Shown: positions 1 through 64,000 of the stretch, piece after piece
How the letters are laid out: every line of letters begins with the position of its first letter
Position numbering within the stretch: position 1 is the first letter of the stretch
Assembly: GCA_963702095.1 (NCBI GenBank)
Contig: OY969706.1
Location: forward strand, 1,280,001 to 1,344,000
Reading direction: 5' to 3'
Source of the DNA: Candidatus Bathyarchaeota archaeon
GTDB lineage: Archaea; Thermoproteota; Bathyarchaeia; Bathyarchaeales; Bathycorpusculaceae
Length of the DNA: 64,000 nt
The notes under the pieces: model-generated
Database searches by the model: none
Told to the model about the DNA's origin: nothing
What the model saw: the letters and a program-made list of their open reading frames with translations, nothing else
Made by a program: the position numbers and the translations under genes

Positions 1-791
1 TCATCATAGTTAGCGACGAATCCAACCCGCAGATATCCGCCACCATACAGGGCGCCCTCAAAGGCGTCTTTGGCGTAATGAGCACACAACTCGCAATACA
101 CAACGTGGCACCCCTCAACGCAACCAACTCACTCGCAGTGGTTCAGCCCTACAGCGTCCAAACCCAAGGCGTCATCAACGGCAACCCCAGCTACTTCGAC
201 TTCATCGCCCCAGGCATTATGGCTATGACAGTGATGATGAGCGTCATGACGGGCTTACCAGTTGCGATTTCACAGGAAAAAGAAATCGGCACCATGGACG
301 GCATGATGGTCGCACCCATCAACCGACTCTCAATACTGCTGGGCAAAACCCTGGCGCAGACAGCCCGAGGCTTAATCCAGGGTCTCATAATCTTGGCGTT
401 GGCAATCGGCATCTTCGGAGTCGTCGTGCAGGGCAGCATACTGCTCGTGTTTGCGTTGCTACTGCTGGGAGTGTTTAGCTTCGTGGGCTTGGGTATCGTA
501 ATCACGTCCTTCACTAAAGACCAAGAAACTGCACAGATGCTGATGATGACCTTGATGTTCCCAATGATGTTCCTTAGCGGAGTGTTTTTCCCCATACAGC
601 AGATGCCAGGGTTCATGCAGACAATCGCGCATTTCCTACCCTTAACCTACGCAGCTGATGCACTACGCAAAGTCATGGTACTGGGCGCAGGCGTTTCACA
701 GATCACCACCGAACTCATCGTACTCGTCGGCTTCGGAATCGTAATGATCGCAATTGCACTTCCAGTCTTTAGAAAGATGATGTCACGGTAG
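1..791 (+). CDS. ABC-2 type exporter permease (5' partial)
   Basis: Frame is open from the window start; YFDFIAPG, EKEIGT and PLTYAADALR motifs; multiple TM segments. Confidence 0.9.
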   Translation, partial: IIVSDESNPQISATIQGALKGVFGVMSTQLAIHNVAPLNATNSLAVVQPYSVQTQGVINGNPSYFDFIAPGIMAMTVMMSVMTGLPVAISQEKEIGTMDGMMVAPINRLSILLGKTLAQTARGLIQGLIILALAIGIFGVVVQGSILLVFALLLLGVFSFVGLGIVITSFTKDQETAQMLMMTLMFPMMFLSGVFFPIQQMPGFMQTIAHFLPLTYAADALRKVMVLGAGVSQITTELIVLVGFGIVMIAIALPVFRKMMSR

Positions 792-967
792 GAGCGCATG
801 AAGATGAGCACACTTTGCAGCAAATGCCCCTTCTTTCAACTCCCCCCACTTTTAAAGCGGAAAAACTCTCGCAAACGCTGCCGTATCGAACCCCAACGCC
901 AACTCCGCATCTACAAATGCAAAGACTTCCCAGAAAAACACAAACACTAAGCCTTTTTTCGCCTTTT

Positions 968-2388
968 TTAGTCGCTTCCAACAGGTAACTCCACGGTAAA
1001 TTTTGTTCCTTTTCCAACGCGACTATCGAAAGTTATTGTACCACCCTGTGCATCGATAACTCTTTTACAAACTGCCAAACCAAATCCTTGACCTCTGGAC
1101 TTGGTGGTAAACAACGGTGTAAAAATTTTAGGCTTGATATTGTCAGGTATGCCAATTCCTGTATCTTCAACAATTAGCTGAACTTTTCCCTCGATTGATT
1201 CTTTACCTGTTACCGTGAGAGTTCCACCCTCGGGCATAGCTTGAATAGCATTATTTATCAAGTTAATGAGTACACGTTTTAGCAATTGAGGGTCAAGTGT
1301 TGACAGTTAAATTATCCTCAACCGCTAAAGTATATTTGATATTTGCGGGCACTTCTATTACGTGCATGGCGTTTAAAATCAATTGTTTCGCATTGACAAG
1401 CTCTTTTTTCACATCAACTGGTTTAACAAATGTCTGCAAATCTGAAACTATCTTATCCATATAGCTTATTTGATCTGCTATTGATTGGATGCTTTCTTGA
1501 ATGTTTTCTTTGCTTTGTCTGTCTTGAAGGGTTTTTAGTTCCTCTTCTATCAAGTAAACGTCACTAACGATTGATTGCAAAGGATTGCGTAAATCATGTC
1601 CAACCATTCCAGCGGTTTCCCCAATGCCAGCCAACCGTTCCTGATCTCTAAGCTGCTTAGTAATCGTTTTCAGTTGTATTCTCATTGTATTTAGTGAATC
1701 TGAAAGTTCCTCTAATTCATCGTTTGTGCCTGTTTTAACTTCGTGGTCAAAATCCCCGGTGCCTATAGTTTTAAATCCTTTGTCTAATTCTGAAATTGCT
1801 TTTAGTGTATGCCTAAACATAATGTAAATAGCTTGCAATCAGGTAAAATGCAAAAGCAATTAACAAAGCGATAATTAGAAAGATATTCGACTCATTGATT
1901 GTGTTGGTTTGATAATGTAGGGTTTGTGACAATTGTGTTGAATCACTTGAGAAGTTTTGGAACGAATCGGATAGTTGGCTCCAAATGCTTTGGAATTCCG
2001 GATTTTCTCTTACAGTTGTGTTTCGCGGTGTTTCTTTAAGATAATTGACGGTTACATTAAACGTGCTATCCACTTTTTGAACGTCAGACCAAAGAGTGTT
2101 TGAAATTTGATTTCGGTTGCTGTCTGTAGAATTCAACTGTGAAATATAGCTGTGGAGGGCTGTAATATTTGATTGCCAATCAGATAATTGTGAGCTTTGC
2201 TGATATAGGAAATAAGAATCTGCAATATGATTAAGATCGCTAATTCCGTTTTCTATATTACTTGCGATGGCATGGTCATTGGCTAGTATTGTTGCTTGCT
2301 GTTCTGTGTAAAAAATTGATATACTGATTATACCTAGTATTATGATGAATGTAGTGATTGTTATAATCAACTGGTTCTTTATTTTCAC
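968..2388 (-). pseudogene. Membrane sensor histidine kinase (HAMP-HisKA-HATPase) split into 3 frames
   Basis: H-box GHDLRNPL, N-box NLINNAIQA and DTGIG/GQGFGL lie in ORFs 1813-2388, 1293-1838 and 968-1285. Removing one T near 1827 and one near 1296 restores a single ORF. Pseudogene or sequencing error; region is visibly AT-rich. Confidence 0.8.
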
Positions 2389-2541
2389 GATTGTCTGACT
2401 CTTAGTTGTTGAGAGTTCTTCTTAATTTCAGAGAGGCAGATGTTGCACTTTAACCTTTACGAAAATTAGGATGCGCTCATAACTAGCCGTATATACGCCT
2501 TAGCAGTAGATCAACATTTGTTTGTTGATGGAACTCTAAAT

Positions 2542-2614
2542 CTATGGGCATGGTTGTGGAGTTAATCCCCGCTGGTGCATGCATTGCATCCACACCGTGA
2601 CCGCTTTAACATAG
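2542..2614 (+). repeat. R1 repeat, 5' fragment
   Basis: GCATCCACACCGTGACCGCTTTAACATAG matches the R1 5' part; upstream GTGGAGTTAATCCCCGC resembles the flank of the copy at 19871-20049. Confidence 0.65.
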
Positions 2615-3126
2615 CCGCTTATTTTATAGCCAATAACCGCTTTGACTTGAAAGTTTACTTGAGCGCGATTTTGAAACTCTTGTTTTTCGGTTGATAAAAT
2701 ACATAGTGCATCCGAGGATCCTTGCTTGCCTTCGGATAGTTACTTCATCGGCACCGTTTGCCCTTCACATGTGCAGGCCGTTTCACCTCCAAAACTACTT
2801 GAGGATTACGCCACAACCAGCCAGCAACCAAACCCAATGTAGAACCAAAAAAGCATCACCCCCAATCCACAGGAAGAAGAAGTGTATAGGGCGTTCCCTC
2901 TTCATTTAACACTAGAAAAACAAAAAAGCCCAAAATTTTGATAGAATGCCAAGAGCAACAGCTTTAGAAGCGAATCAGGCTCAGCACAAAAAGGCTAAAA
3001 CGCCAAATAAGCCTTAATTTGCATTTCCGACAGGTAGGCTGCGGCATTTGCGTTTTAACGTATATATCTGCATGTTAGCAATGGTTAAAAGCCTAATACT
3101 ATATCGCATCTCAAGAGGATATTTAC

Positions 3127-3771
3127 ATGTCTGAACGTTTCGCTAAAAAATGGGAAGCAAAAAGAGAAGGCGACTCCTTTAGCACCGCCATAAAAGAAAC
3201 AATTGTGCCTCCGCCACCGCTAAAACCACAGCTTGATTTTGCAGTCAGAAAACTTGACTTGCAAATCAACAAACTCGACCAAGCAAACGAACGGTTTACA
3301 CAAAAAGACAAGGCTCTCTTCGCTAAACTCGTCGACGCCTACACCAAACACGACCAAGCCCACGCCAACATCTACGCCACTGAACTAGCTGAAATCCGCA
3401 AAATGGGCAAACTCGTCATGAACGCCCGATTAGCACTTGACCAAGTATCACTGAGAATCAAAACTGTCTCTGAACTCGGCGACGTATGCGCTATGTTGGG
3501 TCCATGCATCGGCGTGTTGCGCAGTGTAAGCACCGGTTTAGGCGGCGTACTGCCTGAAGCAGAAAATGAACTCGGCGACATCGGCAACATGCTAAGCGGA
3601 CTGATGTTCGAAGCAGGCACAAGCAGCGGCATGTCACTGAACTTTGAAAACGTCAACGAAGACGCAGCCAAAATTCTCTCCGAAGCAGCAACTGTTGCAG
3701 AGCAACGTGTCAGCGCAAACTTCCCCGATCTCCCACCGGGAATGTCTGGCACAGACAAAACAAAAGCCTAA
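3127..3771 (+). CDS. ESCRT-III / Snf7-family protein (CdvB-like paralog)
   Basis: Helical Snf7 core (ANIYATELAEIRKM, LDQVSLRIKTVSELGD) with C-terminal FPDLP, as in TACK CdvB-family proteins. Confidence 0.85.
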   Translation: MSERFAKKWEAKREGDSFSTAIKETIVPPPPLKPQLDFAVRKLDLQINKLDQANERFTQKDKALFAKLVDAYTKHDQAHANIYATELAEIRKMGKLVMNARLALDQVSLRIKTVSELGDVCAMLGPCIGVLRSVSTGLGGVLPEAENELGDIGNMLSGLMFEAGTSSGMSLNFENVNEDAAKILSEAATVAEQRVSANFPDLPPGMSGTDKTKA

Positions 3772-3803
3772 CCTTCCTTCCTTTCTTTCTTTTTTATTTT
3801 CTC
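3772..3803 (+). terminator. Pyrimidine/T-tract archaeal terminator
   Basis: Long T/C-rich tract directly after the stop codon. Confidence 0.5.
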
Positions 3804-3881
3804 TGTCCTGATGCGAAACTTTACTCGCCAGTTCTGCGTAACGGTTATATTTCCAGAATAATCCCTACCTTTGGGATCTCA

Positions 3882-4013
3882 ATGGATACGCCACGTCTTT
3901 GCCCTGAATGCTACGTCGAAATGGAACTCAAATGCGACAGCAAAGGTCGTCCCCTCTATCATCAATGCCCCAAATGCGGCATGCTTATCCTCTTCACACA
4001 CTCAGGACACTGA
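3882..4013 (+). CDS. Small CPxCG-type zinc-ribbon protein (43 aa, not in ORF track)
   Basis: MDTPRLCPECYVEMELKCDSKGRPLYHQCPKCGMLILFTHSGH; TTATAT box at 3845. Confidence 0.7.
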   Translation: MDTPRLCPECYVEMELKCDSKGRPLYHQCPKCGMLILFTHSGH

Positions 4014-4114
4014 ATCCTCAAACATCTTTTTTCTTTTCTCGCGAGAACAGCCTGTTCTAAAGGTTGGACTTATATCTCCAAGCGTCGAATATTCTCCTCT
4101 GAGGGGTTTATTGC

Positions 4115-4561
4115 TTGAACGGAAGCAACGAAACAGAGCTAGAATACGCGTTACGGGGCAAAGCTTGGAAAGTTTATTGGTTTCTACTAAAAAACGGTAA
4201 TCCCGTTGGTGTCCGCGAGGTTCAGCGTGCCCTCCACTTCAGTAGCCCCAGCATAGCCTTCCACCATCTTGAACAGCTCCGTGAGTTGGGGTTGGTGCAG
4301 AAACAGGAGGTGGGCGGCCACTACGTTTTGGTTGGAGAAATCAAAATTGGCGTGCTTAGGCATTATGTGAAGTTGGGCAAGCTATTGTTTCCACGGTATT
4401 TCTTCTACGCTTTGTTCTCGACGTTGTTCTACCTGTTCTATTTGGCGCTTATGGTTCACAGTTTCACACGTGACAACCTCTTTATCCTCTCGTTTGGCGC
4501 CATTGTTTGCGCGGTATTCTGGTATGAAGCCTACCGCATCTGGGGTATGAGGCCATTCTAA
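4115..4561 (+). CDS. Winged-HTH regulator with two C-terminal TM helices
   Basis: VGVREVQRALHFSSPSIAFHHLEQL HTH followed by hydrophobic segments. Confidence 0.75.
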   Translation: MNGSNETELEYALRGKAWKVYWFLLKNGNPVGVREVQRALHFSSPSIAFHHLEQLRELGLVQKQEVGGHYVLVGEIKIGVLRHYVKLGKLLFPRYFFYALFSTLFYLFYLALMVHSFTRDNLFILSFGAIVCAVFWYEAYRIWGMRPF

Positions 4562-4634
4562 ATGTTAGAACACCGTGTTCGCGGGCTTAGCATAAAATAA
4601 ACTCGCCCTATATGGTTGATTGGAGAAAAAGTGT

Positions 4635-6656
4635 ATGGTACAGAAAGAAGTCAAGCGGAAAACGAAGCAGTACGCCGTTGCAGCAGTGCTCAGTGCAATA
4701 GTGCTTGTTTCAATGGTTTACGTTTTCGGCGTTGCCCCAATCGTGTTTCCTTCTCAGGCGCCGTTTGCAGGGGCCATGAAAACTTTTTCTTCCACAATGG
4801 AAATCGTAAATTACCTCAATTCAAACTCAGGTAGCGGCACAGTTTTTGGCGGTGGACCCCTAGATAACAAGTTCTTCGGTGAACCAGCGCCCATGCCTGC
4901 ACCGGTTACTCAGGGCTCTAACACATTAGGCATCGGTAGTGACGGGTACACACCCCAATATGCTGGGGTTGGACCGGTCGAGTCTTTCTCAACCACTAAT
5001 GTTCAGGTTGAAGGCGTAGATGAAGCGGACACAGTGAAAACCGACGGTCACTACATTTACACCGCTTCTACCACACAGAACAGCAACTTCATGTATGAAG
5101 CTTTCTCGTCCTATCAAGTTAACGCCGTCTACATTTTAGATGCCACTCCAACTGACGCCAAAGTTGTTTCAAAGATTTCACTTGGCAACGAGACTGAACC
5201 CGCTGGGTTGTTTCTGAGTTCAGACGGTAACAAACTGGTGGTTTTAGCAAGCAAATACCAACTCTACGCTTTTGGCGCGGAACGTGGCGACGATATGACG
5301 CCCATGCTTCGAGCCTACTCAAGCAATGTCTATACCTACATCAACGTTTATGATGTTTCAGACAAAGCTGACCCTATTCTCACCCGTAACTTGACTGTCA
5401 GCGGCAGCTACTTTAACTCGCGCATGATCGGCAACGACGTCTACGCTGTGGTCAGTCAACCAGCGGTGGTTTACAATAATCTGGTAACTTTACCTGCAGT
5501 TTATGGGAGCCAAAATGCAGAGGCGGTGGCTTCTCCAAGCAGCATCTACTACGCTGACAGCAACGACACCAGCTTCACCTTCACAAGCTTCTACGGCATC
5601 GACGTAGCCGACGACTCAACCCAGTCCACGAACATGACAGTTATGATGGGTGGCGCAAGCACCATGTATGTTTCATCCAACAACATGTACATAACCTACC
5701 CAGACTACGACCAAAACTCAGGCAGTTACACAAAAATCTACCAAGTAGCCATCAACGGGTTACAGCTTAGCCTCCAAGCCGAAGGTAGCGTCCCCGGCAA
5801 CACCATAAACCAGTACGCAATGGATGAATACGACGGGTACTTCCGTATCGCCACTAACTGGTATGGCACCGACGGACAATTTAACAACGTTTACGTGTTA
5901 GACCCTGACCTCAACGTCACTGGCAAACTAGAAGGCTTAGCTCCCAACGAAAACCTCCACTCTGTTCGCTTCATGGGCGACAAATGCTACCTGGTCACCT
6001 TCCTACAAACCGATCCACTCTTCGTAGTTGACCTCAGCCAACCCAGTAGTCCCAAAGTGTTGGGTGAACTAAAAATCCCCGGTTACTCCGACTACCTCCA
6101 CCCCTACGACGAGACCCACCTCATCGGCGTAGGCAAAGACGCCGCAGACTCAGACAGAACCAACTTCGCCTGGTATCAGGGACTAAAGATTTCCCTCTTC
6201 GACGTAAGCAACGTAAACAATCCCGCCCAGTTAGCCAACTATAGCATTGGCGACAGAGGCACAGATTCACCCGTCCTCTCTGATCCCAAAGCGTTTCTCT
6301 TCGACAAATCCCAGAACCTGCTGGTTATTCCTGTTAGCTTGGCGTTGGTAAGTGAGGCGGATAAGCAGCAGTACGGCGCTTCAGCTTACGGGCAAACGGT
6401 TTGGCAGGGTGCGTACGTCTTTAGCATAAGCGTTGAGGGAGGCTTAACGCTCAGAGGCACCATAACCCATCTTGATCCGTCACTGTTGGGTAACAATGGC
6501 TATCTCCGCAACAGTTATGACTACTACGGCACCCAAAACGACTGGGTAACAAGGGCACTCTACATCGGCAACACACTCTACACAGTGTCCAACGCAGAAG
6601 TAAAACTCAACAACCTAAGCGACCTATCCACAGTCACCACGGTTACCCTAAACTAA
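4635..6656 (+). CDS. Secreted beta-propeller domain protein (Beta_propel family)
   Basis: STTNVQVEGVDEADTVKTDG, GELKIPGYSDYLHP and GLKISLFDVS motifs; N-terminal TM. Confidence 0.85.
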   Translation: MVQKEVKRKTKQYAVAAVLSAIVLVSMVYVFGVAPIVFPSQAPFAGAMKTFSSTMEIVNYLNSNSGSGTVFGGGPLDNKFFGEPAPMPAPVTQGSNTLGIGSDGYTPQYAGVGPVESFSTTNVQVEGVDEADTVKTDGHYIYTASTTQNSNFMYEAFSSYQVNAVYILDATPTDAKVVSKISLGNETEPAGLFLSSDGNKLVVLASKYQLYAFGAERGDDMTPMLRAYSSNVYTYINVYDVSDKADPILTRNLTVSGSYFNSRMIGNDVYAVVSQPAVVYNNLVTLPAVYGSQNAEAVASPSSIYYADSNDTSFTFTSFYGIDVADDSTQSTNMTVMMGGASTMYVSSNNMYITYPDYDQNSGSYTKIYQVAINGLQLSLQAEGSVPGNTINQYAMDEYDGYFRIATNWYGTDGQFNNVYVLDPDLNVTGKLEGLAPNENLHSVRFMGDKCYLVTFLQTDPLFVVDLSQPSSPKVLGELKIPGYSDYLHPYDETHLIGVGKDAADSDRTNFAWYQGLKISLFDVSNVNNPAQLANYSIGDRGTDSPVLSDPKAFLFDKSQNLLVIPVSLALVSEADKQQYGASAYGQTVWQGAYVFSISVEGGLTLRGTITHLDPSLLGNNGYLRNSYDYYGTQNDWVTRALYIGNTLYTVSNAEVKLNNLSDLSTVTTVTLN

Positions 6657-6782
6657 ACTTTCTCTTTTCTTTTGGAGAACCAGTTTTTCAACATTTTATG
6701 GCTGCTCTTTCCGCCAATAGGACCTACCCCTCTATAGTTTCTGCAATGAATTTCTAATATGATCCAAATATGATGGCTACTG

Positions 6783-7925
6783 TTAAGTGACGGTTTGGTT
6801 CCAAAAGTAAACTCGAGTGTAATTCGCCAGCAGGGCTGAGGCTTGGGGGCTGTCATAGAGTATGTTGTAGCCGGCGTTGTATTGGCTGGTTAGGGTTTGT
6901 GTGTCGTTGAAGATTTTAGGCGATAATGCGTCGGCTGGGAATATGCCCCATATGGTGTCGGTGGGGCTGCGGAAGCCAAACCCATAATCTGCGGGGACAA
7001 CGTAGGCAGCTTCGGCTGGATTTGAACCGAAACTGGCTGGGTTGCTATGCAGTGTGCTCCAGAACTGTTGCAACGCCAGAAAATGCTCCTCGGTTAAGGT
7101 GCCATAGCTTGTGGTGTTGGGGTAACTGAAAAGCACGACGTATTTGGCGCCTGCGCTATACGCCAGAGCCAAGTCACTGTAGAGTTCCGTCCCGTTTTCA
7201 AGGTAAGGAGCCTGATTGTACTTCCAAGTGACGACGACTCCGAAGTCTTTGCCAAAAGCGTCTGCGGCGCCGCGGCAGAGTGCGATGTGGCGTTGCCTAC
7301 TCTCATTGCCCACGAATTCCCCAAAGATAGTTGTGTAGTTTGACTTGTAATCGAACCAGTAGAGCCCATAGTCAGACGTCATTATTTTCGGTGAAAACTG
7401 GAGGTAATAAGCGGGGAAATAGGAGAGGTTGCCTACGAAGGCGTCTGCTACGGAAGCGTATGTTGGGTTGGGGAGGGCTGTGCTGTTAACCAGTTGATAG
7501 CGACTGTTGTCAAGTTGGTTTCCGCCGGGTTCGTCAAAGCGGTCAATGCCTATGAACTGCGTGCCGTAGCGGGTCTGCGCATCAAGCATCCACTGGCTAA
7601 TGTTGTAACTGTACCTGTCAAGCCCCGTGAAGAGCACAATAAAGTTGAGTTTGGCGTTGTATACGTAGTCGCATGCCTCTGTCAACGCGGATTCGTTTAA
7701 GGTTAAACCTGACGACCCCAAAACAAACAGGTTCGTATAGTCCTTGACTTTGTCTACCAGCGCCGCCACCAGCGACGGATCGTCTCCATACGCGAATTCG
7801 ACTCCCAAATAGAACTCGCGGCTCAAAGTTTGGTTGTCACTAAACCAGTTCCAAACCACAAAAAGCGACAAAACCACAACTACAATCAATCCGATGGCGG
7901 TGGCTACGGCGAGTTTACGATTCAA
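6783..7925 (-). CDS. Membrane-anchored extracellular hypothetical protein
   Basis: 380-aa ORF with N-terminal TM and many N-x-S/T sites. Confidence 0.75.
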   Translation of the reverse strand: MNRKLAVATAIGLIVVVVLSLFVVWNWFSDNQTLSREFYLGVEFAYGDDPSLVAALVDKVKDYTNLFVLGSSGLTLNESALTEACDYVYNAKLNFIVLFTGLDRYSYNISQWMLDAQTRYGTQFIGIDRFDEPGGNQLDNSRYQLVNSTALPNPTYASVADAFVGNLSYFPAYYLQFSPKIMTSDYGLYWFDYKSNYTTIFGEFVGNESRQRHIALCRGAADAFGKDFGVVVTWKYNQAPYLENGTELYSDLALAYSAGAKYVVLFSYPNTTSYGTLTEEHFLALQQFWSTLHSNPASFGSNPAEAAYVVPADYGFGFRSPTDTIWGIFPADALSPKIFNDTQTLTSQYNAGYNILYDSPQASALLANYTRVYFWNQTVT

Positions 7926-7984
7926 ATCAGCTCAACCAATCAAAATGTCCACGAAACACCTATTAAACGTTTGAACCAAAGCGT

Positions 7985-8428
7985 TTACCTGCCGAATAAC
8001 CCGACGAGTTTGCCCTCAGCGATAACGTGTCCTTCCATGGCTTTTTCAAGGTCGCTCTTGCTTGATTTCTCAGCTAAAGCAAGCTCTGTGTCCAAAGAGT
8101 AAACCTTAAAGTTGTAGTGATGCGGTTTACCCGGAGGAGGGCAGGGTCCAGTGTACCCAGTTTTGCCCTTACTGTTTAGTCCTTGAATGCCCGGTGCAGA
8201 GTCTTCTTCTATGGTTTTTTGGGTAGGCGCTATATTCCACATAATCCAGTGGTCAAAGGTTCCCTTTGCAGCATCTGGGTCCTCTAGGATCAAAACGAGG
8301 CTTTTTGCACCTTCAGGCATGCCCTCTATAGTTAGGGGCGGATTGATGCTCTGGTCGTCGCAACTGTATTTTTCGGGAATATGCTGGTTTGGTTCGAATG
8401 CTGGGCTGCTAACCTTTAATTCTTTCAT
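7985..8428 (-). CDS. YbhB/YbcL (PEBP) family protein
   Basis: DPDA..FDHW and YTGPCPP..HHY motifs. Confidence 0.9.
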   Translation of the reverse strand: MKELKVSSPAFEPNQHIPEKYSCDDQSINPPLTIEGMPEGAKSLVLILEDPDAAKGTFDHWIMWNIAPTQKTIEEDSAPGIQGLNSKGKTGYTGPCPPPGKPHHYNFKVYSLDTELALAEKSSKSDLEKAMEGHVIAEGKLVGLFGR

Positions 8429-8758
8429 AGAAATCCATTTTCCTTGTATGTTCTGTCGGATAAATAGTTGGCGAACATCACGTTTGCTACAACAAACAGT
8501 GGCTGACTTTAAAGAAGATCATCTAAGAATAGTTAGGGTGCAGTACCCACTCTGGCTTCAGTGCTCTGTCCCTTATGTACGTTCATTCGGTGCTGTCTTA
8601 GTTCTTCGGGGTTTGAAAATTCCATTTTGCATATTGGACACTTATAGGTTTCATACATGGGACACCGCGTCTCTTTGCCAAGCCAATGGCTGTAAAACGT
8701 TTAAATAAATTTGTGACTGTACCCATACAGCAAACGAAGGTTAAAGTAGGGCGCAGTT

Positions 8759-8947
8759 TTAGGTTTGCTCTTCAGTCCATTTCTCCACAATCAATTTGCC
8801 CTCGTTTGGGCTGAAATGCACCTTCACTGGCATCGAGCCGTTGCATTTCAGTGGAAACATGCTGTCGTCTACTACGCGCACTGGCAGATAGAGCAGGTAG
8901 CGTTCGTCTTTCCGTTTAAAGATTGTTCCCTTTCCCTCATTTCCCAT
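8759..8947 (-). CDS. Small AbrB-like/hypothetical protein
   Basis: 62 aa with a beta-strand pattern (YLLYLP..., KLIVEK). Confidence 0.55.
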   Translation of the reverse strand: MGNEGKGTIFKRKDERYLLYLPVRVVDDSMFPLKCNGSMPVKVHFSPNEGKLIVEKWTEEQT

Positions 8948-9038
8948 AATACCACGGACGTGTTAACGTTGACTGCCACAATGCTTTTTAAAGTTACTGT
9001 TAATCCACCGAAAAAAGGGTAGGCTGCGGCTGCTATGT

Positions 9039-10736
9039 TTATACTTCGGCTTTTCTTATGAGTTCTTTGGCGCTGTTTATGTTGATTCTGTAGAAGACTG
9101 CTGCGATGACAACTGAGATTACGCCGCTGATTACGATTGAGATTGCAAGGTTTAAGTCGCTGACCGTTCCGAGGTTGATGAAGCCTGACAGGACATAGCC
9201 TAAAGCGTATGGTGCAAGGGGTGCCAGCACAGCTAAGCCGGCGAGTAAGCAGACGACGAGGCTTATTAGTGCCCATTCTTGGCGGATCATTCTTGATCTG
9301 CGGCTAACGGTGAAATCTGCTCCTTTGAAACCAATCGACAACGATATGGGACCTACAGCCAACACTAGGAATAGTCCCTCGAGGAAAGCCAAAATGATCA
9401 CTCTTAGCGAGGGTTGATAGAATACTGTTCCCACGATTCCAGTTACGACTAGAATAAGTAATGATAACATTGTTAGGAAGAACAGTTTACTCTTCACCAA
9501 GTTCTTGGGCGAAATAGGTGAGGCATAAATTCTCCAGATAGCTTGCCCTTCTTCGCCTATTAGCATGTTTCCGATGCTCATCGCCATAATTGAGCAGGGA
9601 AACAGGAAAATCATCGCCATGAATATGAGGCTGACTTCAGTTGGTGCTCCACTGTTGCTGATGTTTAGGGAGTTCATTATAGGGACAATGACGAAGACTA
9701 TGGGCACGATGAATATGCTTATGAGTTCTCTTCGTCGGGTGAAGGCGCGGATGTCTTTGTTGATTAGGGCTGCTTCCACGGTTGAGAAGCCGATTTTCCC
9801 TAAAAACCCTGTTCTGGGTGCGTAGACGGTGCCGCTTGTTTGAACGGTGATTGCCGGTGGCTCATAGAGTCCAAAACGTGTATTCATTACTAGGGCAAGG
9901 TAGAACAAGCCCGCTATAAACAGTGCTGATAAAGCGACGAATAGGAGTCCCAGTAGTAGTGTGCCGCCGAGTAAGTAGGACAGCGTTATGCCTAGCCAGA
10001 CAAAGGGTACAAACCAAACAGTGCTCTGTACCTGCGCTAAACCCTGTATGAAAGCAGCGGTACCCTGGGTTAGGGATAGATAAACAATGTAGAATATGAG
10101 GAAAAAGATGAGTGTGCCGATGAATCGGACCCATACGGCTGCTTTGCCACTTGACTTATACACGGCTCCTGTGAAGCGCACTTGGAGAACGCGGATGATT
10201 TCTGTGGTGGAACTCGCCATAAAAGCGGCGCCAAACATCGCAAGAGAAGTCAGCAATGCAGCCACAATTAAACCGTTGAGAGCTGCGAAAACAAGCACGC
10301 CTGCTACAAAAGCTATTACCGTGGCAAGCGTGATTCCGAATAAGTTCGCCAGAATTGACGCTAAGGTGTGTTCCTGCCAAGTTATGGGAAGCCAATACAT
10401 GACTTGGGAGGTTGCTTTGACGCCTGCTAACTGTATCTGCTGCAGCATAGTGAGGACTATGCTTAGAATAAGTATCAAGGTTGGAAGCGAAACGAAGAAG
10501 CCAAGTGCGGCTTGAGACAGAGGCGGCAGAAGTGCACCGGCGTCGGAGCTTGCATAAATCGCGGCAACTACCAAATTAGCAATGTAGCCGCCGACTATGC
10601 CGATGATGGCTGCAACCCAGTAGGGCCAATAAGCTATGATGCCTCTTTCCCGGTACCTTGTAGTTTTTACGCCACGCAGCAGCCTGCCTGATTTGCGTTC
10701 GACACGTAGCAGGTAGAGGACGTTTTTCCAGTTCAT
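9039..10736 (-). CDS. ABC exporter large permease
   Basis: 565-aa polytopic membrane protein; start overlaps the ATPase stop. Confidence 0.8.
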   Translation of the reverse strand: MNWKNVLYLLRVERKSGRLLRGVKTTRYRERGIIAYWPYWVAAIIGIVGGYIANLVVAAIYASSDAGALLPPLSQAALGFFVSLPTLILILSIVLTMLQQIQLAGVKATSQVMYWLPITWQEHTLASILANLFGITLATVIAFVAGVLVFAALNGLIVAALLTSLAMFGAAFMASSTTEIIRVLQVRFTGAVYKSSGKAAVWVRFIGTLIFFLIFYIVYLSLTQGTAAFIQGLAQVQSTVWFVPFVWLGITLSYLLGGTLLLGLLFVALSALFIAGLFYLALVMNTRFGLYEPPAITVQTSGTVYAPRTGFLGKIGFSTVEAALINKDIRAFTRRRELISIFIVPIVFVIVPIMNSLNISNSGAPTEVSLIFMAMIFLFPCSIMAMSIGNMLIGEEGQAIWRIYASPISPKNLVKSKLFFLTMLSLLILVVTGIVGTVFYQPSLRVIILAFLEGLFLVLAVGPISLSIGFKGADFTVSRRSRMIRQEWALISLVVCLLAGLAVLAPLAPYALGYVLSGFINLGTVSDLNLAISIVISGVISVVIAAVFYRININSAKELIRKAEV

Positions 10737-11506
10737 TTGAGTAGTTCCTCAACGACTGCTTTTAAGTCGCCTGTTCCGGTTAACTTGAGGAATATGTCTT
10801 CTAAGCCTGAGCCCGGTGCGCTTGCTCTCTCACGGAGCTCGCTCATGTTACCCAACGCTATGATGCTGCCCTGGTACATGATGCCTATGCGGTCACACAC
10901 TGCCTCTGCAATTTCTAAAACATGCGTTGATAAGATGGTGGTTACTCCTTGGTTTTTGAGTTGGTGGAGGTAGTCTTTGACGATTTTTGCGCTGCGGGGA
11001 TCCAACGCGTTGAGTGGCTCGTCGAGAATCAGCAGTTTCGGTTTATGGAGGAAAGCTCCAATCAAGCTTACCTTCTTTTTCATACCATCCGAGTAACTGT
11101 TAATCATGTCTCCCTCGCGGCCTTCAAGCTGGAGCGCTTTGAGGTATTCGGTTATCCGCTGCTTCTTTTCAGCGTTAGGTACACTGTAGATGTCGGCTAT
11201 GAAGTCAAGGTACTCTATCCCTGTTAAGAACTCGTAAACGTTGGGGGATTCAGGAACATAACCTACTTGCCGCTTGACGGCAACAGGGTCTTTCTGCACA
11301 TCTATACCCAACACGATAACTTGGCCTGCGGTGGGCTGAAGCAAACCCAGAAGCATCTTTAGAGTGGTGGATTTGCCTGAACCGTTCGGACCCAGCAAAG
11401 CGAAGATTTCGCCTGTCGGAATGGTTAAGCTGATGTTGTTCACTGCCAATATTTCGTTGTAGCGTTTAGTTACGCCTACAAGTTCAACTGCGTTTGCACT
11501 GCTCAT
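10733..11506 (-). CDS. ABC transporter ATP-binding protein
   Basis: GPNGSGKS, YSDGMKK, LDEP; likely start MSSANAV. Confidence 0.9.
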   Translation of the reverse strand: MSSANAVELVGVTKRYNEILAVNNISLTIPTGEIFALLGPNGSGKSTTLKMLLGLLQPTAGQVIVLGIDVQKDPVAVKRQVGYVPESPNVYEFLTGIEYLDFIADIYSVPNAEKKQRITEYLKALQLEGREGDMINSYSDGMKKKVSLIGAFLHKPKLLILDEPLNALDPRSAKIVKDYLHQLKNQGVTTILSTHVLEIAEAVCDRIGIMYQGSIIALGNMSELRERASAPGSGLEDIFLKLTGTGDLKAVVEELLK

Positions 11507-11619
11507 CCCAAACACACCCACCCATCTGAATAGATAATAATCCGTATTTAAAAGTAATGTGAGTAACCCGCGGTTCTCAAGTGAAAAGAACATTCTGGAG
11601 CTAAAAAAATGAAAAAGGA

Positions 11620-12066
11620 TCAAACAAAGTTTAATTCAAAACTAATCGGTACAGCTTCACCCCATGACTGCCGAATTGGACAAATCTTCTGCGCCATACC
11701 ATAAACCGTAGTTGCTTTCTTACGCTCCCACTCGTTATCGTTCAGCAAACCCACGTTCATAACAAAGTGCACGTCCGTGAAAATCAGTTTCTCCATTCCT
11801 TCCACATCCATCTTTACCGTTGCATTGGTCTCAAGTTTTTTGAGGTCTAATTGACTATTTCTTGCAATCAACATAAAGAGCGTGTTTATACAGGATGCCA
11901 AGGCTGCGGCGAAAATGTCTTCGGGGGTACAGTAGCCTTCTTTTCCACCAAACGATGGGGGCGGACTGACCGCGACGAATTGTTTACCTCTGGCTGAGAG
12001 TGTGCATTCGGTTTCTCCATTCCAAGTGGCGCTTCCTTCAAAATTTAGTTCGGGCATAGAATTCAC
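11620..12066 (-). CDS. OsmC/Ohr family protein
   Basis: PPPSFGG..TPED..AAALASC and CPI. Confidence 0.85.
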   Translation of the reverse strand: MNSMPELNFEGSATWNGETECTLSARGKQFVAVSPPPSFGGKEGYCTPEDIFAAALASCINTLFMLIARNSQLDLKKLETNATVKMDVEGMEKLIFTDVHFVMNVGLLNDNEWERKKATTVYGMAQKICPIRQSWGEAVPISFELNFV

Positions 12067-12140
12067 AGTTTAGATTCTATACTACGTCTCGATTTATTTT
12101 TTGCGGTAATCCCTTCACAGTATTTGCCGCAATTGTTCTG

Positions 12141-12425
12141 TTATTGCCCTTGCTCCTGTCTGAGCTTACGATACTCCTCTTCTGTCAACCTCTCAAGGTA
12201 TCCGGTGTGCGCAAAAACCGTCAAGTAATGGGCAACCAATCCGATTCCCCAGAAAACCAGCGGAAACAAAAACCATGGAAAAACCGTTAATCCCCCGGTA
12301 AAGAGCCATATCAGAAATAACATTGTATTGACACCGATGTAAACGGCAAGGTGAATGTAGAATCCGAGCTTAGCTTCCGCTCTGGTTCTTGCTCTCCGCC
12401 GGAGTTCGTCCTCTGAAACCGACAC
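12141..12425 (-). CDS. 2TM domain protein
   Basis: GFYIHLAVY...WF.FP..FWGIGLVAH signature; start uncertain. Confidence 0.8.
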   Translation of the reverse strand: MSVSEDELRRRARTRAEAKLGFYIHLAVYIGVNTMLFLIWLFTGGLTVFPWFLFPLVFWGIGLVAHYLTVFAHTGYLERLTEEEYRKLRQEQGQ

Positions 12426-12576
12426 AAAAACACCAACCCTATGTTGGTGCAACTATTATTAAACATTTTAGCCAGCGCTAACCAACAGATATGCGTCCTA
12501 AATAAATCTATATTGCAAGCAAATACCCTTAAATCCACCAAAAGTTCCAATGCTAAAAAAGAGAGACACACCAAAA

Positions 12577-13566
12577 ATGCCCCCTGCAATCGAAACCCAC
12601 AAGCTAACCAAAACTTACAGCCACCTAAAAGCAGTTGACAGCCTCGACATTTCCGTTGAAAGCGGCGAAATTTTTGGGTTGCTATGCCCCAACGGAGCAG
12701 GTAAAACCACCACCGTGTCGATGCTATGCACCATTCTAAAACCAACCTCTGGCACCGCAACGGTAAATGGATATGACATCGTGCGGGAATCCAACAAGGT
12801 AAGAAAATCCATAGGCATAGTCTTCCAAGACCCAAGCATCGACGACCGCTTAACAGCCAAAGAAAACCTCACCATGCACGCCAACCTCTACGGCGTACCC
12901 GCCTCCGAGCAAAGGGGACGCATCGACCGTATCTTAAAACTTGTGGAACTTGAAGACCGAGCAGACGATTTACTGCGTACTTACTCCGGTGGCATGCGCC
13001 GGCGGCTTGAGCTGGGCAGAGGTTTGCTGCATTACCCCAAAGTGCTCTTCCTCGATGAACCCACCGTCGGGTTGGACCCTCAGACCAGAGACCACATCTG
13101 GAAATACATCAAAGAACTAAAAGAAACCCACGACATCACAGTCGTTTTAACCACCCACTACATGGATGAAGCCGACAGGCTATCAGACCGCATCGCAATC
13201 ATGGACCACGGCAAGGTTGTGGTGTTAGATACGCCCCCTAAACTAAAAGAAACCCTTGAAGGCGACGTCATAACGGTTCGGGCAAACAACGTCGAAGTCC
13301 TGTCGGATTTAGTGGCTAAATGGCTCGGATTCAGCAAACGCAGCATCGTTGACGGTACCTTAGAAATTACGGTGCCCAGTGCCAAAGCAGCGATGCCCCG
13401 CATCATGGAAATAGCAACCCAAAACAACATCTACGTCGAATCCCTGCTCTCCCGTGAGCCTAACCTCGAAGACGTTTTCCTCCACTACACAGGCCGCTCG
13501 ATACGTCAAGACTCAACTAAGGAGCTGCATGGCTTATCGGCGGCTCGCAGGAGAGCCATAAGATGA
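12577..13566 (+). CDS. DrrA-like ABC exporter ATPase
   Basis: (C)PNGAGKTT, YSGGMRRR, LDEPT. Confidence 0.9.
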   Translation: MPPAIETHKLTKTYSHLKAVDSLDISVESGEIFGLLCPNGAGKTTTVSMLCTILKPTSGTATVNGYDIVRESNKVRKSIGIVFQDPSIDDRLTAKENLTMHANLYGVPASEQRGRIDRILKLVELEDRADDLLRTYSGGMRRRLELGRGLLHYPKVLFLDEPTVGLDPQTRDHIWKYIKELKETHDITVVLTTHYMDEADRLSDRIAIMDHGKVVVLDTPPKLKETLEGDVITVRANNVEVLSDLVAKWLGFSKRSIVDGTLEITVPSAKAAMPRIMEIATQNNIYVESLLSREPNLEDVFLHYTGRSIRQDSTKELHGLSAARRRAIR

Positions 13567-14324
13567 CTGAGACACGTGCACTCTACACGCTGTGGCTGAG
13601 GGAAATCAAACGTTTCCTCCGCGACAGGGCACGCGTAATCATAAGCTTCATTCAACCGTTGCTGTGGCTGGTGGTTTTCGCCGCTGGGTTTGGGGCACGC
13701 CTAACAATCCCCGGCATTGACTACCAGCAATACCTTTTCCCAGGTATCATAGGGCAAACACTGCTTTTCACAGCGATGTTTATGGGCGTCAGCGTTATTT
13801 GGGACCGAGAATTCGGCTTCATGAAGGAGGTCCTTGTTTCCCCCGTTTCACGGTTCACTATTTTCATCGGCAAAATGTTCGGCGACAGCACAGCCGCCTT
13901 GCTGCAAGGGGTTATAGTGTTTGCCTTCGGCTTCCTACTGGGCATACCCTTTAACCCCTTAACATTGTTTGCGGCACTACCGGTCATGCTCATAATTACC
14001 TTTGGCTTGGTCAGTTTGGGTTTAATTCTCGCCAGTTTCATGGGCAGCCTCGAAAACTTCGGCGCCATCCAAACCTTCATCAACCTGCCCCTGTTCTTCA
14101 CCAGCGGCGCCCTGTTCCCAGTTACTGGTCCCGGTGCACCTGAATGGCTTCAAATTGTCTCAACGTTCAATCCCCTCACATACGGCGTAGACGCGTTACG
14201 AACGGTGATTTTGGGTTCTGCCTGGACGCCGCTGCATCCGCTCATCGTTGATTTGGGTGTAATCAGCTTTTTCGCTGTTGCAATGGTTGGAGTTGGCACA
14301 TGGGCTTTTGGCAGAATGAAGTAA
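13563..14324 (+). CDS. ABC-2 permease
   Basis: WDREFGFMKE, NPLTYGVDALR. Confidence 0.9.
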   Translation: MTETRALYTLWLREIKRFLRDRARVIISFIQPLLWLVVFAAGFGARLTIPGIDYQQYLFPGIIGQTLLFTAMFMGVSVIWDREFGFMKEVLVSPVSRFTIFIGKMFGDSTAALLQGVIVFAFGFLLGIPFNPLTLFAALPVMLIITFGLVSLGLILASFMGSLENFGAIQTFINLPLFFTSGALFPVTGPGAPEWLQIVSTFNPLTYGVDALRTVILGSAWTPLHPLIVDLGVISFFAVAMVGVGTWAFGRMK

Positions 14325-14343
14325 AATGAAAAGGTACAAGTGG

Positions 14344-14631
14344 TTACTGTTTGTTGGTCATTTCGTTGATTTGCTCTTCCATGGCGTGTCCGCGGCAGTA
14401 GACTTCGGTTTTCTGGACGCCTGGGACGGTTTTGGCTGCGTCTCGGATGTCGGCGGCAAGCTTAAAAGCTATGGGGCAGAAGGGGCTGGTGGGGACAAAT
14501 TCAACGGTGACTGCTCCGGGCGCTGTTTCTTTAACGCTTTGGATCATCTGCATTTCTTCAAAGGTTTGCCCGGTTTCGGGGTCTTGAACTTTGCCTACTT
14601 CTAAACGTACTTTGTCTTCTAATTCAGTCAT
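14344..14631 (-). CDS. DUF59/SufT-like Fe-S cluster assembly protein
   Basis: DPE..., PTSPFCP motif. Confidence 0.85.
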   Translation of the reverse strand: MTELEDKVRLEVGKVQDPETGQTFEEMQMIQSVKETAPGAVTVEFVPTSPFCPIAFKLAADIRDAAKTVPGVQKTEVYCRGHAMEEQINEMTNKQ

Positions 14632-14957
14632 TAAGTTCTAACCTCAATGATTTTAAGTAGATATGGATGAATATGGCATATAAACTAATTGACCATTTTT
14701 TATTGTTATCATCCCTCTTTAGTGCTCTCAAGGTTGCTTTTGCCTTTCTAGAAAAGGGTTTTTTAATAGAAAAGCGAATTTGTTGATTTGATCATCATTT
14801 AGATTCACTTTTTACTGATGGCTTAAGTGCATTTATCTAAAGCAAATCCTTTTGAATGGTTCATTTTTTTACTCTGCACAGAAAAGCGTTGCAAAAATTT
14901 AAATAGCTATTGGTTGGAAACACAGGTCTTACAGATAAAAGGAGAAACACAACAAAA

Positions 14958-17630
14958 ATGAAAATATCAGGTAAAATGGCAACTTTTCTATCCGCGATCT
15001 TATTGATTTCAATTGCAGTCTCAACGGTATCACTCGCAGCAAGCCAGGTGACATTCCCACCTGAAACAGAGATTCCAACATATGCAAACATTAACGTAGG
15101 ACCAAATCCAATCGGCGTTGGACAAACAGTTAACGTCAACTACTTCCTAGCAACAGTGCTCGAATCCAGCGAAGGACCAATTAACATGACCGTCATAATT
15201 ACCGATCCAGACGGCGTCACTGACACAAGAAGCAACCTTAAAGGCGACACTACTGGTGGATCATTCTTCAACTATGTTCCAACCAAAGTAGGCAACTATA
15301 CCTTCCAACTCAAATACGGCGGACAAATCACAGGCGCTGGCGGCATGTTCGGTCCAGGCTATTCAGGACTACATGAAATGCCCAGCGAAAGCAAAGTCTA
15401 CACCCTCGTAGTGCAAGAAGAACCGATAACACAAACAGCATGGCCTATCACTCCACTGCCTACAACATACTGGGAAACACCAGTTTCGGCACAGAACGTG
15501 CAGGAATGGTACTCGATTATGGGTCCATGGCTAGGCTTTGGAAGCATCACTTTTGCCTCTACAGGCGCATACAACGCAAGCAGCTTATGCAACCCGTACA
15601 CTCCATCCGTATATGCCGGACACGTCCTCTGGACCAAAACATGGGGTGCAGGCGGTGTAGTCGGCGGCGACGCAGGCGGAACAGAAGACACAGGCAACTA
15701 CTGGTCAACAAGACAATACTGGCCACAATACGCACCAGTCATCATGAACGGAAGAATGTACTCTACATACTACCCAGAAACAACAGGCTACTCAGCAGGC
15801 ATAGTATGCACAGACCTATACTCTGGAAAGACAATATGGACTCTTAACACCACAAGCGTCTTGCGATGCGGAATGGAAACCCAATGGAAGACAGCAAACA
15901 TGTACGGCGTAATCGGACCCTACATCATTACAACTGGCGCTCTTCCAGCAGCAGAAACAGGCGGAATCAAAGTTAACAACGTTGGAACACAATACAACAT
16001 GTATTCAGCAGAAACAGGGCAATATGTCCTCAGCATTGTTAACGGCTCAAGCTTAACATTGAAAGCAGATGCAAATGGAAACCTCATAGGTTACTACCTT
16101 GACAACGCACCCGGAACAAAGTTCACTTATGGTCCAGCAGCCCCATTCGGAGGATCACCAGTTACAGGGAACTTTACCGTCGCTGACGCTAACCACCCAT
16201 ATCTGGCATGTTTCAACCTCTCCATGGCACTCGGTAACGCTTGGGGCTGGTCACCATCACAGAACACCGTGATCGATTTCAAGTCCGGCATAATGTGGGG
16301 CAAAGCAATACCCACTGACATCGCAGGCGCAGCTATCGTCCCAACACTATCCATAGACGGAATCAACCCATTGACCGGCAACGCAGTCATATTGACAGCA
16401 GGATACGTTCACATGCAAGGCGGCGGAGACGAACAAGCAGGATGGCTAGTAACAGCCGCAATGGACGACACCACCGGCGATTTGTTGATGTGCAAGAACT
16501 TTACATTCCCAACATTTCAGTCGTTACTGCCCTTCACCAGAACACAAAGCACCAACGTTGACGGAATAAGGATCATTACCAATGAAGTCAATAACGCAGT
16601 CGATGCGTTCAATGTTCGCACAGGCGAAAAAATGTGGTCAAGCACACTAGAATCTGATTCAGGCAACACCAACGTTTACGACATATTCGGCTACAAAGGC
16701 GCTGGCGCAAACGGCCTCTTCATCGTCTTCGGCTTAGGCGGAGATATGTGGGCATATGACGCCAAAACCGGTACAGAGCTATGGTACACCAACACAACCA
16801 AACTCGTCGGCGACCCAGGCATCGAAACACCCTATAACGTTTGGCCACTATGGGTTTTCAGCCCACAAGCCTTCACAAAAGACGTCGGATACTTCGGTAT
16901 CGGCCACGAATACAACCCACCGCTATTCCACGGCGCACAAATGATCGCAGTAAACTTAACTGACGGCTCACTAGTCTGGAGCGAATTAGGCACCTACATC
17001 CGATCAATAGCAATCGCAAACGGAGTCCTACTATCACAGAACGCATACGACAACCAAATCTACGCATTCGCTAAAGGACCAACCAGTGTTACAGTCAACG
17101 CTCCAAGCGTCGGAGTATCCACAGCCACACCTATAAGAATCACCGGTACAGTCACCGATATTTCAGCAGGCGTATCACAGTCCGAAGTCGCAAAGAACTA
17201 CCCCAACGGTCTACCATGCGTCTCAGATGCAAGCCAAAGCCACTTCATGGAACACGTCTACCAAAACCAACCAATGCCAAACGACATAACAGGCGTACAG
17301 ATCACATTAGCAGTCGTTGACGCAAACGGCAACTACCGCGAAATCGGCACAACAACAAGCAACCCAGACGGCACATTCGGCTACACATGGACACCAGACA
17401 TCGCAGGCGACTACACACTCTACGCAAGCTTCGCAGGCTCCAACTCGTACTGGCCAGCATCATCTTCGACCTCACTCTATGCAGGCGAAGCAGCAACACC
17501 AGCCCCAACAGCAATGACAGCTCAACCAGTCGACAGCACGATGACAATCGTCGGCGTCGGCGTGGCAATCATAGTTGTCGTCCTAATTGTTGGCGCAGTA
17601 ATAGTGATGATGCTAAGAAAACACCCATAA
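14958..17630 (+). CDS. Large cell-surface protein with PQQ-like beta-propeller repeats and C-terminal TM
   Basis: Signal peptide; AYDAKTGTELW-type repeats; C-terminal TM followed by RK. Confidence 0.8.
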   Translation: MKISGKMATFLSAILLISIAVSTVSLAASQVTFPPETEIPTYANINVGPNPIGVGQTVNVNYFLATVLESSEGPINMTVIITDPDGVTDTRSNLKGDTTGGSFFNYVPTKVGNYTFQLKYGGQITGAGGMFGPGYSGLHEMPSESKVYTLVVQEEPITQTAWPITPLPTTYWETPVSAQNVQEWYSIMGPWLGFGSITFASTGAYNASSLCNPYTPSVYAGHVLWTKTWGAGGVVGGDAGGTEDTGNYWSTRQYWPQYAPVIMNGRMYSTYYPETTGYSAGIVCTDLYSGKTIWTLNTTSVLRCGMETQWKTANMYGVIGPYIITTGALPAAETGGIKVNNVGTQYNMYSAETGQYVLSIVNGSSLTLKADANGNLIGYYLDNAPGTKFTYGPAAPFGGSPVTGNFTVADANHPYLACFNLSMALGNAWGWSPSQNTVIDFKSGIMWGKAIPTDIAGAAIVPTLSIDGINPLTGNAVILTAGYVHMQGGGDEQAGWLVTAAMDDTTGDLLMCKNFTFPTFQSLLPFTRTQSTNVDGIRIITNEVNNAVDAFNVRTGEKMWSSTLESDSGNTNVYDIFGYKGAGANGLFIVFGLGGDMWAYDAKTGTELWYTNTTKLVGDPGIETPYNVWPLWVFSPQAFTKDVGYFGIGHEYNPPLFHGAQMIAVNLTDGSLVWSELGTYIRSIAIANGVLLSQNAYDNQIYAFAKGPTSVTVNAPSVGVSTATPIRITGTVTDISAGVSQSEVAKNYPNGLPCVSDASQSHFMEHVYQNQPMPNDITGVQITLAVVDANGNYREIGTTTSNPDGTFGYTWTPDIAGDYTLYASFAGSNSYWPASSSTSLYAGEAATPAPTAMTAQPVDSTMTIVGVGVAIIVVVLIVGAVIVMMLRKHP

Positions 17631-17637
17631 AAAAATA

Positions 17638-17673
17638 AGGGCGAATATCAATCCCCTTTCCCTTTTTTGTTTT
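17638..17673 (+). terminator. Hairpin plus T-tract terminator
   Basis: AGGGG...CCCCT followed by T runs. Confidence 0.5.
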
Positions 17674-17901
17674 AAAGGCTTGTTAGGAACGTGGCTGAGA
17701 GGGCTCTGGATAAAGTTAACCTAGTAGTAGGGTAGTTGAAGGATGGTTTAGTTGCATTTTCCATTCTTTTCTTCCTTAAACGGGTTCCAGAGCCCCAGCA
17801 AACCCTTATCCAAAGCAACATTTATTCGTTAGAAACCTCAGTACAACACTGTACACACTGCTTGATTAAGGTCAAAGTAAATGTGTTTAGTGGTGAATTG
17901 A

Positions 17902-18321
17902 TTGGCATTTGACGAATCATGTATTTTCTGTAAGATAGCCGCGAAGAAAGCGCCGTCAAGCATAATTTACGAAGACGACGCAGTCTTAGCTTTCCTAGAT
18001 ACTCGACCCTTAAACATGGGACACACACTTGTTACCCCAAAAAACCATTACGTAGACGTCTTTGATATTCCCGAAAAAGCACTCTGTCAAGTTTACCTTG
18101 CAGCCAAAAAAATTTCTGGACCAATAAAAAAAGCCACCTGCGCCCAGGGCATCAGCATTTTCCAGCAGAATGGCACTGCAGCAGGTCAAGACATCTTTCA
18201 TTTGCATGTGCATGTGGTTCCCCGGTTTATGGGGCAGACTTTGCCGCGGTTCAGCGAACTTGAAGAAGCAAAACGCAGCATGCTTGATGAGATGGCGGCG
18301 AAGGTTCGGCTGCAATTCTAA
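17902..18321 (+). CDS. HIT family hydrolase
   Basis: CIFCKI, AGQ..FHLHVHVVPR. Confidence 0.92.
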   Translation: MAFDESCIFCKIAAKKAPSSIIYEDDAVLAFLDTRPLNMGHTLVTPKNHYVDVFDIPEKALCQVYLAAKKISGPIKKATCAQGISIFQQNGTAAGQDIFHLHVHVVPRFMGQTLPRFSELEEAKRSMLDEMAAKVRLQF

Positions 18322-18397
18322 CTCTTTTCAACGTGTTAAGGGTTGATTGATGGAGACGGAGACTCCTCTATGCTAATGGTTGATCTTCTTTTCTGCT

Positions 18398-18595
18398 CTA
18401 AGCGTGTGTTTCCAGTATATGCTGTTCTTCGTCTATCATGACAAATTGTATGTCTTGCTCTGTAGTTTCTGTTTTGACTGTGTTTTTGGCGTTGTGTGGC
18501 TTTGACTGAAGCCTGTACATGGTCCATCCGAACACGAATAAAACGGTGGTTATGGGCAGAAGCAGTATAGCCCTCAATCCAGGTTTCTTTCTCAT
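18398..18595 (-). CDS. Small single-TM hypothetical protein
   Basis: MRKKPGLRAILLLPI..., hydrophobic segment with charged tail. Confidence 0.5.
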   Translation of the reverse strand: MRKKPGLRAILLLPITTVLFVFGWTMYRLQSKPHNAKNTVKTETTEQDIQFVMIDEEQHILETHA

Positions 18596-18733
18596 ATAGT
18601 ATGTATGCAGTCTTGACTTATAATAATGTTCCCTTTTTTTATTCAAAAAGAAAAATGAACAAACAATCGGCTTCTTAGCTCCAATGAGCCTTTGAGAGTT
18701 AAAAAATGGGTTTTTTGAAGAGGTTGCTCAGGT

Positions 18734-19174
18734 TTACATTGGTTTTGCTACCTCTTCCATTTTGGGCATTAACACCTTGTCTATGGCGTGGCATACGCCG
18801 TTGTCCACGACTATGTCTGGGTTTGTAATGTTTGCTCCGTTAACCTTCATGTTGCGATGTAGATGCCACCGTTTATTGTCTATGTGGAGTTCTCCGCTGT
18901 TTAGCGCCTGCAAATATTCATGCTGAGCCAAATCTGAAGTCATTAACCTGCCCTCCACCACATGGAAAGTCAAAATATCCCTCAACTTCGCAGTATCTTT
19001 GAGCAGCAATTCCAGCGTTCCCGTTGGAATCTTGGAGAAAGCCAGGTCAGTCGGCGCAAAAACCGTGAATGGACCCGTGCCTTTCAATGTATCCACTAAC
19101 CCTGCTGCTTGAACAGCCTGCACAAGTTTGTTAAACATGCCTGAAGAAACCGCTGTATCAACAATATCTGCCAA
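18734..19174 (-). CDS. Fasciclin (FAS1) domain protein
   Basis: GPFTVFAPTD.AF, NGVCHAIDKVL. Confidence 0.92.
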   Translation of the reverse strand: MADIVDTAVSSGMFNKLVQAVQAAGLVDTLKGTGPFTVFAPTDLAFSKIPTGTLELLLKDTAKLRDILTFHVVEGRLMTSDLAQHEYLQALNSGELHIDNKRWHLHRNMKVNGANITNPDIVVDNGVCHAIDKVLMPKMEEVAKPM

Positions 19175-19256
19175 AAGATTTTCACCTCCCGCAATTCAGA
19201 AATTAGAAGTTACATTACAATATTGAGGGATAAAACGTAGATAAACTTTGCCTAAA

Positions 19257-19745
19257 CTATGGCTGCATGGTTTTAAATCGCCAATACGCTCTGTAAGGTG
19301 CTTCCTGCCCCATCTGCCAAAACGCCGCGGACAATTCACCGTAGTGAACCATATCCTCCATGACCATGTGGGTCAAGCATGCTTCCACTGGCAGAGTTGT
19401 GTACTGTTTGTTCCATGGCAAAATTATTTGGCGGTTCAACTCTTGCTCAGATAGGTCTAAGAGGTATTTGTCGGTATTCTGATGGGTTACCCGCATATAC
19501 CCATCCAATTCGTCCATGTTCGTGAAGACGTTGAAGGCTGGGTCCACCCATTCGCTAAAGCGCCCCACTAAAATGAAGCTTATCCAGCGGTCCTCCACAA
19601 GCGTAAGATGTACAAACACGTCACGCATAGAATCAAAACTCAAGCCCCTGGGTGCCACTACTTCTTCCCATGGCAGCTTCGACATCGCCTCTAAGTAGGA
19701 TTCGCGGACCACATGGTTGTAATGAATTAAATCGGTGACTTGCAT
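19257..19745 (-). CDS. DinB/YfiT family protein
   Basis: H..VE..W and H....VH.GEL pattern. Confidence 0.8.
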   Translation of the reverse strand: MQVTDLIHYNHVVRESYLEAMSKLPWEEVVAPRGLSFDSMRDVFVHLTLVEDRWISFILVGRFSEWVDPAFNVFTNMDELDGYMRVTHQNTDKYLLDLSEQELNRQIILPWNKQYTTLPVEACLTHMVMEDMVHYGELSAAFWQMGQEAPYRAYWRFKTMQP

Positions 19746-19870
19746 AAGTCAGCCTATCTTTTAATTTTTATATTAAAGTTTGGTTGAAAAGGACGCTTGT
19801 TGGAAGTGGTAAGGGCTTTTTAGGTTAATTTAGCCTTCTATAGCTGATGTTGATGTGCGATTGGTTGTTT

Positions 19871-20049
19871 TTTCTCTTTATGCGGGTGTGGCGGTTTGTG
19901 GGGTGCCACAAGACGGCAACTGAGGGCGGTTGCTTTTTTTGGAGGCTTTGCGTTTCGGCGTCTGTTTCGGTGTGGGAAAGCTAATTTCTTCCACATGCGG
20001 TACATGGCTCCATGCAGAAGCGGACGCGTGTGGATGTGGAAGCATGTAT
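19871..20049 (-). repeat. R1 dispersed structured repeat, copy D
   Basis: Reverse complement aligns to 47631-47810 with one 1-nt deletion. Confidence 0.9.
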
Positions 20050-20185
20050 CCTCTATTTTGCGGGAATCAACCACTTTTAATCCATTGACATGGAAAAAAC
20101 AGGTCCGCGCGGGCCTATCTGAACAAAAATTTTTTAAATGATCAGCAAGTTAGTGGTAACCAGCATTTTAGGAGAGGAAAAAACC

Positions 20186-20590
20186 TTGGACATTGCATCC
20201 TTGCTGATAGGACTCATAATCAACGTTATCTTCTGGATTATCGCGGTGGCTCCGGCACTCTGGATTTCAGGCAGGCTTTTAGCGGGCAAACATAACGCAA
20301 GATTTACCGACGCACTCTGGATAGTCTTAATTGGAACGGTTGTTTTCTATTTCTTCAACTACTTCGTGGGAAGCTTCTTCGAAAGCGGCATCATATGGAC
20401 TTTGCTGTCTTACTTTATTCTGCTGGTGATATGGCTGGCTTTAGTTAAGCATTTCTTTGACTGTGGCTGGCTCAAAGCATTAGTGATAAGCATCATAGCA
20501 ATAATAATCGCAGTAATAATTTGGGTAATTATCTTGTTTATACTGGGATTGATTGGATTGAGCTTAAGCGGGCTCCCCAACCTAATGTAG
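20186..20590 (+). CDS. Membrane hypothetical protein
   Basis: GGAGAGG followed by a TTG start; four TM segments. Confidence 0.7.
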   Translation: MDIASLLIGLIINVIFWIIAVAPALWISGRLLAGKHNARFTDALWIVLIGTVVFYFFNYFVGSFFESGIIWTLLSYFILLVIWLALVKHFFDCGWLKALVISIIAIIIAVIIWVIILFILGLIGLSLSGLPNLM

Positions 20591-20775
20591 ATGATGAATT
20601 ACCTCTAACCCAACTTTTTTATTTCCAGATAAATGAAAACGAAGCCGCATAATTGCATTGCAAAATAAAACAAACGTCTTGCTTTGCCTTCAGTTATTTT
20701 GCATAGAAACGCCCTGCATGCACATGAGGGATGTTTAGAAAAAAAACAAAAAAAGAAAAGAAAGGATTGTTTGAT

Positions 20776-22740
20776 TTACTGTTTCTTTTCTAGTTGTTTG
20801 CGTAGATCGCTGTATGTGGCTTTGATGTCTTCGATTGAGCCTTCGTCTTCGATGGTTGATGTGTCGCCTAGTGGTGCGCCGGTTAGGACTGCTTTGAGGA
20901 GTCTGCGCATGATTTTGCCGCTTCGGGTCTTAGGTAGCTTGGCAACGATTATGACAGCATCTGGAGTTGCGATTGGACCGATTGTTGTTCGAACATGTTT
21001 AGTAAGTTCTGCTCGAAGTTCATCGGAGGGTGTGAATCCACTGCGCAAAACTACGAATGCCACTGGGACTTCGCCTTTAACTGCGTCTTCTTTGCCCATG
21101 ACTGCTGCTTCGCTGACTGCTGGGTGAGAGACTAATGCGCTTTCAAGTTCGACTGTGCCAATTCTGTGTCCAGCTACTTTTAGAACTTCGTCTGCTCTGC
21201 CAAGTAACCAGAAGTATCCGTCAGGATCTCGTATAGCGTAGTCGCCAACATAGTAGATTCCGGCCCATTTGCCGAAGTAGGTTTGCTTGAAACGGTCAGG
21301 GTCTTTCCAGATGGTTTGTAACATTCCCGGCCATGGAGATTTTACCACTAAGTAGCCTTTGGTTCCTTGTGGTACTGATTTACCTGTCTCGTCGACGATG
21401 TCAGCGTTGACTCCTGGTAGAGCAAGAGTGGCGGAACCTGGTTTTAATGGTGTGAGTTCTATGCCTGCCGCTGGGGAAATCATAAATCCGCCGGTCTCTG
21501 TTTGCCACCATGTGTCGATGATTGGTAGGCGTTCTTTGCCGATTACGCGGTAGTACCATTTCCATGCTTCGGGGTTTATTGCTTCGCCGACTGAACCGAG
21601 TTCGCGTAATGTGGACAGATCATGTTTGTTGACCCATTCTTCACCGAACTTCATGAACATACGAACTGCGGTTGGTGTGCCGTAGAGTATGCTTACGCCA
21701 TGGTTTTCGATCATTTGCCACCAGCGATCCTGTGCTGGATAGTCCGGAGTGCCCTCGAAGAGGAACGCGGTTATGCCGTGGCTAAGTGGTGCATAGACAT
21801 TGTAGGTGTGCCCTGTAATCCAACCGATGTCTGCAACACACCAGTAAATGTCTTCGTCTGTTGGGTTGAACGCCCACTTAAGAGTCCAGTAAGCCCAAAC
21901 TAGGTATCCGCCTGTGCCGTGTTGGACACCTTTTGGTTTGCCGGTTGTTCCTGACGTATAGAGAATGAAGAGTGGGTCGGTTGATTTCATGCTTTCTGGT
22001 TCGACATATGCGTTAGCGCCTGCTGCTGTCAATGCATCATGATACCAGACGTCTCTGCCTTCTTGCATTTGGATCGCTTGGCCTGTGCGTTTGACAACGA
22101 TGACTTTCTCGATGTTTGGCATTAGTGATGATGCACGATCAGCATTGTCTTTGATTCCGACTGGTTTGCCGCGGCGGAAAGAACCGTCTGCTGTGATTAG
22201 AATTTTTGCTCCAGAGTCGTTTACTCTGTCGGCTAATGCTTCAGCGCTGAATCCTGAAAACACTACTGTGTGAACTCCACCGATTCTTGCTGTTGCCAGC
22301 AAAGAGATGGGCAATTCAGGGATAACAGGCAGAAACACTGCTACGCGGTCGCCTTTTTTGACGCCATAGTCTTTTAGGACTTTGGCAAGTTTGTTTACTT
22401 CGCGGTAAAGCTGGTAGTAAGTGTATGTTTTGACTTCGCCCATTTCGCCTTCCCAAATGTATGCAAGCTTGTTTTTGCGGTTGCCCTTAACATGCCTGTC
22501 AAGAGCGTTGTAGGATATGTTTAGTTCGCCATCGGGGAACCATTTGAAAAAGGGCGGGTTAGAATCATCCAGCACTTGGGTTGGGGACTTAAACCAGTCG
22601 ATCGCTTTTGCTTTTTCAGCCCAAAATTCTTGGGGATTTTTAATTGAATTCTCCCATATTTGTTTTCGGATTTCTCCTGAAGAAATTTTTGCAATACTGG
22701 GAGAATATCTTTCGTTGAATGGTAGACTTGCTTCAGACAT
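20776..22740 (-). CDS. acs: Acetyl-CoA synthetase (AMP-forming)
   Basis: YTSGTTGKPKG, DTWWQTETG, PKTRSGKIMRR. Confidence 0.96.
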   Translation of the reverse strand: MSEASLPFNERYSPSIAKISSGEIRKQIWENSIKNPQEFWAEKAKAIDWFKSPTQVLDDSNPPFFKWFPDGELNISYNALDRHVKGNRKNKLAYIWEGEMGEVKTYTYYQLYREVNKLAKVLKDYGVKKGDRVAVFLPVIPELPISLLATARIGGVHTVVFSGFSAEALADRVNDSGAKILITADGSFRRGKPVGIKDNADRASSLMPNIEKVIVVKRTGQAIQMQEGRDVWYHDALTAAGANAYVEPESMKSTDPLFILYTSGTTGKPKGVQHGTGGYLVWAYWTLKWAFNPTDEDIYWCVADIGWITGHTYNVYAPLSHGITAFLFEGTPDYPAQDRWWQMIENHGVSILYGTPTAVRMFMKFGEEWVNKHDLSTLRELGSVGEAINPEAWKWYYRVIGKERLPIIDTWWQTETGGFMISPAAGIELTPLKPGSATLALPGVNADIVDETGKSVPQGTKGYLVVKSPWPGMLQTIWKDPDRFKQTYFGKWAGIYYVGDYAIRDPDGYFWLLGRADEVLKVAGHRIGTVELESALVSHPAVSEAAVMGKEDAVKGEVPVAFVVLRSGFTPSDELRAELTKHVRTTIGPIATPDAVIIVAKLPKTRSGKIMRRLLKAVLTGAPLGDTSTIEDEGSIEDIKATYSDLRKQLEKKQ

Positions 22741-23078
22741 ATTCTCAGCCTAAACGCTGGACATTAAAGCCCCAACTCTTTATAAGTTTTTTTAAAAATA
22801 TTTATAGAATTGAAAAAGGAATATTTCAGTTTTAACTAGGCAGCAAATTAAGGCAGAATATTTGGATGGAGCAAAAATATGGGTTACAACTTATTGCCAA
22901 CTGCGCCGTATCTGCCTAAAGAAGGGAAGTACAGAACTGCTTCGAATATTAACATTCTAGCGTCAAAGATTCCATATTCCGCAAAAAAAATACGTATATC
23001 GCATTCCGCCATTACTAACAAATGACAAAAACGTGGAGTAAACAACGTATTAAGAAGAAAAAAAGAAAAAGATTTTTT

Positions 23079-23666
23079 TTAACTTGTTGGGAAAATAGGC
23101 AAAACTGTTCGTCCATTTGCTTCATTTAGGACTTCCGCTATACCAAGGTAGACAGCGCTGGAGCCGCAGATAACGCCTTCGATGCCTGTGATCGTGTTGA
23201 ACCAGACGGGGTTTCCCATCAATTCTCTTGTCATGAGCATAAAGAACAGAATGAACAAGGTTCCAAAGACGAGTTGTAGTGCACGATTGGTTTTTAGTGT
23301 GCCAAAGAACAGCCCTAATGTGAAGAGTCCCCACATGAAGAAATAAGCAGCCATGGCGGTGTTGTCAGCTGCCGCAACGTTGGTGAAGAAGGTTGTGCCG
23401 GGTAGCAGAATCAATGCAACCAGTGACCACCAGAAGAGGCCGTAGGAGGTGAATGCAACGGTGCCGAATGTGTTGCCTTTTCTGAATTCCATGATGCCGA
23501 CTATTATTTGTGCGAGTCCACCGTAGGCTAAGCCCATAGCAAGAATCATGCTGTTTAAGCCGAAGATGCCAGCGTTGTGCAGGTTAAGCAGAACAGTTGT
23601 TAAGCCGAAGCCTAAGAGTCCGAGGGGCGCGGGATTTGCCAATTTAGTTACGAGGTTATTACTCAT
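23079..23666 (-). CDS. satP: Acetate uptake transporter (SatP/YaaH/GPR1 family)
   Basis: [17 protein letters not shown] motifs; adjacent to acs. Confidence 0.9.
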
Positions 23667-23730
23667 TTTAAATTTTCTCCATTTAGCTCAACCTCATTTA
23701 GCTAATTTCTTTTAAAGCTTTGCGCCTAAC

Positions 23731-26483
23731 TCAACGCTTTCCCTTCCGTGAAGTAAGCCATTTGCCGACTTCTATGCCTGTGAAAACTAGGGCGGCGTAG
23801 AGAGCAGCGACACCCCAATCGATGAGTTCAGGAGTATGCACATCAAATAGTGACTGCAAGCCCGGCACATAGAGTACGATTAACTGTAAAGCGAATGATG
23901 AGAGCACTGCTATCCATAGGAACTTGTTCTTGAATGGCCCAACTTTGAGGATGGGGTATTTGAAGGACCGCGCCGATATGGCTATCGTTAATTCTATCAT
24001 AACCATGGCGGTGAAGAGTTGTGTTCGCGCTTCGAGCAGCTGGAACTCGCTTTCCCATGGCAGATGCGAGAAGAATGCAAGTAGCAGCATAATGCTTGTG
24101 ATAATAGGTACCACTGTCAAGTAGACTTTGACGTCTCGGGTGAATACGCTTTCGTTTGGTTTGCGGGGTTTGCGCTCCATCAAGTCTGGGTCTCCGGGGT
24201 CTACGCCTAACGCGATGGCGGGTAACCCGTCTGTGACGAGGTTAATCCACAGTATCTGCACCGCTGTTAAAGCGATAGCTGCGCTGCTGACCATCTCCAC
24301 ATCTGAACCAGGGGAGAGCCAGGCAGCAAGCGTGGGTACACTGACAACGGCGATGAACATGACTAGAATTTCCATTATGTTGCATTGGAGGAGGTATGTT
24401 AGGTATTTCTTGATGTTGTCGTAGATTTCTCTGCCTTCGCGAACCGCTTTAACGATGCTGGCAAAGTTGTCGTCTGCTAACACCATGTCAGCGGCTTCTT
24501 TGGTGACTTCGGTGCCTGAGATGCCCATGGCGATGCCGATGTCACTCATTTTCAGTGCGGGAGCATCGTTGACGCCGTCTCCGGTCATGGCAACGACCTG
24601 CTGCTTTTTCTTCCAAGCAGTTACAATGCGGGATTTATGTTCAGGCGCAACACGTGCGTAGATAACTACGTTTTCAACGACTGCTTCGAGTTGTTCAGTA
24701 GTCATGTTTTCAAGGTCTTCGCCTGTTAGCACCTGCCCCTCTTCGACGTTTTCGCCGATGAGGGTGAGTTCTTTTGCGACGGCTGTAGCGGTTAATTTGT
24801 GGTCGCCGGTTATCATAACGACGCGGATGCCGGCTCTGCGGCAAATTCCAATGGCGTCTTTGACTTCTTGGCGTGGCGGATCAATCATGCTCATGATGCC
24901 GACGAAGACAAAGCCGTGTTCAAACTCTTCAGTGAATTCTTCTAAGCCCTCAGGTAATTCTTTGTATGCAAATCCGAGGTTGCGAAGCGCCAGTTTAGCC
25001 ATATCCTCTGTGACTTGGCAATGTTCTTTGGCGGTCTTTTCAGTTAAGGGTTGGACTTTACCGTCTAGGAGGATACTGCTGCATTTTTCTAAGACGATTT
25101 CTGGGGCTCCCTTCATGTAGGCTACGCGTTTGTTGCCGACTGCATGTATCGTTGTCATGCGTTTGCGTTCTGAGGAGAAGGGGACTTCGGCGATGCGTTC
25201 TTCTTGGCGGTCGAGGGCGGCTTTTTTGATGCCTGCTTTTTCGGCGACAACAACTAAGGCGCCTTCTGTGGGGTCGCCTTTAACTGTCCACTTGTTGTTT
25301 TTGGGGTCTCTCTCAAGGGCAGAGTCATTGCATAACACACTGATTTTTAACAGGTTCTTTAGGCTGTCATGAGGGGTGTATTCTTTTTCGTCTAGGCGGA
25401 ATTCTCCTTTGGGTTCATAGCCTATGCCTGTGACTTTAACGGATTTGCCGTCCACGTAGATGCGTTGGACTGTCATTTCGCCTTTGGTGAGGGTGCCTGT
25501 TTTGTCGCTGCAGATTACGCTGGTGCTGCCAAGGGTTTCCACTGCTGGGAGCCGTTTGACGATGCTGTTGACTTTTGCCATGCGGTACATGCCGATGGCT
25601 AGTGCGCCTGTTATGATGGCGGGCAATGCTTCGGGGACAGCTGCAACTGCGAGGCTGACTGCCCAAAGAATCATGTCAACGACGGGGCGCTGCTCAACAA
25701 CTATACCGACAACGGCAACGCTTACGGCGATTATTACGGCTAGAATGCCTATCCATTTGCCGACGCTGCCCATGCGTTTCTCCAGCGGCGTCTGCTCTTG
25801 AGGTGCCGATTGAACCATCTGGGCGATTCTGCCGAACTCCGTTGTCATACCGGTGTTGGTGACTATTGCTTGCCCCTGCCATAGACAACGACGGTTCCAG
25901 AGAAAACCATGTTGCTTCGGTCGTTTAGCTGGGTATGTTCAGGTAAGGCTGCTGCGGATTTATCGACAGGCGCGGATTCGCCGGTTAGGGCTGCTTCGTC
26001 GGTTTTCATAGTAAATACTTCTAGGAGCCTTGCATCAGCGGGGATTCGGTCACCAGTATAGAGAAGGATGATGTCTCCGGGAACAAGGTCTTTGGCAGGG
26101 ATTTTTGTTTCTTCGCCATCACGGATTACAATTGCTGTGGGTGCAGCCATTTTTTTGAGGGCTTCAACTGCTTTTTCACTGCGGTATTCCTGGGTGAACC
26201 CCAAGATTGCGCTGGCGATGACGATGGCTAAGATGATTAGGGCATCGGTTACTTCATGGACCGCGAAGGACAGCGCAATGGCGAAAAGCAGGATAATCAT
26301 GAGTACGTTTGTGAATTGGCCCAGAAATAGCCTCCAGGCGGGTTTGCCTTTTTCTTTTTTAAGTTCGTTTGGACCGTACACTGTTAGGCGTTGCTTTACG
26401 TCTTCTGCTGTTAAGCCGTTGTCGGTTACTTTGAGTTGAGCCATTGCTTCTTGCTGTGTTTGGCTATGCCAGGGTTTCACCAA
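23731..26483 (-). CDS. P2-type cation (Ca2+-like) transporting ATPase, one apparent frameshift near 25870
   Basis: TGES, PEAL, DKTGT, TGDGVNDAP; adding one A restores GRGKAIVTNTGM. Confidence 0.9.
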
Positions 26484-26674
26484 ATTTTCCCTTACTCCCT
26501 GTTATACGCTCAGCTACAAAGTATATAGGTTTTTAGATTTTTCATTTGTTATTAGAAAAAAAGTTGTGTTTAATTCATAAAAAAGGCAAATAAGTTATTT
26601 TTTCGGTTAAGCTGATAAAAATTGAAGCAGAGTCCATCAACTTCAGACTCTTAGTGCACTGCCCATGGAAAACA

Positions 26675-27217
26675 CTATTCAAGCACCAAATCGGGGTGCC
26701 GCATATCCCGGCTATGCACATACAACGACGCAGCCCCAATCAACAACACAACAACACCAAGCGTATAAAGCATCCAACCGAAACCCGCTCCAAAACTCAT
26801 AATTTGCTTCTGCCAAGTCCAAGGCATATCAACAACAGTCTGCAGTGGCCAAGCCCCCACCACCAAGTACCCGAACCCAAACACTACCAAAGCAATGGCG
26901 ACATATTGGTCGATGGCAGCACCCAAACGGAGCTTCTTGATGCTCATCACACAGAGCATTGCGGCACCGATGAGAAGCATGGGGAGGCTTGTGAGGAAGA
27001 ATATGGGGCTGATGGAGCTTCGGGGGAGCAGGCTATGAGTCGCCCAAGGCGGACAATCAAAGATGTCTTTCCCCCAGTCTGAGGGTGACCAGCCGCCCAT
27101 AATTACCACGGCAAGATAGAAAACGCCGAAAGCAGCCAAAAATATGGCCAGTGAAAGCTGGTGGTTTCTGACGTAGTCGGCTGCACGTTTGGTTAGAGAG
27201 GAGTAGGTTGGGCTCAT
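26675..27217 (-). CDS. Membrane hypothetical protein
   Basis: About four TM segments; start uncertain. Confidence 0.6.
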   Translation of the reverse strand: MSPTYSSLTKRAADYVRNHQLSLAIFLAAFGVFYLAVVIMGGWSPSDWGKDIFDCPPWATHSLLPRSSISPIFFLTSLPMLLIGAAMLCVMSIKKLRLGAAIDQYVAIALVVFGFGYLVVGAWPLQTVVDMPWTWQKQIMSFGAGFGWMLYTLGVVVLLIGAASLYVHSRDMRHPDLVLE

Positions 27218-27328
27218 CGATGGTCCTGTCTTGGCTATTGTACTGTCGCTTCTCCATATATCATTTTTCAAATCTAAGCAATGCAAAGGTTCTAAAGATT
27301 AGAGTGCACTCTATAAATTGTTTTTCAG

Positions 27329-28039
27329 GTGTTATGTGTGAAGTTTGAAACAACCCTACAGAGTATCATCCAGCGCACCCCAAACGTTACAAGTTACCGT
27401 TTTCCCCGTCCAACGGGACTCATGTATAAAGCAGGGCAATTCTTTTTTGTAACCCTCAAACACGGCGGCAAAGAAGTGACTCATCACTTCAGCTTCAGCA
27501 GCAGCCCTACCGAACCCCACCACATCGAATTCACTAAAAAACTCAGCGACAGCGAATACTCCGACGCACTCAGAGCCGAAAAAGTGGGGGATTGGGCTAG
27601 AATCGATGCGCCCTATGGACAATTCACTTTCGAGGGCGACTACCCCAAGATTGCGTTGCTGGGCGGAGGCATCGGAATAACGCCTTTCATGAGTATTTGT
27701 AGAAACGTCACCGACAAGGGACTCAACAGCAAGATTGTGCTGTTCTATGGTTGCAGAACCCCAACCGACATTGTGTTCAAAGAGGAATTCGAGGAATTAG
27801 CTAAACGCAACAGCAACCTTAAACTTGTCTTCACCGTCGGCGAAGCCACCCCCGATTGGAGGGGCGATACAGGCAACATAAACATGGAGAAGATAAAGCA
27901 GGAGCTACCAGACTACAAAGACTACATCTACTATACGTGTGGGCCGCCGGGGATGGTGAAAGCGATGCAGGCGCTCATAGCAAGCATGGGACTGCCCAAA
28001 GAGAAGCTGAAATTGGAATACTTTACGGGTTACACCTAA
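27329..28039 (+). CDS. FAD/NAD(P)-binding oxidoreductase (FNR family)
   Basis: GQF, FSFSSSP, GGGIGITP, CGPPGM. Confidence 0.9.
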   Translation: MLCVKFETTLQSIIQRTPNVTSYRFPRPTGLMYKAGQFFFVTLKHGGKEVTHHFSFSSSPTEPHHIEFTKKLSDSEYSDALRAEKVGDWARIDAPYGQFTFEGDYPKIALLGGGIGITPFMSICRNVTDKGLNSKIVLFYGCRTPTDIVFKEEFEELAKRNSNLKLVFTVGEATPDWRGDTGNINMEKIKQELPDYKDYIYYTCGPPGMVKAMQALIASMGLPKEKLKLEYFTGYT

Positions 28040-28071
28040 AACGACCGACCAGGGTTTGTGGCTGTTCTGCT

Positions 28072-28108
28072 TGTGGCGCATGATGGCGCCGTCACAGCCT
28101 TAGGGTAA
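28072..28108 (+). repeat. R2 hairpin repeat, copy 1
   Basis: TGTGGCG-CATGATGGCGC-CGTCACA-GCCTTAGGGTAA. Confidence 0.75.
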
Positions 28109-28161
28109 GTGCCCACAGTTTGGCTTTGCGGGTCATTGGGCACACAAGCGGAGAAAATGCC

Positions 28162-29175
28162 TCAAAGTTTTTTGAATTTTTTCTTTGATGGCCTGACTTG
28201 ATAATTATCAAAGAATTTCTTAACCAAACACTCAAAAACAGGCTTAAATTCTGCCGTTGACAATTCTGCAACTACATACTTCCCCTTATAGCGCACCCCA
28301 TAAACGGCGGTCTCCCTTAGAGGAGGCAATTTTAAATCATGAATAAACCCGCTTCGCCAGTCATAAATCGTTTTTATGGTATCCTTAAAGCATCTATCAA
28401 GCTTCTCCTTATCCGCCATGATGGGGCAGCTGGATTTACCGCGACAGTACCCTTGAACGCTGCCGTTAGTATAGCATTTCCAGTGCTCTTTTAGTTCAAA
28501 ACATGCTGGTAGAGCGGTCTCAGTTGTTTTAGCGGGATTTTTCTTGACATAGCTCCTAATTTCTTCCTCACCTGCGAAACTCTGAGCCGATAACTCCGGG
28601 ACCGCCTGCAGGTACTTAATTGATTTGATAAGTGCCTGTTTCTCCTCGGGGCACATTAGGGTTCTGAGGAAATTGGTGATTTTTGTGATACTGGCATATT
28701 CTTTGCTCCAGCGACCCTTTAGGCTGTCCATGAGCGATGCGAAATCCTTAAACTTCCCCTTTCTGAGCACTTGCAGGTATTCTGCGTCTACGTCTCTTCT
28801 GCTTACCCAATCGTAGAAGTCAACCCAGCCCTCAAAACCACTGGACTCTGCAGAAGCCAATTTTTCGAATACTGACATAACCATAATTAACATCGTGAAA
28901 GGCGGCATTTCCATAGTTTTGCTGCAGCTTGGGCAAGTTTGAGTTTTTTGGGGTGTACTACATTTGGGGCATGTGTAGAATTTGGCGGTGTTGTAGTAAT
29001 TGCCTACGTCGAGTAATAGGGCGGCGGTTTTTGGGTTTTTGAAGTTGTTTACGTATACGATGACGTCGTCAGTGGTGGGGAAGAGGTTGGGGAAGGCTTC
29101 TTGTGTTCTGTGTGTTAGTGCTTGTAGGTATGTTTTTGCTTCGGGGAGTGGGTAAATATCTTTTCTGATGTCCAT
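28162..29175 (-). CDS. Hypothetical protein with zinc ribbon and C-terminal HEPN-like RxxxxH motif
   Basis: CPKC..CPSC; IYDWRSGFIHD. Confidence 0.6.
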   Translation of the reverse strand: MDIRKDIYPLPEAKTYLQALTHRTQEAFPNLFPTTDDVIVYVNNFKNPKTAALLLDVGNYYNTAKFYTCPKCSTPQKTQTCPSCSKTMEMPPFTMLIMVMSVFEKLASAESSGFEGWVDFYDWVSRRDVDAEYLQVLRKGKFKDFASLMDSLKGRWSKEYASITKITNFLRTLMCPEEKQALIKSIKYLQAVPELSAQSFAGEEEIRSYVKKNPAKTTETALPACFELKEHWKCYTNGSVQGYCRGKSSCPIMADKEKLDRCFKDTIKTIYDWRSGFIHDLKLPPLRETAVYGVRYKGKYVVAELSTAEFKPVFECLVKKFFDNYQVRPSKKKFKKL

Positions 29176-29254
29176 TTTCTGGTCTTTCCCAACAGTGAGT
29201 TATTTTTGCAGCCTAAATAGGCTTAGCCCAACCAACTCTGGAACATATTCAAAA

Positions 29255-29294
29255 ATGGCGGGAGAGGATGCCTACGCCCTAGCCTTAGGGCAAA
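29255..29294 (+). repeat. R2 hairpin repeat, copy 2
   Basis: ATGGCGGGAGAGGATGCCTACGCCCTAGCCTTAGGGCAAA; gapless match to the reverse complement of 35538-35577. Confidence 0.75.
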
Positions 29295-29383
29295 TTTTTC
29301 AGGGTTCTCATTATTGAACAATTTAGTGTTGCTGTTATTTTCTAGTGATATGCTTTTATGTCCGAGTTAGGATTTGGTTTGCC

Positions 29384-29764
29384 ATGAAAGATCTAGCCCA
29401 TAAAATTTTGCTGGCTCTGACCTTAATAACTATCATTGGTGAAATAGCTTCTATTATCCTGTGGATAGCCAATCCTACGCTTCCGCCTGGTCAAGCACGT
29501 TTCACCCTGGTTGTCGATTACACTATAGCGGTCGCTAACGCTGCTGTCTTTTCGATTCTAAATATAGCAGCCTTTACCTTGATTTTTAAAAGAAATAAAT
29601 GGGGTCCGCTTTTCTTAATCGCAATTTCAATTGCCAATAGGGTAATTTCATCCACCTTCTTTATAGGCGGCGCTCATTTGATATTTATAGGATGGGCAGT
29701 TCTGCTGATTATTTTCGCATTACTCAGACTACAGAAAACTCCGAAGGAAAACCTAACTAGTTAA
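29384..29764 (+). CDS. Four-TM membrane protein (paralog of 47867-48292)
   Basis: Shared KW(G/A)P..IA....RV..T..F pattern. Confidence 0.7.
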   Translation: MKDLAHKILLALTLITIIGEIASIILWIANPTLPPGQARFTLVVDYTIAVANAAVFSILNIAAFTLIFKRNKWGPLFLIAISIANRVISSTFFIGGAHLIFIGWAVLLIIFALLRLQKTPKENLTS

Positions 29765-29793
29765 AATTTCCTTTTTGCTGGATACAAAACAGA

Positions 29794-30103
29794 GCCTTAG
29801 TTGCGAGGGGCCTTTAGGATAGTTACTTGATGTTATGCGGTTTCTTGTTCTATCCCTTGTGAGGGAGAAATGGAGTTAGGTCGAGGCGGCAACCCTGTGG
29901 TGCCCGCCAGAGATCAAGGGATCAAAGGCAGTCAGGTGCCACGCTGCTGCTATTCCTCAGATACCGTGGTTAATTCTATTCCGGGGGAAGAGGAAAAGCC
30001 AGGGCATGGTCCTTATTGTGGAGGCTGCCTATGGTTAGGCGACAAGGCGGTGTTTTAGGGGGATTCGCTGTTTTATCGCTCCCTCTTCAACACACCGTTT
30101 TTT
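29794..30103 (+). ncRNA. Candidate structured ncRNA (~310 nt)
   Basis: Closing stem GCCTTAGTTGC/GCGACAAGGC, many internal hairpins, terminal hairpin plus T6. Confidence 0.45.
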
Positions 30104-30111
30104 GACGTCTC

Positions 30112-30291
30112 TAACATATTTCCACATCCACACCGAGGCGATTTCAACATAGAGCCATGTATCCCCTGTGAAGAAAAACGCCTATTTCACACCGAAAAGG
30201 ACGCTGGAAACCAGCGCAACCCCAAAAAGCAATCGCCCCCTCAAGCAGTCTTGGGGTGCACCGTAAACCGCCACACCCACATAAAAAGAGA
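30112..30291 (+). repeat. R1 dispersed structured repeat, copy C
   Basis: Gapless alignment to 62811-62990. Confidence 0.9.
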
Positions 30292-30304
30292 GAGAATCAG
30301 TAGG

Positions 30305-30437
30305 AGCTTTCACTGGCGCTTGTCCACGCCACCCGCTTAAAGTCAAAGTTGGGCCTCCCGAGTTCACATAGAGACTACGGATAGGGTACATGTAAGGGGA
30401 TTTTACGCGTGCATCGCAAGCGATCTCAGTGAAAGCC
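30305..30437 (+). ncRNA. Candidate multibranch ncRNA (~133 nt)
   Basis: Perfect 10-bp terminal stem GCTTTCACTG/CAGTGAAAGC enclosing five hairpins. Confidence 0.55.
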
Positions 30438-30511
30438 AAATAAACCTAACGCACGATCGTTATTGTAGTTTACGGATGGAAAAGATAGATTAAACATTAA
30501 GGAAGGAGGGC

Positions 30512-30763
30512 TCATTTTTTGCGTGCTGCAATCAAACCGCGGCATTTATCGGCGTATTGGCAGTACTGGAGGCACACAGCGTTTTCGTCTGGTCGTTTCC
30601 ACTCGGCTCCACAGCTGGGACAGGTGGTTTTGTCTTCGTCGCTCCAAATTTCGATTTCGGCACCGCATACGTGGCAGTTGATGTAGGCAGGTTTTGGCTG
30701 CAATAAATCGCGTAGTCCAGGGCATGTTTCGGGGTTTTTAACGATTTTGTCACTAGAGCTCAA
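30512..30763 (-). CDS. Small Cys-rich zinc-ribbon/Fe-S protein
   Basis: CPG, CHVCG.EIEIWSDE, CPSCG, CLQYCQYADKC. Confidence 0.75.
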   Translation of the reverse strand: MSSSDKIVKNPETCPGLRDLLQPKPAYINCHVCGAEIEIWSDEDKTTCPSCGAEWKRPDENAVCLQYCQYADKCRGLIAARKK

Positions 30764-31388
30764 CGATGTCACCTCCAACTTTAACTTCAAACTCTCTAAC
30801 CGGCACCACTTTGCCTGAGCCTTCCAGCGCCTTGTTAACAGCCCACTTAAGCCCAGTGCAGCAGGGCACCTCCATATGCAAGACTTCTACGGCGGCGATG
30901 TTGTTTAACCGCAGGATTTCGGTGAGTTTAGCTGCGTAGGCGCGGGCGTCGTTGAATTTGGGGCAGCCGATTATGACGCGTTTTTCGGCGATCCAGTCTT
31001 GGAAGTTTTTGATGACTACGGGGGCGCAGTCGGCGGTGAGCATTAGGGTGGCGTTTTCGAAGAAGGGGGCTTTAGGCGGCACGAGGTCTAATTTGACGGG
31101 CCACTGCGGCTTCTGCGGAGTAGCGGTTGCTGCGGGTTTTGTTATTCCTTTGCTTTTTTGGTATTCGTGGACTTCTTTCTCGTCGAACGCGTCGGCTTCC
31201 CGCTCGGTAACTGTGATTGCGCCTTGGGGGCACTGTCCAAGGCATGCGCCTAGTCCGTCGCAGTAGGTGTCTTTGACGAGTTTGGCTTTGCCGTCTACGA
31301 TTTGGAGGGCGCCTTCGACGCATTTGGGGATGCATTGTCCGCATCCGGTGCATTTGCTTTCGTCTATTTGGACGATTTTTCTTTTCAT
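30753..31388 (-). CDS. 4Fe-4S dicluster domain protein
   Basis: CTGCGQC...C, CDGLGAC...CP, QWPVKL, MEVPCC. Confidence 0.88.
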   Translation of the reverse strand: MKRKIVQIDESKCTGCGQCIPKCVEGALQIVDGKAKLVKDTYCDGLGACLGQCPQGAITVTEREADAFDEKEVHEYQKSKGITKPAATATPQKPQWPVKLDLVPPKAPFFENATLMLTADCAPVVIKNFQDWIAEKRVIIGCPKFNDARAYAAKLTEILRLNNIAAVEVLHMEVPCCTGLKWAVNKALEGSGKVVPVREFEVKVGGDIVEL

Positions 31389-31709
31389 TTACTTCTCCTC
31401 TTTTAGGCATTTTCCGCCTGTTGGGCAGAATTTTTGGGCGTGGTTTTCGATGGCGGCGAATATGGGTGTCAGAGTTTCGCGGTTGGCGGTGTAGATGTGT
31501 TTTTTTCCTTCCAGCTGAATGGTTACGATGTTGCATGCAAGCAGCGGTTTGAGGTTGTGGCTAATCATGCTTTGTTCTTGTCCGAGTGCTTCTGCGAGTT
31601 CGCCTACGCTTAGGGGTTGTTTTAGGAGTTGTTCGATTGCGGCGAGGCGGGTGGGGTTTGCGAGGTTGCCGAAGAAGCGGTAGCAGATTTGGTTTAGGCT
31701 TTTCTTCAT
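31389..31709 (-). CDS. ArsR/SmtB family regulator
   Basis: LANPTRL, SVGELAEALG.EQS.ISH.L. Confidence 0.9.
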   Translation of the reverse strand: MKKSLNQICYRFFGNLANPTRLAAIEQLLKQPLSVGELAEALGQEQSMISHNLKPLLACNIVTIQLEGKKHIYTANRETLTPIFAAIENHAQKFCPTGGKCLKEEK

Positions 31710-31729
31710 TTTTTGCCCTTCAAGCGTTT

Positions 31730-31770
31730 ATATGAGTAATCATTCATATGTGGAATTATTCATATAAACC
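31730..31770. promoter_or_regulatory. Tandem ArsR/SmtB-like operator overlapping a TATA box
   Basis: ATATGA-N8-TCATAT (31730-31749) plus an overlapping imperfect second box (31746-31765), just upstream of the ArsR gene. Confidence 0.7.
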
Positions 31771-32025
31771 TGTTGATTAAAAACCACTCAGCCCTAAAGA
31801 AAAACTCGTTTTATAATTGGTATCGGTCAAAGTCTATGCCTGAACCCGTATCTGGCGTAACAAAATAGAAGACAGCCCCACATTTTCTGCAACAGCACTC
31901 TTGATTTCGCTGCTTTTCTATGTTGGCTGAACCGCATTTTGGGCAATGCAAATGAACCGACATTCACTGTACCTTCCTTGCTCTACGAACCACCCATGTT
32001 TAGTTAAATGTTGCCTAAAAAAGGA

Positions 32026-33900
32026 TTAGAGAGTAGAGGATTTTTTGGGTGCCCTGGCATGGCGTCGCAAGCCATAGACAAGTAAACCTGCGCTAATTAC
32101 CCCCGCCAAGATAATCGCCGTCCAGAGCCACCATTGCATCCACAGAGGCTCCGCCGATGCTTGGGCTGTGTTGCTCAGTTTAAGCTCGTCGATGGTGCAT
32201 ATTGCGTCATGTCCAATGTAGGTTTCAGTTGGCCGTACAATCGAGCCAGACGGGTTAGCTACTCCAGAGGTAACTTTGACCTCTTGTTCTTTGCCGTCAA
32301 CGTAGATGTGCATGCCTGTGGTTAAGCTGCGTGTAAAGACAACGTGAATCCACTGATTAAGGGGAACAACCGCCTGTGTGGTGACTATTTCGTTTAATCC
32401 TTCACTGGTCAACACATATCCGCGTAAGGCTCCAACGACTGGGGCGCTGCTGTTTTGTGGGGGCTCCCCGTTGAATGCTAAGCCAAAGGTGCGTGTTGGC
32501 AGGGCGTCAGTTGTTCGGAGGGCTTGAATGATGATATTGTTATAGGAAATTGGCTTGTAAGACTGGACATTAATCCATGCGTCGACTGTTACTTCTCCGG
32601 TGATTTCAAGACTGGGTGACTCGGGCACCATCACGTATTTGAGTCCATCAAAAGCTAAGGCTTGGCCATATTTGCCATTCACTGTTTGAGGAATGTAGGA
32701 GTTGTTGCCACTCATTGAGCCTAAGATGGCGGGGTTGTTGCCGGTTGAGTCAAGGGTTATGCCACTGGAGTCTATGGTATCAAATGACCATGATGCTACC
32801 AGCCCGTTGGATGGAACCGGCGGTGTGGGATTAGCTGGAGGCGCATCTCCCGGATTGGAGGTATAAAATTTTGTGGTTAGGGGATAATTATCTTGGGCAC
32901 CCGTGTAAACAGGGTAAGGAGTGTTGCCTATGCCTGATTCGCCAATTTCTGAGGCGTTAGGGTATTTGGTGTGGTAGTCGCTCCAGTAGTTACCGCCGCT
33001 TTGAGCGCCATTATCCCAGAACTCGATAGGTACAGATTCATTGACGTAGACAGAGTAGGTGTTGCCTACGAAGTTGTTGTGGTAGAAGGTATTGTTGTGT
33101 GGACCTGACAGCTGAGACGTGATGTAGACGCCCCATTTGTTCTGCGCTATATCGTTGGCTGCTACGATGTTATTTGAGGCGGCCAGCCAAATGCCTGATT
33201 CAGTGTTAGAGGAAAATGTGTTGCCAAATACCACCGAATAAGAAGACCCTAAACCTAGTCCTCTATAATTGTGCTCAACCGTGTTGTTTGTTACGGTGTT
33301 TGAGTAGCCCTGTAGGGCGATTCCTGAAACGGCGTTTCCGACTATGGTGTTGTTTGAGATTGTGTTGTAGGAGCCGCCGTAGAAGCGCATGCCATCTTTA
33401 AGGTTGTTTGCGATTGTGTTTCCAGTGATTTTGAGGTTGGACTGGACTGAGCAGAATATGCCCATGTAGTTGCCTTGGATGATGTTATTTTGAATTGAGC
33501 ATTGGTCCACGTTGATGATGAATCCTGTTGCGTAAAAATTGGAGTTTGTGTAGTTTTGGCTTTCAACAGTGAAGCCTTGGATGTTGGTGTTCTTTGCATT
33601 CAACACAATGACGCCACGGGCCCCCCTGTCAACGCCCCCTGATCCAATTAATACTGTGGTTTTGGCGTCTTGACCTATGATTGATATGGATTTGTTGACT
33701 TGCAGGTTTTCATAGTAAACGCCGCTTTGAACTGCTATAGTATCGCCGTCGGAGGCGTGACTGATCGCTTGGGCTATGGTGGAGTACTCCGTTGGAACAT
33801 TCAAAGTTTTTGAAGCAGAACTAAACTGTAAATTAATCAACCATACCGCTGAAAGTAAGATTGCAACTAACACTATGACTTTTTTGCCATTCGGATTCAT
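32026..33900 (-). CDS. Secreted NosD-like beta-helix plus LamG-like domain protein with C-terminal TM
   Basis: Asn-rich beta-helix repeats, GGNYWSDY, W.HVVFT..YVDG. Confidence 0.82.
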   Translation of the reverse strand: MNPNGKKVIVLVAILLSAVWLINLQFSSASKTLNVPTEYSTIAQAISHASDGDTIAVQSGVYYENLQVNKSISIIGQDAKTTVLIGSGGVDRGARGVIVLNAKNTNIQGFTVESQNYTNSNFYATGFIINVDQCSIQNNIIQGNYMGIFCSVQSNLKITGNTIANNLKDGMRFYGGSYNTISNNTIVGNAVSGIALQGYSNTVTNNTVEHNYRGLGLGSSYSVVFGNTFSSNTESGIWLAASNNIVAANDIAQNKWGVYITSQLSGPHNNTFYHNNFVGNTYSVYVNESVPIEFWDNGAQSGGNYWSDYHTKYPNASEIGESGIGNTPYPVYTGAQDNYPLTTKFYTSNPGDAPPANPTPPVPSNGLVASWSFDTIDSSGITLDSTGNNPAILGSMSGNNSYIPQTVNGKYGQALAFDGLKYVMVPESPSLEITGEVTVDAWINVQSYKPISYNNIIIQALRTTDALPTRTFGLAFNGEPPQNSSAPVVGALRGYVLTSEGLNEIVTTQAVVPLNQWIHVVFTRSLTTGMHIYVDGKEQEVKVTSGVANPSGSIVRPTETYIGHDAICTIDELKLSNTAQASAEPLWMQWWLWTAIILAGVISAGLLVYGLRRHARAPKKSSTL

Positions 33901-34056
33901 CCAATCACCTGCAACAATAGAGACGTGGTGAGATATTACTCTCCCCCCGAGAACGGAGTGTTCTCCTAACGGAACACAAAAAACTCGTTTTTTAAATGAG
34001 AAGGGATAGCTTTTTGAGTGTCTTCACTCATCTTTGGCACGTAAGGATGTAATGTT

Positions 34057-34188
34057 TTGTCTAAGAAAGCAAAGAAAGCAGAAGGATTAGAACAGCATAA
34101 GAAACTGCAAAGGGAAAAAGACCAGAAACGCAAAGCAAGAAAACAGGTTGCGCTTCCCTCCAAACACCAAGGTAAAGGCAAAAAGTAG
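34057..34188 (+). CDS. Small very basic protein (43 aa, not in ORF track)
   Basis: TTG start after AAGGA; MSKKAKKAEGLEQHKKLQREKDQKRKARKQVALPSKHQGKGKK. Confidence 0.55.
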   Translation: MSKKAKKAEGLEQHKKLQREKDQKRKARKQVALPSKHQGKGKK

Positions 34189-34317
34189 CCTTGCCATTTC
34201 CAGTAAATCATCTCATCCATTTTTTAAGCTAAAAATCGCTTTGTTGCGTTGTTATGCCCTGTTTGAGGAAGGTTTGGGGTCTGTCATTCGTTTTATTCTT
34301 CATCTTTCCCAATCAGA

Positions 34318-34354
34318 CTGGGACGGCGACATCATCCCCCGTCACAATAAGCGA
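34318..34354 (-). repeat. R2 hairpin repeat, copy 3
   Basis: 37 bp identical to 35550-35586. Confidence 0.9.
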
Positions 34355-34388
34355 CACCTCAACCAAATAAACCTTACAAAAGCGTTTC

Positions 34389-34568
34389 TCCCTCTTTGTG
34401 TGGGTGTGGAGTTTTACGGTGCAACACATGGTTGTTTGAGATGGGATTTGCTTTTTGCCAATGCAATGCTTTTCAGCGCCCGTTTCGGTGTGGGAAAATC
34501 GATTTTCACCACACGCCATACATTGCTCAATGCATAACCCGTTGCCATGTGGGTGTGAAAGCATGTTG
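34389..34568 (-). repeat. R1 dispersed structured repeat, copy E
   Basis: Reverse complement aligns without gaps to the other copies; most diverged. Confidence 0.85.
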
Positions 34569-34703
34569 AGTAAGCATAAAAATCCACGGGCATTTCGTTT
34601 ATGCTGAAATGTTGGAAGCGAGCAACCACAAGGGTTGCCGCCGACTAAGCACTCAGGATTTAACAAGTAAATTATATAACCAAACAAACAAACTTATTTA
34701 GTT

Positions 34704-35489
34704 ATGGAAAGAATGGGGAAATACCTCTCAATAGTCTTAGTTTTAATCATAGCATCATCTAGTTGTCTTATTGTCAAATCTGCTGATGCTCAATCAATAT
34801 CTAAACCATCTGCGCCAGAGTTTACAGTTAGATATGTTGATTATTCATATGATGTTCCACCAACTTATGGAATAGACCAGTTTACAGGAAAAGAAACAAT
34901 AGTAAAAAATGGCTATCATGTAGAGAATAGGTCTTTTGAATTCACCATAAGAAACCAACCTTATACGCCCTACGAGGATTCACAGGGTAACAATATCCAT
35001 CTTTTCTATAACCTAAGATTCAAAGGGCATTTCGGAGCCGAATGGATGTACTTCCCCTTTCTTGACAATGGACAAGGCGTTCGCAGATTTGCAGCAGGAC
35101 TATATCAGGTATATGACCCAGACCTCGCAGCATCAAATTCTGCCTTTACAATATTATTAGAAAGTATACCCACCCTATTTTATGACCTACAGGATTATGA
35201 CAAAATGCCAAAAATCGGCGATGAGGTTGATTTTCAAGTACAAGCTGCAATAGGATATGTTAGTTATGCAGGGGATGGTTTCTATTCTTTAGCAGGACAA
35301 TCAAGCAGTTGGAGTAACACACAAACAATAAAAATTTCTGCTGTTTCAGCCTCTGTTTCACATTCTCCAAATCCGACGCCAACGCCTTCAGTTCCAGAAT
35401 TTACCCAAGTTGCAGTGATTTCTTTCTTTGTTTCTCTGCCTCTCCTTGCCCTTCTTGTAAAAAAGAGGTTCTTGTCTAAAGATTTATAA
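34704..35489 (+). CDS. Secreted PEF-CTERM surface protein
   Basis: Signal peptide, KPSAPEFT, C-terminal VPEF + TM + KKR; visibly AT-rich. Confidence 0.8.
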   Translation: MERMGKYLSIVLVLIIASSSCLIVKSADAQSISKPSAPEFTVRYVDYSYDVPPTYGIDQFTGKETIVKNGYHVENRSFEFTIRNQPYTPYEDSQGNNIHLFYNLRFKGHFGAEWMYFPFLDNGQGVRRFAAGLYQVYDPDLAASNSAFTILLESIPTLFYDLQDYDKMPKIGDEVDFQVQAAIGYVSYAGDGFYSLAGQSSSWSNTQTIKISAVSASVSHSPNPTPTPSVPEFTQVAVISFFVSLPLLALLVKKRFLSKDL

Positions 35490-35537
35490 CTAGAAACGTA
35501 CAATGTAATTTCAGCAATTCGTCTCGAAAAAAATTAC

Positions 35538-35586
35538 TTTGCCCTAAGGCTGGGACGGCGACATCATCCCCCGTCACAATAAGCGA
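35538..35586 (-). repeat. R2 hairpin repeat, copy 4
   Basis: Reverse complement GTGACGGGGGATGATGTCGCCGTCCCAGCCTTAGGGCAAA. Confidence 0.9.
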
Positions 35587-35845
35587 ATCCTCAACTAAAG
35601 AAGGCAAATTCTAACTATGCTTTTTATCTTAAAAGCTGCTTTGCTTGTATTTTGTTCCTCAACCAACCTGCAACGCAACGCAGACACAGAAACCAAAACA
35701 GGTGTCGTAGTCAAACCCAAAGGTTGTTGTTGTGTATAGGGGATTTTCGGCAACAACAACTAAAGAAAAAAGCAAACGCCCAAACTTGATCCACTGCTTA
35801 AATAAGGGAGTTGCAGTCTTTTTCCCAGGCAAAGAAGGGATAAAC

Positions 35846-36082
35846 ATGAAAGTCGGCGTCTGCGGAATAGCATGCGAAAAATGCCCCAAAATGACCAAAG
35901 GAACCTGCCCCAACGGCTCAGTCGGTTGCGTTGCACGAGAGAACAGGTTCTGCCAAATCTGCAACTGCGCCCAACAAAAAGGCGTCCGATTCTGCTTTGA
36001 ATGCACCGAGTTCCCATGCGAAACCACCAAACAAGGCCCCATAAGCTACGGTTACTGCCAGTACCTTGCCGGTAAACAGTGA
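35846..36082 (+). CDS. Cys-rich DUF3795-like protein
   Basis: GVCG.AC..CP, C.IC.CA..KGV.FC.EC.EFPC. Confidence 0.8.
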   Translation: MKVGVCGIACEKCPKMTKGTCPNGSVGCVARENRFCQICNCAQQKGVRFCFECTEFPCETTKQGPISYGYCQYLAGKQ

Positions 36083-36130
36083 AAGGGCTAGTTTTAAGTG
36101 ACTGCAACCAAACATATTAGTTGATTATTT

Positions 36131-37057
36131 ATGGCTGCCAAAGAGGTCCTCATAGAAGCCAAAGCCTTAACCAAAAAGTACGGCGAATTCACCGCAGTTG
36201 ACCACATAGACTTCGAAGTGTACAAAGGCGAATGCGTCGGTTTTTTGGGACCCAACGGAGCAGGCAAAACCACCACCGTTCGGATGATGTACTGTTTCTT
36301 GTTGCCCACTTCGGGGGAACTGCGAGTTGCCGGCAAAAGCGTTGGGAAGCAGTGTCGAGAAATCAAAGCCGTAGTCGGGGTTGCGCCTCAAGAGGACAAT
36401 TTGGACCCAGACTTCACAGTTATCAAGAACCTCACGGTTTATGGACGATACTTTGACCTCCCAAAAGAGGAGGTACTCAAACGAGCCGAGGAGCAACTCA
36501 AGTTTTTCCAGTTAGAGGAAAAACGCGATGTACCCATACTGGCGCTTTCCACAGGCATGAAACGCAGACTCATTTTTGCCCGTGCACTCATCAATCAACC
36601 GCAGATTCTGCTCTTAGACGAACCCACCACGGGGCTGGATCCTCAGGCGAGGCATCTGGTGTGGGATGAAGTGCGGCACCTCAAAAAACAGCAGGTAACC
36701 ATCATTTTAACCACGCATTACATGGATGAAGCCCAGATTCTCTGCGACCGCATCCTCATCGTAGACAGGGGCAAAATCATCGAGCAAGGCACACCCACGG
36801 AACTCATCAAGAAACACATCGGCAATGAAGTCCTAGAATTGGACAACGACGAAAAACTGATTCCTCTGCTTAAAGAGGCTTTTCCTTCGGCACGCATAGA
36901 GCGGCTGGGTGACCGCATGCAGGTTTTCACAGACCAACCGCACGGCGTCTTCGAAGATTTCCTGCACGTGCATAAAATGCAGAACGTTTCGATTCGAAAC
37001 GCCAACATCGAAGACGTATTCCTCAAACTGACGGGCAGGGGACTACGGGAAGAATGA
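36131..37057 (+). CDS. NodI-like ABC exporter ATPase
   Basis: GPNGAGKT, LSTGMKRR, LDEPTTGLDPQARH. Confidence 0.9.
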   Translation: MAAKEVLIEAKALTKKYGEFTAVDHIDFEVYKGECVGFLGPNGAGKTTTVRMMYCFLLPTSGELRVAGKSVGKQCREIKAVVGVAPQEDNLDPDFTVIKNLTVYGRYFDLPKEEVLKRAEEQLKFFQLEEKRDVPILALSTGMKRRLIFARALINQPQILLLDEPTTGLDPQARHLVWDEVRHLKKQQVTIILTTHYMDEAQILCDRILIVDRGKIIEQGTPTELIKKHIGNEVLELDNDEKLIPLLKEAFPSARIERLGDRMQVFTDQPHGVFEDFLHVHKMQNVSIRNANIEDVFLKLTGRGLREE

Positions 37058-37905
37058 GCGAACCCCACCTCCGCAGTTCACCAGCCAAATTCTCCATCCC
37101 CAGACTCACCTATCGGGTCTGGAAGGTTTGGCGACGCAACGTCGATGTCTTCTTAAAAACCATCAAAGTCAACTTTTTACCCTCACTGCTTGAGCCAATT
37201 CTCTACTTGGTCGCGTTTGGCTTCGGCTTAGGCGGATTCATCCCCAACATAAACGGAGAATCCTACATCAACTTTATCGCACCCGCTTTGGTGGCAATTG
37301 CCATAATGAACGGCGCATTTTTCGAATGCACCTATGCCTCGTTTGTGCGCATGTATTTCCAGAAAACCTTCGACGCCATAGTCGCCACACCCGTGAGCGT
37401 GGAGGAAGTGGTTGCTGGCGAGTTGCTTTGGGGAGCCACCCGCGCCACCGCAAACGCCACCATCGTGTTGGTAGTAATCGCGATCGCAGGTTTCTTCACG
37501 CCGACGCCGCTGATTACTACGCCGCTGTTTGTGCTGGTGCCGCTAATCGCCTTCTTCAGCGGCTTAATGTTTAGTTCAATGGCTATGTGCTTCACTGCAG
37601 CTGCCCCAAACATTGACTTCTTCAACTACCCCGCTTTCCTTTTCTTAACCCCGATGTTCTTTTTGTGCGGAACCTTCTTCCCGCTTACCTCGCTGCCGGT
37701 TGCCGCGCAGGGTTTAGCCCTCTCGATTTTGCCCCTCACACAAGTTGTTAACTTCGCCCGTGGCGCAGTCACTGCATCGGTGGTGCCGATTCTGGGGTTG
37801 AGCACAACGTCGCTGATACTCTACAGTTTGGTCTGGGTGATTTTGGTCACGGTTTTCTTCTTCATCTTAAGCATTAATTTGATGAAGAAGCGTCTAACAA
37901 GCTAA
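37054..37905 (+). CDS. NodJ-like ABC-2 permease
   Basis: FECTY.SF.RM..QKTFDAI..TP, GE..W. Confidence 0.88.
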   Translation: MSEPHLRSSPAKFSIPRLTYRVWKVWRRNVDVFLKTIKVNFLPSLLEPILYLVAFGFGLGGFIPNINGESYINFIAPALVAIAIMNGAFFECTYASFVRMYFQKTFDAIVATPVSVEEVVAGELLWGATRATANATIVLVVIAIAGFFTPTPLITTPLFVLVPLIAFFSGLMFSSMAMCFTAAAPNIDFFNYPAFLFLTPMFFLCGTFFPLTSLPVAAQGLALSILPLTQVVNFARGAVTASVVPILGLSTTSLILYSLVWVILVTVFFFILSINLMKKRLTS

Positions 37906-38825
37906 ACCACGATGCCTTTGACTTCAGCGGTTATAAGGTAAAACGCGGCTAACCCCTTCCATTTTCCCCATGCCTCCGCGATTGCCCGTGCTTCCGCCGC
38001 CTTAATGGGCACGCCGCCACAGTAGTAGGTAGAAATGACCCGCCGAATACCGAAGTCGTCTGCGGGCAACGCGTCAAGCCGTTGCATGCCACGGAGCATC
38101 GTTAACTCAGCCGTCCAAACGCCGATGCCCTTGATTTCGTCGAGTTCGGCAATTATGGCTTGTGGGTCCTGCTGGTTTTTCATGGCTTCCAAATCCAATT
38201 TGCCCTCCACAATCAACTCCGCTGCGCCGTAGATGTATTCGGCTTTGCGCTGGCTCAAACCGCACTCGCGGATGTCACTTATGCAGGCGGCTCTTATGTT
38301 TTGTGGGGAGGGATAAGCGTAGTAGGTTTGGCCGTTGATTTGTAGTTTGTCGCCGAATTTTTTGCAGAGGCGCTCTTCAAGGGTGTGGGCGACTTTGATG
38401 GAGATTTGCTGTTCCACAATCGAATCCACCAGCGCCTCAAACACAGTGGGGGTAGTGGGGTTTTTGAGTCCGTAGAGTTGCTGGGCGATTTTTGTTATGT
38501 TTGAGTCGCCGTGGATTTGCTTGTAGAAGCTGGTTAGGGGAAAGTTGAGGTTGAAGAGATAAGTTAATGCTTGCTCGGCGTCAGCCTTGTTTTTCGCTGA
38601 TAATGCTTTGCCCAAGTGGATTTCTACGGATAAATTGGGGTGCTCAACAGTTCCCGTCGAAGTCACACTGGCTAAAACAAGTACCTCACCCAACCGCAGC
38701 AGCTGCCGGAACACGCCTTTATGGTAGCTTCGAATTTGGGGGTCGCCGCTTCCAAAAATCTGGCATGTTAAATCAAAATCAAACGGTGCCACCGGGTTTA
38801 AAGTGAAGGTTTCTTTGGAAGCCAT
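37902..38825 (-). CDS. alkA: DNA-3-methyladenine glycosylase II (AlkA family)
   Basis: EQQIS, HhH motif IKGIGVWTA, PADD.GIRR. Confidence 0.88.
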   Translation of the reverse strand: MASKETFTLNPVAPFDFDLTCQIFGSGDPQIRSYHKGVFRQLLRLGEVLVLASVTSTGTVEHPNLSVEIHLGKALSAKNKADAEQALTYLFNLNFPLTSFYKQIHGDSNITKIAQQLYGLKNPTTPTVFEALVDSIVEQQISIKVAHTLEERLCKKFGDKLQINGQTYYAYPSPQNIRAACISDIRECGLSQRKAEYIYGAAELIVEGKLDLEAMKNQQDPQAIIAELDEIKGIGVWTAELTMLRGMQRLDALPADDFGIRRVISTYYCGGVPIKAAEARAIAEAWGKWKGLAAFYLITAEVKGIVV

Positions 38826-38917
38826 CCTGTTCAGCCTTGAATACGCATATTTGCCGCTTGTGCCGTATTAAAGATTTTTAACTCCCCGCGCAGTAAGAGC
38901 CCAATAGAGGCTCACAA

Positions 38918-39592
38918 ATGCGCATCGTAATCCGAATCGGCGGCAGCGTAGTCGCCAACCCCATAAACACACAGTTAATGGCAAAGTATGCAGAAGCCAT
39001 CAAGGTTGTTCGTCAAGAGGGACATGAAGTTGTGGTTGTTGTGGGCGGCGGCGCCTTGGCAAGGCAGTTTATCGGTTTAGCTAAGGAGTTGGAGTTGGAT
39101 ATGAATGCGCAGGATGAGGTGGCTATTTCCTGTTCGCGGCTGTTTGCGCAGCTTTTCCTTAAGAAACTTGGCGGAGTTGCCTGTGGCAAAGTGGCGGTGA
39201 CACTTGAAGAGGCGGAGCAGTGCCTAAAAGAGGGCAAAATCGCTGTCATGGGCGGGTTAAAGCCGGGTATCACCACTGACACGGTAGCCACGTTGGTTGC
39301 GGAGCGGGTGCAGGCGGATTTGCTGGTTAAAGGCACCGACCAAAATGGCGTCTACAACAAAGACCCACGCAAACACCTTGATGCAGTGAAACTTGACCGC
39401 TTAACGTTTGAGGAGTTGTCGCAGGTGTTTGAGCAAAACGAGCACAAAGCAGGCATTCACCAAATCATCGACCCTGAAGCCGTCAAGGTGCTCATGCGCA
39501 GCCACGTCAAAACGGTGGTTGTCAGCGGCTTCGAACCCCAAAATATTTTGGCGACGCTTAGAGGCGAGAATGTAGGTACAGTCATAAGCTAA
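38918..39592 (+). CDS. pyrH: UMP kinase
   Basis: IGGS, VVGGG..AR, GGLKPG.TTD, GVY.KDP. Confidence 0.92.
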   Translation: MRIVIRIGGSVVANPINTQLMAKYAEAIKVVRQEGHEVVVVVGGGALARQFIGLAKELELDMNAQDEVAISCSRLFAQLFLKKLGGVACGKVAVTLEEAEQCLKEGKIAVMGGLKPGITTDTVATLVAERVQADLLVKGTDQNGVYNKDPRKHLDAVKLDRLTFEELSQVFEQNEHKAGIHQIIDPEAVKVLMRSHVKTVVVSGFEPQNILATLRGENVGTVIS

Positions 39593-39870
39593 GTGTTTGT
39601 TGTTTTCTAGTTTAAGATGAAGGCAGTGTCGCCCTTACTCTTCTCCTTCCTATGAGTTTGGCGGGCGGCTGTGTTTTGCTTTCTGCAATGGCAATGGACT
39701 GCTGGTTGGTTATGGCGCATTCCTCAAGCAGAACAGAACACATTTCGGGCGGTTATCAGCGGCTCGTTTAGTTCCTGTTTGCACTGTTTTTAAGTAAATG
39801 TTAAAGCCCCAACCATCAACATTAAAGTGGAGGCTAGCCGACGTCACCTACCCGCCTTAACAATACTACA

Positions 39871-41154
39871 GTGACTGCTAAGCTATGCAGTTTACTTCTT
39901 ATCCTTCTAGCCGCGTCCTGCTTGGTTCAAAACCCACCCGTCCAAGCTCAAGAAAGCACATGGAACAGAATATACACTGACAGCAAAGGCTCAGGAACCT
40001 GCATAATGGCAACCGATAATGGTAGTTACGCGGTCGCTGGAACCAGCAACGGGCGCTATTTATTGGCTAAGGCTGACTCTTCAGGCAACGTGTTACTATG
40101 GAAAACCTTTCAAACAGGCGAAACCAACTGCGCTGTCCAAACCAGCGATGGCGGCTACGCCTTGGCTGGAAGCGGCGAAGTGAACTTCATAAAAACCAAC
40201 TCCGAAGGCAACGTCGAATGGAGCAAGAACTTCATGAACGGCAACATGACCTACACAATAAGCAGCATAGCCAAAACAGGGGATGACGGGTACATACTTA
40301 CAGGTTTGGTCCCATCCGGCCACAATCCGGGGCTTGATTGGACCGTAAAAACCGACCCTGAGGGAAATATTATTTGGAGCAAAACCTTTGGCAGTTGGAG
40401 TACTGTAACAACCGAAGTGATAGAGGTTGAAGGCGGCTACATTTTGGGGGCAAACTTGAACATCTACAAGCTAGACGAAAACGGCGAGATCGTTTGGAGC
40501 AGACATTCAGGTATCATCTACTCCATCGTTAGCACCGCTGATGGAGGTTACTTAATGGTGGTGTCGGGGGACAGCGGTACCCAGAAAGTCGTTAAAACCG
40601 ATTCCGAGGGCTACAATCAATGGGTCAAAACCTATGCAGTGGAGTCAGCAGTCGATTCCGATGTCGGTGAAGCGGTCCAGACTGAAGATGGAGGATTCAT
40701 CATGTGCGGCACTACCTATCCAGCTTGGGAAGCTGTAGGATGGGTTTTCAAGACTGACTCATCTGGAAACCTGAAATGGAACTCCACATCAACCCCTATT
40801 ATCGGCTACAACAGCAGAATATCCTACATCGCTGAAGTGGGCAACGGTGAATACGTTTTTACTGGATCAGTAGGCCCTGTAATGGATTTGAACGCTAATA
40901 CGAGTTTGTGGCTGGTTAAGATGGCTTCTTCAATCCCAACCGCTGTGAACACCTTGATTTCCGAGTCAGTGAATAATTCGGGTTCGGAGCCAACGCAGAC
41001 TCAGGCGTCTACAACCGTGGGGGCTGATGACGAATTAGCGGCGATTCCTCCTTTTATAGTGGCTGTAATAGTTTCGGTTGTAATTTTTGCGTCGGTTTTG
41101 TCTGCTTTACTTTACAAGAGGAGTTATTTGAGCAGAGGTTCTTTGCCGAACTAG
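39871..41154 (+). CDS. Secreted beta-propeller repeat protein with C-terminal TM
   Basis: Repeated QT.DGG..., KTD..GN..W units. Confidence 0.8.
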   Translation: MTAKLCSLLLILLAASCLVQNPPVQAQESTWNRIYTDSKGSGTCIMATDNGSYAVAGTSNGRYLLAKADSSGNVLLWKTFQTGETNCAVQTSDGGYALAGSGEVNFIKTNSEGNVEWSKNFMNGNMTYTISSIAKTGDDGYILTGLVPSGHNPGLDWTVKTDPEGNIIWSKTFGSWSTVTTEVIEVEGGYILGANLNIYKLDENGEIVWSRHSGIIYSIVSTADGGYLMVVSGDSGTQKVVKTDSEGYNQWVKTYAVESAVDSDVGEAVQTEDGGFIMCGTTYPAWEAVGWVFKTDSSGNLKWNSTSTPIIGYNSRISYIAEVGNGEYVFTGSVGPVMDLNANTSLWLVKMASSIPTAVNTLISESVNNSGSEPTQTQASTTVGADDELAAIPPFIVAVIVSVVIFASVLSALLYKRSYLSRGSLPN

Positions 41155-41214
41155 ACTTTTTTCTGGTTTTTGGGGCTTTTCATCTGTTTTTAGGTTTAGA
41201 TTTGCATACGCTTA

Positions 41215-41282
41215 AATATCATATGCGATATCATCTGTGATAATCAAATATGATATCAATAACGATATCAAAGGTGATATCA
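41215..41282. promoter_or_regulatory. Array of six (G)ATATCA boxes at ~12-bp spacing upstream of the PadR gene
   Basis: Boxes at 41215, 41227, 41239 (variant), 41252, 41264 and 41276. Confidence 0.7.
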
Positions 41283-41284
41283 AA

Positions 41285-41896
41285 ATGAATAATGAAGAAA
41301 AAGAAAATCTCAAAGAATTCCGAGAACAATTGCGAGCCCAAAAACACATCATGTTCCACCGACGCAACTGGCTCCGCCACAACGCAATGGTCCCCAAAGG
41401 ATTCCTCCGCCACCACGTCCTACAAGCCCTCAACGAAAAACCCATGTCAGGCAGCGAACTCATGGAAGAAATAGGCAAAAACACCGGCAGCCACTGGAAA
41501 CCCAGCCCCGGCTCCATCTACCCCATGCTCGCTTGGCTCCAAGACAACCAATACATAAAAGAACTACCCACTGAGAACGGACTCAAACGCTATGAACTTA
41601 CCCAGAACGGCAAGGAACTCCTAGAAGAAGAAACTAAAGTTCGGGAGAAATTCCGCGAAGACGCCGGTTTCATGACGTTCCCCTTCTTTGACCGAAACCA
41701 AAGCAACATACCAAAAGAGAAAGCGATGGAAGTACGACTGACAATGAAACGTCTTCTGCATACATCCTTAAGCATTGGTAAGACACTGCGAGAAAATTAC
41801 TCAGAAAATGACCTAAACGAAGCACTCAAAATTCTCAACGAAGCCTCAGAAAAATTGGAAGCAATAAATAAGAAACTTAAAGGCGAAAAAGCATGA
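41285..41896 (+). CDS. PadR family regulator
   Basis: PMSG.ELM, WKPSPGSIYP.L, KRYELT..G. Confidence 0.9.
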   Translation: MNNEEKENLKEFREQLRAQKHIMFHRRNWLRHNAMVPKGFLRHHVLQALNEKPMSGSELMEEIGKNTGSHWKPSPGSIYPMLAWLQDNQYIKELPTENGLKRYELTQNGKELLEEETKVREKFREDAGFMTFPFFDRNQSNIPKEKAMEVRLTMKRLLHTSLSIGKTLRENYSENDLNEALKILNEASEKLEAINKKLKGEKA

Positions 41897-42906
41897 GTCA
41901 ACCCCAAGACGACGATGTCATAACAGTCAAAGGCTTAACCAAAGTTTTCAACAAAACCCTCACTGCAGTCGACCACATCGATTTCAGCGTTAAAAGAGGA
42001 GAAATCTTCGGTTTTCTCGGCCCCAACGGCGCAGGCAAAACCACAACCATCAAAATGCTCATCACCGTGCTGCGGCCTACAATGGGCACAGCCGAAATTT
42101 TGGGCGGTGACATCGCAAAACAAAGCATGGATGTTCGCGGAGCCATCGGTGTCGTCCCCCAAGAATACACTGCAGACGAAGACTTAACCGGCATGGAAAA
42201 CATACTTTTGTGCGCAGACCTCTACGGCATCCCAAGGCAGGTTTCCAAGAAACGTGCCATGGAACTGCTTAACCTCGTTGAATTAGCCGCTTTTAAGGAC
42301 AAGCGGGTGCAAACCTTCTCGGGCGGTATGCGGCGTAGGCTGGAGTTGGCTTGTGGGTTGATTAACCGTCCTAAAGTGCTTTTCCTCGACGAACCCACCT
42401 TGGGCTTGGATGTGCAGACGCGCGCGGCAACCTGGAACTACGTCAAAATGCTAAAGAAAGAATTCGGCATGACCCTTTTCTTAACCACTCACTACCTTGA
42501 AGAAGCCGATGCACTCTGCGACCGCATAGCCATCATTGACCACGGCAAAATCGTGGTTGTGGGTACTCCGGCGGAACTCAAAGACAACTTAGGCGGCGAC
42601 ATAATCACAATGTCTATTCAGAAAAACGATGACATCACCGACTTAATCCGACGAGTTGAACACGTTAAAGAAGTCAAAAAAGAAAACGGCGACTACATCA
42701 TAAAATCATCCAACGGCGAATTAACCGCCCCACTAATCATTGAAGCCATACGCAAAAGCGGCAACGTCGTAACCAAACTCTCCCTAACCAAACCCACCCT
42801 AAACGAAGTCTACATGCAATACACTGGCAAATCCATGCGCGACGCCGAAGAATCCCGTGAGGGAGTTATGTCGCAGCGGATGACAATGAGGAGGGCACAT
42901 GCATGA
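41893..42906 (+). CDS. DrrA-like ABC exporter ATPase
   Basis: GPNGAGKT, FSGGMRRR, LDEPT. Confidence 0.92.
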   Translation: MSQPQDDDVITVKGLTKVFNKTLTAVDHIDFSVKRGEIFGFLGPNGAGKTTTIKMLITVLRPTMGTAEILGGDIAKQSMDVRGAIGVVPQEYTADEDLTGMENILLCADLYGIPRQVSKKRAMELLNLVELAAFKDKRVQTFSGGMRRRLELACGLINRPKVLFLDEPTLGLDVQTRAATWNYVKMLKKEFGMTLFLTTHYLEEADALCDRIAIIDHGKIVVVGTPAELKDNLGGDIITMSIQKNDDITDLIRRVEHVKEVKKENGDYIIKSSNGELTAPLIIEAIRKSGNVVTKLSLTKPTLNEVYMQYTGKSMRDAEESREGVMSQRMTMRRAHA

Positions 42907-43814
42907 GCCAAGAAACAGAAACTCTGTCCAAGAGCAGATTCCACGGCTTGTGGGCTCTTACCAACAGAGAACTCAAGAAGTGGTATCAACAGCCGTTCGT
43001 CTTTATCATGGGCATAATTCAGCCGATTCTCTGGTTGACTCTCCTCGGTAAAGCTATGAACATTGGCAATCTCTTCTCCGCCAGTTCACTGCCGTCTCTG
43101 CCAGCACTCAACCCGCCGCTTACAGGACCTCAGCTTCAAGCCTTAGGCAGTTACTTCTCAAGTTTCCAGGGCACAGTCATGCAGAACACGTTTGGAACCG
43201 CCGATTACTTTTCATTTATGGCGATGAGTATGGTGGCGTTTACTGTTGTATTCACCACTGCATTCGTGGGCATGTCGGTAGTTTGGGATAAACGGTTGGG
43301 CTTCATGAACAAAGTGCTAAGTACACCTGTGTCGCGATCCTCAATTATACTCTCAAAAGTATTTGCAGCAAGCATACGTGCAATCTTCCAATCTGCCATT
43401 GTCACAGTCGTCGCATTCGCCTTAGGACTTAGCTTAGGAGCAAACTTCGGATGGTACAGCGTCTTTGGAGTCTTCGCCATAGTGTTCCTCATTAGCGTCG
43501 GCCTATCATCGCTATTCACTGCCCTCACACTTCGCGCCACAAGAATGGAGATGCCTCAAGCAATCTTTCAGCTAATCACATTGCCACTGATGTTTGCAAG
43601 CAGCGCCTACTTCCCCATCGCGCAAATGCCATCTTGGCTACAAGCCGTAGCCAGCATAAACCCAATCAGCTACACCATTGACGCAGTTAGACGGCTCATG
43701 GTCTTCAGTGATGGCTTTGGACCGCTAGCACTGGACTTAGCCTTCGTCGGCATCTTCGCAGCCGTTGTCACAGCAATCTGCATTGTGCTTTCATGGAAGT
43801 ACCTAAACAAGTAG
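42903..43814 (+). CDS. ABC-2 permease
   Basis: WDKRLGFM, NPISY.IDA.R. Confidence 0.9.
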   Translation: MSQETETLSKSRFHGLWALTNRELKKWYQQPFVFIMGIIQPILWLTLLGKAMNIGNLFSASSLPSLPALNPPLTGPQLQALGSYFSSFQGTVMQNTFGTADYFSFMAMSMVAFTVVFTTAFVGMSVVWDKRLGFMNKVLSTPVSRSSIILSKVFAASIRAIFQSAIVTVVAFALGLSLGANFGWYSVFGVFAIVFLISVGLSSLFTALTLRATRMEMPQAIFQLITLPLMFASSAYFPIAQMPSWLQAVASINPISYTIDAVRRLMVFSDGFGPLALDLAFVGIFAAVVTAICIVLSWKYLNK

Positions 43815-43906
43815 CGAAAACGGGCTTACTTGCCCTTTTCCTTTTTTAATTTAACTAGTCCTTATATCTAACCTGTTAACCCACTGAAAGGTAGAAGGTA
43901 AAAAAA

Positions 43907-44602
43907 ATGTCAGTAGCACCCATGCCAGTCGTCGAAGCGATAGGCGTAAAAAAAACTTACATGCTGGGCAAAGTTCCAGTTGAAGCGCTTCGCGGAGTCA
44001 GCCTAAGGGTTGAAGTGGGAGATTTCGTCTCCATCCTTGGGCCTTCTGGAAGCGGCAAATCAACTATGCTCAACCTCATCGGTGCATTGGATAAACCCAC
44101 AGGGGGAACCCTGCGCATCGACGGAGTTGACATCAGTAAACTCAACGATAACCAACTTGCGGATTTACGGTTAAAAATCGGGTTTGTTTTCCAATTTTTC
44201 AACCTGATCCCCCGTTTGACTGCACGTGACAACGTGGAATTGTCTATGTCTATAGCGAATATGGGTAAAAGCCAGCGTCGCCAACGTGCCATAGAACTGC
44301 TGGAAACTGTTGGGTTGAAGGATAGAATCAACCATAAACCCGCTGAACTTAGCGGTGGACAACAGCAACGTGTCGCCATTGCACGGGCATTGGCAAACAA
44401 CCCCAAGTTTCTGCTTCTTGACGAACCCACGGGGAACGTGGATTCTAAAACTGCCGCGGAAGTTTTAGCCTTAATCAATAAACTCAACACAGAAGACAAC
44501 GTCAGCATTATCATGGTAACTCATGATGAAAAACTGGCGCATATGGCTAAGAGAACTGTGCAAATGTTTGATGGAGAAATCAAAGAGGAAGTGGTGAACT
44601 AA
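43907..44602 (+). CDS. LolD/MacB-type ABC ATPase
   Basis: [32 protein letters not shown]. Confidence 0.92.
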
Positions 44603-44603
44603 A

Positions 44604-45920
44604 ATGCGGACTACTGATGTTTTCGGTTATTCTTTTAGCGCCATTAAACTCCGCAAACTCCGAGCAGCCCTCACAACTTTGGGCATCATCATCGGCATAG
44701 CCGCCATCGTTGCGTTGCTCTCGATTACTCAGGGCTTGCAGGAGACTATAACCACACAGCTAAACCAGGGATTATCCGCAGACACCTTAATCGTGACGTC
44801 CGGCAGCAGCGCAGGCGGTTTAGGTGCCGGAGCAGGTGACCAAGGAGGCTTCGGTGGTGGAACAGGAATAGGCGGCGGAGGAGGCAGCGCCAACTCTGGG
44901 TTTACCCTATATGCCAATTACACCGACGAAATCAACGCTCTGTCGCCGGACATAGAAACGTCTGTTGCCATAATTAGCCGCGGCGGATACGTTCAAACTG
45001 ATAGTCTCAACCGATCCGCAACCATCTACGGCATAGACTTCGACGCTTACCAAAAGATTTACGGCACAACCTTTGCCGTGCAAACTGGAACCATACCGAC
45101 CAGCCCAGCTGAAAACGACACAATCGTAGGCACACGAATAAACCAGCCGGGACAGAACGGCACATTATACTTCGATTCAGGCGACCACATAAACGTGACG
45201 TGGACAAACGCAACTGTGCTTCCACCAGTGAACGAATCCTACACTGCCAACGTTGTGGGTGTGTTGCAGAAAATCGGCGGTTTCGGATTGGGCGGACCCT
45301 CAGACACAGGTGTCTACATCCCAATCTCCAAAGCCGAGAGCTTCTTTAACACCACACAGTGCGACATGATAGTTGTCAAACTCGCCAACAGTGACAACGC
45401 AACCATAACCAACGTTACAAAACTCATAACTGACCACTTCAGCAACCAAGTTTCAGTCATATCCGCAACCGCAGTCCTAAGCTTACTCACCACAGTGTTC
45501 GGCACCATCCAGTTGTTCCTCGGCGGCATCGCAGCCATTTCACTGCTCGTCGCAGGCATAGGCATCATGAACATCATGATTGTTTCCCTCATCGAGCGCA
45601 CGCGTGAAATCGGCATTCTAAAAGCTCTAGGCATGAAAAGCCGCGCGGTATTAGCCATATTCCTAGGTGAGTCGGTGATCATCGGCGTAATCGGCGCCGT
45701 CATCGGTATCGTGTTAGGCTGGAGCTTAGCCGTCGTTGTCGCCAGAGTTTTGGGCTCAGGCGTTTTCGGCGCAGGCGCATTCCAGATTGTGCCGCTGTTA
45801 ACTCCTGAAGTGCTTGCTGGAGCGTTCGGATTCGGTGTTGGGGTCAGCGTGATCTTTGCGCTTTACCCTGCGTGGCGTGCCTCAAAACTTAAACCTGTAG
45901 ACGCCCTGCGTTATGAGTAA
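44604..45920 (+). CDS. MacB/FtsX-type permease
   Basis: ERTREIGI.KALG, YPAWRAS.L.PVDALRYE. Confidence 0.92.
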   Translation: MRTTDVFGYSFSAIKLRKLRAALTTLGIIIGIAAIVALLSITQGLQETITTQLNQGLSADTLIVTSGSSAGGLGAGAGDQGGFGGGTGIGGGGGSANSGFTLYANYTDEINALSPDIETSVAIISRGGYVQTDSLNRSATIYGIDFDAYQKIYGTTFAVQTGTIPTSPAENDTIVGTRINQPGQNGTLYFDSGDHINVTWTNATVLPPVNESYTANVVGVLQKIGGFGLGGPSDTGVYIPISKAESFFNTTQCDMIVVKLANSDNATITNVTKLITDHFSNQVSVISATAVLSLLTTVFGTIQLFLGGIAAISLLVAGIGIMNIMIVSLIERTREIGILKALGMKSRAVLAIFLGESVIIGVIGAVIGIVLGWSLAVVVARVLGSGVFGAGAFQIVPLLTPEVLAGAFGFGVGVSVIFALYPAWRASKLKPVDALRYE

Positions 45921-46019
45921 GGCGTTTAGCCCTTTTTTCTTTCTTTTTTCATCTATTTTTTGGTCTCCTACCCGCAGAGGCTTTAAGAGTGAAACAACAT
46001 TAAACCCGCAGGTCTAAAT

Positions 46020-46463
46020 TTGCGGCGTCTCTACCCTGACCAACCCATCGTAGGAATCGGCGTAGTCATCGTAGAGAAACAAAGAATCGTCCTCATCAAA
46101 CGGGGCAACGAACCAGCAAAAGGCAAATGGAGTATCCCCGGCGGCTTAATTGAACTCGGAGAATCACCGGAAACAGCCGTCATCCGAGAAGCCAGAGAAG
46201 AAACACTGCTACAAGTAGATAATCCCCGACTCATAGACGTCGTAAATCAAACAGAGTGGGATACGGATGGCAAATTAAGGTACCACTATGTTATAGTCGA
46301 CTATCTCGTCCACGTAGTCAGCGGAGACATTGCGGCGGCAAGCGACGCCGTTGAACTGCACTGGGTGCCCTTCGACGAGGTGGAAAACTACGATTTGACG
46401 GCGTCTTTTCGCCGCTTCTTTAGAAACAATCGGGAAAGGCTGGAAAAGTTAAGCTCATACTGA
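46020..46463 (+). CDS. Nudix hydrolase
   Basis: PGG.IELGE....A..RE..EET Nudix box. Confidence 0.9.
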   Translation: MRRLYPDQPIVGIGVVIVEKQRIVLIKRGNEPAKGKWSIPGGLIELGESPETAVIREAREETLLQVDNPRLIDVVNQTEWDTDGKLRYHYVIVDYLVHVVSGDIAAASDAVELHWVPFDEVENYDLTASFRRFFRNNRERLEKLSSY

Positions 46464-46524
46464 CTCCAACGGTCATCTGATAGCACCAATATGCACAAAA
46501 ACGACCGCTTGCTTACTGTTGGGC

Positions 46525-47598
46525 ATGAGCCGCTTTACCATTAAGTCACCGGGTGTTTATGTTCAGAACCTACGAATTGGACCTCAACCCATCGAAGGCG
46601 TTCCGACAGCGACCGCCGCTTTTTTGGGGGAAACCCAGACGGGACCCACGTCGCCCACGCTGGTCACCAGTTGGCAGCAATACCAAGACGTATTCGGCGG
46701 TTTCTTCGGCATAGACAAGTACCTGCCTTATGCTGTTGAGGGCTTTTTTGGTAACGGCGGCAAACGCTGCTACATCTGCAAAGTAACTTGTGGTGATTTC
46801 GCTGGGGCTTTAGCCAAATTGGAGCCAATCGAAGAAGTATCCCTTCTGTACGCGCCAAACGCACAAGCCACCCCAAACCTCTGCAACATGCTCATTTCTC
46901 ATTGCGAGCGGCTCAAGCGGTTTTGCATCGTCGATTCACTAAAGGGCGAGGCACCATCAGAAGTTACAAAGCCACAGGCATCCGCCCATGCAGCCCTGTA
47001 TTATCCATGGATTTACGTTTTTCATGATGGCCAGAAGTGTTTGGTTCCGCCCGGCGGATACGTTGCAGGTGTTTACGCTCGCACGGATATTGGGCGTGGA
47101 GTCCATAAGGCGCCAGCTAACGAAGTTGTCAACGGCGCGGTAGACGTAGAGTTTGCCATAAGCAAAAGTCAGGGGGACAGTCTAAACCCACTTGGAGTTA
47201 ACTGCATACGCAATCTGGAGGGCAGGGGCATCCTTGTTTGGGGTGACAGAACCCTCTCAAGCGACCCCGAATACAAGTACATTAACGTTGAGCGACTGCT
47301 GATTTACGTTGAGCAATCTATTAAGCGTGGCACCGAATGGGTGGTATTTGAGCCAGATGCAGAGTCAACATGGGCTAAGGTGAAGATGCAAGTGCAGAAT
47401 TTTCTAAATCAGACATGGCAAAGCGGCATGTTGATGGGCACTAAACCGCAGGAAGCCTATTTTGTGAAGTGTGACCGAACCACCATGACCCAAAACGACA
47501 TCGATAACGGACGCCTAAACATACTAGTCGGCGTAGCACCGGTTAAACCCGCAGAGTTCCTCATCGTAAGAGTAAATCAAAAGGCTATGTACCAATAG
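46525..47598 (+). CDS. Contractile phage tail sheath family protein (orphan)
   Basis: PGVY, GVHKAPAN, LN..GVNCIR, WG.RTL, YINV.RL, PVKPAEF. Confidence 0.9.
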   Translation: MSRFTIKSPGVYVQNLRIGPQPIEGVPTATAAFLGETQTGPTSPTLVTSWQQYQDVFGGFFGIDKYLPYAVEGFFGNGGKRCYICKVTCGDFAGALAKLEPIEEVSLLYAPNAQATPNLCNMLISHCERLKRFCIVDSLKGEAPSEVTKPQASAHAALYYPWIYVFHDGQKCLVPPGGYVAGVYARTDIGRGVHKAPANEVVNGAVDVEFAISKSQGDSLNPLGVNCIRNLEGRGILVWGDRTLSSDPEYKYINVERLLIYVEQSIKRGTEWVVFEPDAESTWAKVKMQVQNFLNQTWQSGMLMGTKPQEAYFVKCDRTTMTQNDIDNGRLNILVGVAPVKPAEFLIVRVNQKAMYQ

Positions 47599-47630
47599 TT
47601 CTCTCCTTTATCGGTAAGAAGAAGCAATCG

Positions 47631-47810
47631 ATACATAGTTTCACATCCACACCGCGTCCGCTTCTGCGTGGAGGCATGTACGGCGTGTGGAGAAAAATGG
47701 ATATCCCACACCGAAACAGAGGCTGAAAACCGTTGCAAACCCAAAAAGCAGTTGCATTCAGTTGCCGTCTTGTGGTGCCCTGTAAACCGCCACACCCACA
47801 TAAAGAGACA
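47631..47810 (+). repeat. R1 dispersed structured repeat, copy B
   Basis: Gapless; 35 mismatches in 170 nt against copy A by manual count. Confidence 0.92.
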
Positions 47811-47866
47811 AAGGAACAACTACTTAAACGGGCCAAGGGTAAAAATAAGAAAGTGTCGGCTTGTTC

Positions 47867-48292
47867 TCACGTTTGGGTTTTGATGGTTCGGTAGGCAAAG
47901 TAAATTATCATTATACTCCAAATTGTCGTAATTCCGATTGCAGTGCTGGGGAAGAACACGTAAGTTGCAAACACCCGTTGTGTTACGGTGAGTGCGATGG
48001 CGAGGTATGGTGCCCATTTTAGATTTCTTCGCAGTCCGAAGTATATTATTGCAAATACTGCTGCAGCCACGAGTGCTTCAGAGACGACGATTGTGAATCC
48101 CAACCGGTAAATGCTCCACTGCGTAGCTGGAATCAACCAGATGCCAACAGCTATTAGGTCCAAGATTATGTTTGCCAGAACAAGACGGCTCAGTGCCTTA
48201 TGCGGTTTGGCACCATACTTACGCGCCGCAATTACTACAAGTACAATAGCTAAAACCGTGAAGAAAATAAGCAAGATTTCGTCTAAACGCAC
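47867..48292 (-). CDS. Membrane protein (paralog of 29384-29764)
   Basis: Hydrophobic ORF with KWAPYLAIA...QRV; start uncertain. Confidence 0.65.
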   Translation of the reverse strand: MRLDEILLIFFTVLAIVLVVIAARKYGAKPHKALSRLVLANIILDLIAVGIWLIPATQWSIYRLGFTIVVSEALVAAAVFAIIYFGLRRNLKWAPYLAIALTVTQRVFATYVFFPSTAIGITTIWSIMIIYFAYRTIKTQT

Positions 48293-48414
48293 ATTATACC
48301 CTCTCCCCCTCTAACATCAGCATAGGCTTCTTAAGGTTTTCTGGTTTTTGCTGTCTTTTGATGTTTAAAGGTTTAAAGGCAGTTCTGTTTTATGGTTCAT
48401 TGGCGGTTGTTGCT

Positions 48415-50784
48415 TTGAAACTTGTCTTTTGGCTCCTCGACATTAACCCCAAAGTTGGAGAGGGCACGGTGGATTTGTGGCTCTGGGGCATCGACGAATC
48501 GGGCAACCGAGTGCTCCTAGTAGACCGTAACTTCACCGCTTACTTCTATGTGGTGCTGCGTGGAGGCGCAGACCCCGCCACAGTAACAGCGGCAATTAAG
48601 CAAGCCGTCGGCGACCAAATCGTGGGAACCGAAGCCGTAAGCCGCCGTTTCTTCGGCAAACCCACCGCCGCCATAAAAGTCAGCGTCAAAGACGCAACCC
48701 AAACAGGAAAAATCGCCAAGCAACTCCGAAAACTCGACGGCGTCTCCGACTGCCTCGAAGACGACATCCGAGCCGCCATGCGCTACATGATTGACAACGG
48801 TGTTTTGCCCTGCAGTTGGCATGAAGCAGATGTTGTGGAGGAAGAGAACTCGTTGGGTGTCAGGGCATTCAAGGTTTACTCTTTGCAGTCTACGCCAAAG
48901 GCGCTCGACAAAACCTTGGTGCCGCCGCTTCGGTCCTTAGCGTTCTCAACCATCTGTTATAGCCGTGAAGGCACCCCGAAACCTGACCGCAACCCAATAA
49001 TTTTGATTTCTATGGTGGCAAGCAACGGCGAAGAAAAACAGTTTAGGGTAGGCCAAGACAAGAAAGACAAAGAACCCATCAAAAACTTCTTCCAGTACAT
49101 CAAAGATTTCGACCCCGACGTCATCGCCAGCTACGGCGCAAACACCACCGATTGGAACTACCTCAAAGTCAGAGCACGCAAATACCGACTGAAACTGGAT
49201 TTTGACCGAGCAGCCTTTGAACCACACACCAGCGTCTATGGCCACGTCTCCACCACAGGCATTGTCAACGTTGACTTAGCAGATTTCACCAGCATGTTCC
49301 CTGAAGTCAAGGTTAAGACGTTGGCTAATTTCGCTGATTACCTCGGTGTCGCTGGTGACGGCGGAGTTGTGGAAGAGGTTTTGTTTGCCGATTACTGGGA
49401 TGACCCCCAAAAGCGCCCTGAGTTGGAACGGTTTGCCCAAGACAGCGCCCGCCGAGTCCATGTCATGCTGGATTTGCTGATTGATTTTGCCATGCAACTC
49501 TCAGCTTTGACGAGCCTGCCTCTGGATCATGTAATGACGGCGGCAACGGGTTTTCGGGTAGAGTGGTACTTGATTAAGAGGGCGCAGAAAATCGGTGAAC
49601 TCGTCCCCAGACGCCTTGAGCAACCCTACATTTCCTACACGGGCGGATTGGTGCTTTCCCCTAAGCCAGGCTTGCATGACAACATCGCCGTTTTAGATTT
49701 CAAATCGATGTACCCCAACATCATGATAACTTACAACCTCTCCCCCGACACCTACATCGAACCCGAGCAGCCTGAACCCGAAGGCGGTGTCTACGTCGCA
49801 CCTGAAGTGGGCTACCGCTTCCGCAAGTCCCCGCCTGGATTCTACAAAGATGCCCTAACCAACCTCATCACCATAAGGGGCGTCATACGCCAAAAAATGA
49901 AGACACTTAGCCCCAAAACTGTTGAGTACCAGATTTTGGATGCCCGCCAAAAAGCCGTTAAAATCCTCACCAACGCCGCCTACGGCTACGCTGGCTGGGT
50001 TGGGGCAAGATGGTACATTAAACCCGTCGCTGAAGCCGCTTCCGCATGGGGCAGACACATCATCTCGGCAGCATCGCAGATGGCGCAGAAAGCCGGGGTA
50101 GAAGTGGTTTACGGCGACACAGACAGCTTATTCCTCAACTACGACAAAACCAAAGCCGTGCAACTCCAAGAGGACATTAGGCGAGAGCTCAAGTTGGATG
50201 TAGAAATCGGAGAAGTTTACAGGCGTATTTTCTTCACAGAAGCAAAAAAACGCTATGCGGGTTTACGGCAAGACGGCAGCCTCGACATCGTCGGATTGGA
50301 AGTTATACGGGGCGACTGGGCAGAGGTTGCTAAGCAAGTGCAGCAGCATGTGCTCGAAATCATCCTAAAAGAGCAGTCACCCAAAAACGCCATCAACTAT
50401 GTGCAGTCAGTGGTTACTGGTTTGCACCACAAAAAAGTGCCGCTGCAAGAACTCGTCATCTGGAAAACACTGACTAAACCGCCTGAGCAGTACGCGGTTA
50501 GGGCTCCGCATGTGGAAGCCGCAAAAATGTTGCTCGAGAAGGGCTGGCAACTATCTGCCGGGGACAAAGTCGGCTACATCGTCACCGCCGGGGCGGGGCC
50601 GCTCTACAGCCGCGTGAAGCCCTACGTGTTTGCCAAACAAGAGGACGCCGACATCGACTACTATGTTACAAATCAGGTGTTGCCTGCGGCAGCGCGTATA
50701 CTGGGGTACTTTAACGTCACAGAAAAAATGCTTGAGAAAACAACAAAAGAAGAAAAGACAAAGAGCCTAACAGACTATTTTTAG
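48415..50784 (+). CDS. polB: Family B DNA polymerase (PolB3-like)
   Basis: DFKSMYP, K...NA.YGY, YGDTDS, KKRY, GLE..R.DW. Confidence 0.93.
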   Translation: MKLVFWLLDINPKVGEGTVDLWLWGIDESGNRVLLVDRNFTAYFYVVLRGGADPATVTAAIKQAVGDQIVGTEAVSRRFFGKPTAAIKVSVKDATQTGKIAKQLRKLDGVSDCLEDDIRAAMRYMIDNGVLPCSWHEADVVEEENSLGVRAFKVYSLQSTPKALDKTLVPPLRSLAFSTICYSREGTPKPDRNPIILISMVASNGEEKQFRVGQDKKDKEPIKNFFQYIKDFDPDVIASYGANTTDWNYLKVRARKYRLKLDFDRAAFEPHTSVYGHVSTTGIVNVDLADFTSMFPEVKVKTLANFADYLGVAGDGGVVEEVLFADYWDDPQKRPELERFAQDSARRVHVMLDLLIDFAMQLSALTSLPLDHVMTAATGFRVEWYLIKRAQKIGELVPRRLEQPYISYTGGLVLSPKPGLHDNIAVLDFKSMYPNIMITYNLSPDTYIEPEQPEPEGGVYVAPEVGYRFRKSPPGFYKDALTNLITIRGVIRQKMKTLSPKTVEYQILDARQKAVKILTNAAYGYAGWVGARWYIKPVAEAASAWGRHIISAASQMAQKAGVEVVYGDTDSLFLNYDKTKAVQLQEDIRRELKLDVEIGEVYRRIFFTEAKKRYAGLRQDGSLDIVGLEVIRGDWAEVAKQVQQHVLEIILKEQSPKNAINYVQSVVTGLHHKKVPLQELVIWKTLTKPPEQYAVRAPHVEAAKMLLEKGWQLSAGDKVGYIVTAGAGPLYSRVKPYVFAKQEDADIDYYVTNQVLPAAARILGYFNVTEKMLEKTTKEEKTKSLTDYF

Positions 50785-51977
50785 GCTGGGGGAATAGCGT
50801 TTTGGAACGTGATGAGTTCCACGTTCAGTGCTGGTTTGACGGCTTCGGATATGCGTGAAGCTACGATGCGTTTGATGTTTTTGTCGCCTGCAATGTCAAC
50901 GATGCGCTGTGTAATGATTCCGTCGAAGACAACGGTGTCGACGCCTGTGATCTGCTGCAATTTCTCGGCAAGTTGGCTGACTGGGAGACGCTCGATTAAT
51001 TCAAGTTTGTCGTTTAAGAGGACTGCTTCTAATGTGCCGACTAGTGCTTTGGCTGCTTGGGCAACGGTGTCTGGGACTTCGACTTTGGCTCGTTCGGGAA
51101 CCTGAACCTTCTTGGGTGCTGGTGGAGGCGCATGCTGCGGTGGCTGCTGTTTGCCCTCTTTGAGTTCGACAACTGACACTTTGCCTTCGATGGCTTCGTT
51201 GATTTCTTTGCAGTTGCATTCCTCGATTTCTTTGCCCCGTGGAGCGCGACCGATGTATTTGACGTTGGTTACTTGCAAAAGTTCTTTTTGGATTAAGTCG
51301 CCGCCTCGGTCGCCGTCAAGCAGAGCAGTAGCGTTGCGTTCTTTGCTGATTTTCTTTATTGAATCGGGTACTTTGGCACCTTCTAACGCGACGGTGTTGA
51401 AGATGCCGCAGCGCATAAGGTTGATGACATCTGCACGTCCCTCGACGACATAAATGTCTTTGGCGCCTTCCAGTCCTGGGCCTGCTGGGAGGTCTTCGGG
51501 TCCGTATTTTTCTACTTTGCCCATTTTCATGGTGTCGGTGATTTCTTTGTAGACTTCGTCGACGCTGGGCATGGATTCGATGTTCCATCGGTGGAGAATT
51601 TCTTTGGCGCGGTCGATGATGATTTTTCGTCGTGCTTCCCGGATATCTTCGATACGTTCAAGGCTGACTTTGGCGCCGCATGGTCCAACCCGGTTTATGC
51701 TCTCGACGCTGGCTGCGATGAGCGCCGTGGATACGCGGTCGAGGCTGGTGGGTATTGTGATTGAACCGTTTGTTCGGTCGTTTTTAGAGTGGAGGTCGAT
51801 TTCGATTCTGCCGATGCGGCCGGTTTTCTGCAGTTCTCTTAGGTCTAGTTCTGGACCAAAAAGCCCTTCGGTTTGCCCGAAAACTGCGCCGATAACATCC
51901 GGCTTTTCAACTACTCCTTCAATTTCGAATCTAGCGTGTACAACGTACTTTATAGTAAAGGTTTGGGATTGTCCCGT
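50781..51977 (-). CDS. dnaG: Archaeal DnaG primase (398 aa; apparent ACG start)
   Basis: The frame extends 135 codons upstream of the tracked ATG (GVVEKPDVIGAVFGQTEGL, LRELQKTGRIGRI); TOPRIM motifs VVEGRADV and DGDRGG. Confidence 0.92.
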   Translation of the reverse strand, partial: TGQSQTFTIKYVVHARFEIEGVVEKPDVIGAVFGQTEGLFGPELDLRELQKTGRIGRIEIDLHSKNDRTNGSITIPTSLDRVSTALIAASVESINRVGPCGAKVSLERIEDIREARRKIIIDRAKEILHRWNIESMPSVDEVYKEITDTMKMGKVEKYGPEDLPAGPGLEGAKDIYVVEGRADVINLMRCGIFNTVALEGAKVPDSIKKISKERNATALLDGDRGGDLIQKELLQVTNVKYIGRAPRGKEIEECNCKEINEAIEGKVSVVELKEGKQQPPQHAPPPAPKKVQVPERAKVEVPDTVAQAAKALVGTLEAVLLNDKLELIERLPVSQLAEKLQQITGVDTVVFDGIITQRIVDIAGDKNIKRIVASRISEAVKPALNVELITFQNAIPPA

Positions 51978-52440
51978 AAGTGTGCAACTCCTGTAAGATA
52001 TTATTTATTTTGATTATGTAAATCGCATTATGCGAGCTATTCTCGCACGGATGAGATTCTAATACTTTATACTGTTTAGAAAATTAGTTGCATGCCCTTT
52101 AATAATACTTGTGGTTTACCCGTCAGGCTTCACAGCAAAAACGCTGCCCCCTAAAAGAGCCTTCCATGAAAATGTAGTCAGCGAGGATATTTTAAAAAGT
52201 AGAGTTTGACAAAGCAGAACCTTAAACTCCATGCGGAAAAATGCACAACAAAATTGGAAGAGAGAGGAGAGACCAAAACCGCATGAAATTTAACACTGCT
52301 TTGCCAAACATTCCGCGAAAAGAAACTTACTCAGAAAAACATAAAAGAATATGTGACTGCACAAAGAAGCCACATTTATAACCTAACGGTTTAACCCTTC
52401 ACCTTAAATAAGAAAACAACTAAAGAAAAGAGCGATATCC

Positions 52441-53247
52441 ATGAGCCTGCGCCTAAACCCAGAATACGACAAAATCCTACCCCGCATGTCCCAAGAAGAA
52501 TTCGCTGAACTCAAAAAATCAATCCAAACCGAAGGCCAACACTACCCCATAATCGTCAACCAAGACCTCGAAGTGCTCGACGGACACCACCGTTTCCGCG
52601 CCTGCACCGAACTAGGCATCGAACCCGACTTCGAAGTTAAACAATTTGAGGACAAACTTATAGAGAAGAAATTTGTCATCGAAGCCAACCTGAGACGGCG
52701 TCACCTAAACAATTTCCAGCTTGTAGAATTAGCAGTCCCCCTGCTGGAGATAGAGAAGGCATTGGCGAAGAAACGGCAGTCCAAAGGCAGCAAAAACGGA
52801 CTCGAAAAGCAAATAGAGGCTGAGTTAGCGTCAGATGACGCTGAGACAGAGTTTGAACCCTTTAAGGGGAAAGCCGCCGAGGTTGTAGCGAAAAAGGCAG
52901 GTGTCTCAACACGAACTTTGGAGAGGGGCAAAAAAATCATCGAAAAAGCCTCCGAAGACGACAAGCAAAAACTCCGCGACGGAAAAACCAGCATCGCCCA
53001 TGTCTACCAAGAGATCGTTCGGGAAGAAAAACCCCAAAAACTTGCCGCGGAAGAGACGCCCAAACAGGAGACCGAAGGGGACCTACAAAATAAGCTGGCG
53101 TTGCTGGCGCTTTTGCAGCGGCTAGAAAAACATGAGTTGTTTTGCCCATCATGTGGTAACATGATGTTTGAATGCAGCAAATGCCACAAAAACCTAAAAG
53201 CACTGCTTAAGAAAGAAATTGAAACAGAAAAAGCAGATGACCTCTAA
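52441..53247 (+). CDS. ParB-like N-terminal domain protein with HTH and C-terminal zinc finger
   Basis: LKKSI..EG..YPI.V...VLDGHHR..AC, N..RRHL, CPSC..C.KC. Confidence 0.8.
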   Translation: MSLRLNPEYDKILPRMSQEEFAELKKSIQTEGQHYPIIVNQDLEVLDGHHRFRACTELGIEPDFEVKQFEDKLIEKKFVIEANLRRRHLNNFQLVELAVPLLEIEKALAKKRQSKGSKNGLEKQIEAELASDDAETEFEPFKGKAAEVVAKKAGVSTRTLERGKKIIEKASEDDKQKLRDGKTSIAHVYQEIVREEKPQKLAAEETPKQETEGDLQNKLALLALLQRLEKHELFCPSCGNMMFECSKCHKNLKALLKKEIETEKADDL

Positions 53248-53333
53248 AAAGGCAAAGCTATCGTCAACTTCTTTGTTTTTGAGCGAAAAAATTGATTAGG
53301 CAAGGCGACCTTTGACCCCCAGAACGATTATTC

Positions 53334-53525
53334 ATGAAGGCAATCATTGACCCTACTAAATGCATTTTATGCAAAAGATGCGGTGTAGCCAGGGAATGCC
53401 CGGTTAAAGCTGTTTTCCGCATAGCCGACGATGAACCCGCCTTTATCGACATGAAACTGTGCCATGGCTGCGGACTATGTGCTGCTAAATGCCCCGCCAA
53501 AGCGGTTATAATGAGAGAAAGCTAA
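53334..53525 (+). CDS. Small 4Fe-4S ferredoxin
   Basis: C..C..C.....CP and CHGCGLC...CP. Confidence 0.85.
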   Translation: MKAIIDPTKCILCKRCGVARECPVKAVFRIADDEPAFIDMKLCHGCGLCAAKCPAKAVIMRES

Positions 53526-53529
53526 TTTC

Positions 53530-54192
53530 CTACTGGACTTTGTTTTCAACGATTGCCTTGATTAAACGCTGTTCCGCCTTGCGCAGGTGCTCTACGACGG
53601 TGGAGTCGACAAGCCCAAGTTTCTGCGCTAACGACTCGGATGGGATTTTTCTTGGAATGTCGTAGTAACCGTACTTGTACGCTGCAAGAAGAACATCTCT
53701 CTGTTTAGCAGTTAGCTGGCTTAGGGGTGAAATGGGTGAGAAGTTGGCGTCGGCAAGCAAAATAACACGGTAATGTATGCCTATGGCGTCGATTTTTTCC
53801 ATGAATTCTTTTATCTGTTGTTCGTTGCCTAAGAAAGAAAATTTTACTTTGCCGTCTTCTATGCCTAACGGTGGGAAAAGGTAGCCGCCTTCTATGCCGA
53901 TGGAGTTTAGCGCGGCTGAGAGGTTGGGGGAACCGCTGCGGATGAAAAGTATGTAGGCACCGTTCTTTTCTCTTTCAATGACTTGGGCTTCAAGGAGGAG
54001 GCCGCCTGTTAGTAGGTCTTGAATTTTTGAGGTCTGGTCCTTGAATTCTACGCGTGTTATGGCTGCGAATTCTTGGTCGTCTTGGCGTAGGAAGTATAGG
54101 AGTTCGAGCGATTTTATTTGTTTGAGCGGGGGTAATTCGATGCCTGCTTTGAAGAGTTCTTTTTCTGAGATTTCGAGGATTAGTCGTCTCAT
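53530..54192 (-). CDS. Bat-like (HTH_10) transcriptional regulator
   Basis: LT.KQ..VL..AY..GYYD.PR...LA..LG...ST..EHLRKAE. Confidence 0.9.
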   Translation of the reverse strand: MRRLILEISEKELFKAGIELPPLKQIKSLELLYFLRQDDQEFAAITRVEFKDQTSKIQDLLTGGLLLEAQVIEREKNGAYILFIRSGSPNLSAALNSIGIEGGYLFPPLGIEDGKVKFSFLGNEQQIKEFMEKIDAIGIHYRVILLADANFSPISPLSQLTAKQRDVLLAAYKYGYYDIPRKIPSESLAQKLGLVDSTVVEHLRKAEQRLIKAIVENKVQ

Positions 54193-54233
54193 GGACAAAA
54201 AGACGGTGGAATCACATATATGTGTTTTGAAAG

Positions 54234-54247
54234 CCGAGTATGCTCGG
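54234..54247. promoter_or_regulatory. Inverted repeat in the divergent promoter
   Basis: CCGAG-TATG-CTCGG between the regulator and MMPL, next to CTTAAA. Confidence 0.5.
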
Positions 54248-54315
54248 TACAACCTTAAAGAGGCTGCATGCCATCCATACTGAGAAACAAATCACCTCAT
54301 ATCTACCGATAAAGG

Positions 54316-57300
54316 ATGGTTTTCGCTATGGCACAAGGAAAAGCCAACTCATTCACTAAGCTTGGTCGATTAATCACTAAACGCAAATACGCAATAATCG
54401 CTATTTGGGTAATTCTCTTAGCAGTCATTTTACCTGTAGTGGTAACTGCGTCGAACTTTACTTCTTTAACGATGGATTCATCCACCGACAAAACCGTCGA
54501 ATCTGGCATAGCCAACGATTTAATCAAAGCACAATTCCAAAAAACCGTATCCAACGATTCACTGGTCATCATCATATCCACCGACGACGCGTCATCCCTC
54601 AACACACAAAAGTTCATCAAAGAATTAACCGATGCAATAAACCAGAACTCAAGCATAACTGGTATAGAAAACATAACCGATGTTTACTCTATTTTAATTC
54701 CTGCCCTCAACCAAACCAACGAGGGCGTCTACCTCGCCTACAACGGCGGAAACCTAACCTACACCCTACTCTACAGTGTCCCAATGATTTATTCAAGCGT
54801 CTGGTCCGCCGCTCTTAACCAAGCCCAAACCCAACTTGTCGACGGACTCAACCAAACTAACCAAGGAGTCTACGCGTTACTTGACAACGCAAACATGACC
54901 TACAGCCTTCTCTATTCGGTTCCAGCAGCGTACTCCGGTATATGGGCGGGCGCTTACTCTACGTTGGAAAACGCCAATTTAACCTACAACCTGCTCTACG
55001 GCACACCGGCAATTTATCTGAACGCTTGGCAGCAGGCGATGGCTTCAACCTCAGGCGACGTTGACCAATCCAACGTTATTGCGAATCAAACGACTGCACA
55101 GACCCTCTACGCGGCTGACCCTGACTCATACACCCAGTACACCTCGCAATTACTACAAGTCTTCGACAATGCCTGGACTCAAAGCTTCTTAGACCCCTCA
55201 ACATCGACGTGGACTCCAATGCAGCGCGCATCATTCGCTTCTGACCAAACCAACCAATTATACATCAACACCTTCTTGGCGGGCGACGCTACCGCTCAAG
55301 GATTCGTAACCGCGTTGACCAACACGTTTAGCTTCGAGGATTACTTGAACAACGCCAGCAACCAGACACAGGCAAACATTGCGTTGACCAACTTTGCGGT
55401 TCAACTCTTAAGCTCCACCTCGACAACCGGTATGTCCCAAACAGACTTCATAACTGCACCGCCGGAAATATACAACCTGGACGCCTACACAATTGCAACC
55501 CTCAACGAGTTAGCTTACAACCAAACCGCAGCAATCCTCTCTGAGGCTGACCCAGCATCTTTTGAAGAGTATATTTCGCCGTTGCTCTACGCGTTCAATG
55601 CTTCTTGGGCTACGAGCTTCCAGGACCCCGCCACACAGGTCTTCAACTCTGAACAGCGCGCTTCGCTTGCCGCGAACATGACTAACCAGCAATACATCAA
55701 CACAGCCTTAGCCGGCAACTCCACAATGCAGCATTTCGTGATTGCATTAACCAAATCTTTCTCACTTGACACTTTCCTGTTTAACACTCAAGACGAAAAC
55801 AACGCCCAGCTACGCGACTTCTCCATCGAATACATTGCCAACCAATCTCAAACCTCAACTTCCTTTGTCAACGCGGCATACAACTTGGGCAAAACACCCT
55901 CTGCGGGTGCCTTGCTCAACTTAGCCAACAACGTTATCTGGTACCCTCAAACCTACAACCAAACCAACTTAATATCAACCTTCAACCAAGTTTCCTATGA
56001 CCAAACCAAAAGCATCCTAAAAGACGCCGATGAATCCGCCTTCAACGATTACACCTCACACCTGCTGGACCTGTTCAACGCCAGTTGGAGCCAAAGAGTC
56101 CCCAACCAGTCCACATCCTCAAACGCGTGGATTAACCAGACTGCCTCCGCCGCCGCTGACGCCGCAAACACACCCTTCATTAACACTTACCTAAACGAAA
56201 GCAGAGACTTCTCCCTCCAAATTGCCTCTGCCCTTACACTTCAAGACTTCCTAAAAGCCAACACAACTTACACAAACGCAAAAATCCACGACATAACCCT
56301 CAACTACGTTGCAAACGAGTCGGGCTTATCCAAAGAATTAGTCGCAGGCATCTACAACATGGGGGAAAACGCAACTGACAGTGCCCTGCAAACCTTGGCT
56401 TCAGGCATCGTCTCTAACCCAGACGCCTACAACGTAGGAGAAGAATTCAATACCCTGTTAACTTCGTTTGTTTCTCCCTCAAAAGACGTAACACTCATAA
56501 GCATCAGCTTCAGCGCTTCAGGCGACGACAACCTATTAGCCATCCGAAGCATAATCGCAGATAAGATGGCTCAGCACCCAGCAGACATCAACTCTGCAGA
56601 AGTCACAGGCAATGACGCTTTAGACTACGATTTCCGCCAATCCACCTACGGCGACCTAGAAATCATCCTGCCCATTACAATTGTGTTGTTGCTTGTCGCA
56701 ACCGGTTTGTTCTTCCGCTCACTAGTAACGCCTCTTATTACTTTGGGCACAATCGGCGTGGCACTTGGCGTTTCCCAAATTTTCCCCTACTTAGTAGGCA
56801 CCTACATCAACCAAGTTGACTACACCGTGACAACCGTGCTTATGACGGTGCTAATAGGGGTGGGAACCGACTACAGCATATTCATTATTGCACGTCACAG
56901 GGAAGAAAGAATCAACAAGCTGCCCGTTTTTGAAGCTATAAAGAAATCCATCACTTGGGCAGGCGAAAGCATAGTAACCAGCGGCGCCACCGTCATCATC
57001 TCCTTCCTTGCGCTTGCCGGAACCTCGATGGTTCTGCTTCAAACCATGGGGTTAATCGTGGGCTTAGGCATCATCGTTACGTTGCTTGCTTCGTTGACGT
57101 TTGCACCCGCGATAGTTGCCATACTTGGGGACCGCATTTTCTGGCCTAACTCAGGTGAACGGTTCCAACGTTACGCTGCGGGTGTCTTGGAGAAAAACAA
57201 GCGTAGAGGCGGCTACTTTGCCAGAAGCGGTGCATTCAGCGTTAAACATGGTAAAGTCATCATACTCATAGCGGTGTTGGTTACGGTTCCAGCGTTCTAC

Positions 57301-58407
57301 GTGTATGCGACGACGACACCTAACTTTAACCTCTTAGGCAGTGCTTCAAACAGTTTAGAATCCGTTTCTGCCTCAACCACCCTGACGGATTCGTTTGGCG
57401 GAGGCAGATTGATGCCGACATACGTTGTGGTGACGTTTTCGCAGCCGCTAATAGACAACGGCACCTTTAACATAGCAGAAATGGGGCCGCTTCAGAGCAT
57501 TTCCTCTGACATAGCAGGCGGGGCAGGTATCCAAGAGGTAACTGGACCCACGATGCCCTATGGGAAACCCGTAGATTACCAAACCGTCACAAACGAATCC
57601 GACCCCTCAATTTACAGTGGTATGGTAAGCGCAATTGGCGCAGACAACCAATCTGCCTTAATCACGGTCAAATTCACTATCGACCCCTACTCTACTGAGG
57701 CAATGAATTATGCCCAAGACATACGAAGTAGCCTCCACGCAAACTATGACAGTGCAGCAAACATAACAGGCATCTATGTAGGCGGAACCACAGGTGAGAC
57801 CCTTGACACAAGAATGACCTTCGAGAATCAGTTCAACCAAATACTGCCCATAGTCGCAGTTGGAGTCGCCCTCGTCTTATTCGCCGTGCTTGGCTCGTTG
57901 ATTCTGCCTGTCTTCGCTGTCATCTCAGTGCTCATGAGCATCGTTTGGACGCTTGCCGTCACCCAAATTGTATTCCAAGCTGCCTTCAACTACGGTTTGC
58001 TCTTCATAACCCCGCTGATCCTCTTCGTGCTGCTGCTCGGGTTAGGCATGGACTACAACATATTCATCTTAACCCGCATACGTGAAGAAGCCTCTAAAGG
58101 TCAGCACCTAAACGATGCCATCGTACATGCTATCCAGCAGACAGGCGGCATCATCACTGCTGCAGCTATCATCTTGGCGGGTTCACTGGGCGCATTGACG
58201 TTGTCAAGCAACATGATGCTCAAGGAAATGGGTTTTGCCTTCGCCTTTAGCATCCTCATCGATGCATTGGTAGTGCGAACCTACCTTGTGCCCGCGGTAA
58301 TGTCAACCTTTGGCAAATGGAACTGGTACAACCCCATCAAACGCCTGCAACGCATAAAAGATTTCGACGACAACAAAGCCCCCGCTACAACAGAAAAAAC
58401 ACAGTAA
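54316..58407 (+). CDS. MMPL/RND family transporter with large repetitive extracellular insertion
   Basis: G.GTDY.IF..AR.REE and GLGMDYNIF..TR.REE in the two halves. Confidence 0.9.
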   Translation: MVFAMAQGKANSFTKLGRLITKRKYAIIAIWVILLAVILPVVVTASNFTSLTMDSSTDKTVESGIANDLIKAQFQKTVSNDSLVIIISTDDASSLNTQKFIKELTDAINQNSSITGIENITDVYSILIPALNQTNEGVYLAYNGGNLTYTLLYSVPMIYSSVWSAALNQAQTQLVDGLNQTNQGVYALLDNANMTYSLLYSVPAAYSGIWAGAYSTLENANLTYNLLYGTPAIYLNAWQQAMASTSGDVDQSNVIANQTTAQTLYAADPDSYTQYTSQLLQVFDNAWTQSFLDPSTSTWTPMQRASFASDQTNQLYINTFLAGDATAQGFVTALTNTFSFEDYLNNASNQTQANIALTNFAVQLLSSTSTTGMSQTDFITAPPEIYNLDAYTIATLNELAYNQTAAILSEADPASFEEYISPLLYAFNASWATSFQDPATQVFNSEQRASLAANMTNQQYINTALAGNSTMQHFVIALTKSFSLDTFLFNTQDENNAQLRDFSIEYIANQSQTSTSFVNAAYNLGKTPSAGALLNLANNVIWYPQTYNQTNLISTFNQVSYDQTKSILKDADESAFNDYTSHLLDLFNASWSQRVPNQSTSSNAWINQTASAAADAANTPFINTYLNESRDFSLQIASALTLQDFLKANTTYTNAKIHDITLNYVANESGLSKELVAGIYNMGENATDSALQTLASGIVSNPDAYNVGEEFNTLLTSFVSPSKDVTLISISFSASGDDNLLAIRSIIADKMAQHPADINSAEVTGNDALDYDFRQSTYGDLEIILPITIVLLLVATGLFFRSLVTPLITLGTIGVALGVSQIFPYLVGTYINQVDYTVTTVLMTVLIGVGTDYSIFIIARHREERINKLPVFEAIKKSITWAGESIVTSGATVIISFLALAGTSMVLLQTMGLIVGLGIIVTLLASLTFAPAIVAILGDRIFWPNSGERFQRYAAGVLEKNKRRGGYFARSGAFSVKHGKVIILIAVLVTVPAFYVYATTTPNFNLLGSASNSLESVSASTTLTDSFGGGRLMPTYVVVTFSQPLIDNGTFNIAEMGPLQSISSDIAGGAGIQEVTGPTMPYGKPVDYQTVTNESDPSIYSGMVSAIGADNQSALITVKFTIDPYSTEAMNYAQDIRSSLHANYDSAANITGIYVGGTTGETLDTRMTFENQFNQILPIVAVGVALVLFAVLGSLILPVFAVISVLMSIVWTLAVTQIVFQAAFNYGLLFITPLILFVLLLGLGMDYNIFILTRIREEASKGQHLNDAIVHAIQQTGGIITAAAIILAGSLGALTLSSNMMLKEMGFAFAFSILIDALVVRTYLVPAVMSTFGKWNWYNPIKRLQRIKDFDDNKAPATTEKTQ

Positions 58408-58506
58408 GCAACTATGGGAACCACTGTGTTACCCAACAATCTTTTTATAACCCATTTTACCCATTCCGTAAAACTTTGTTAAAAAACAGAGTCTGATGAA
58501 CAATTT

Positions 58507-60192
58507 ATGGTACAGTACAAGTGGGTAGCACTCTCCAACACAACCCTTGGCATGCTCATGGCATCCATCGACATGACCATTGTTTTAATTGCGTTGCCAT
58601 CGATTTTCCGCGGCATAAACATTGACCCCTTCACAAGCTTCCAGTACCTGCTCTGGGTCATGTTCGGCTACAGCATCGTAACCGCCGTTTTGCTGGTAAC
58701 GTTTGGCAGGTTATCGGACATTTTTGGCAGAGTTAAACTCTACAATTTAGGCTTTCTCATATTCACCATCGGCTCCATATTGCTGGCTGTGACGCCCAGC
58801 ACCGGCGACGCAGGCGCACTCGAGCTGATCATCTTCCGTATCATCCAAGGCGTAGGCGCAGCGTTCCTCTTCTCTAACAGCGGCGCAATAATCACCGATG
58901 CGTTTCCAGAAAACGAACGCGGCAAAGCTTTAGGCATCAACCAAATCGCTTTCCTGGCGGGCTCACTGATTGGGCTGGTGCTGGGCGGAGTCTTAGCCGT
59001 GTATGATTGGCGTCTTGTCTTCCTAGTCAGTGTCCCAGTAGGTATCATCGGCACCGTCTGGTCGTATTGGAAACTAAAAGAACAGCATGTCGCTCGCAAG
59101 AAACAGAAACTCGACGTCTGGGGCAACATATGCTTTGGCGGCGGCTTAACTCTAATCTTAATAGCCATCACCTACGGCTTAACCCCCTACGGCACTTCCC
59201 CGATGGGATGGGGCAACCCCTTCGTTGTTGCCTCGTTTGCAATCGGCACAGCCCTATTGGTTGCGTTTCCATTCATCGAACGCAGAGTAGAAGACCCCAT
59301 GTTTCGACTTGACCTCTTCAAAAACAAAAGCTTCGCCGCTGGCAACATCGCAACCTTCCTGAGCTCCATGTCCAGAGGAGGAGTCATGATCATGCTGGTC
59401 GTGCTGCTGCAGGGCATTTGGCTGCCGCTTCATGGCTTTAGCTACGAAGACGCGCCTTTCTGGGCTGGCATCTTCATGATTCCCATGTCCATCGGCATCG
59501 CAATCACCGGCCCAATTAGCGGTTGGCTCAGCGACAAACATGGAGCCCGCCTCTTTGCCACAGTCGGCATGATAATCACAGGCATAACCTTCCTAGTATT
59601 CACTTTGCTACCCGCCAACTTTGAGTACTTCCCATTTGCTTTGATACTGCTCATAATGGGCATAGGCAACGGCATCTTCATGTCACCCAACATGGCCTCC
59701 GTCATGAACAGCTGCCCCGCAGAACATCGAGGCGCCGCATCAGGCATGCGATCCACATTGCAGAATTGCGGCCAAACAATCAGCCAAGCCATATTCTTCA
59801 GCATAATCATCATCTCGCTAAACGCAACCTTGCCCGCCGCACTTTCAGCCTCAGTTGCAAGCGCCGGCGCTTCACCAGCCATAGCCGCAGCCTTCAGCCA
59901 AACCCCCGCTTCAGGCGCACTCTTCGCAGCTTTCCTAGGATACAACCCCATCGGCACAATGCTTCAAGCCATGGGTCCACTGGCAGCTGGGTTGCCGTCG
60001 GCTTCCAGAGCTATTTTGGAGGGGCAAACTTTCTTCCCCAACGCCATCGCAGACCCATTCATGTCTGCGTTAACAATCGCCTTCATCATCGCCGCAGTGC
60101 TTTGCTTCTTAGCCGCAATCTGCTCAGCGCTAAGGGGAAGCAGCAAAACACCCCAAAAAGCATCTGCCCAACCACAAATAAGTGAATGCTGA
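58507..60192 (+). CDS. MFS transporter (DHA2-like)
   Basis: GRLSD.FGR, FP.NERGKALG. Confidence 0.9.
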   Translation: MVQYKWVALSNTTLGMLMASIDMTIVLIALPSIFRGINIDPFTSFQYLLWVMFGYSIVTAVLLVTFGRLSDIFGRVKLYNLGFLIFTIGSILLAVTPSTGDAGALELIIFRIIQGVGAAFLFSNSGAIITDAFPENERGKALGINQIAFLAGSLIGLVLGGVLAVYDWRLVFLVSVPVGIIGTVWSYWKLKEQHVARKKQKLDVWGNICFGGGLTLILIAITYGLTPYGTSPMGWGNPFVVASFAIGTALLVAFPFIERRVEDPMFRLDLFKNKSFAAGNIATFLSSMSRGGVMIMLVVLLQGIWLPLHGFSYEDAPFWAGIFMIPMSIGIAITGPISGWLSDKHGARLFATVGMIITGITFLVFTLLPANFEYFPFALILLIMGIGNGIFMSPNMASVMNSCPAEHRGAASGMRSTLQNCGQTISQAIFFSIIIISLNATLPAALSASVASAGASPAIAAAFSQTPASGALFAAFLGYNPIGTMLQAMGPLAAGLPSASRAILEGQTFFPNAIADPFMSALTIAFIIAAVLCFLAAICSALRGSSKTPQKASAQPQISEC

Positions 60193-60195
60193 TCA

Positions 60196-62650
60196 CTACG
60201 TTTGCTTCTTCTTAATTACCCCTGCCAAAACCAAAGCCGTGGAAGCCACAATCAAAAGCAGCACCAAGACAAACGAAAACTCAGGCACTGTCGGCGTAGA
60301 TGACGGCTGGGTAATCGGTATATCCGTTGGGGTATTGACGGGTTGGGCTGGTGTCGGAGAAGATGTTGTGGTCGAAGTTGTCGGCGAAGTGGAGGCGTGT
60401 GGGTTTTGGGTTGCTTGGGGCAGTTGTAGAGTAACGGTGCAGCTGTATGGGACAGAAACAACGCCTGCGGTATCTTTGAATTCCACCGAAACCGTTTTGG
60501 CGCCATCGCCATCGGTCAGCATCCACTCTTTGAAGGGTGAGTAGGGCTCCCAACCTGTCCAGTCGCCGTCTTCGTTGGCAAATCGCATATTTGCCACTCC
60601 TGAAAGGGAATCCTCTGCGAAGAGGGATAGGCTGATTTGCCGTGTCTGGGTTTCTGTGACGCTGGGCGTTATTGAGCCTGTGGGAGCGGTCTTGTCCAGT
60701 TTAATGTTGGTTACGTTGACGCGGGGGAGTTTATAGAAGGTTTGTATCAGGGAGGTTCCAGAGGCTCCAATACGTCAAAGTGTTATCTGCGCCTTCGATG
60801 GTTATGGTGGGTTGCCCGTTTGCGGTCACGTTTTGGATGTCTTCGCCGTTTATTTGATAAAACGTCTCGTTTACCGCTGAGTCAGGCGCCAAGTTTATCG
60901 TGAAGTCGTCTGTATGCCACTGGTCTTGGCAGTCGTTGGCTACGATTGGCAATCGTGATAGGTTAACGGCAAAGTTGGCTGCTCCATCGTTTATCGTTAA
61001 GGTGTGTTTCCCCGCTGTTGTGATTGGAACAGTGATTGCAGTGTTAAAGCTGCCTGTGGCATCGACTGATGTGCTGGCGACGTTTACTCCATCCCAGAGC
61101 AGAGAAACCAAACCACTGCTTGGGTTGAACCATTGCCCCCTAATAGGCAAGTTATCACCGCTCTGCACCAACACTCCACTCGACAAATCAGTGCCGTTAC
61201 CGAACACCCCCTCTGCGGACACATTACCAAGCTGCGCTAAACCCCTACGGTATTCGACATAAGGCACAGTGGTGTTGTAGGCATATCCGTTGCTGTTGTC
61301 CACCGCACGAAAGACTATGTTATCGAAGAGTTGTGGGTTGTCGCCTGATGTGTTGTTTTGTAAAAGGTCGAGAGCATTCAGGCTGTAAGTAAAGTTTCCA
61401 GCGGTGGTTGCAATGTTGTTTGCTATAGTTGCCCATGACGAGGTAACTGGGTTGGCATAAGAGAGGTTCACTGAATCGCCCAAGAAACCTGAGCCGTTAA
61501 GTGTTATTGGTGTTCCCGCTGACCCCGAAGTAGGGGAAACGTAAAAGGATACTCCGAAATTAAATGTTAAGGGGCTGCCTAAACCTGTAACGCAGTCATA
61601 TCCTTGTGCGGCAGTGTATGCTCCGTTTGACCCGGAAACTATATCTCGGAAGTAGCTGGAATAGGTTGATGTTGCTTTCTGGTAAAGATTATTATTTATA
61701 GCAGAACACGCCAAGGCATGGATGGCAGCCCATTGAGGAGCACCAGCACTTGTGCCACCAATAGGATACCATAGGCCATCATAATAGACCGCCACCCCTG
61801 CACCAGCGTTGTAAGAGATATCAGGAACATAGCGTTTAGAGCCCGTTAACCCATAATCTCTCTGGTAATCAGGTATGGGTTCATACGCGCTAACGCCTCC
61901 ACCGCTGCCACTCCAACCTGTTTCTGAAACCGAGCCGTCACCATTAAAACTAAGCACCGTTCCTCCAACCGACACTACATTGGGCGAAACTGCCGGGTAA
62001 GTTATGCCTGCTCCGTCGTCTCCTGAAGAAGCGAAGAAAACAATACCTGGCTGGTCAAAATGATAATCCCACATTGCCTCATATGAAGGTTCATCTCCGA
62101 TAGTCCCCCAACTCATCGAAACCGCAACTACGTCTGGCTGACTTGTAGCGTAATCAATTGCTTGAAAAAGCGAGTTTGTATCAGCGCCTTTTGCTGTTAC
62201 CAATAGTATAGTTGCCTGAGGTGCGATGGCATGTGCCCACTCCACATCAAGACATGTCTCTTGAGGCCAGCTACTGCTTGGCGCTGTCGTTACTCCAGCC
62301 ATTTTGTGAACAATGAATTTGCCTGTACTATTATCTGGTAAACCATACTGATTACAGAAAACGGTATAATCGTCTAGAATTGTTGGCGTATCATAAGCGA
62401 CAATAATTGCTATTGTGCACCCGGCACCTCCTATTGAAGGCAGATTGTAGGCAGTTCTTATTTGGTTTGGAGAGTAGCCTTGGGGCGTAGAAGACCCGAT
62501 CAGAGGCGAAAAATGCATTGGGTGCACTAGCAAAATGTCTTGGGATGGCTCGGGCATTTCTTGTGAAGCCAGAGGCAGGGTTATAGAAATCAGTAAGAAT
62601 ATGATTGCTATGGCTGATATGGTTGGCTTGGCCGGGTTCACTATAATCAT
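60196..62650 (-). CDS. S53 (sedolisin-like) peptidase with Ig-like domains and PEF-CTERM, apparent frameshift near 60735
   Basis: E..LDVEW, SSGD.G, GGTSAGAP; the shifted frame continues as LDKTAPTGS...VPEF + TM. Confidence 0.85.
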
Positions 62651-62810
62651 TGTCCTGTTATGGTTGATTTGCCATGCCCAAATAACTGTTAGCTCTTACC
62701 TATGTAAAATGGCGTCAGCATTCTTTTATGCCTTATGAATTCCTAAGCTGTACTCTAAAAATCGCTTTACCGCTAATTAGTTTGTGATTAGTGTGAGGAA
62801 AAACCAGTCG

Positions 62811-62990
62811 ATACATGCCCCCACATACACATCCAGTCCGCTTCAACATAGAGGCATGCTGGGCGTGTGGAGAAAAACTCTTATGCCACACCGAAACAGA
62901 CGCCAAAAACCGTTGCAAACCAAAAAAGCAAACGCCATCACTTGCGGTCTTGCGGCACCCCCTAAACCGCCACACCCACATAAAGAAAGA
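62811..62990 (+). repeat. R1 dispersed structured repeat, copy A
   Basis: Gapless alignment with copies B, C and E. Confidence 0.92.
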
Positions 62991-62999
62991 AAAAGGGTG

Positions 63000-64000
63000 T
63001 TAGGGGTAGAATCGTCTTGTGGTTCTTGGGAACGGTATGGCGTCGATGATGTTGTCTAAGTCAAGCATCCATACCAGCAGCCGCTCCACCCCCATGCCGA
63101 AGCCCACATGCGGCACCGACCCGTAGCGTCTTAGGTCTATGTACCACTCGTAGTCTTCCGGTTTTAAGCCCTGCTCTTTCATGCGGGCGATGAGGATGTC
63201 TTTGTTGTCTTCTCTTGAGCCGCCAGTGCTGATTTCACCTATGCGGGGCACCATCATGTCAACCGACATTGCGACTTCGGGGTGTTCTTTGTAGGTTTTA
63301 CAGTAGAAGGCTTTAATCGCGGTTGGGTAATCGTAGACAAAGAAAGGCTTGCCGAAGTCTTCCGCCAAAACTTTTTCGTCTTCATAGCCGAGGTCCGCTC
63401 CCCAATCCAATGCGGGGTTTTTGGGTTTGAGGCGTTCGATGGCTTCTTTGTAGGTTATGCGTGGAAAGGGTGCTTTGACGGCTTTTAGTTTCTCTATGTC
63501 TGCGCCGAGTTCTTTGAATTCCATCACGCATCGGGCGGCAACGGTTTGGCAGATGTACTCCATTAAGCCCTCTTCGAATCTCATAAGGTCGCCCATATCC
63601 GCAAATGCCCATTCGCCCTCCATATGCCAGTACTCAGTTAAATGCCGAATTGTGCGGCTCTTCTCAGCCCGGAAAGACGGAGCAATACAGTAGACTTTTT
63701 CAAGTGAGAACATGAGGATTTCAAGGTAGAGTTGGCTGCTCTGGGTTAAGTATAGTTCTTGGTCAAAGTATTTCAGCGCAAACAGTGTGCTGCCGCCTTC
63801 AACCGCCGCAGAAATAAACATCGGCGGAGAAACTTCGATGAACGCCTGTTGTTCAAAGTATTCACGGGCAGCCTGCAAGGTTTCTGCGCGTACCTTCATA
63901 ACAAGGTTCATTTTTCGGCTACGCAGCCAAAGATGACGCATATCACGGATAAATTCCTCGCTTTTATCCTTGCTGATGGGGAAATTCTCGGCTAAGCCTA
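63000..64000 (-). CDS. asnS: Asparagine--tRNA ligase (5' partial)
   Basis: YLTQSSQLYLE, FRAEKSRT.RHLTEYW, YGSVPH.GFG.G.ER. Confidence 0.88.
   Translation of the reverse strand, partial: GLAENFPISKDKSEEFIRDMRHLWLRSRKMNLVMKVRAETLQAAREYFEQQAFIEVSPPMFISAAVEGGSTLFALKYFDQELYLTQSSQLYLEILMFSLEKVYCIAPSFRAEKSRTIRHLTEYWHMEGEWAFADMGDLMRFEEGLMEYICQTVAARCVMEFKELGADIEKLKAVKAPFPRITYKEAIERLKPKNPALDWGADLGYEDEKVLAEDFGKPFFVYDYPTAIKAFYCKTYKEHPEVAMSVDMMVPRIGEISTGGSREDNKDILIARMKEQGLKPEDYEWYIDLRRYGSVPHVGFGMGVERLLVWMLDLDNIIDAIPFPRTTRRFYP

Follow-up and report, generated by a model that had tools for sequence, protein, structure and literature searches.

REP units are 20–40 nt long and accompany a RAYT (Y1) transposase, and ERIC is an imperfect 127-bp palindrome; roles proposed for REP/BIME and ERIC concern protein binding or the ends of mRNAs. 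In the Bacillus cereus group, inverted ends, duplications of a TTTAT target or compensatory changes occur in several of the bcr families. Sediments and soils hold abundant Bathyarchaeia, but these are hard to culture, and thus their non-coding DNA is largely uncharted. The repeats described here form a dispersed, non-coding family confined to a single Bathyarchaeia genus. Five full copies lie in the window, the whole stretch of 64,000 nucleotides that was analysed from one genome.

The Bathyarchaeia repeat resembles REP/BIME and ERIC in its many intergenic non-coding copies, which often follow gene ends, contain palindromes, are conserved across related species and lie at sites of rearrangement. 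It differs from REP/BIME in that the unit is 190–370 nt, the genome has no Y1 gene and the host is archaeal. Unlike ERIC it is not palindromic overall, and neither REP nor ERIC has the constant 3′ end and variable 5′ reach seen here. MITEs such as SM of Sulfolobus and Correia of Neisseria are also short, dispersed, non-coding, gene-less, of fairly fixed length and patchy among relatives, but the repeat here is without terminal inverted repeats, a visible target duplication or a related full-size IS, and most of its copies are old and their places conserved. IS200/IS605-derived and Helitron/IS91-like elements share with the repeat a lack of inverted ends and of a visible target duplication, and a conserved hairpin placed a few bases in from a fixed end. 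However, here there is no TnpA/TnpB gene and no overall strand bias, and the hairpin has no compensatory change. The families bcr1–bcr18 are similar in size (100–400 bp), in having some members at conserved places and some mobile ones, and in being confined to one group of related species, but their inverted ends, TTTAT duplications and compensatory changes were not seen in the Bathyarchaeia repeat. Integron attC sites form arrays beside an integron integrase, whereas the copies here are dispersed at one per 24–26 kb. Also comparable are SINE-like retroposons and the degenerate SIDER elements of Leishmania 3′ UTRs (PMC2689281). Shared features are a constant 3′ end with an A-rich tail, a 5′ truncation series and a location where genes end; but the genome here has no reverse transcriptase, no target duplications were seen and the host is a prokaryote.

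The five window copies are real. They align over about 180 nt almost without indels, their mean column identity is 78% (220 columns including flanks), and their core matches in nhmmer had E-values from 6e-50 to 2e-39. All five are the short form of a family with variable 5′ reach. Copy A (19866..20062, minus strand) consists of a leader, the 176-nt core (19873–20047) and an A-rich tail; its E-value was 9e-45 with the core model and 4.7e-59 with the long model, in which it covered positions 171–368 of 372 (nhmmer). Copy B (30114..30294, plus strand) has its core match at 30114–30289, and its central palindrome is the TGTGA/TCACA variant. Copy C (34384..34571, minus strand; core match 34392–34566) is also short, and copy D (47602..47813, plus strand; core match 47633–47808) has about 30 nt of the 5′ extension in addition. 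Copy E (62782..62995, plus strand; core match 62813–62986) ends at its 3′ side about 10 nt from the stop codon of an opposite-strand class II aminoacyl-tRNA synthetase gene (63000–63941). A weak remnant at 2574..2614 (plus strand) contains the first 40 nt of the core (long-model positions 183–224, E 5.5e-4, nhmmer on the window only). The sequencing runs listed for window positions 26000–35999 were three DNA runs, all from one wetland study and with small shares, and no RNA run.

These results agree in part with a sequence-only reading of the window. Alignment and nhmmer both bore out its five full copies and their nearly gapless alignment, and in 95 full copies from the genome the columns with the highest conservation are the blocks that it had named. 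Its fragment at 2542–2614 exists as a weak match, but one of only 41 nt, at 2574–2614 (+) with an E-value of 5.5e-4. Two details were misplaced: the switch to TGTGA/TCACA, given to copy C, is in the 30112 copy, and the hairpin GTGTGG-T-GAAAAT-CG-ATTTTC-CCACAC, given to copy E, is in the 34389 copy.

The genome (2.94 Mb) is one contig and is 90% complete by marker genes. The core model gave 114 matches in it, of which 98 span 150 nt or more, and the long model gave 125, so the genome-wide density is one copy per 24–26 kb and not the one per about 12 kb extrapolated from the window. The family makes up about 1% of the 2.9-Mb genome. The copies are on both strands (52 minus, 46 plus) with no overall bias; 91 of the 95 full ones are 171–181 nt long, and their mean pairwise identity is 71.5%. 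The 3′ end is constant (…CCACACCCACATAAAGAGA plus an A-run), and the 5′ reach varies, being about 190, 260 or 370 nt. Accordingly, 109 of the 125 long-model matches end at positions 359–371 of 372, while the starts range from 5 to 319 and fall at 5–50 (38 matches), 61–109 (22), 117–195 (52) and later (13). The form of about 190 nt is a 16-nt A-rich leader followed by the 176-nt core. At the 3′ end a TTGTGGC…GCCACA palindrome is followed by CCCACATAAAGAGA and a short A-run; the palindrome (TTGTGGC-N12-GCCACA) is conserved and lies 14 nt inside the 3′ end, with the 5′ end variable. The core has an A-rich leader on one side and an A-rich tail on the other, and positions +2 to +5 after it are 68–91% A. 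About 73 of the 176 core columns are at least 90% conserved, and about 71 are close to randomised. The motif set comprises six CCACA/TGTGG sites, including two TGTGG-N12–15-CCACA units, together with phased A-tracts. The copies occupy intergenic DNA, and their 3′ end is usually near the end of an opposite-strand gene.

A decayed small gene family was considered and rejected. Among 34 gapless copies, at most 23 have any given frame open, and conservation shows no three-base periodicity. Conservation by codon position, a bias in which would point to decayed genes, was 0.80/0.79/0.81, and so the family is not one of decayed genes. The open look of the consensus comes only from the scarcity of T and G on the C/A strand. 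In long copies, a small ORF following the GGAGGTGA…ATG motif was also rejected, as its frames differ between copies (by eye).

Within the genus, the family is present in 28 of the 119 other species searched, and this distribution is patchy; roughly 12 species are rich in copies. An exact 20-mer was found in 24 stretches of species genomes, 21 of which match the family model, and the titles of all 21 name Bathyarchaeia, Bathyarchaeota or an uncultured archaeon. The three stretches that fail the model, including one from a BRC1 bacterium, were taken as chance. Among virus contigs, the exact 20-mer occurred in none, and the 18 stretches found with a looser pattern did not match the family model beyond that pattern. 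We rejected the idea that distant species have only a 3′ module in common, since matches of 40–70 nt in BLAST turned out to be longer copies in the profile search. A full-text literature search outside subscription journals listed no paper on a Bathyarchaeia repeat family.

The sequence-only reading had proposed a multicopy structured ncRNA. In 61 copies from two species, 25 proposed pairs had 88.4% of cells paired, compared with 88.3% after shuffling (the observed value was reached by 165 of 500 shuffles), and the covariation score of these 61 copies was 0.078 against 0.078 (reached by 220 of 500). Pairs with double changes numbered 6 against 3.9 ± 1.2 (reached by 44 of 500 shuffles). Mutual information gave no Watson–Crick helix, and its top pairs were not Watson–Crick. 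Compared with 200 dinucleotide shuffles, copy D had a folding z of +0.25 on the plus strand and +0.93 on the minus strand; with simple shuffles of 40 copies, the mean folding z was −1.9 and −1.3. Rfam had no match in the window at the gathering score, and at E up to 1 the sole match among four loci with long copies was a chance miRNA outside the repeat. The TGTGA/TCACA change had been read as compensatory, but the 91 copies scored (GC 69, GT 8, AC 8, AT 2) are distributed as expected from independent changes. G-T pairs had been said to favour the C/A-rich strand, but A-C mismatches, each of which would be a G-U on the other strand, exceed G-T in three of the four hairpins and tie in one. Since pairing and covariation equal those of the shuffled controls and copy D is no more stable than its shuffles, the structured-RNA reading is not supported, and what is conserved in the proposed hairpins is their sequence alone. 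A lack of covariation in a larger alignment had been named beforehand as a refutation; together with the missing Rfam match and the folding of copy D, it speaks against the structured-ncRNA half of the proposal. Selection on length and structure, also proposed, is supported for the sequence motifs but not for structure.

No mobility gene was found near the copies, as the sequence-only reading had noted. Across the genome there were no matches to Y1 transposase (PF01797; control positive in 6 of 14 genomes), TnpB (PF07282), reverse transcriptase (PF00078; control positive in 3 of 14 genomes), IS110 (PF01548) or DDE_Tnp_1 (PF01609). There was also no high-copy IS, as self-megablast repeats of at least 300 bp reach a depth of at most 2, and none of the 13 longest ORFs in such self-repeats was a transposase by eye. 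As a co-distributed tyrosine recombinase, the best of seven PF00589 matches was rejected, since it has relatives in 97 of 120 genomes and does not track the repeat. Hence the first two of the partners suggested earlier (Y1 transposase, reverse transcriptase and tyrosine recombinase) are absent, and the recombinase that was tested has a different distribution. The reported lack of terminal inverted repeats was confirmed: when 200 nt upstream of 95 copies were compared with the reverse-complemented core, the mean z was 0.56 with no consistent position. The same local alignment rejected a terminal inverted repeat that would pair the G/T-rich 5′ extension with the C/A-rich core. Nor was there a match to a known IS end among those that could be tested. 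The flank profiles contained only A-rich runs, which are part of the unit; a 100% identical pair had no common short duplication by eye, and there was no filled/empty pair to compare. No clean empty site was found either, the candidates L101 and L112 being replaced or rearranged DNA. A mobilised non-autonomous element, as proposed, is plausible in view of the constant 3′ end, A-tail, variable 5′ reach, patchy spread and recent sharp-ended copies, but the enzymes searched for are absent and a clean empty site is missing.

Copies hold the same places beside the 3′-side gene across widely diverged species. We compared two relatives, with PolB identities to this genome of 75% (DNA) for G055 and 86% for G007. 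Among G055 copies with a 3′-flank match here, 13 of 27 have a same-orientation copy at the expected spot, against 2 of 23 via the 5′ flank; for G007 copies, a positional partner was found for 18 of 31 by the 3′ flank and 12 of 28 by the 5′ flank. Geometry would lead one to expect part of this closer tie to the 3′ flank, as the spacer to neighbours has a median of 58 nt on the 3′ side and 160–190 nt on the 5′ side. At the place of copy B, G007 has a weaker copy (model positions 37–171; L089 10306–10437) that abuts the homologous 3′ flank, and the adjoining G007 block is an 88% match to window 30277–31781. At the place of copy C, the flanks match (window 34276–34379 and 34611–34648), and no copy was detected in the 93 bp between them. 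Copy D sits within a 1.65-kb stretch (46602–48248) that is missing from G007.

A copy at a given place is hardly closer to its positional partner than to any other family member. For G007, the identity was 0.725 with positional partners and 0.696 with other copies over all columns, and 0.516 and 0.466 over variable columns; for G055, the values were 0.695 and 0.691, and 0.478 and 0.469, respectively. When this genome is compared with G007, identity is 67.6% at four-fold degenerate sites (n = 11,260) and 83% at non-ORF positions in long alignments (n = 10,567), both neutral baselines being drawn solely from BLAST-alignable stretches. A faster mutation rate of the repeat, or an underestimated neutral divergence, could account for part of the gap between partners and four-fold sites.

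Within the genome, six pairs of copies are at least 95% identical (95–100%), and the identity is confined exactly to the repeat unit. The high-identity blocks begin between −2 and −16 or between −59 and −84, and they extend 2–18 nt past the core. The pair 571950/579615 is 100% identical with unrelated flanks. In the pairs 1744498/593098 and 363671/2335391 the cores are 98.9% identical and the 5′ extensions are clearly less alike. Six of the seven near pairs (3–31 kb apart) are inverted. A composite transposon formed by such inverted pairs was rejected, as the 22 proteins scanned in or around four segments are ordinary (TFB, SUI1, CysRS and others) with no transposase. In G007, the junctions L094, L117, L109 and L091 join the 5′ flank of one copy here to another copy and its 3′ flank, and a contiguous 113 kb of G007 has seven rearranged junctions, five of which carry a copy, in a small sample that was chosen near copies and has no proper control.

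The reading to which we give an even chance is that the repeat is old and probably mobile in origin, and that it persists at fixed places and is overwritten by other copies via recombination, with its motifs under selection. The family would have spread long ago by some mobile process, and it may now persist because copies overwrite one another, either by gene conversion or by copy-and-replace between conserved end blocks, mostly among nearby inverted copies. Recombination between copies would also reshuffle the DNA on the 5′ side. Selection would maintain the sequence motifs and not a fold; the CCACA/TGTGG motifs and phased A-tracts are most simply read as putative protein-binding sites. Overwriting alone leaves 73 columns fixed across species unexplained, and a function must be assumed. 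Because no clean filled-versus-empty site was found, past mobility is inferred only from the shape and the patchy spread.

Other readings take the same observations in different directions. The repeat might be a still-active non-autonomous transposon moved by an enzyme that was not recognised, through rolling-circle/HUH copying from a fixed end or through retro-copying, either of which would produce a fixed 3′ end with a hairpin some 14 nt in from it, and a 5′ reach that varies. We regard this as rather improbable. The 3′-anchored shape with its A-tail, the 100% identical pair with unrelated flanks, the patchy spread in the genus and a lack of inverted terminal repeats like that of IS200/IS605, IS91 and Helitron-type elements are all consistent with it. 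However, the genome is without Y1 transposase, TnpB, reverse transcriptase, IS110 and DDE_Tnp_1, none of the 22 proteins scanned in the segments between inverted pairs is a transposase, many of the places are old, and virus contigs had no real match. Moreover, the near-identical pairs are mostly close and inverted, and two of them have the core but not the extension in common, which conversion fits better. The position of copies at gene ends would suit a host cis-element instead, for example a transcription terminator or insulator, and we think this unlikely. The G/T-rich strand continues the sense strand of a converging gene, where its oligo-T tracts would stop archaeal RNA polymerase; T5+ runs number 1.9 per copy on that strand and 0.02 on the C/A strand. 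Of 95 copies, 56 have their 3′ end facing that of a gene, with a gap of 58 nt in the median; copies are under-represented in divergent-promoter regions (17 of 95 copies, compared with 244 of 847 long intergenic regions genome-wide), and across species the copies stay beside the same gene and keep their conserved columns. Against a terminator, copies between same-strand genes have no orientation bias (26 vs 22), T5+ runs are as frequent with an adjacent gene end as without one (1.90 vs 1.88 per copy), and the stop-to-repeat spacers are not depleted of a T5+ run of their own (12 of 36 observed vs 7.4 expected). Presence in just 28 of 119 other species of the genus would also be odd for a basic signal.

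The opposite strand is the transcribed one if the family consists of RNA genes read from the C/A-rich strand, with a promoter-like box of their own in long copies (AAAATTGCTTATAGGG after a T-rich stretch). Here T4+ runs are near-absent (0.18 per copy), and transcription would read through into the 3′ flank, so the product would be a conserved scaffold plus a piece antisense to the neighbouring gene. The firm linkage of the repeat to its 3′ flank is in line with this, and so is the occurrence of the box in many long copies; at one G007 locus, the position of the repeat end (CATAAAGACA) corresponds roughly to that of a TATA-like box which, in this genome, is found upstream of the same gene. Yet the promoter-like region is reached by only about 38 of the 125 matches, the box was identified by eye and from the archaeal consensus, and there is no covariation, no excess folding stability and no Rfam match, and so RNA genes seem to us a doubtful explanation. 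It is very unlikely that the family amounts to some hundred locus-specific 'scaffold plus antisense guide' RNAs, in which each conserved scaffold would work with its own 3′ flank, started at the promoter-like box and used by a putative CCACA/TGTGG-reading protein that could also drive copy replacement. If true, this would be a transposase-free, homing-like mode of persistence for a repeat family.

Three features of the family are unusual for a prokaryotic repeat: its places outlast neutral sequence similarity, its copies appear to overwrite one another, and some 70 positions (about 70) are fixed across species with no recognisable enzyme or RNA fold as an explanation. If the fixed motifs bind a protein, they provide about a hundred ready-made sites for finding that protein, and if copies do overwrite one another, the family would be a clean natural system in which to measure archaeal gene conversion. 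The repeat also marks places of gene-order change between species, and it calls for practical caution in genome binning and annotation. In crude ORF calling, spurious ORFs of at least 90 aa cover 44 of the 95 copies.

The window (G000:C1:1280001-1344000) holds five copies of the dispersed repeat (A to E, at about 19871 on the minus strand, 30112 on the plus strand, 34389 on the minus strand, and 47631 and 62811 on the plus strand). Their neighbours are ordinary archaeal genes, including those for a family B DNA polymerase, an aminoacyl-tRNA synthetase, and transporters. As the sequence-only reading had stated, the five align over ~180 nt with hardly any indels. An nhmmer profile seeded with these copies and then iterated gave 114 matches in G000, the genome under study, which is one contig of 2,937,366 bases, and 98 of the matches reach 150 nt or more (52 lie on the minus strand, 46 on the plus). 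Ninety-five copies are full length, 91 of them measuring 171-181 nt. Their pairwise identity averages 71.5% (99th percentile 82%), and conservation in the core is bimodal: 73 of 176 columns are conserved at 90% or more and 71 below 80%. The blocks picked out in the sequence-only reading are the best-conserved columns of the full-length copies. The fragment that it placed at about 2542-2614 exists as a plus-strand match at 2574-2614, a weak one of just 41 nt, and two structural details had been attached to the wrong copies.

The repeat unit is longer than was first seen and is anchored at its 3' end, as read on the C/A-rich strand. Most copies share an A-rich leader, AAAAAGCAAAYGAT, 5' of the 176-nt core. 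About a third of copies carry a further well-conserved 75 nt beyond the leader, and farther 5' is a looser G/T-rich part containing a T-rich stretch and a AAAATTGCTTATAGGG box. With a 372-position profile built on the long form, G000 gave 125 matches, of which 109 end at positions 359-371; the starts fall at 5-50 (38 matches), 61-109 (22), 117-195 (52), or later (13). Directly after the core come 4-6 bases, mostly A. The five copies in the window all have the short form. A terminal inverted repeat was looked for in the family and none was found. A coding origin was rejected, as the reading frame is not kept and the conservation has no period of three. The conserved content is a set of motifs, namely six CCACA/TGTGG sites, two of which are arranged as TGTGG-N12-15-CCACA, and four or five A-tracts. 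These are candidate protein-binding sites.

The repeat family is real and large, and its range is a single archaeal genus. When the species-genome collection was searched for an exact 20-mer of the 3' block, 24 stretches contained it. Of these, 21 fit the family profile, every one of them titled Bathyarchaeia, Bathyarchaeota or uncultured archaeon; the remaining three, one from a BRC1 bacterium, do not fit it. Among the 119 other species genomes of the genus, 28 are carriers (BLAST, E up to 1e-6), about a dozen with tens of candidate copies. In the order's other genera, 16 genomes were searched and gave no match. The carriers are scattered, with PolB DNA identities to G000 of 69-86%, and copy-free close relatives lie among them. 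The virus contigs searched contained no real copy. By the searches made, the family is previously undescribed, and full-text literature searches turned up no paper on such a Bathyarchaeia repeat family.

A structured RNA had been proposed from hairpins on the C/A strand. RNAalifold returned the same hairpins, yet nothing beyond sequence conservation supports them. In the stems of 91 copies one side alone varies, and double changes occur at the rate expected from independent changes; the TGTGA/TCACA change that had been called compensatory is not covariation. Mutual information across all column pairs placed no Watson-Crick helix among the top pairs. When pairing and covariation were checked in a two-species alignment (61 copies, 500 shuffles), both were at the shuffled level: 88.4% of cells were paired versus 88.3% in shuffles, 165 of which reached the observed value, and the covariation score was 0.078 in both, the observed value being reached by 220 shuffles. 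Copy D folded no better than its dinucleotide shuffles (z of +0.25 and +0.93 on the two strands); against simple shuffles, 40 copies gave mean z of -1.9 and -1.3. G-T pairs had been taken to favour the C/A strand, but A-C mismatches are commoner than G-T in three of the four hairpins, and thus that strand is not favoured. Rfam had no matches in the window at gathering scores and none over the repeat at four loci with E up to 1. The reading of the family as a structured RNA is not supported.

Searches of G000 for Y1 transposase, the TnpB zinc ribbon, reverse transcriptase, IS110 transposase, and DDE_Tnp_1 had no matches while their controls worked; in the IS91 search the control was silent. G000 has few large repeats, none deeper than 2, and none of the longest ORFs of 13 large repeats looked transposase-like by eye. 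There are seven tyrosine-recombinase matches. The one tested as a partner was rejected, since it has relatives in 97 of 120 genomes and its presence does not track the repeat. The family is similar in shape to IS200/IS605-derived elements and to retro-elements. It nevertheless fails defining tests for both classes, and for MITEs and REP/RAYT elements as well.

Signs of integrating elements were also noted. L120 (G000:C1:213221-214507) and its relatives form a tyrosine recombinase family of ~430 aa found in 97 of the 120 genus genomes, with as many as 14 matches in one genome and stop codons in some copies, and its spread suggests that the genus commonly harbours integrating elements. Repeats of 1-1.8 kb in two or three copies (G000:C1:650490-652317, 1112431-1114259, 231969-233124, and others) encode a ~330-aa protein whose N-terminus is basic and helix-turn-helix-like. 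They lie close to recombinase-like ORFs of 500 aa (663814, 1066877, 1026947) and are probably integrated elements; the 150-kb stretches around them contain no copies of the dispersed family. At G000:C1:2619882-2620452, compared with locus L112, an intact tRNA gene is accompanied, ~230 nt away, by a degenerate second copy of its 3' half, which resembles a scar left by an integrated element. At that spot G007, another species of the genus, instead has a repeat copy.

The family is best explained as an old dispersed repeat that sits in fixed, gene-linked places and is rewritten from other copies by recombination, with its motif array kept. With repeats masked and genes called crudely from ORFs, the 3' end of 56 of the 95 copies faces the 3' end of an opposite-strand gene at a median gap of 58 nt, and the median gaps on the 5' side are 163-193 nt. 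By setting, 17 copies are divergent, 30 convergent, and 48 same-strand; intergenic regions >200 nt genome-wide number 244, 186, and 417, respectively. G007 is the closest species compared (PolB 86% identical), and its identity to G000 is 92/95/73% at the three codon positions, 67.6% at four-fold sites (11,260 sites), and 83% at non-ORF positions within long alignments. Where the 3' flank of a G007 copy was matched in G000, a same-orientation copy was at the expected spot in 18 of 31 cases, compared with 12 of 28 for 5' flanks; for G055, a further species (PolB 75%), the counts were 13 of 27 and 2 of 23. In pairwise alignments, homology runs from the first base of the core through the 3' flank; sequences 5' of the core are unrelated. 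In some pairs a long extension is present in one partner and absent from the other. At G007 loci L094, L117, L109, and L091, the 5' flank of one G000 copy is joined to another copy and its 3' flank. Across 113 kb of contiguous G007, five of seven rearranged junctions have a repeat copy in either genome, a small sample picked near copies and hence no controlled measure of enrichment.

The sequence of a copy is not kept with its place. Positional partners in G007 were little more alike than random members (0.725 versus 0.696 over all columns, 0.516 versus 0.466 over variable, 0.919 versus 0.909 over conserved ones), as were those in G055 (0.695 versus 0.691, 0.478 versus 0.469, 0.921 versus 0.909), and 21 pairs hand-picked earlier gave the same picture. 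In 6 of 16 G007 pairs and 3 of 10 G055 pairs the partner is in the top ten of 95 copies by similarity, so common descent has left a weak trace. Neutral true orthologues should be much more alike in variable columns, given the four-fold identity of 67.6%. This leaves two explanations: a rate of change in these columns several times that of four-fold sites, or replacement of most copies after G000 and G007 split. Six copy pairs in G000 are 95-100% identical. Their high-identity blocks end 2-18 nt past the core; on the 5' side, those of the short unit start at -2 to -16 and those of the medium unit at -59 to -84. The flanks of the 100% pair 571950/579615 are unrelated. In pairs 1744498/593098 and 363671/2335391, each >1 Mb apart, the cores are 98.9% identical and the adjoining 5' extensions clearly less alike; therefore an existing copy was overwritten over the core only. 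Among pairs 3-31 kb apart, six of seven are inverted, and ordinary genes lie between four near inverted pairs, so conversion between nearby inverted repeats fits better than transposition. By a rough hand calculation with ~100 copies, each overwritten a few times per unit synonymous divergence, G000/G007 partners would be scrambled, most within-genome pairs would be saturated, and on the order of ten near-identical pairs would be expected at any time, against the six seen.

Overwriting alone cannot keep 73 columns constant among species with a PolB difference of 25-30%, and some function would have to be selected, either for the cell or for the copying of the repeat itself. The most obvious idea is an oligo-T terminator on the G/T strand, which carries 1.9 runs of T5 or longer per copy versus 0.02 on the other strand. 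However, these runs are no better kept beside gene ends (1.90 versus 1.88 elsewhere), spacers before the repeat are not short of such runs of their own (12 of 36 observed, 7.4 expected), and orientation between same-strand genes is even (26 versus 22). A bolder, speculative reading is a scaffold RNA that would run antisense into the neighbouring gene. It draws on the long form, whose AAAATTGCTTATAGGG box is promoter-like, and on the C/A strand, where stop signals are lacking.

Further features of gene content were noted. An AbiJ N-terminal domain gene of the abortive-infection family (G000:C1:1627619-1628479) adjoins a near-identical inverted pair of repeat copies, between which lie a CbbQ-like AAA ATPase and a VWA protein. 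Window positions 46602-48248 (1.65 kb) are missing from otherwise collinear G007, where the flanks are 17 bp apart; they contain most of a lone phage tail sheath-like gene (46519-47598), copy D, and an ORF of 141 aa that matched nothing in Pfam. Nearby genes encode ABC transporters and a NUDIX hydrolase, and further tail genes are absent. At 31950-34276, a NosD/beta-helix and LamG-like gene (32026-33900) has no counterpart in syntenic G007, the flanks again being 17 bp apart, and a second NosD-like gene (G000 579922-581136) is beside another repeat copy. In G007, ~45 kb of contig C5 (bases 1-45202, L073-L075) have no match of at least 400 bp at 76% or more in G000 and directly adjoin a well-conserved collinear block. 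Long secreted proteins with PQQ-like beta-propeller and Ig-like domains form a large paralogous family (window example 14910-17630), whose members at L089 2300-5200 and L090 11900-14600 match ~20 scattered G000 places at 64-71% DNA identity.

Follow-up and report, generated by a model that had tools for sequence, protein, structure and literature searches.

Repeats bracketing accessory genes in a Bathyarchaeia genome are probable attachment sites within a C/D-box-like small RNA gene

Results

Repeats and genes of the window

We analyzed a 64,000-nucleotide stretch of a Candidatus Bathyarchaeota archaeon genome, here called the window. Four copies of a repeat, R2, lie at 28072-28109 and 29255-29294 on the + strand and at 34318-34355 and 35538-35576 on the - strand, where an earlier note on this DNA had placed them, and the motif is antisense to both of the genes that it encloses, p337 and p261 (Table 1). 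The pattern GATG-N4-CGYC-N2-AGCCTTAGGG has three matches in the window, and none of 100 shuffles gave one. The copies at 34318 and 35538 have in common a perfect run of 37 bp, which is part of a longer direct repeat (56 nt, 91% identity). Three of the four copies are followed by CCTTAGG, and the 34318 copy runs on as TCTGATTGGG; the heptamer, once described as a palindrome, is one only in the form CCTNAGG, with its centre base unpaired.

Across the 2.94-Mb genome we counted seven R2 copies with nhmmer, all with E <= 1.4e-8 and with the next match at E = 0.11, using a profile made from the same seven copies that it recovered. The conserved core of R2, 23 bp long, corresponds to nt 1-23 of a C/D-box-like sRNA gene of 65 nt. 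The F2 form is the complete sRNA (the 34318 copy). In the F1 form the core is joined to a conserved foreign arm, the P arm, CCTTAGGGCAAAGTAATTT...TCTAGTTATAAG; its members in the genome are the copies at 28072, 29255 and 35538 and three solo copies outside the window.

Table 1. Coordinates of the small RNA gene and of the two repeat-bounded units (positions in the window)
Feature	Position	Strand	Basis
F1a: diverged core GCGCATGATGGCGCCGTCACAG and P-arm start CCTTAGGGTAAG	28076-28109	+	repeat I8, 85% over 34 nt
Cargo gene p337	28162-29175	-	homologues in an intact element and in relatives
F1b: decayed core GGGAGAGGATGCCTACGCCCTAG and full-length P arm ending TCTAGTGATATGCTTTT (29341-29357)	29260-29357	+	repeat I7, 79% over 39 nt
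p139, membrane-protein-like ORF reading out of the F1b arm, 39.8% GC	29345-29764	+	
Complete C/D-box-like sRNA gene (F2)	34276-34340	-	sequence; 36 distinct homologues aligned; sub-threshold Rfam matches
Putative att core copy in the sRNA gene (nt 1-23), junction at the sRNA end of the insert	34318-34340	-	perfect match to 35550-35572
sRNA upstream region with BRE/TATA-like stretch AAGGTTTATTTGG; 34341-34370 extend the direct repeat	34341-34390	-	sequence comparison
R1-E, within the insert; a member of the unrelated R1 repeat family (~190 nt)	34387-34567	.	repeat comparison
Cargo gene p261, signal-peptide-like N-terminus, hydrophobic C-terminus, 38% GC	34704-35489	+	
F1c element arm (P arm) CCTTAGGGCAAAGTAATTTTTTT ... 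TCTAGTTATAAA	35475-35549	-	77% alignment with the F1 arm of relative G007
Putative F1c att core: sRNA nt 1-23 without D', C' and D boxes	35550-35572	-	sequence
Direct-repeat extension upstream of the F1c core	35573-35602	-	displaced host-side promoter-like DNA

The small RNA gene

The first half of the sRNA consists of a GGGG stem, a C box AUGAUGU, a 12-nt D' guide CGCCGUCCCAGU and a D' box CUGA, and the second half of a C' box (A)GAUGA, a variable D spacer, a D box CAGA and a CCCC stem. Archaeal C/D-box sRNAs have the C box RUGAUGA, the D' box CUGA, the C' box UGAUGA and the D box CUGA, with spacers of about 12 nt and a terminal stem. The candidate sRNA follows this layout, with deviations from the consensus boxes. 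Across 36 distinct sRNA sequences GGGG, AUGAUGU, CGCCGUCCCAG, CUGA, GAUGA and CAGACCCC are kept; the D box CAGA (36/36) and the GGGG/CCCC stem are invariant, the C-D' spacer is exactly 12 nt, and the C'-D spacer is variable in both length and sequence. The complete form is present, usually as a single copy, in 33 of the 36 other same-genus genomes, the remaining three being assemblies of 56, 58 and 88% completeness. An inverted repeat, CTGGGAYG/CGTCCCAG, is conserved around the sRNA start.

Rfam gave no match for the sRNA at the gathering threshold. In E-value mode it gave four sub-threshold matches of 9.5-15.9 bits against cut-offs of 37-45, all to C/D-box families; the best was snoPyro_CD (15.9 bits, in a full-length alignment), and snoU31b was among the weak ones. 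The D' guide can form 11 contiguous pairs (two of them G-U) with LSU rRNA at GCUGGGGCGGCA, position 2360, which we take to be the P loop; 178 of 2000 shuffled guides paired equally well. In eukaryotes the Gm2251-equivalent (E. coli numbering) is made by the U31/snR67 snoRNP (PMC7600485). On sequence grounds, we predict that the sRNA functions as a methylation guide, and the stretch at 34341-34390 may, judging by its position, be its promoter.

The two bracketed units

The 34318/35538 pair bounds a 1.2-kb remnant, which is without an integrase and holds p261 and an R1 repeat. As the earlier note had remarked, p261 is AT-rich: its GC content is 38.0%, that of the window 47.7%. Pfam, PHROGs and NCBIfam gave no family match for p261, and homologues of 33-37% identity adjoin an F1 arm in loci L010/L056, L047, L048 and L142. 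A TATA-like sequence, tttataactaga, at 35483-35494 overlaps the p261 stop codon. Homology with relative G007 starts at 35613. None of 119 same-genus genomes carries a near-identical copy of the p261 unit, so a recent transfer of the unit is unsupported.

The 28072/29255 pair lies 5 kb from the sRNA in the opposite orientation, neither of which is seen in any other locus, and is beyond a rearrangement breakpoint relative to G007. F1a has three mismatches to the 27-mer query. The enclosed gene, p337 (337 aa), had been called HEPN-like; we found no HEPN match in Pfam, only a sub-threshold match to a zinc ribbon, and no match in PHROGs or NCBIfam. It is 53% identical to a 383-aa gene that overlaps the integrase gene of the intact element of relative G010, and further homologues lie upstream of the sRNA in G014 and G015. 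Beyond F1b, p139 is possibly cargo as well, and has no homologue among the relatives' loci compared. On our reading of the window, the sites at 28076-28109 and 29260-29357 are F1 junctions of greater age that have diverged, and p337 between them is the type of gene that such elements carry.

Repeat sites in relatives

F1 occurs in 10 of 36 same-genus genomes and in none of 24 genomes of other genera. In nine of the ten F1-bearing genomes the two forms share contig and strand, with F1 0.9-5.0 kb upstream of F2. Over loci that include other Bathyarchaeia genomes and metagenome contigs, consecutive distinct sites followed one another as F1 to F2 29 times, F1 to F1 six times, F2 to F2 once, another site to F1 twice and F2 to F1 never, and no locus among those compared showed mixed site orientation. 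F1 and F2 stand 516-5500 bp apart. The two forms match perfectly over 9-23 bp in nine other genomes, and this run always ends at ...CCCAG; the direct repeat of the window's genome (37 bp perfect, 56 nt at 91%) exceeds the length of the other F1/F2 pairs. Genes beside the P arm converge on it in most loci and read away from it in L003, L005, L012 and at 29345 of the window.

Downstream of the sRNA, a flank made up of a zinc-ribbon gene, ArsR, Fer4 and a second zinc-ribbon gene is found again in 7 of the 12 relatives examined; across these 12, what lies downstream is conserved and what lies upstream varies. Both flanks of the G007 locus are 87-88% identical in nucleotide sequence to those of the corresponding locus in the window, with different DNA between F1 and F2. 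The GC content of the cargo is 38-44%, against 49-52% for the flanks. Low GC, lack of synteny in relatives and gene content that varies by genome bear out the earlier view of the bracketed DNA as accessory. A strictly empty site, with both flanks adjoining, was not among the 12 loci examined.

Integrase genes

In G008 (4.7 kb) and G010 (3.9 kb), the insert ends with a 315-aa ORF that adjoins F2 and is divergent from it. The ORF matches PF00589 with 29.8 and 30.9 bits (cut-off 27.1) and also matches PHROG integrase families. The integrase profile matched XerA (4a8e) with E = 6.4e-8, the SSV1 integrase chains 4dks and 3vcf with E = 0.43, and the integron integrase IntI4 over 47 residues only (E = 5.6e-4, weaker than XerA). 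Whole or broken integrase homologues lie beside the core in many further loci. In relatives, then, an element-encoded tyrosine recombinase lies beside one of the sites; in the window's own genome none does. PF00589 has no match in the window, the nearest of the genome's seven matches being at 1066877, about 213 kb off, and the genome holds no close copy of the 315-aa integrase, its best matches being 27-31% identical paralogues at least 0.7 Mb from the window. The units of the window therefore cannot move by themselves.

At 8 of 11 contiguous P-arm/core/integrase junctions, an ORF that starts in the P arm (MKEET/MSEET...LLCPKAGTATSSP) runs in frame through the core into the integrase, whereas in the 315-aa subfamily the start lies downstream of the core and the gene is left whole. 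The contiguous arrangement of integrase, core and P arm was seen on the linear contigs L118, L154 and L172, which could be tandem junctions. A search of viral contigs for the free element gave no match, and terminal overlaps indicating a circular form were present in none of 57 whole metagenome contigs.

Discussion

The direct repeats are part of a conserved RNA gene, with one copy in the intact gene, and what lies between the conserved flanks varies in presence and content. We consider it likely that R2 serves a family of small Bathyarchaeia integrative elements as attachment site, situated in the first 23 bp of the C/D-box sRNA gene, because the core belongs to a host gene, F1 is patchy, the site order is strict and an integrase lies beside F2. 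The fixed end of the shared run, the conserved flanks with variable cargo, the element-like p337 and the low GC of the cargo argue for the same reading. The longer repeat of the window's genome is not predicted by a simple exchange of a 23-bp core and counts against this reading, as do the lack of a close integrase copy in that genome, the lack of an excised circle, free element or strictly empty site among the sequences examined, the distance and orientation of the 28072/29255 pair, the lack of a near-identical p261 unit in the 119 same-genus genomes and the many shuffled guides that pair with rRNA as well as the real one.

The target would be nt 1-23 of the sRNA, comprising the terminal stem, C box and D' guide. 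An element-encoded tyrosine integrase would recombine the chromosomal sRNA gene with the element's own site, which consists of integrase side, core and P arm, and the core would thereby be duplicated. At the integrase end a complete sRNA gene (F2) would be rebuilt, now with element DNA upstream, and at the other end the old upstream DNA and a core would be fused to the P arm (F1). Repeated integration would yield F1-F1-F2 arrays, and loss of the integrase would leave units of one or two genes bracketed by R2. We infer the recombination itself, the position of strand exchange and the promoters. We take the locus to be the product of ordinary attL/attR formation by integrative elements and of later decay, probably with tandem accretion, and decay together with such accretion would give the locus its cassette-like look.

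The earlier note had proposed that R2 copies are recombination sites for single-gene cassettes. Site-specific recombination sites bounding accessory DNA are what we retain of it; the attC-like folded hairpins and the integron-like platform we do not. The stem had been thought to covary, but in 88 distinct family members 69.8% of its cells are paired, 66 of the 88 leave the outermost pair open, and 352 of 500 shuffles reached the observed number of double changes. An integron-like capture system, in which R2 would be the folded site of single-gene cassettes, the integrase would be encoded elsewhere and the sRNA gene would be the platform, is in our estimate improbable. Several F1-F2 units are indeed short (0.5-1.9 kb) and hold one or two genes but no intact integrase, F1-F1-F2 arrays exist among the loci compared, and the conserved end of the P arm is exactly where many unrelated genes stop. 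However, an integrase is found neither in nor near the array of this genome, and larger units carry their own integrase or recognizable fragments directly beside the core, so the small units look like deletion products. The absence of a covarying hairpin, the mixed orientation of the cargo and a match to IntI4 that falls short of that to XerA also speak against capture.

A local duplication without mobility, in which segmental duplication or gene conversion multiplied the sRNA promoter and 5' end and the resulting copies act as regulatory sites, promoters or terminators for neighbouring genes, has very little probability. It would accommodate the 56 nt of the window's pair that reach into the promoter-like region, the T-run after F1 copies and the inverted repeat around the sRNA start, but would leave unexplained the conserved foreign arm at every F1, the strict order from F1 to F2, the integrase beside F2 and the different cargo between conserved flanks. 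It is most unlikely that F1 copies are functional short RNAs (truncated guides or decoys with a C box and D' guide and a T-run end) kept for that role. Conservation across 133 distinct copies is very strong in the core and over about the first 20 nt of the arm, and many copies have a BRE/TATA-like sequence before and T5-7 after them, but the D', C' and D boxes needed by the C/D RNP are absent from F1, 26 of 36 same-genus genomes have no F1, the F1a and F1b cores are decayed, and such a role would be compatible with attachment sites, not an alternative to them.

As attachment sites, the repeats are copies left by integrase-carrying elements, and the locus therefore represents gene mobility of a familiar kind, site-specific integration at a small RNA gene, acting on an unusual target, not the undescribed, integron-like gene-capture system that had been suggested. 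A limited literature search brought up no C/D-box sRNA gene described as a target of integration. The pTN3-like elements of Thermococcales (PMC8371274) share with the present elements a tyrosine recombinase and an attB in the 5' half of a small RNA gene, and their integration leaves that gene uninterrupted, with its expression now coming from element DNA next to the integrase gene, as we propose here. They differ in target, a C/D-box sRNA gene here and not a tRNA gene, and in host, here Bathyarchaeia; the elements here are also very small (0.5-5.5 kb). SSV-type ('suicidal') integrases have the att site within the integrase ORF (PMC7253208; PMC8371274). The in-frame P-arm ORFs described above are similar, since integration would part the promoter and first codons from the rest of the integrase gene, but only ~14-23 codons would be split off, with an upstream start that is predicted; the 315-aa subfamily would be left whole, and profile similarity to SSV1 is nil next to that to XerA.

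Genomic islands at tRNA, tmRNA and ncRNA genes likewise have direct repeats from a conserved RNA gene, an integrase beside the intact gene, co-oriented site arrays and decayed units without a recombinase, and they grow by tandem accretion. Bacterial CIME-type elements are integrase-less, att-flanked derivatives of islands that target RNA genes. According to a 2026 survey, 13.5% of the RNA targets of proviruses are ncRNAs (PMC13626063). The present case differs from such islands in its target, an archaeal sRNA predicted to guide methylation, and in the use of the gene's 5' end, not its 3' end. The likeness to integrons lies in short repeats that part single accessory genes at one chromosomal hot spot and in the tyrosine recombinase family. 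In an integron the IntI gene lies beside the array, attC is an imperfect palindrome with RYYYAAC/GTTRRRY cores that folds single-stranded, and the cassettes are promoterless and all oriented alike relative to the sites. Here no IntI adjoins the array, R2 has neither the attC core sites, as the earlier note had already read, nor a conserved folded stem, cargo orientation is not uniform, and the repeats are copies of a host gene segment at which elements bring their own integrase. Identity of the R2 array with an integron was rejected, with adjacent IntI, attC and uniform cassette orientation all lacking.

It is possible, though we think it rather unlikely, that the guide-RNA gene is an archaeal cassette hot spot through trans-mobilized units and a topology switch jointly. 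If so, core-bracketed units of one or two genes that lack an integrase would be excised and re-inserted in trans by the integrases of full-length relatives, an integron-like gene shuffling built on a C/D-box sRNA gene. The P arm would hold the promoter and first codons of the integrase gene, which would then be complete in the excised circle alone, and an SSV-like 'suicidal' logic would have evolved independently in a XerA-like integrase clade.

Two forms of the repeat

All four copies of R2, the repeat motif that an earlier note had placed at 28072 and 29255 on the forward strand and at 34318 and 35538 on the reverse strand, were recovered at these positions, and the last two have in common the perfect 37-bp run claimed for them. 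In a repeat search of the window, these two formed a direct repeat of 56 nt (34315-34370 and 35547-35602, 91% identity), and the other two (28075-28108 and 29256-29294) were inverted repeats of the 35538 copy (85% and 79%, respectively). A degenerate R2 motif had three matches in the window, and 100 shuffles gave none. A genome-wide search, also proposed in that note, was made with a profile built from the copies themselves and yielded seven places in the 2.94-Mb genome (E <= 1.4e-8), the four window copies and three others, the next match being at E = 0.11. The enclosed genes p337 and p261 are antisense to the motif, as described, and p261 is indeed AT-rich (38% GC vs 47.7% for the window); the HEPN-like character proposed for the other gene found no support, the 337-aa protein having no HEPN match. 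The reported covariation of the R2 stem was lost over 88 distinct family members, in which 69.8% of cells were paired, the outer pair was unpaired in 66 of 88, and the observed double changes were reached by 352 of 500 shuffles. We rejected R2 as a tRNA fragment or known RNA (no tRNA and no Rfam match at gathering score), and also as a terminator or REP-like hairpin, given its mere seven copies and their inconsistent position relative to gene ends.

Allowing 0-3 mismatches, we found a 27-mer from the best copies in 10 of the 36 other same-genus genomes; all 24 sampled from other genera in the order lacked it, and a reversed control pattern also gave no match. Scanning one genome per prokaryote species gave 42 loci, 35 of them titled Bathyarchaeota or Bathyarchaeia. 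Alignment of the loci resolved two forms with a common GGGG(G)ATGATGTCGCCGTCCCAG. In F1, a 23-bp core is fused to a foreign arm (the P arm), and the sequence runs on as CCTTAGGGCAAAGTAATTT, a T-rich spacer and TCTAGTTATAAG; in F2, the same core lies within a complete 65-nt sRNA gene and is followed by TCTGATTGGGAAAGATGAAG...CAGACCCC. Two of the 42 loci, both with the F1 site, come from MAGs labelled as an acidobacterium (L049, titled Candidatus Sulfotelmatobacter sp.) and a methanogen (L040, titled Methanocella sp.); their contigs are short and probably represent misbinned Bathyarchaeia DNA.

Coordinates of the window features, the outlying R2 copies and the contiguous junctions
Feature	Position or locus	Strand	Remark
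Complete sRNA gene (F2)	window 34276-34340	-	F2 layout
F1 core of the 35538/34318 unit	window 35550-35572	-	
P arm of the 35538/34318 unit	window 35475-35549		
p261	window 34704-35489	+	
p337	window 28162-29175	-	
p139	window 29345-29764	+	
R2 copies outside the window	genome 1401802, 1708236, 1842936		solo, F1-type
R1 copies	window 2587-2614, 19864-20028, 30099-30293, 34387-34567, 47618-47812, 62798-62992		
Contiguous P-arm/core/integrase junctions	L118, L154, L172, L046, L119, L039, L023, L044		

F2 as a predicted C/D-box sRNA gene

F2 is laid out like an archaeal C/D-box sRNA, with a GGGG/CCCC terminal stem, a C box (AUGAUGU), a spacer of exactly 12 nt (CGCCGUCCCAGU), a D' box (CUGA), a C' box ((A)GAUGA) and a D box (CAGA). 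The stem, the boxes and the 12-nt spacer are conserved over 36 distinct sequences, and the second spacer is variable. Nothing passed the Rfam gathering score for the F2 sRNA; at permissive thresholds a 251-nt stretch gave four matches only, all to C/D-box families and all far below gathering score (snoPyro_CD, at 15.9 bits with an end-to-end alignment, snoR35, snoU31b and sR7). F2 was found in 33 of 36 same-genus genomes, mostly as a single copy, and the three genomes without it are 56, 58 and 88% complete.

The D' guide could form 11 contiguous pairs, two of them G-U, with the LSU rRNA at GCUGGGGCGGCA, a pairing that is not significant alone, as 178 of 2000 shuffled guides pair equally well. 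We take the paired site to be the P loop. By the fifth-nucleotide rule, the methyl group would fall on the G that corresponds to E. coli G2251; the predicted 2'-O-methylation target is the G in LSU GCUGGGGCGG. A guide against 16S rRNA was rejected, having no match. A passage of PMC7600485 attributes modification of the equivalent eukaryotic site to the U31/snR67 snoRNP. Both the expression of the sRNA and its target are predictions from sequence.

Arrangement of the sites and the integrase

Nine of the ten F1-bearing same-genus genomes have both forms on one contig and strand, with F1 0.9-5.0 kb upstream of F2; G023 has them on separate contigs. We counted the order of sites over the genome loci and 80 metagenome loci (from 105 matching stretches), and the consecutive distinct pairs were F1 to F2 in 29 cases, F1 to F1 in six, another site to F1 in two, F2 to F2 in one and F2 to F1 in none. 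No locus had mixed orientation, and the distance from F1 to F2 was 516 to 5500 bp. F1 and F2 have in common a perfect run that was 9-23 bp long in nine other genomes and always ended at ...CCCAG. The downstream flank of the sRNA recurred in 7 of 12 relatives over the 10 kb examined, and the upstream side was different in every genome examined. The genes of the downstream flank are a small zinc-ribbon gene, then ArsR, a 4Fe-4S protein gene and another zinc-ribbon gene, with a NosD-like gene ahead of them in some cases. The closest relative, G007, has both flanks in common with the source genome at 87-88% nucleotide identity; homology breaks off at window position 35613, which is ten bases beyond the repeat, and starts again with the P arm, core and sRNA, and the F1-F2 intervals of the two genomes are unrelated.

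The inserts of G008 (4.7 kb) and G010 (3.9 kb) each end with a 315-aa ORF that adjoins F2 and is divergent from it. This ORF passed the Pfam Phage_integrase cut-off (29.8 and 30.9 bits vs 27.1), matched PHROG integrase families and carries LGHKD.RSTEKY near its C-terminus. A six-sequence profile had archaeal XerA (4a8e) as its best PDB match (E = 6.4e-8); the integrase had no match in the phage collection, nor in PDB when searched as a single sequence. Integrase homologues, whole, frameshifted or fragmentary, adjoin the core in many other loci. As to other cargo, the G029 element has a DDE_Tnp_1 transposase gene (L090, 2845-4308) and a broken integrase, and the G008 element encodes a HEPN-domain protein (L089, 2591-3502).

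The opposite strand of the P arm has a TATA-like motif and an ATG, from which an ORF (MSEET/MKEET...LLCPKAGTATSSP) reads through the core. Of 11 contiguous P-arm/core/integrase junctions, 8 have this ORF in the reading frame of the 'MNIVNV...' integrases, suggesting that in this subfamily the att site may be inside the integrase ORF. The 315-aa subfamily starts after the core, and there the upstream frame is closed by a TGA that overlaps the ATG of the integrase (L084, by eye). We dropped a stand-alone small protein gene on this strand, keeping the reading frame only as a candidate 5' end for the integrase ORF.

Taken together, the position and order of the sites, the integrase, the common run, the flanks and the comparison with the closest relative form the characteristic pattern of site-specific integration, with the 5' part of the sRNA gene as its target. 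Integration of an element would rebuild the complete sRNA gene at the integrase end; at the other end, the displaced upstream DNA and core would be joined to the P arm of the element. This is an ordinary explanation for what the earlier note had considered a possible new gene-capture system. Its likeness to integrons did not hold: an integron has IntI beside the array, attC sites and a uniform cassette orientation, whereas the R2 system has no adjacent integrase, no attC features and no uniform orientation. Viral contigs gave no match to a free element, and terminal overlaps indicative of a circle were absent from all 57 whole metagenome contigs. Among the sequencing runs searched were two DNA runs with 5% of sampled words, and no RNA run was listed.

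Units and rearrangement in the window

Along the sRNA strand, the 35538/34318 unit consists of the F1 core, the P arm, p261, a copy of R1, a promoter-like region and the sRNA. The TATA-like end of the P arm overlaps the p261 stop codon, and three further distinct loci have a p261 homologue beside the P arm. The unit contains no integrase, and the source genome holds no close homologue of one (best 27-31% identical; nearest Phage_integrase match about 213 kb off); the unit is therefore a remnant or non-autonomous. No near-identical copy was found in 119 same-genus genomes, and thus its arrival is not recent in this sample. The p261 family has about 20 paralogues in the source genome (25-40% identity); p261 gave nucleotide matches in 79 of the 119 genomes and no family match in Pfam, PHROG or NCBIfam.

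The 28072 and 29255 copies (F1a and F1b) are diverged F1 junctions, and at 29260-29357 the whole P arm is kept as far as TCTAGTGATATGCTTTT. The p337 protein is 53% identical to the product of a 383-aa gene overlapping the integrase gene of the G010 element, and p337 homologues also lie upstream of the sRNA in G014 and G015. The pair is inverted with respect to the sRNA and lies outside the conserved flank; the F1a-p337-F1b unit may have integrated at a secondary site or may have been moved there. The breakpoint relative to G007 is at window 30277, the edge of an R1 copy, and G007 DNA past the zinc-ribbon gene corresponds to position 1859715 of the source genome (90% identity), which implies a ~550-kb rearrangement that may have taken place between R1 copies. 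We rejected an inversion with the copies at 29255 and 35538 as its ends, because it would leave sites not all co-oriented and because G007 has the present upstream-flank arrangement. Downstream of p139, window 29790-29804 (cagagccttagttgc) is similar to the junction of ...CAG with CCTTAGGGC and may be a further, very decayed F1 junction.

R1 itself is a separate repeat of ~190 nt with 107 blastn matches across the genome at about 70-80% identity. At least one stop-free frame extends over 63 or more of 65 codons in 74 of 80 long copies. Rfam gave no match even at E <= 1, and the folding energy was not in excess on either of the two strands (z = -0.37 and +0.47); R1 seems closer to a small amplified ORF or a MITE than to a structured RNA.

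Promoter-like DNA around the sRNA start

Host-type and element-type upstream DNA alike have a BRE/TATA-like sequence, the end of which is about 22 nt from the GGGG of the sRNA; after integration the sRNA would therefore be expressed from a predicted promoter in element DNA beside the integrase gene. An inverted repeat, CTGGGAYG ... CGTCCCAG, is conserved around the sRNA start, with 78.7% of cells paired vs 30-50% in slid controls, and is located between the TATA-like box and the predicted start. We rejected it as a large RNA stem, as only two cells change on both sides. Most F1 and F2 copies have CTGGGAYG some 20-30 nt ahead of the sRNA start; in those of the window (34355-34375 and 35585-35600) it is weak. 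CTGGGAYG can pair with the D' guide segment of the core and is missing from some F2 genes that have no integrase match within 1.5 kb upstream (L060, L061 and L069). The inverted repeat could be an integrase binding pair, and CTGGGAYG an integrase half-site or a promoter element.

Relation to known elements

The R2 system would work in the manner of tRNA-targeting integrative elements, and its closest case is the pTN3-like elements, which also use the 5' half of a gene. A passage of PMC8371274 describes how these target the 5' half of a tRNA gene, which is then driven from element DNA beside the integrase. The R2 elements differ in their predicted target, a methylation-guide C/D-box sRNA gene in place of a tRNA gene. 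SSV-type elements have att within the integrase ORF, as may the 'MNIVNV...' subfamily, although by sequence the R2-element integrases resemble XerA and not the SSV1 integrase.

We found no report of integration into a C/D-box sRNA gene in the literature searched, which covered few subscription journals. The words 'sRNA' and 'snoRNA' do not occur in a 2021 review of archaeal tyrosine recombinases (PMC8371274), nor in a Thaumarchaeota survey in which the targets were tRNA genes, intergenic regions and protein-coding genes (PMC6563490). In a passage of a 2026 survey, ncRNAs make up 13.5% of provirus RNA targets (PMC13626063), and ncRNA targets are therefore known as a class. The predicted methylation-guide sRNA gene would be a new class of target, distinct from tRNA genes. 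To our knowledge, the mobile elements of Bathyarchaeia are almost undescribed, and this locus supplies a defined element family with its integrase, 23-bp core and target. The 23-bp core with either arm would serve as a simple marker of such islands in metagenomes.
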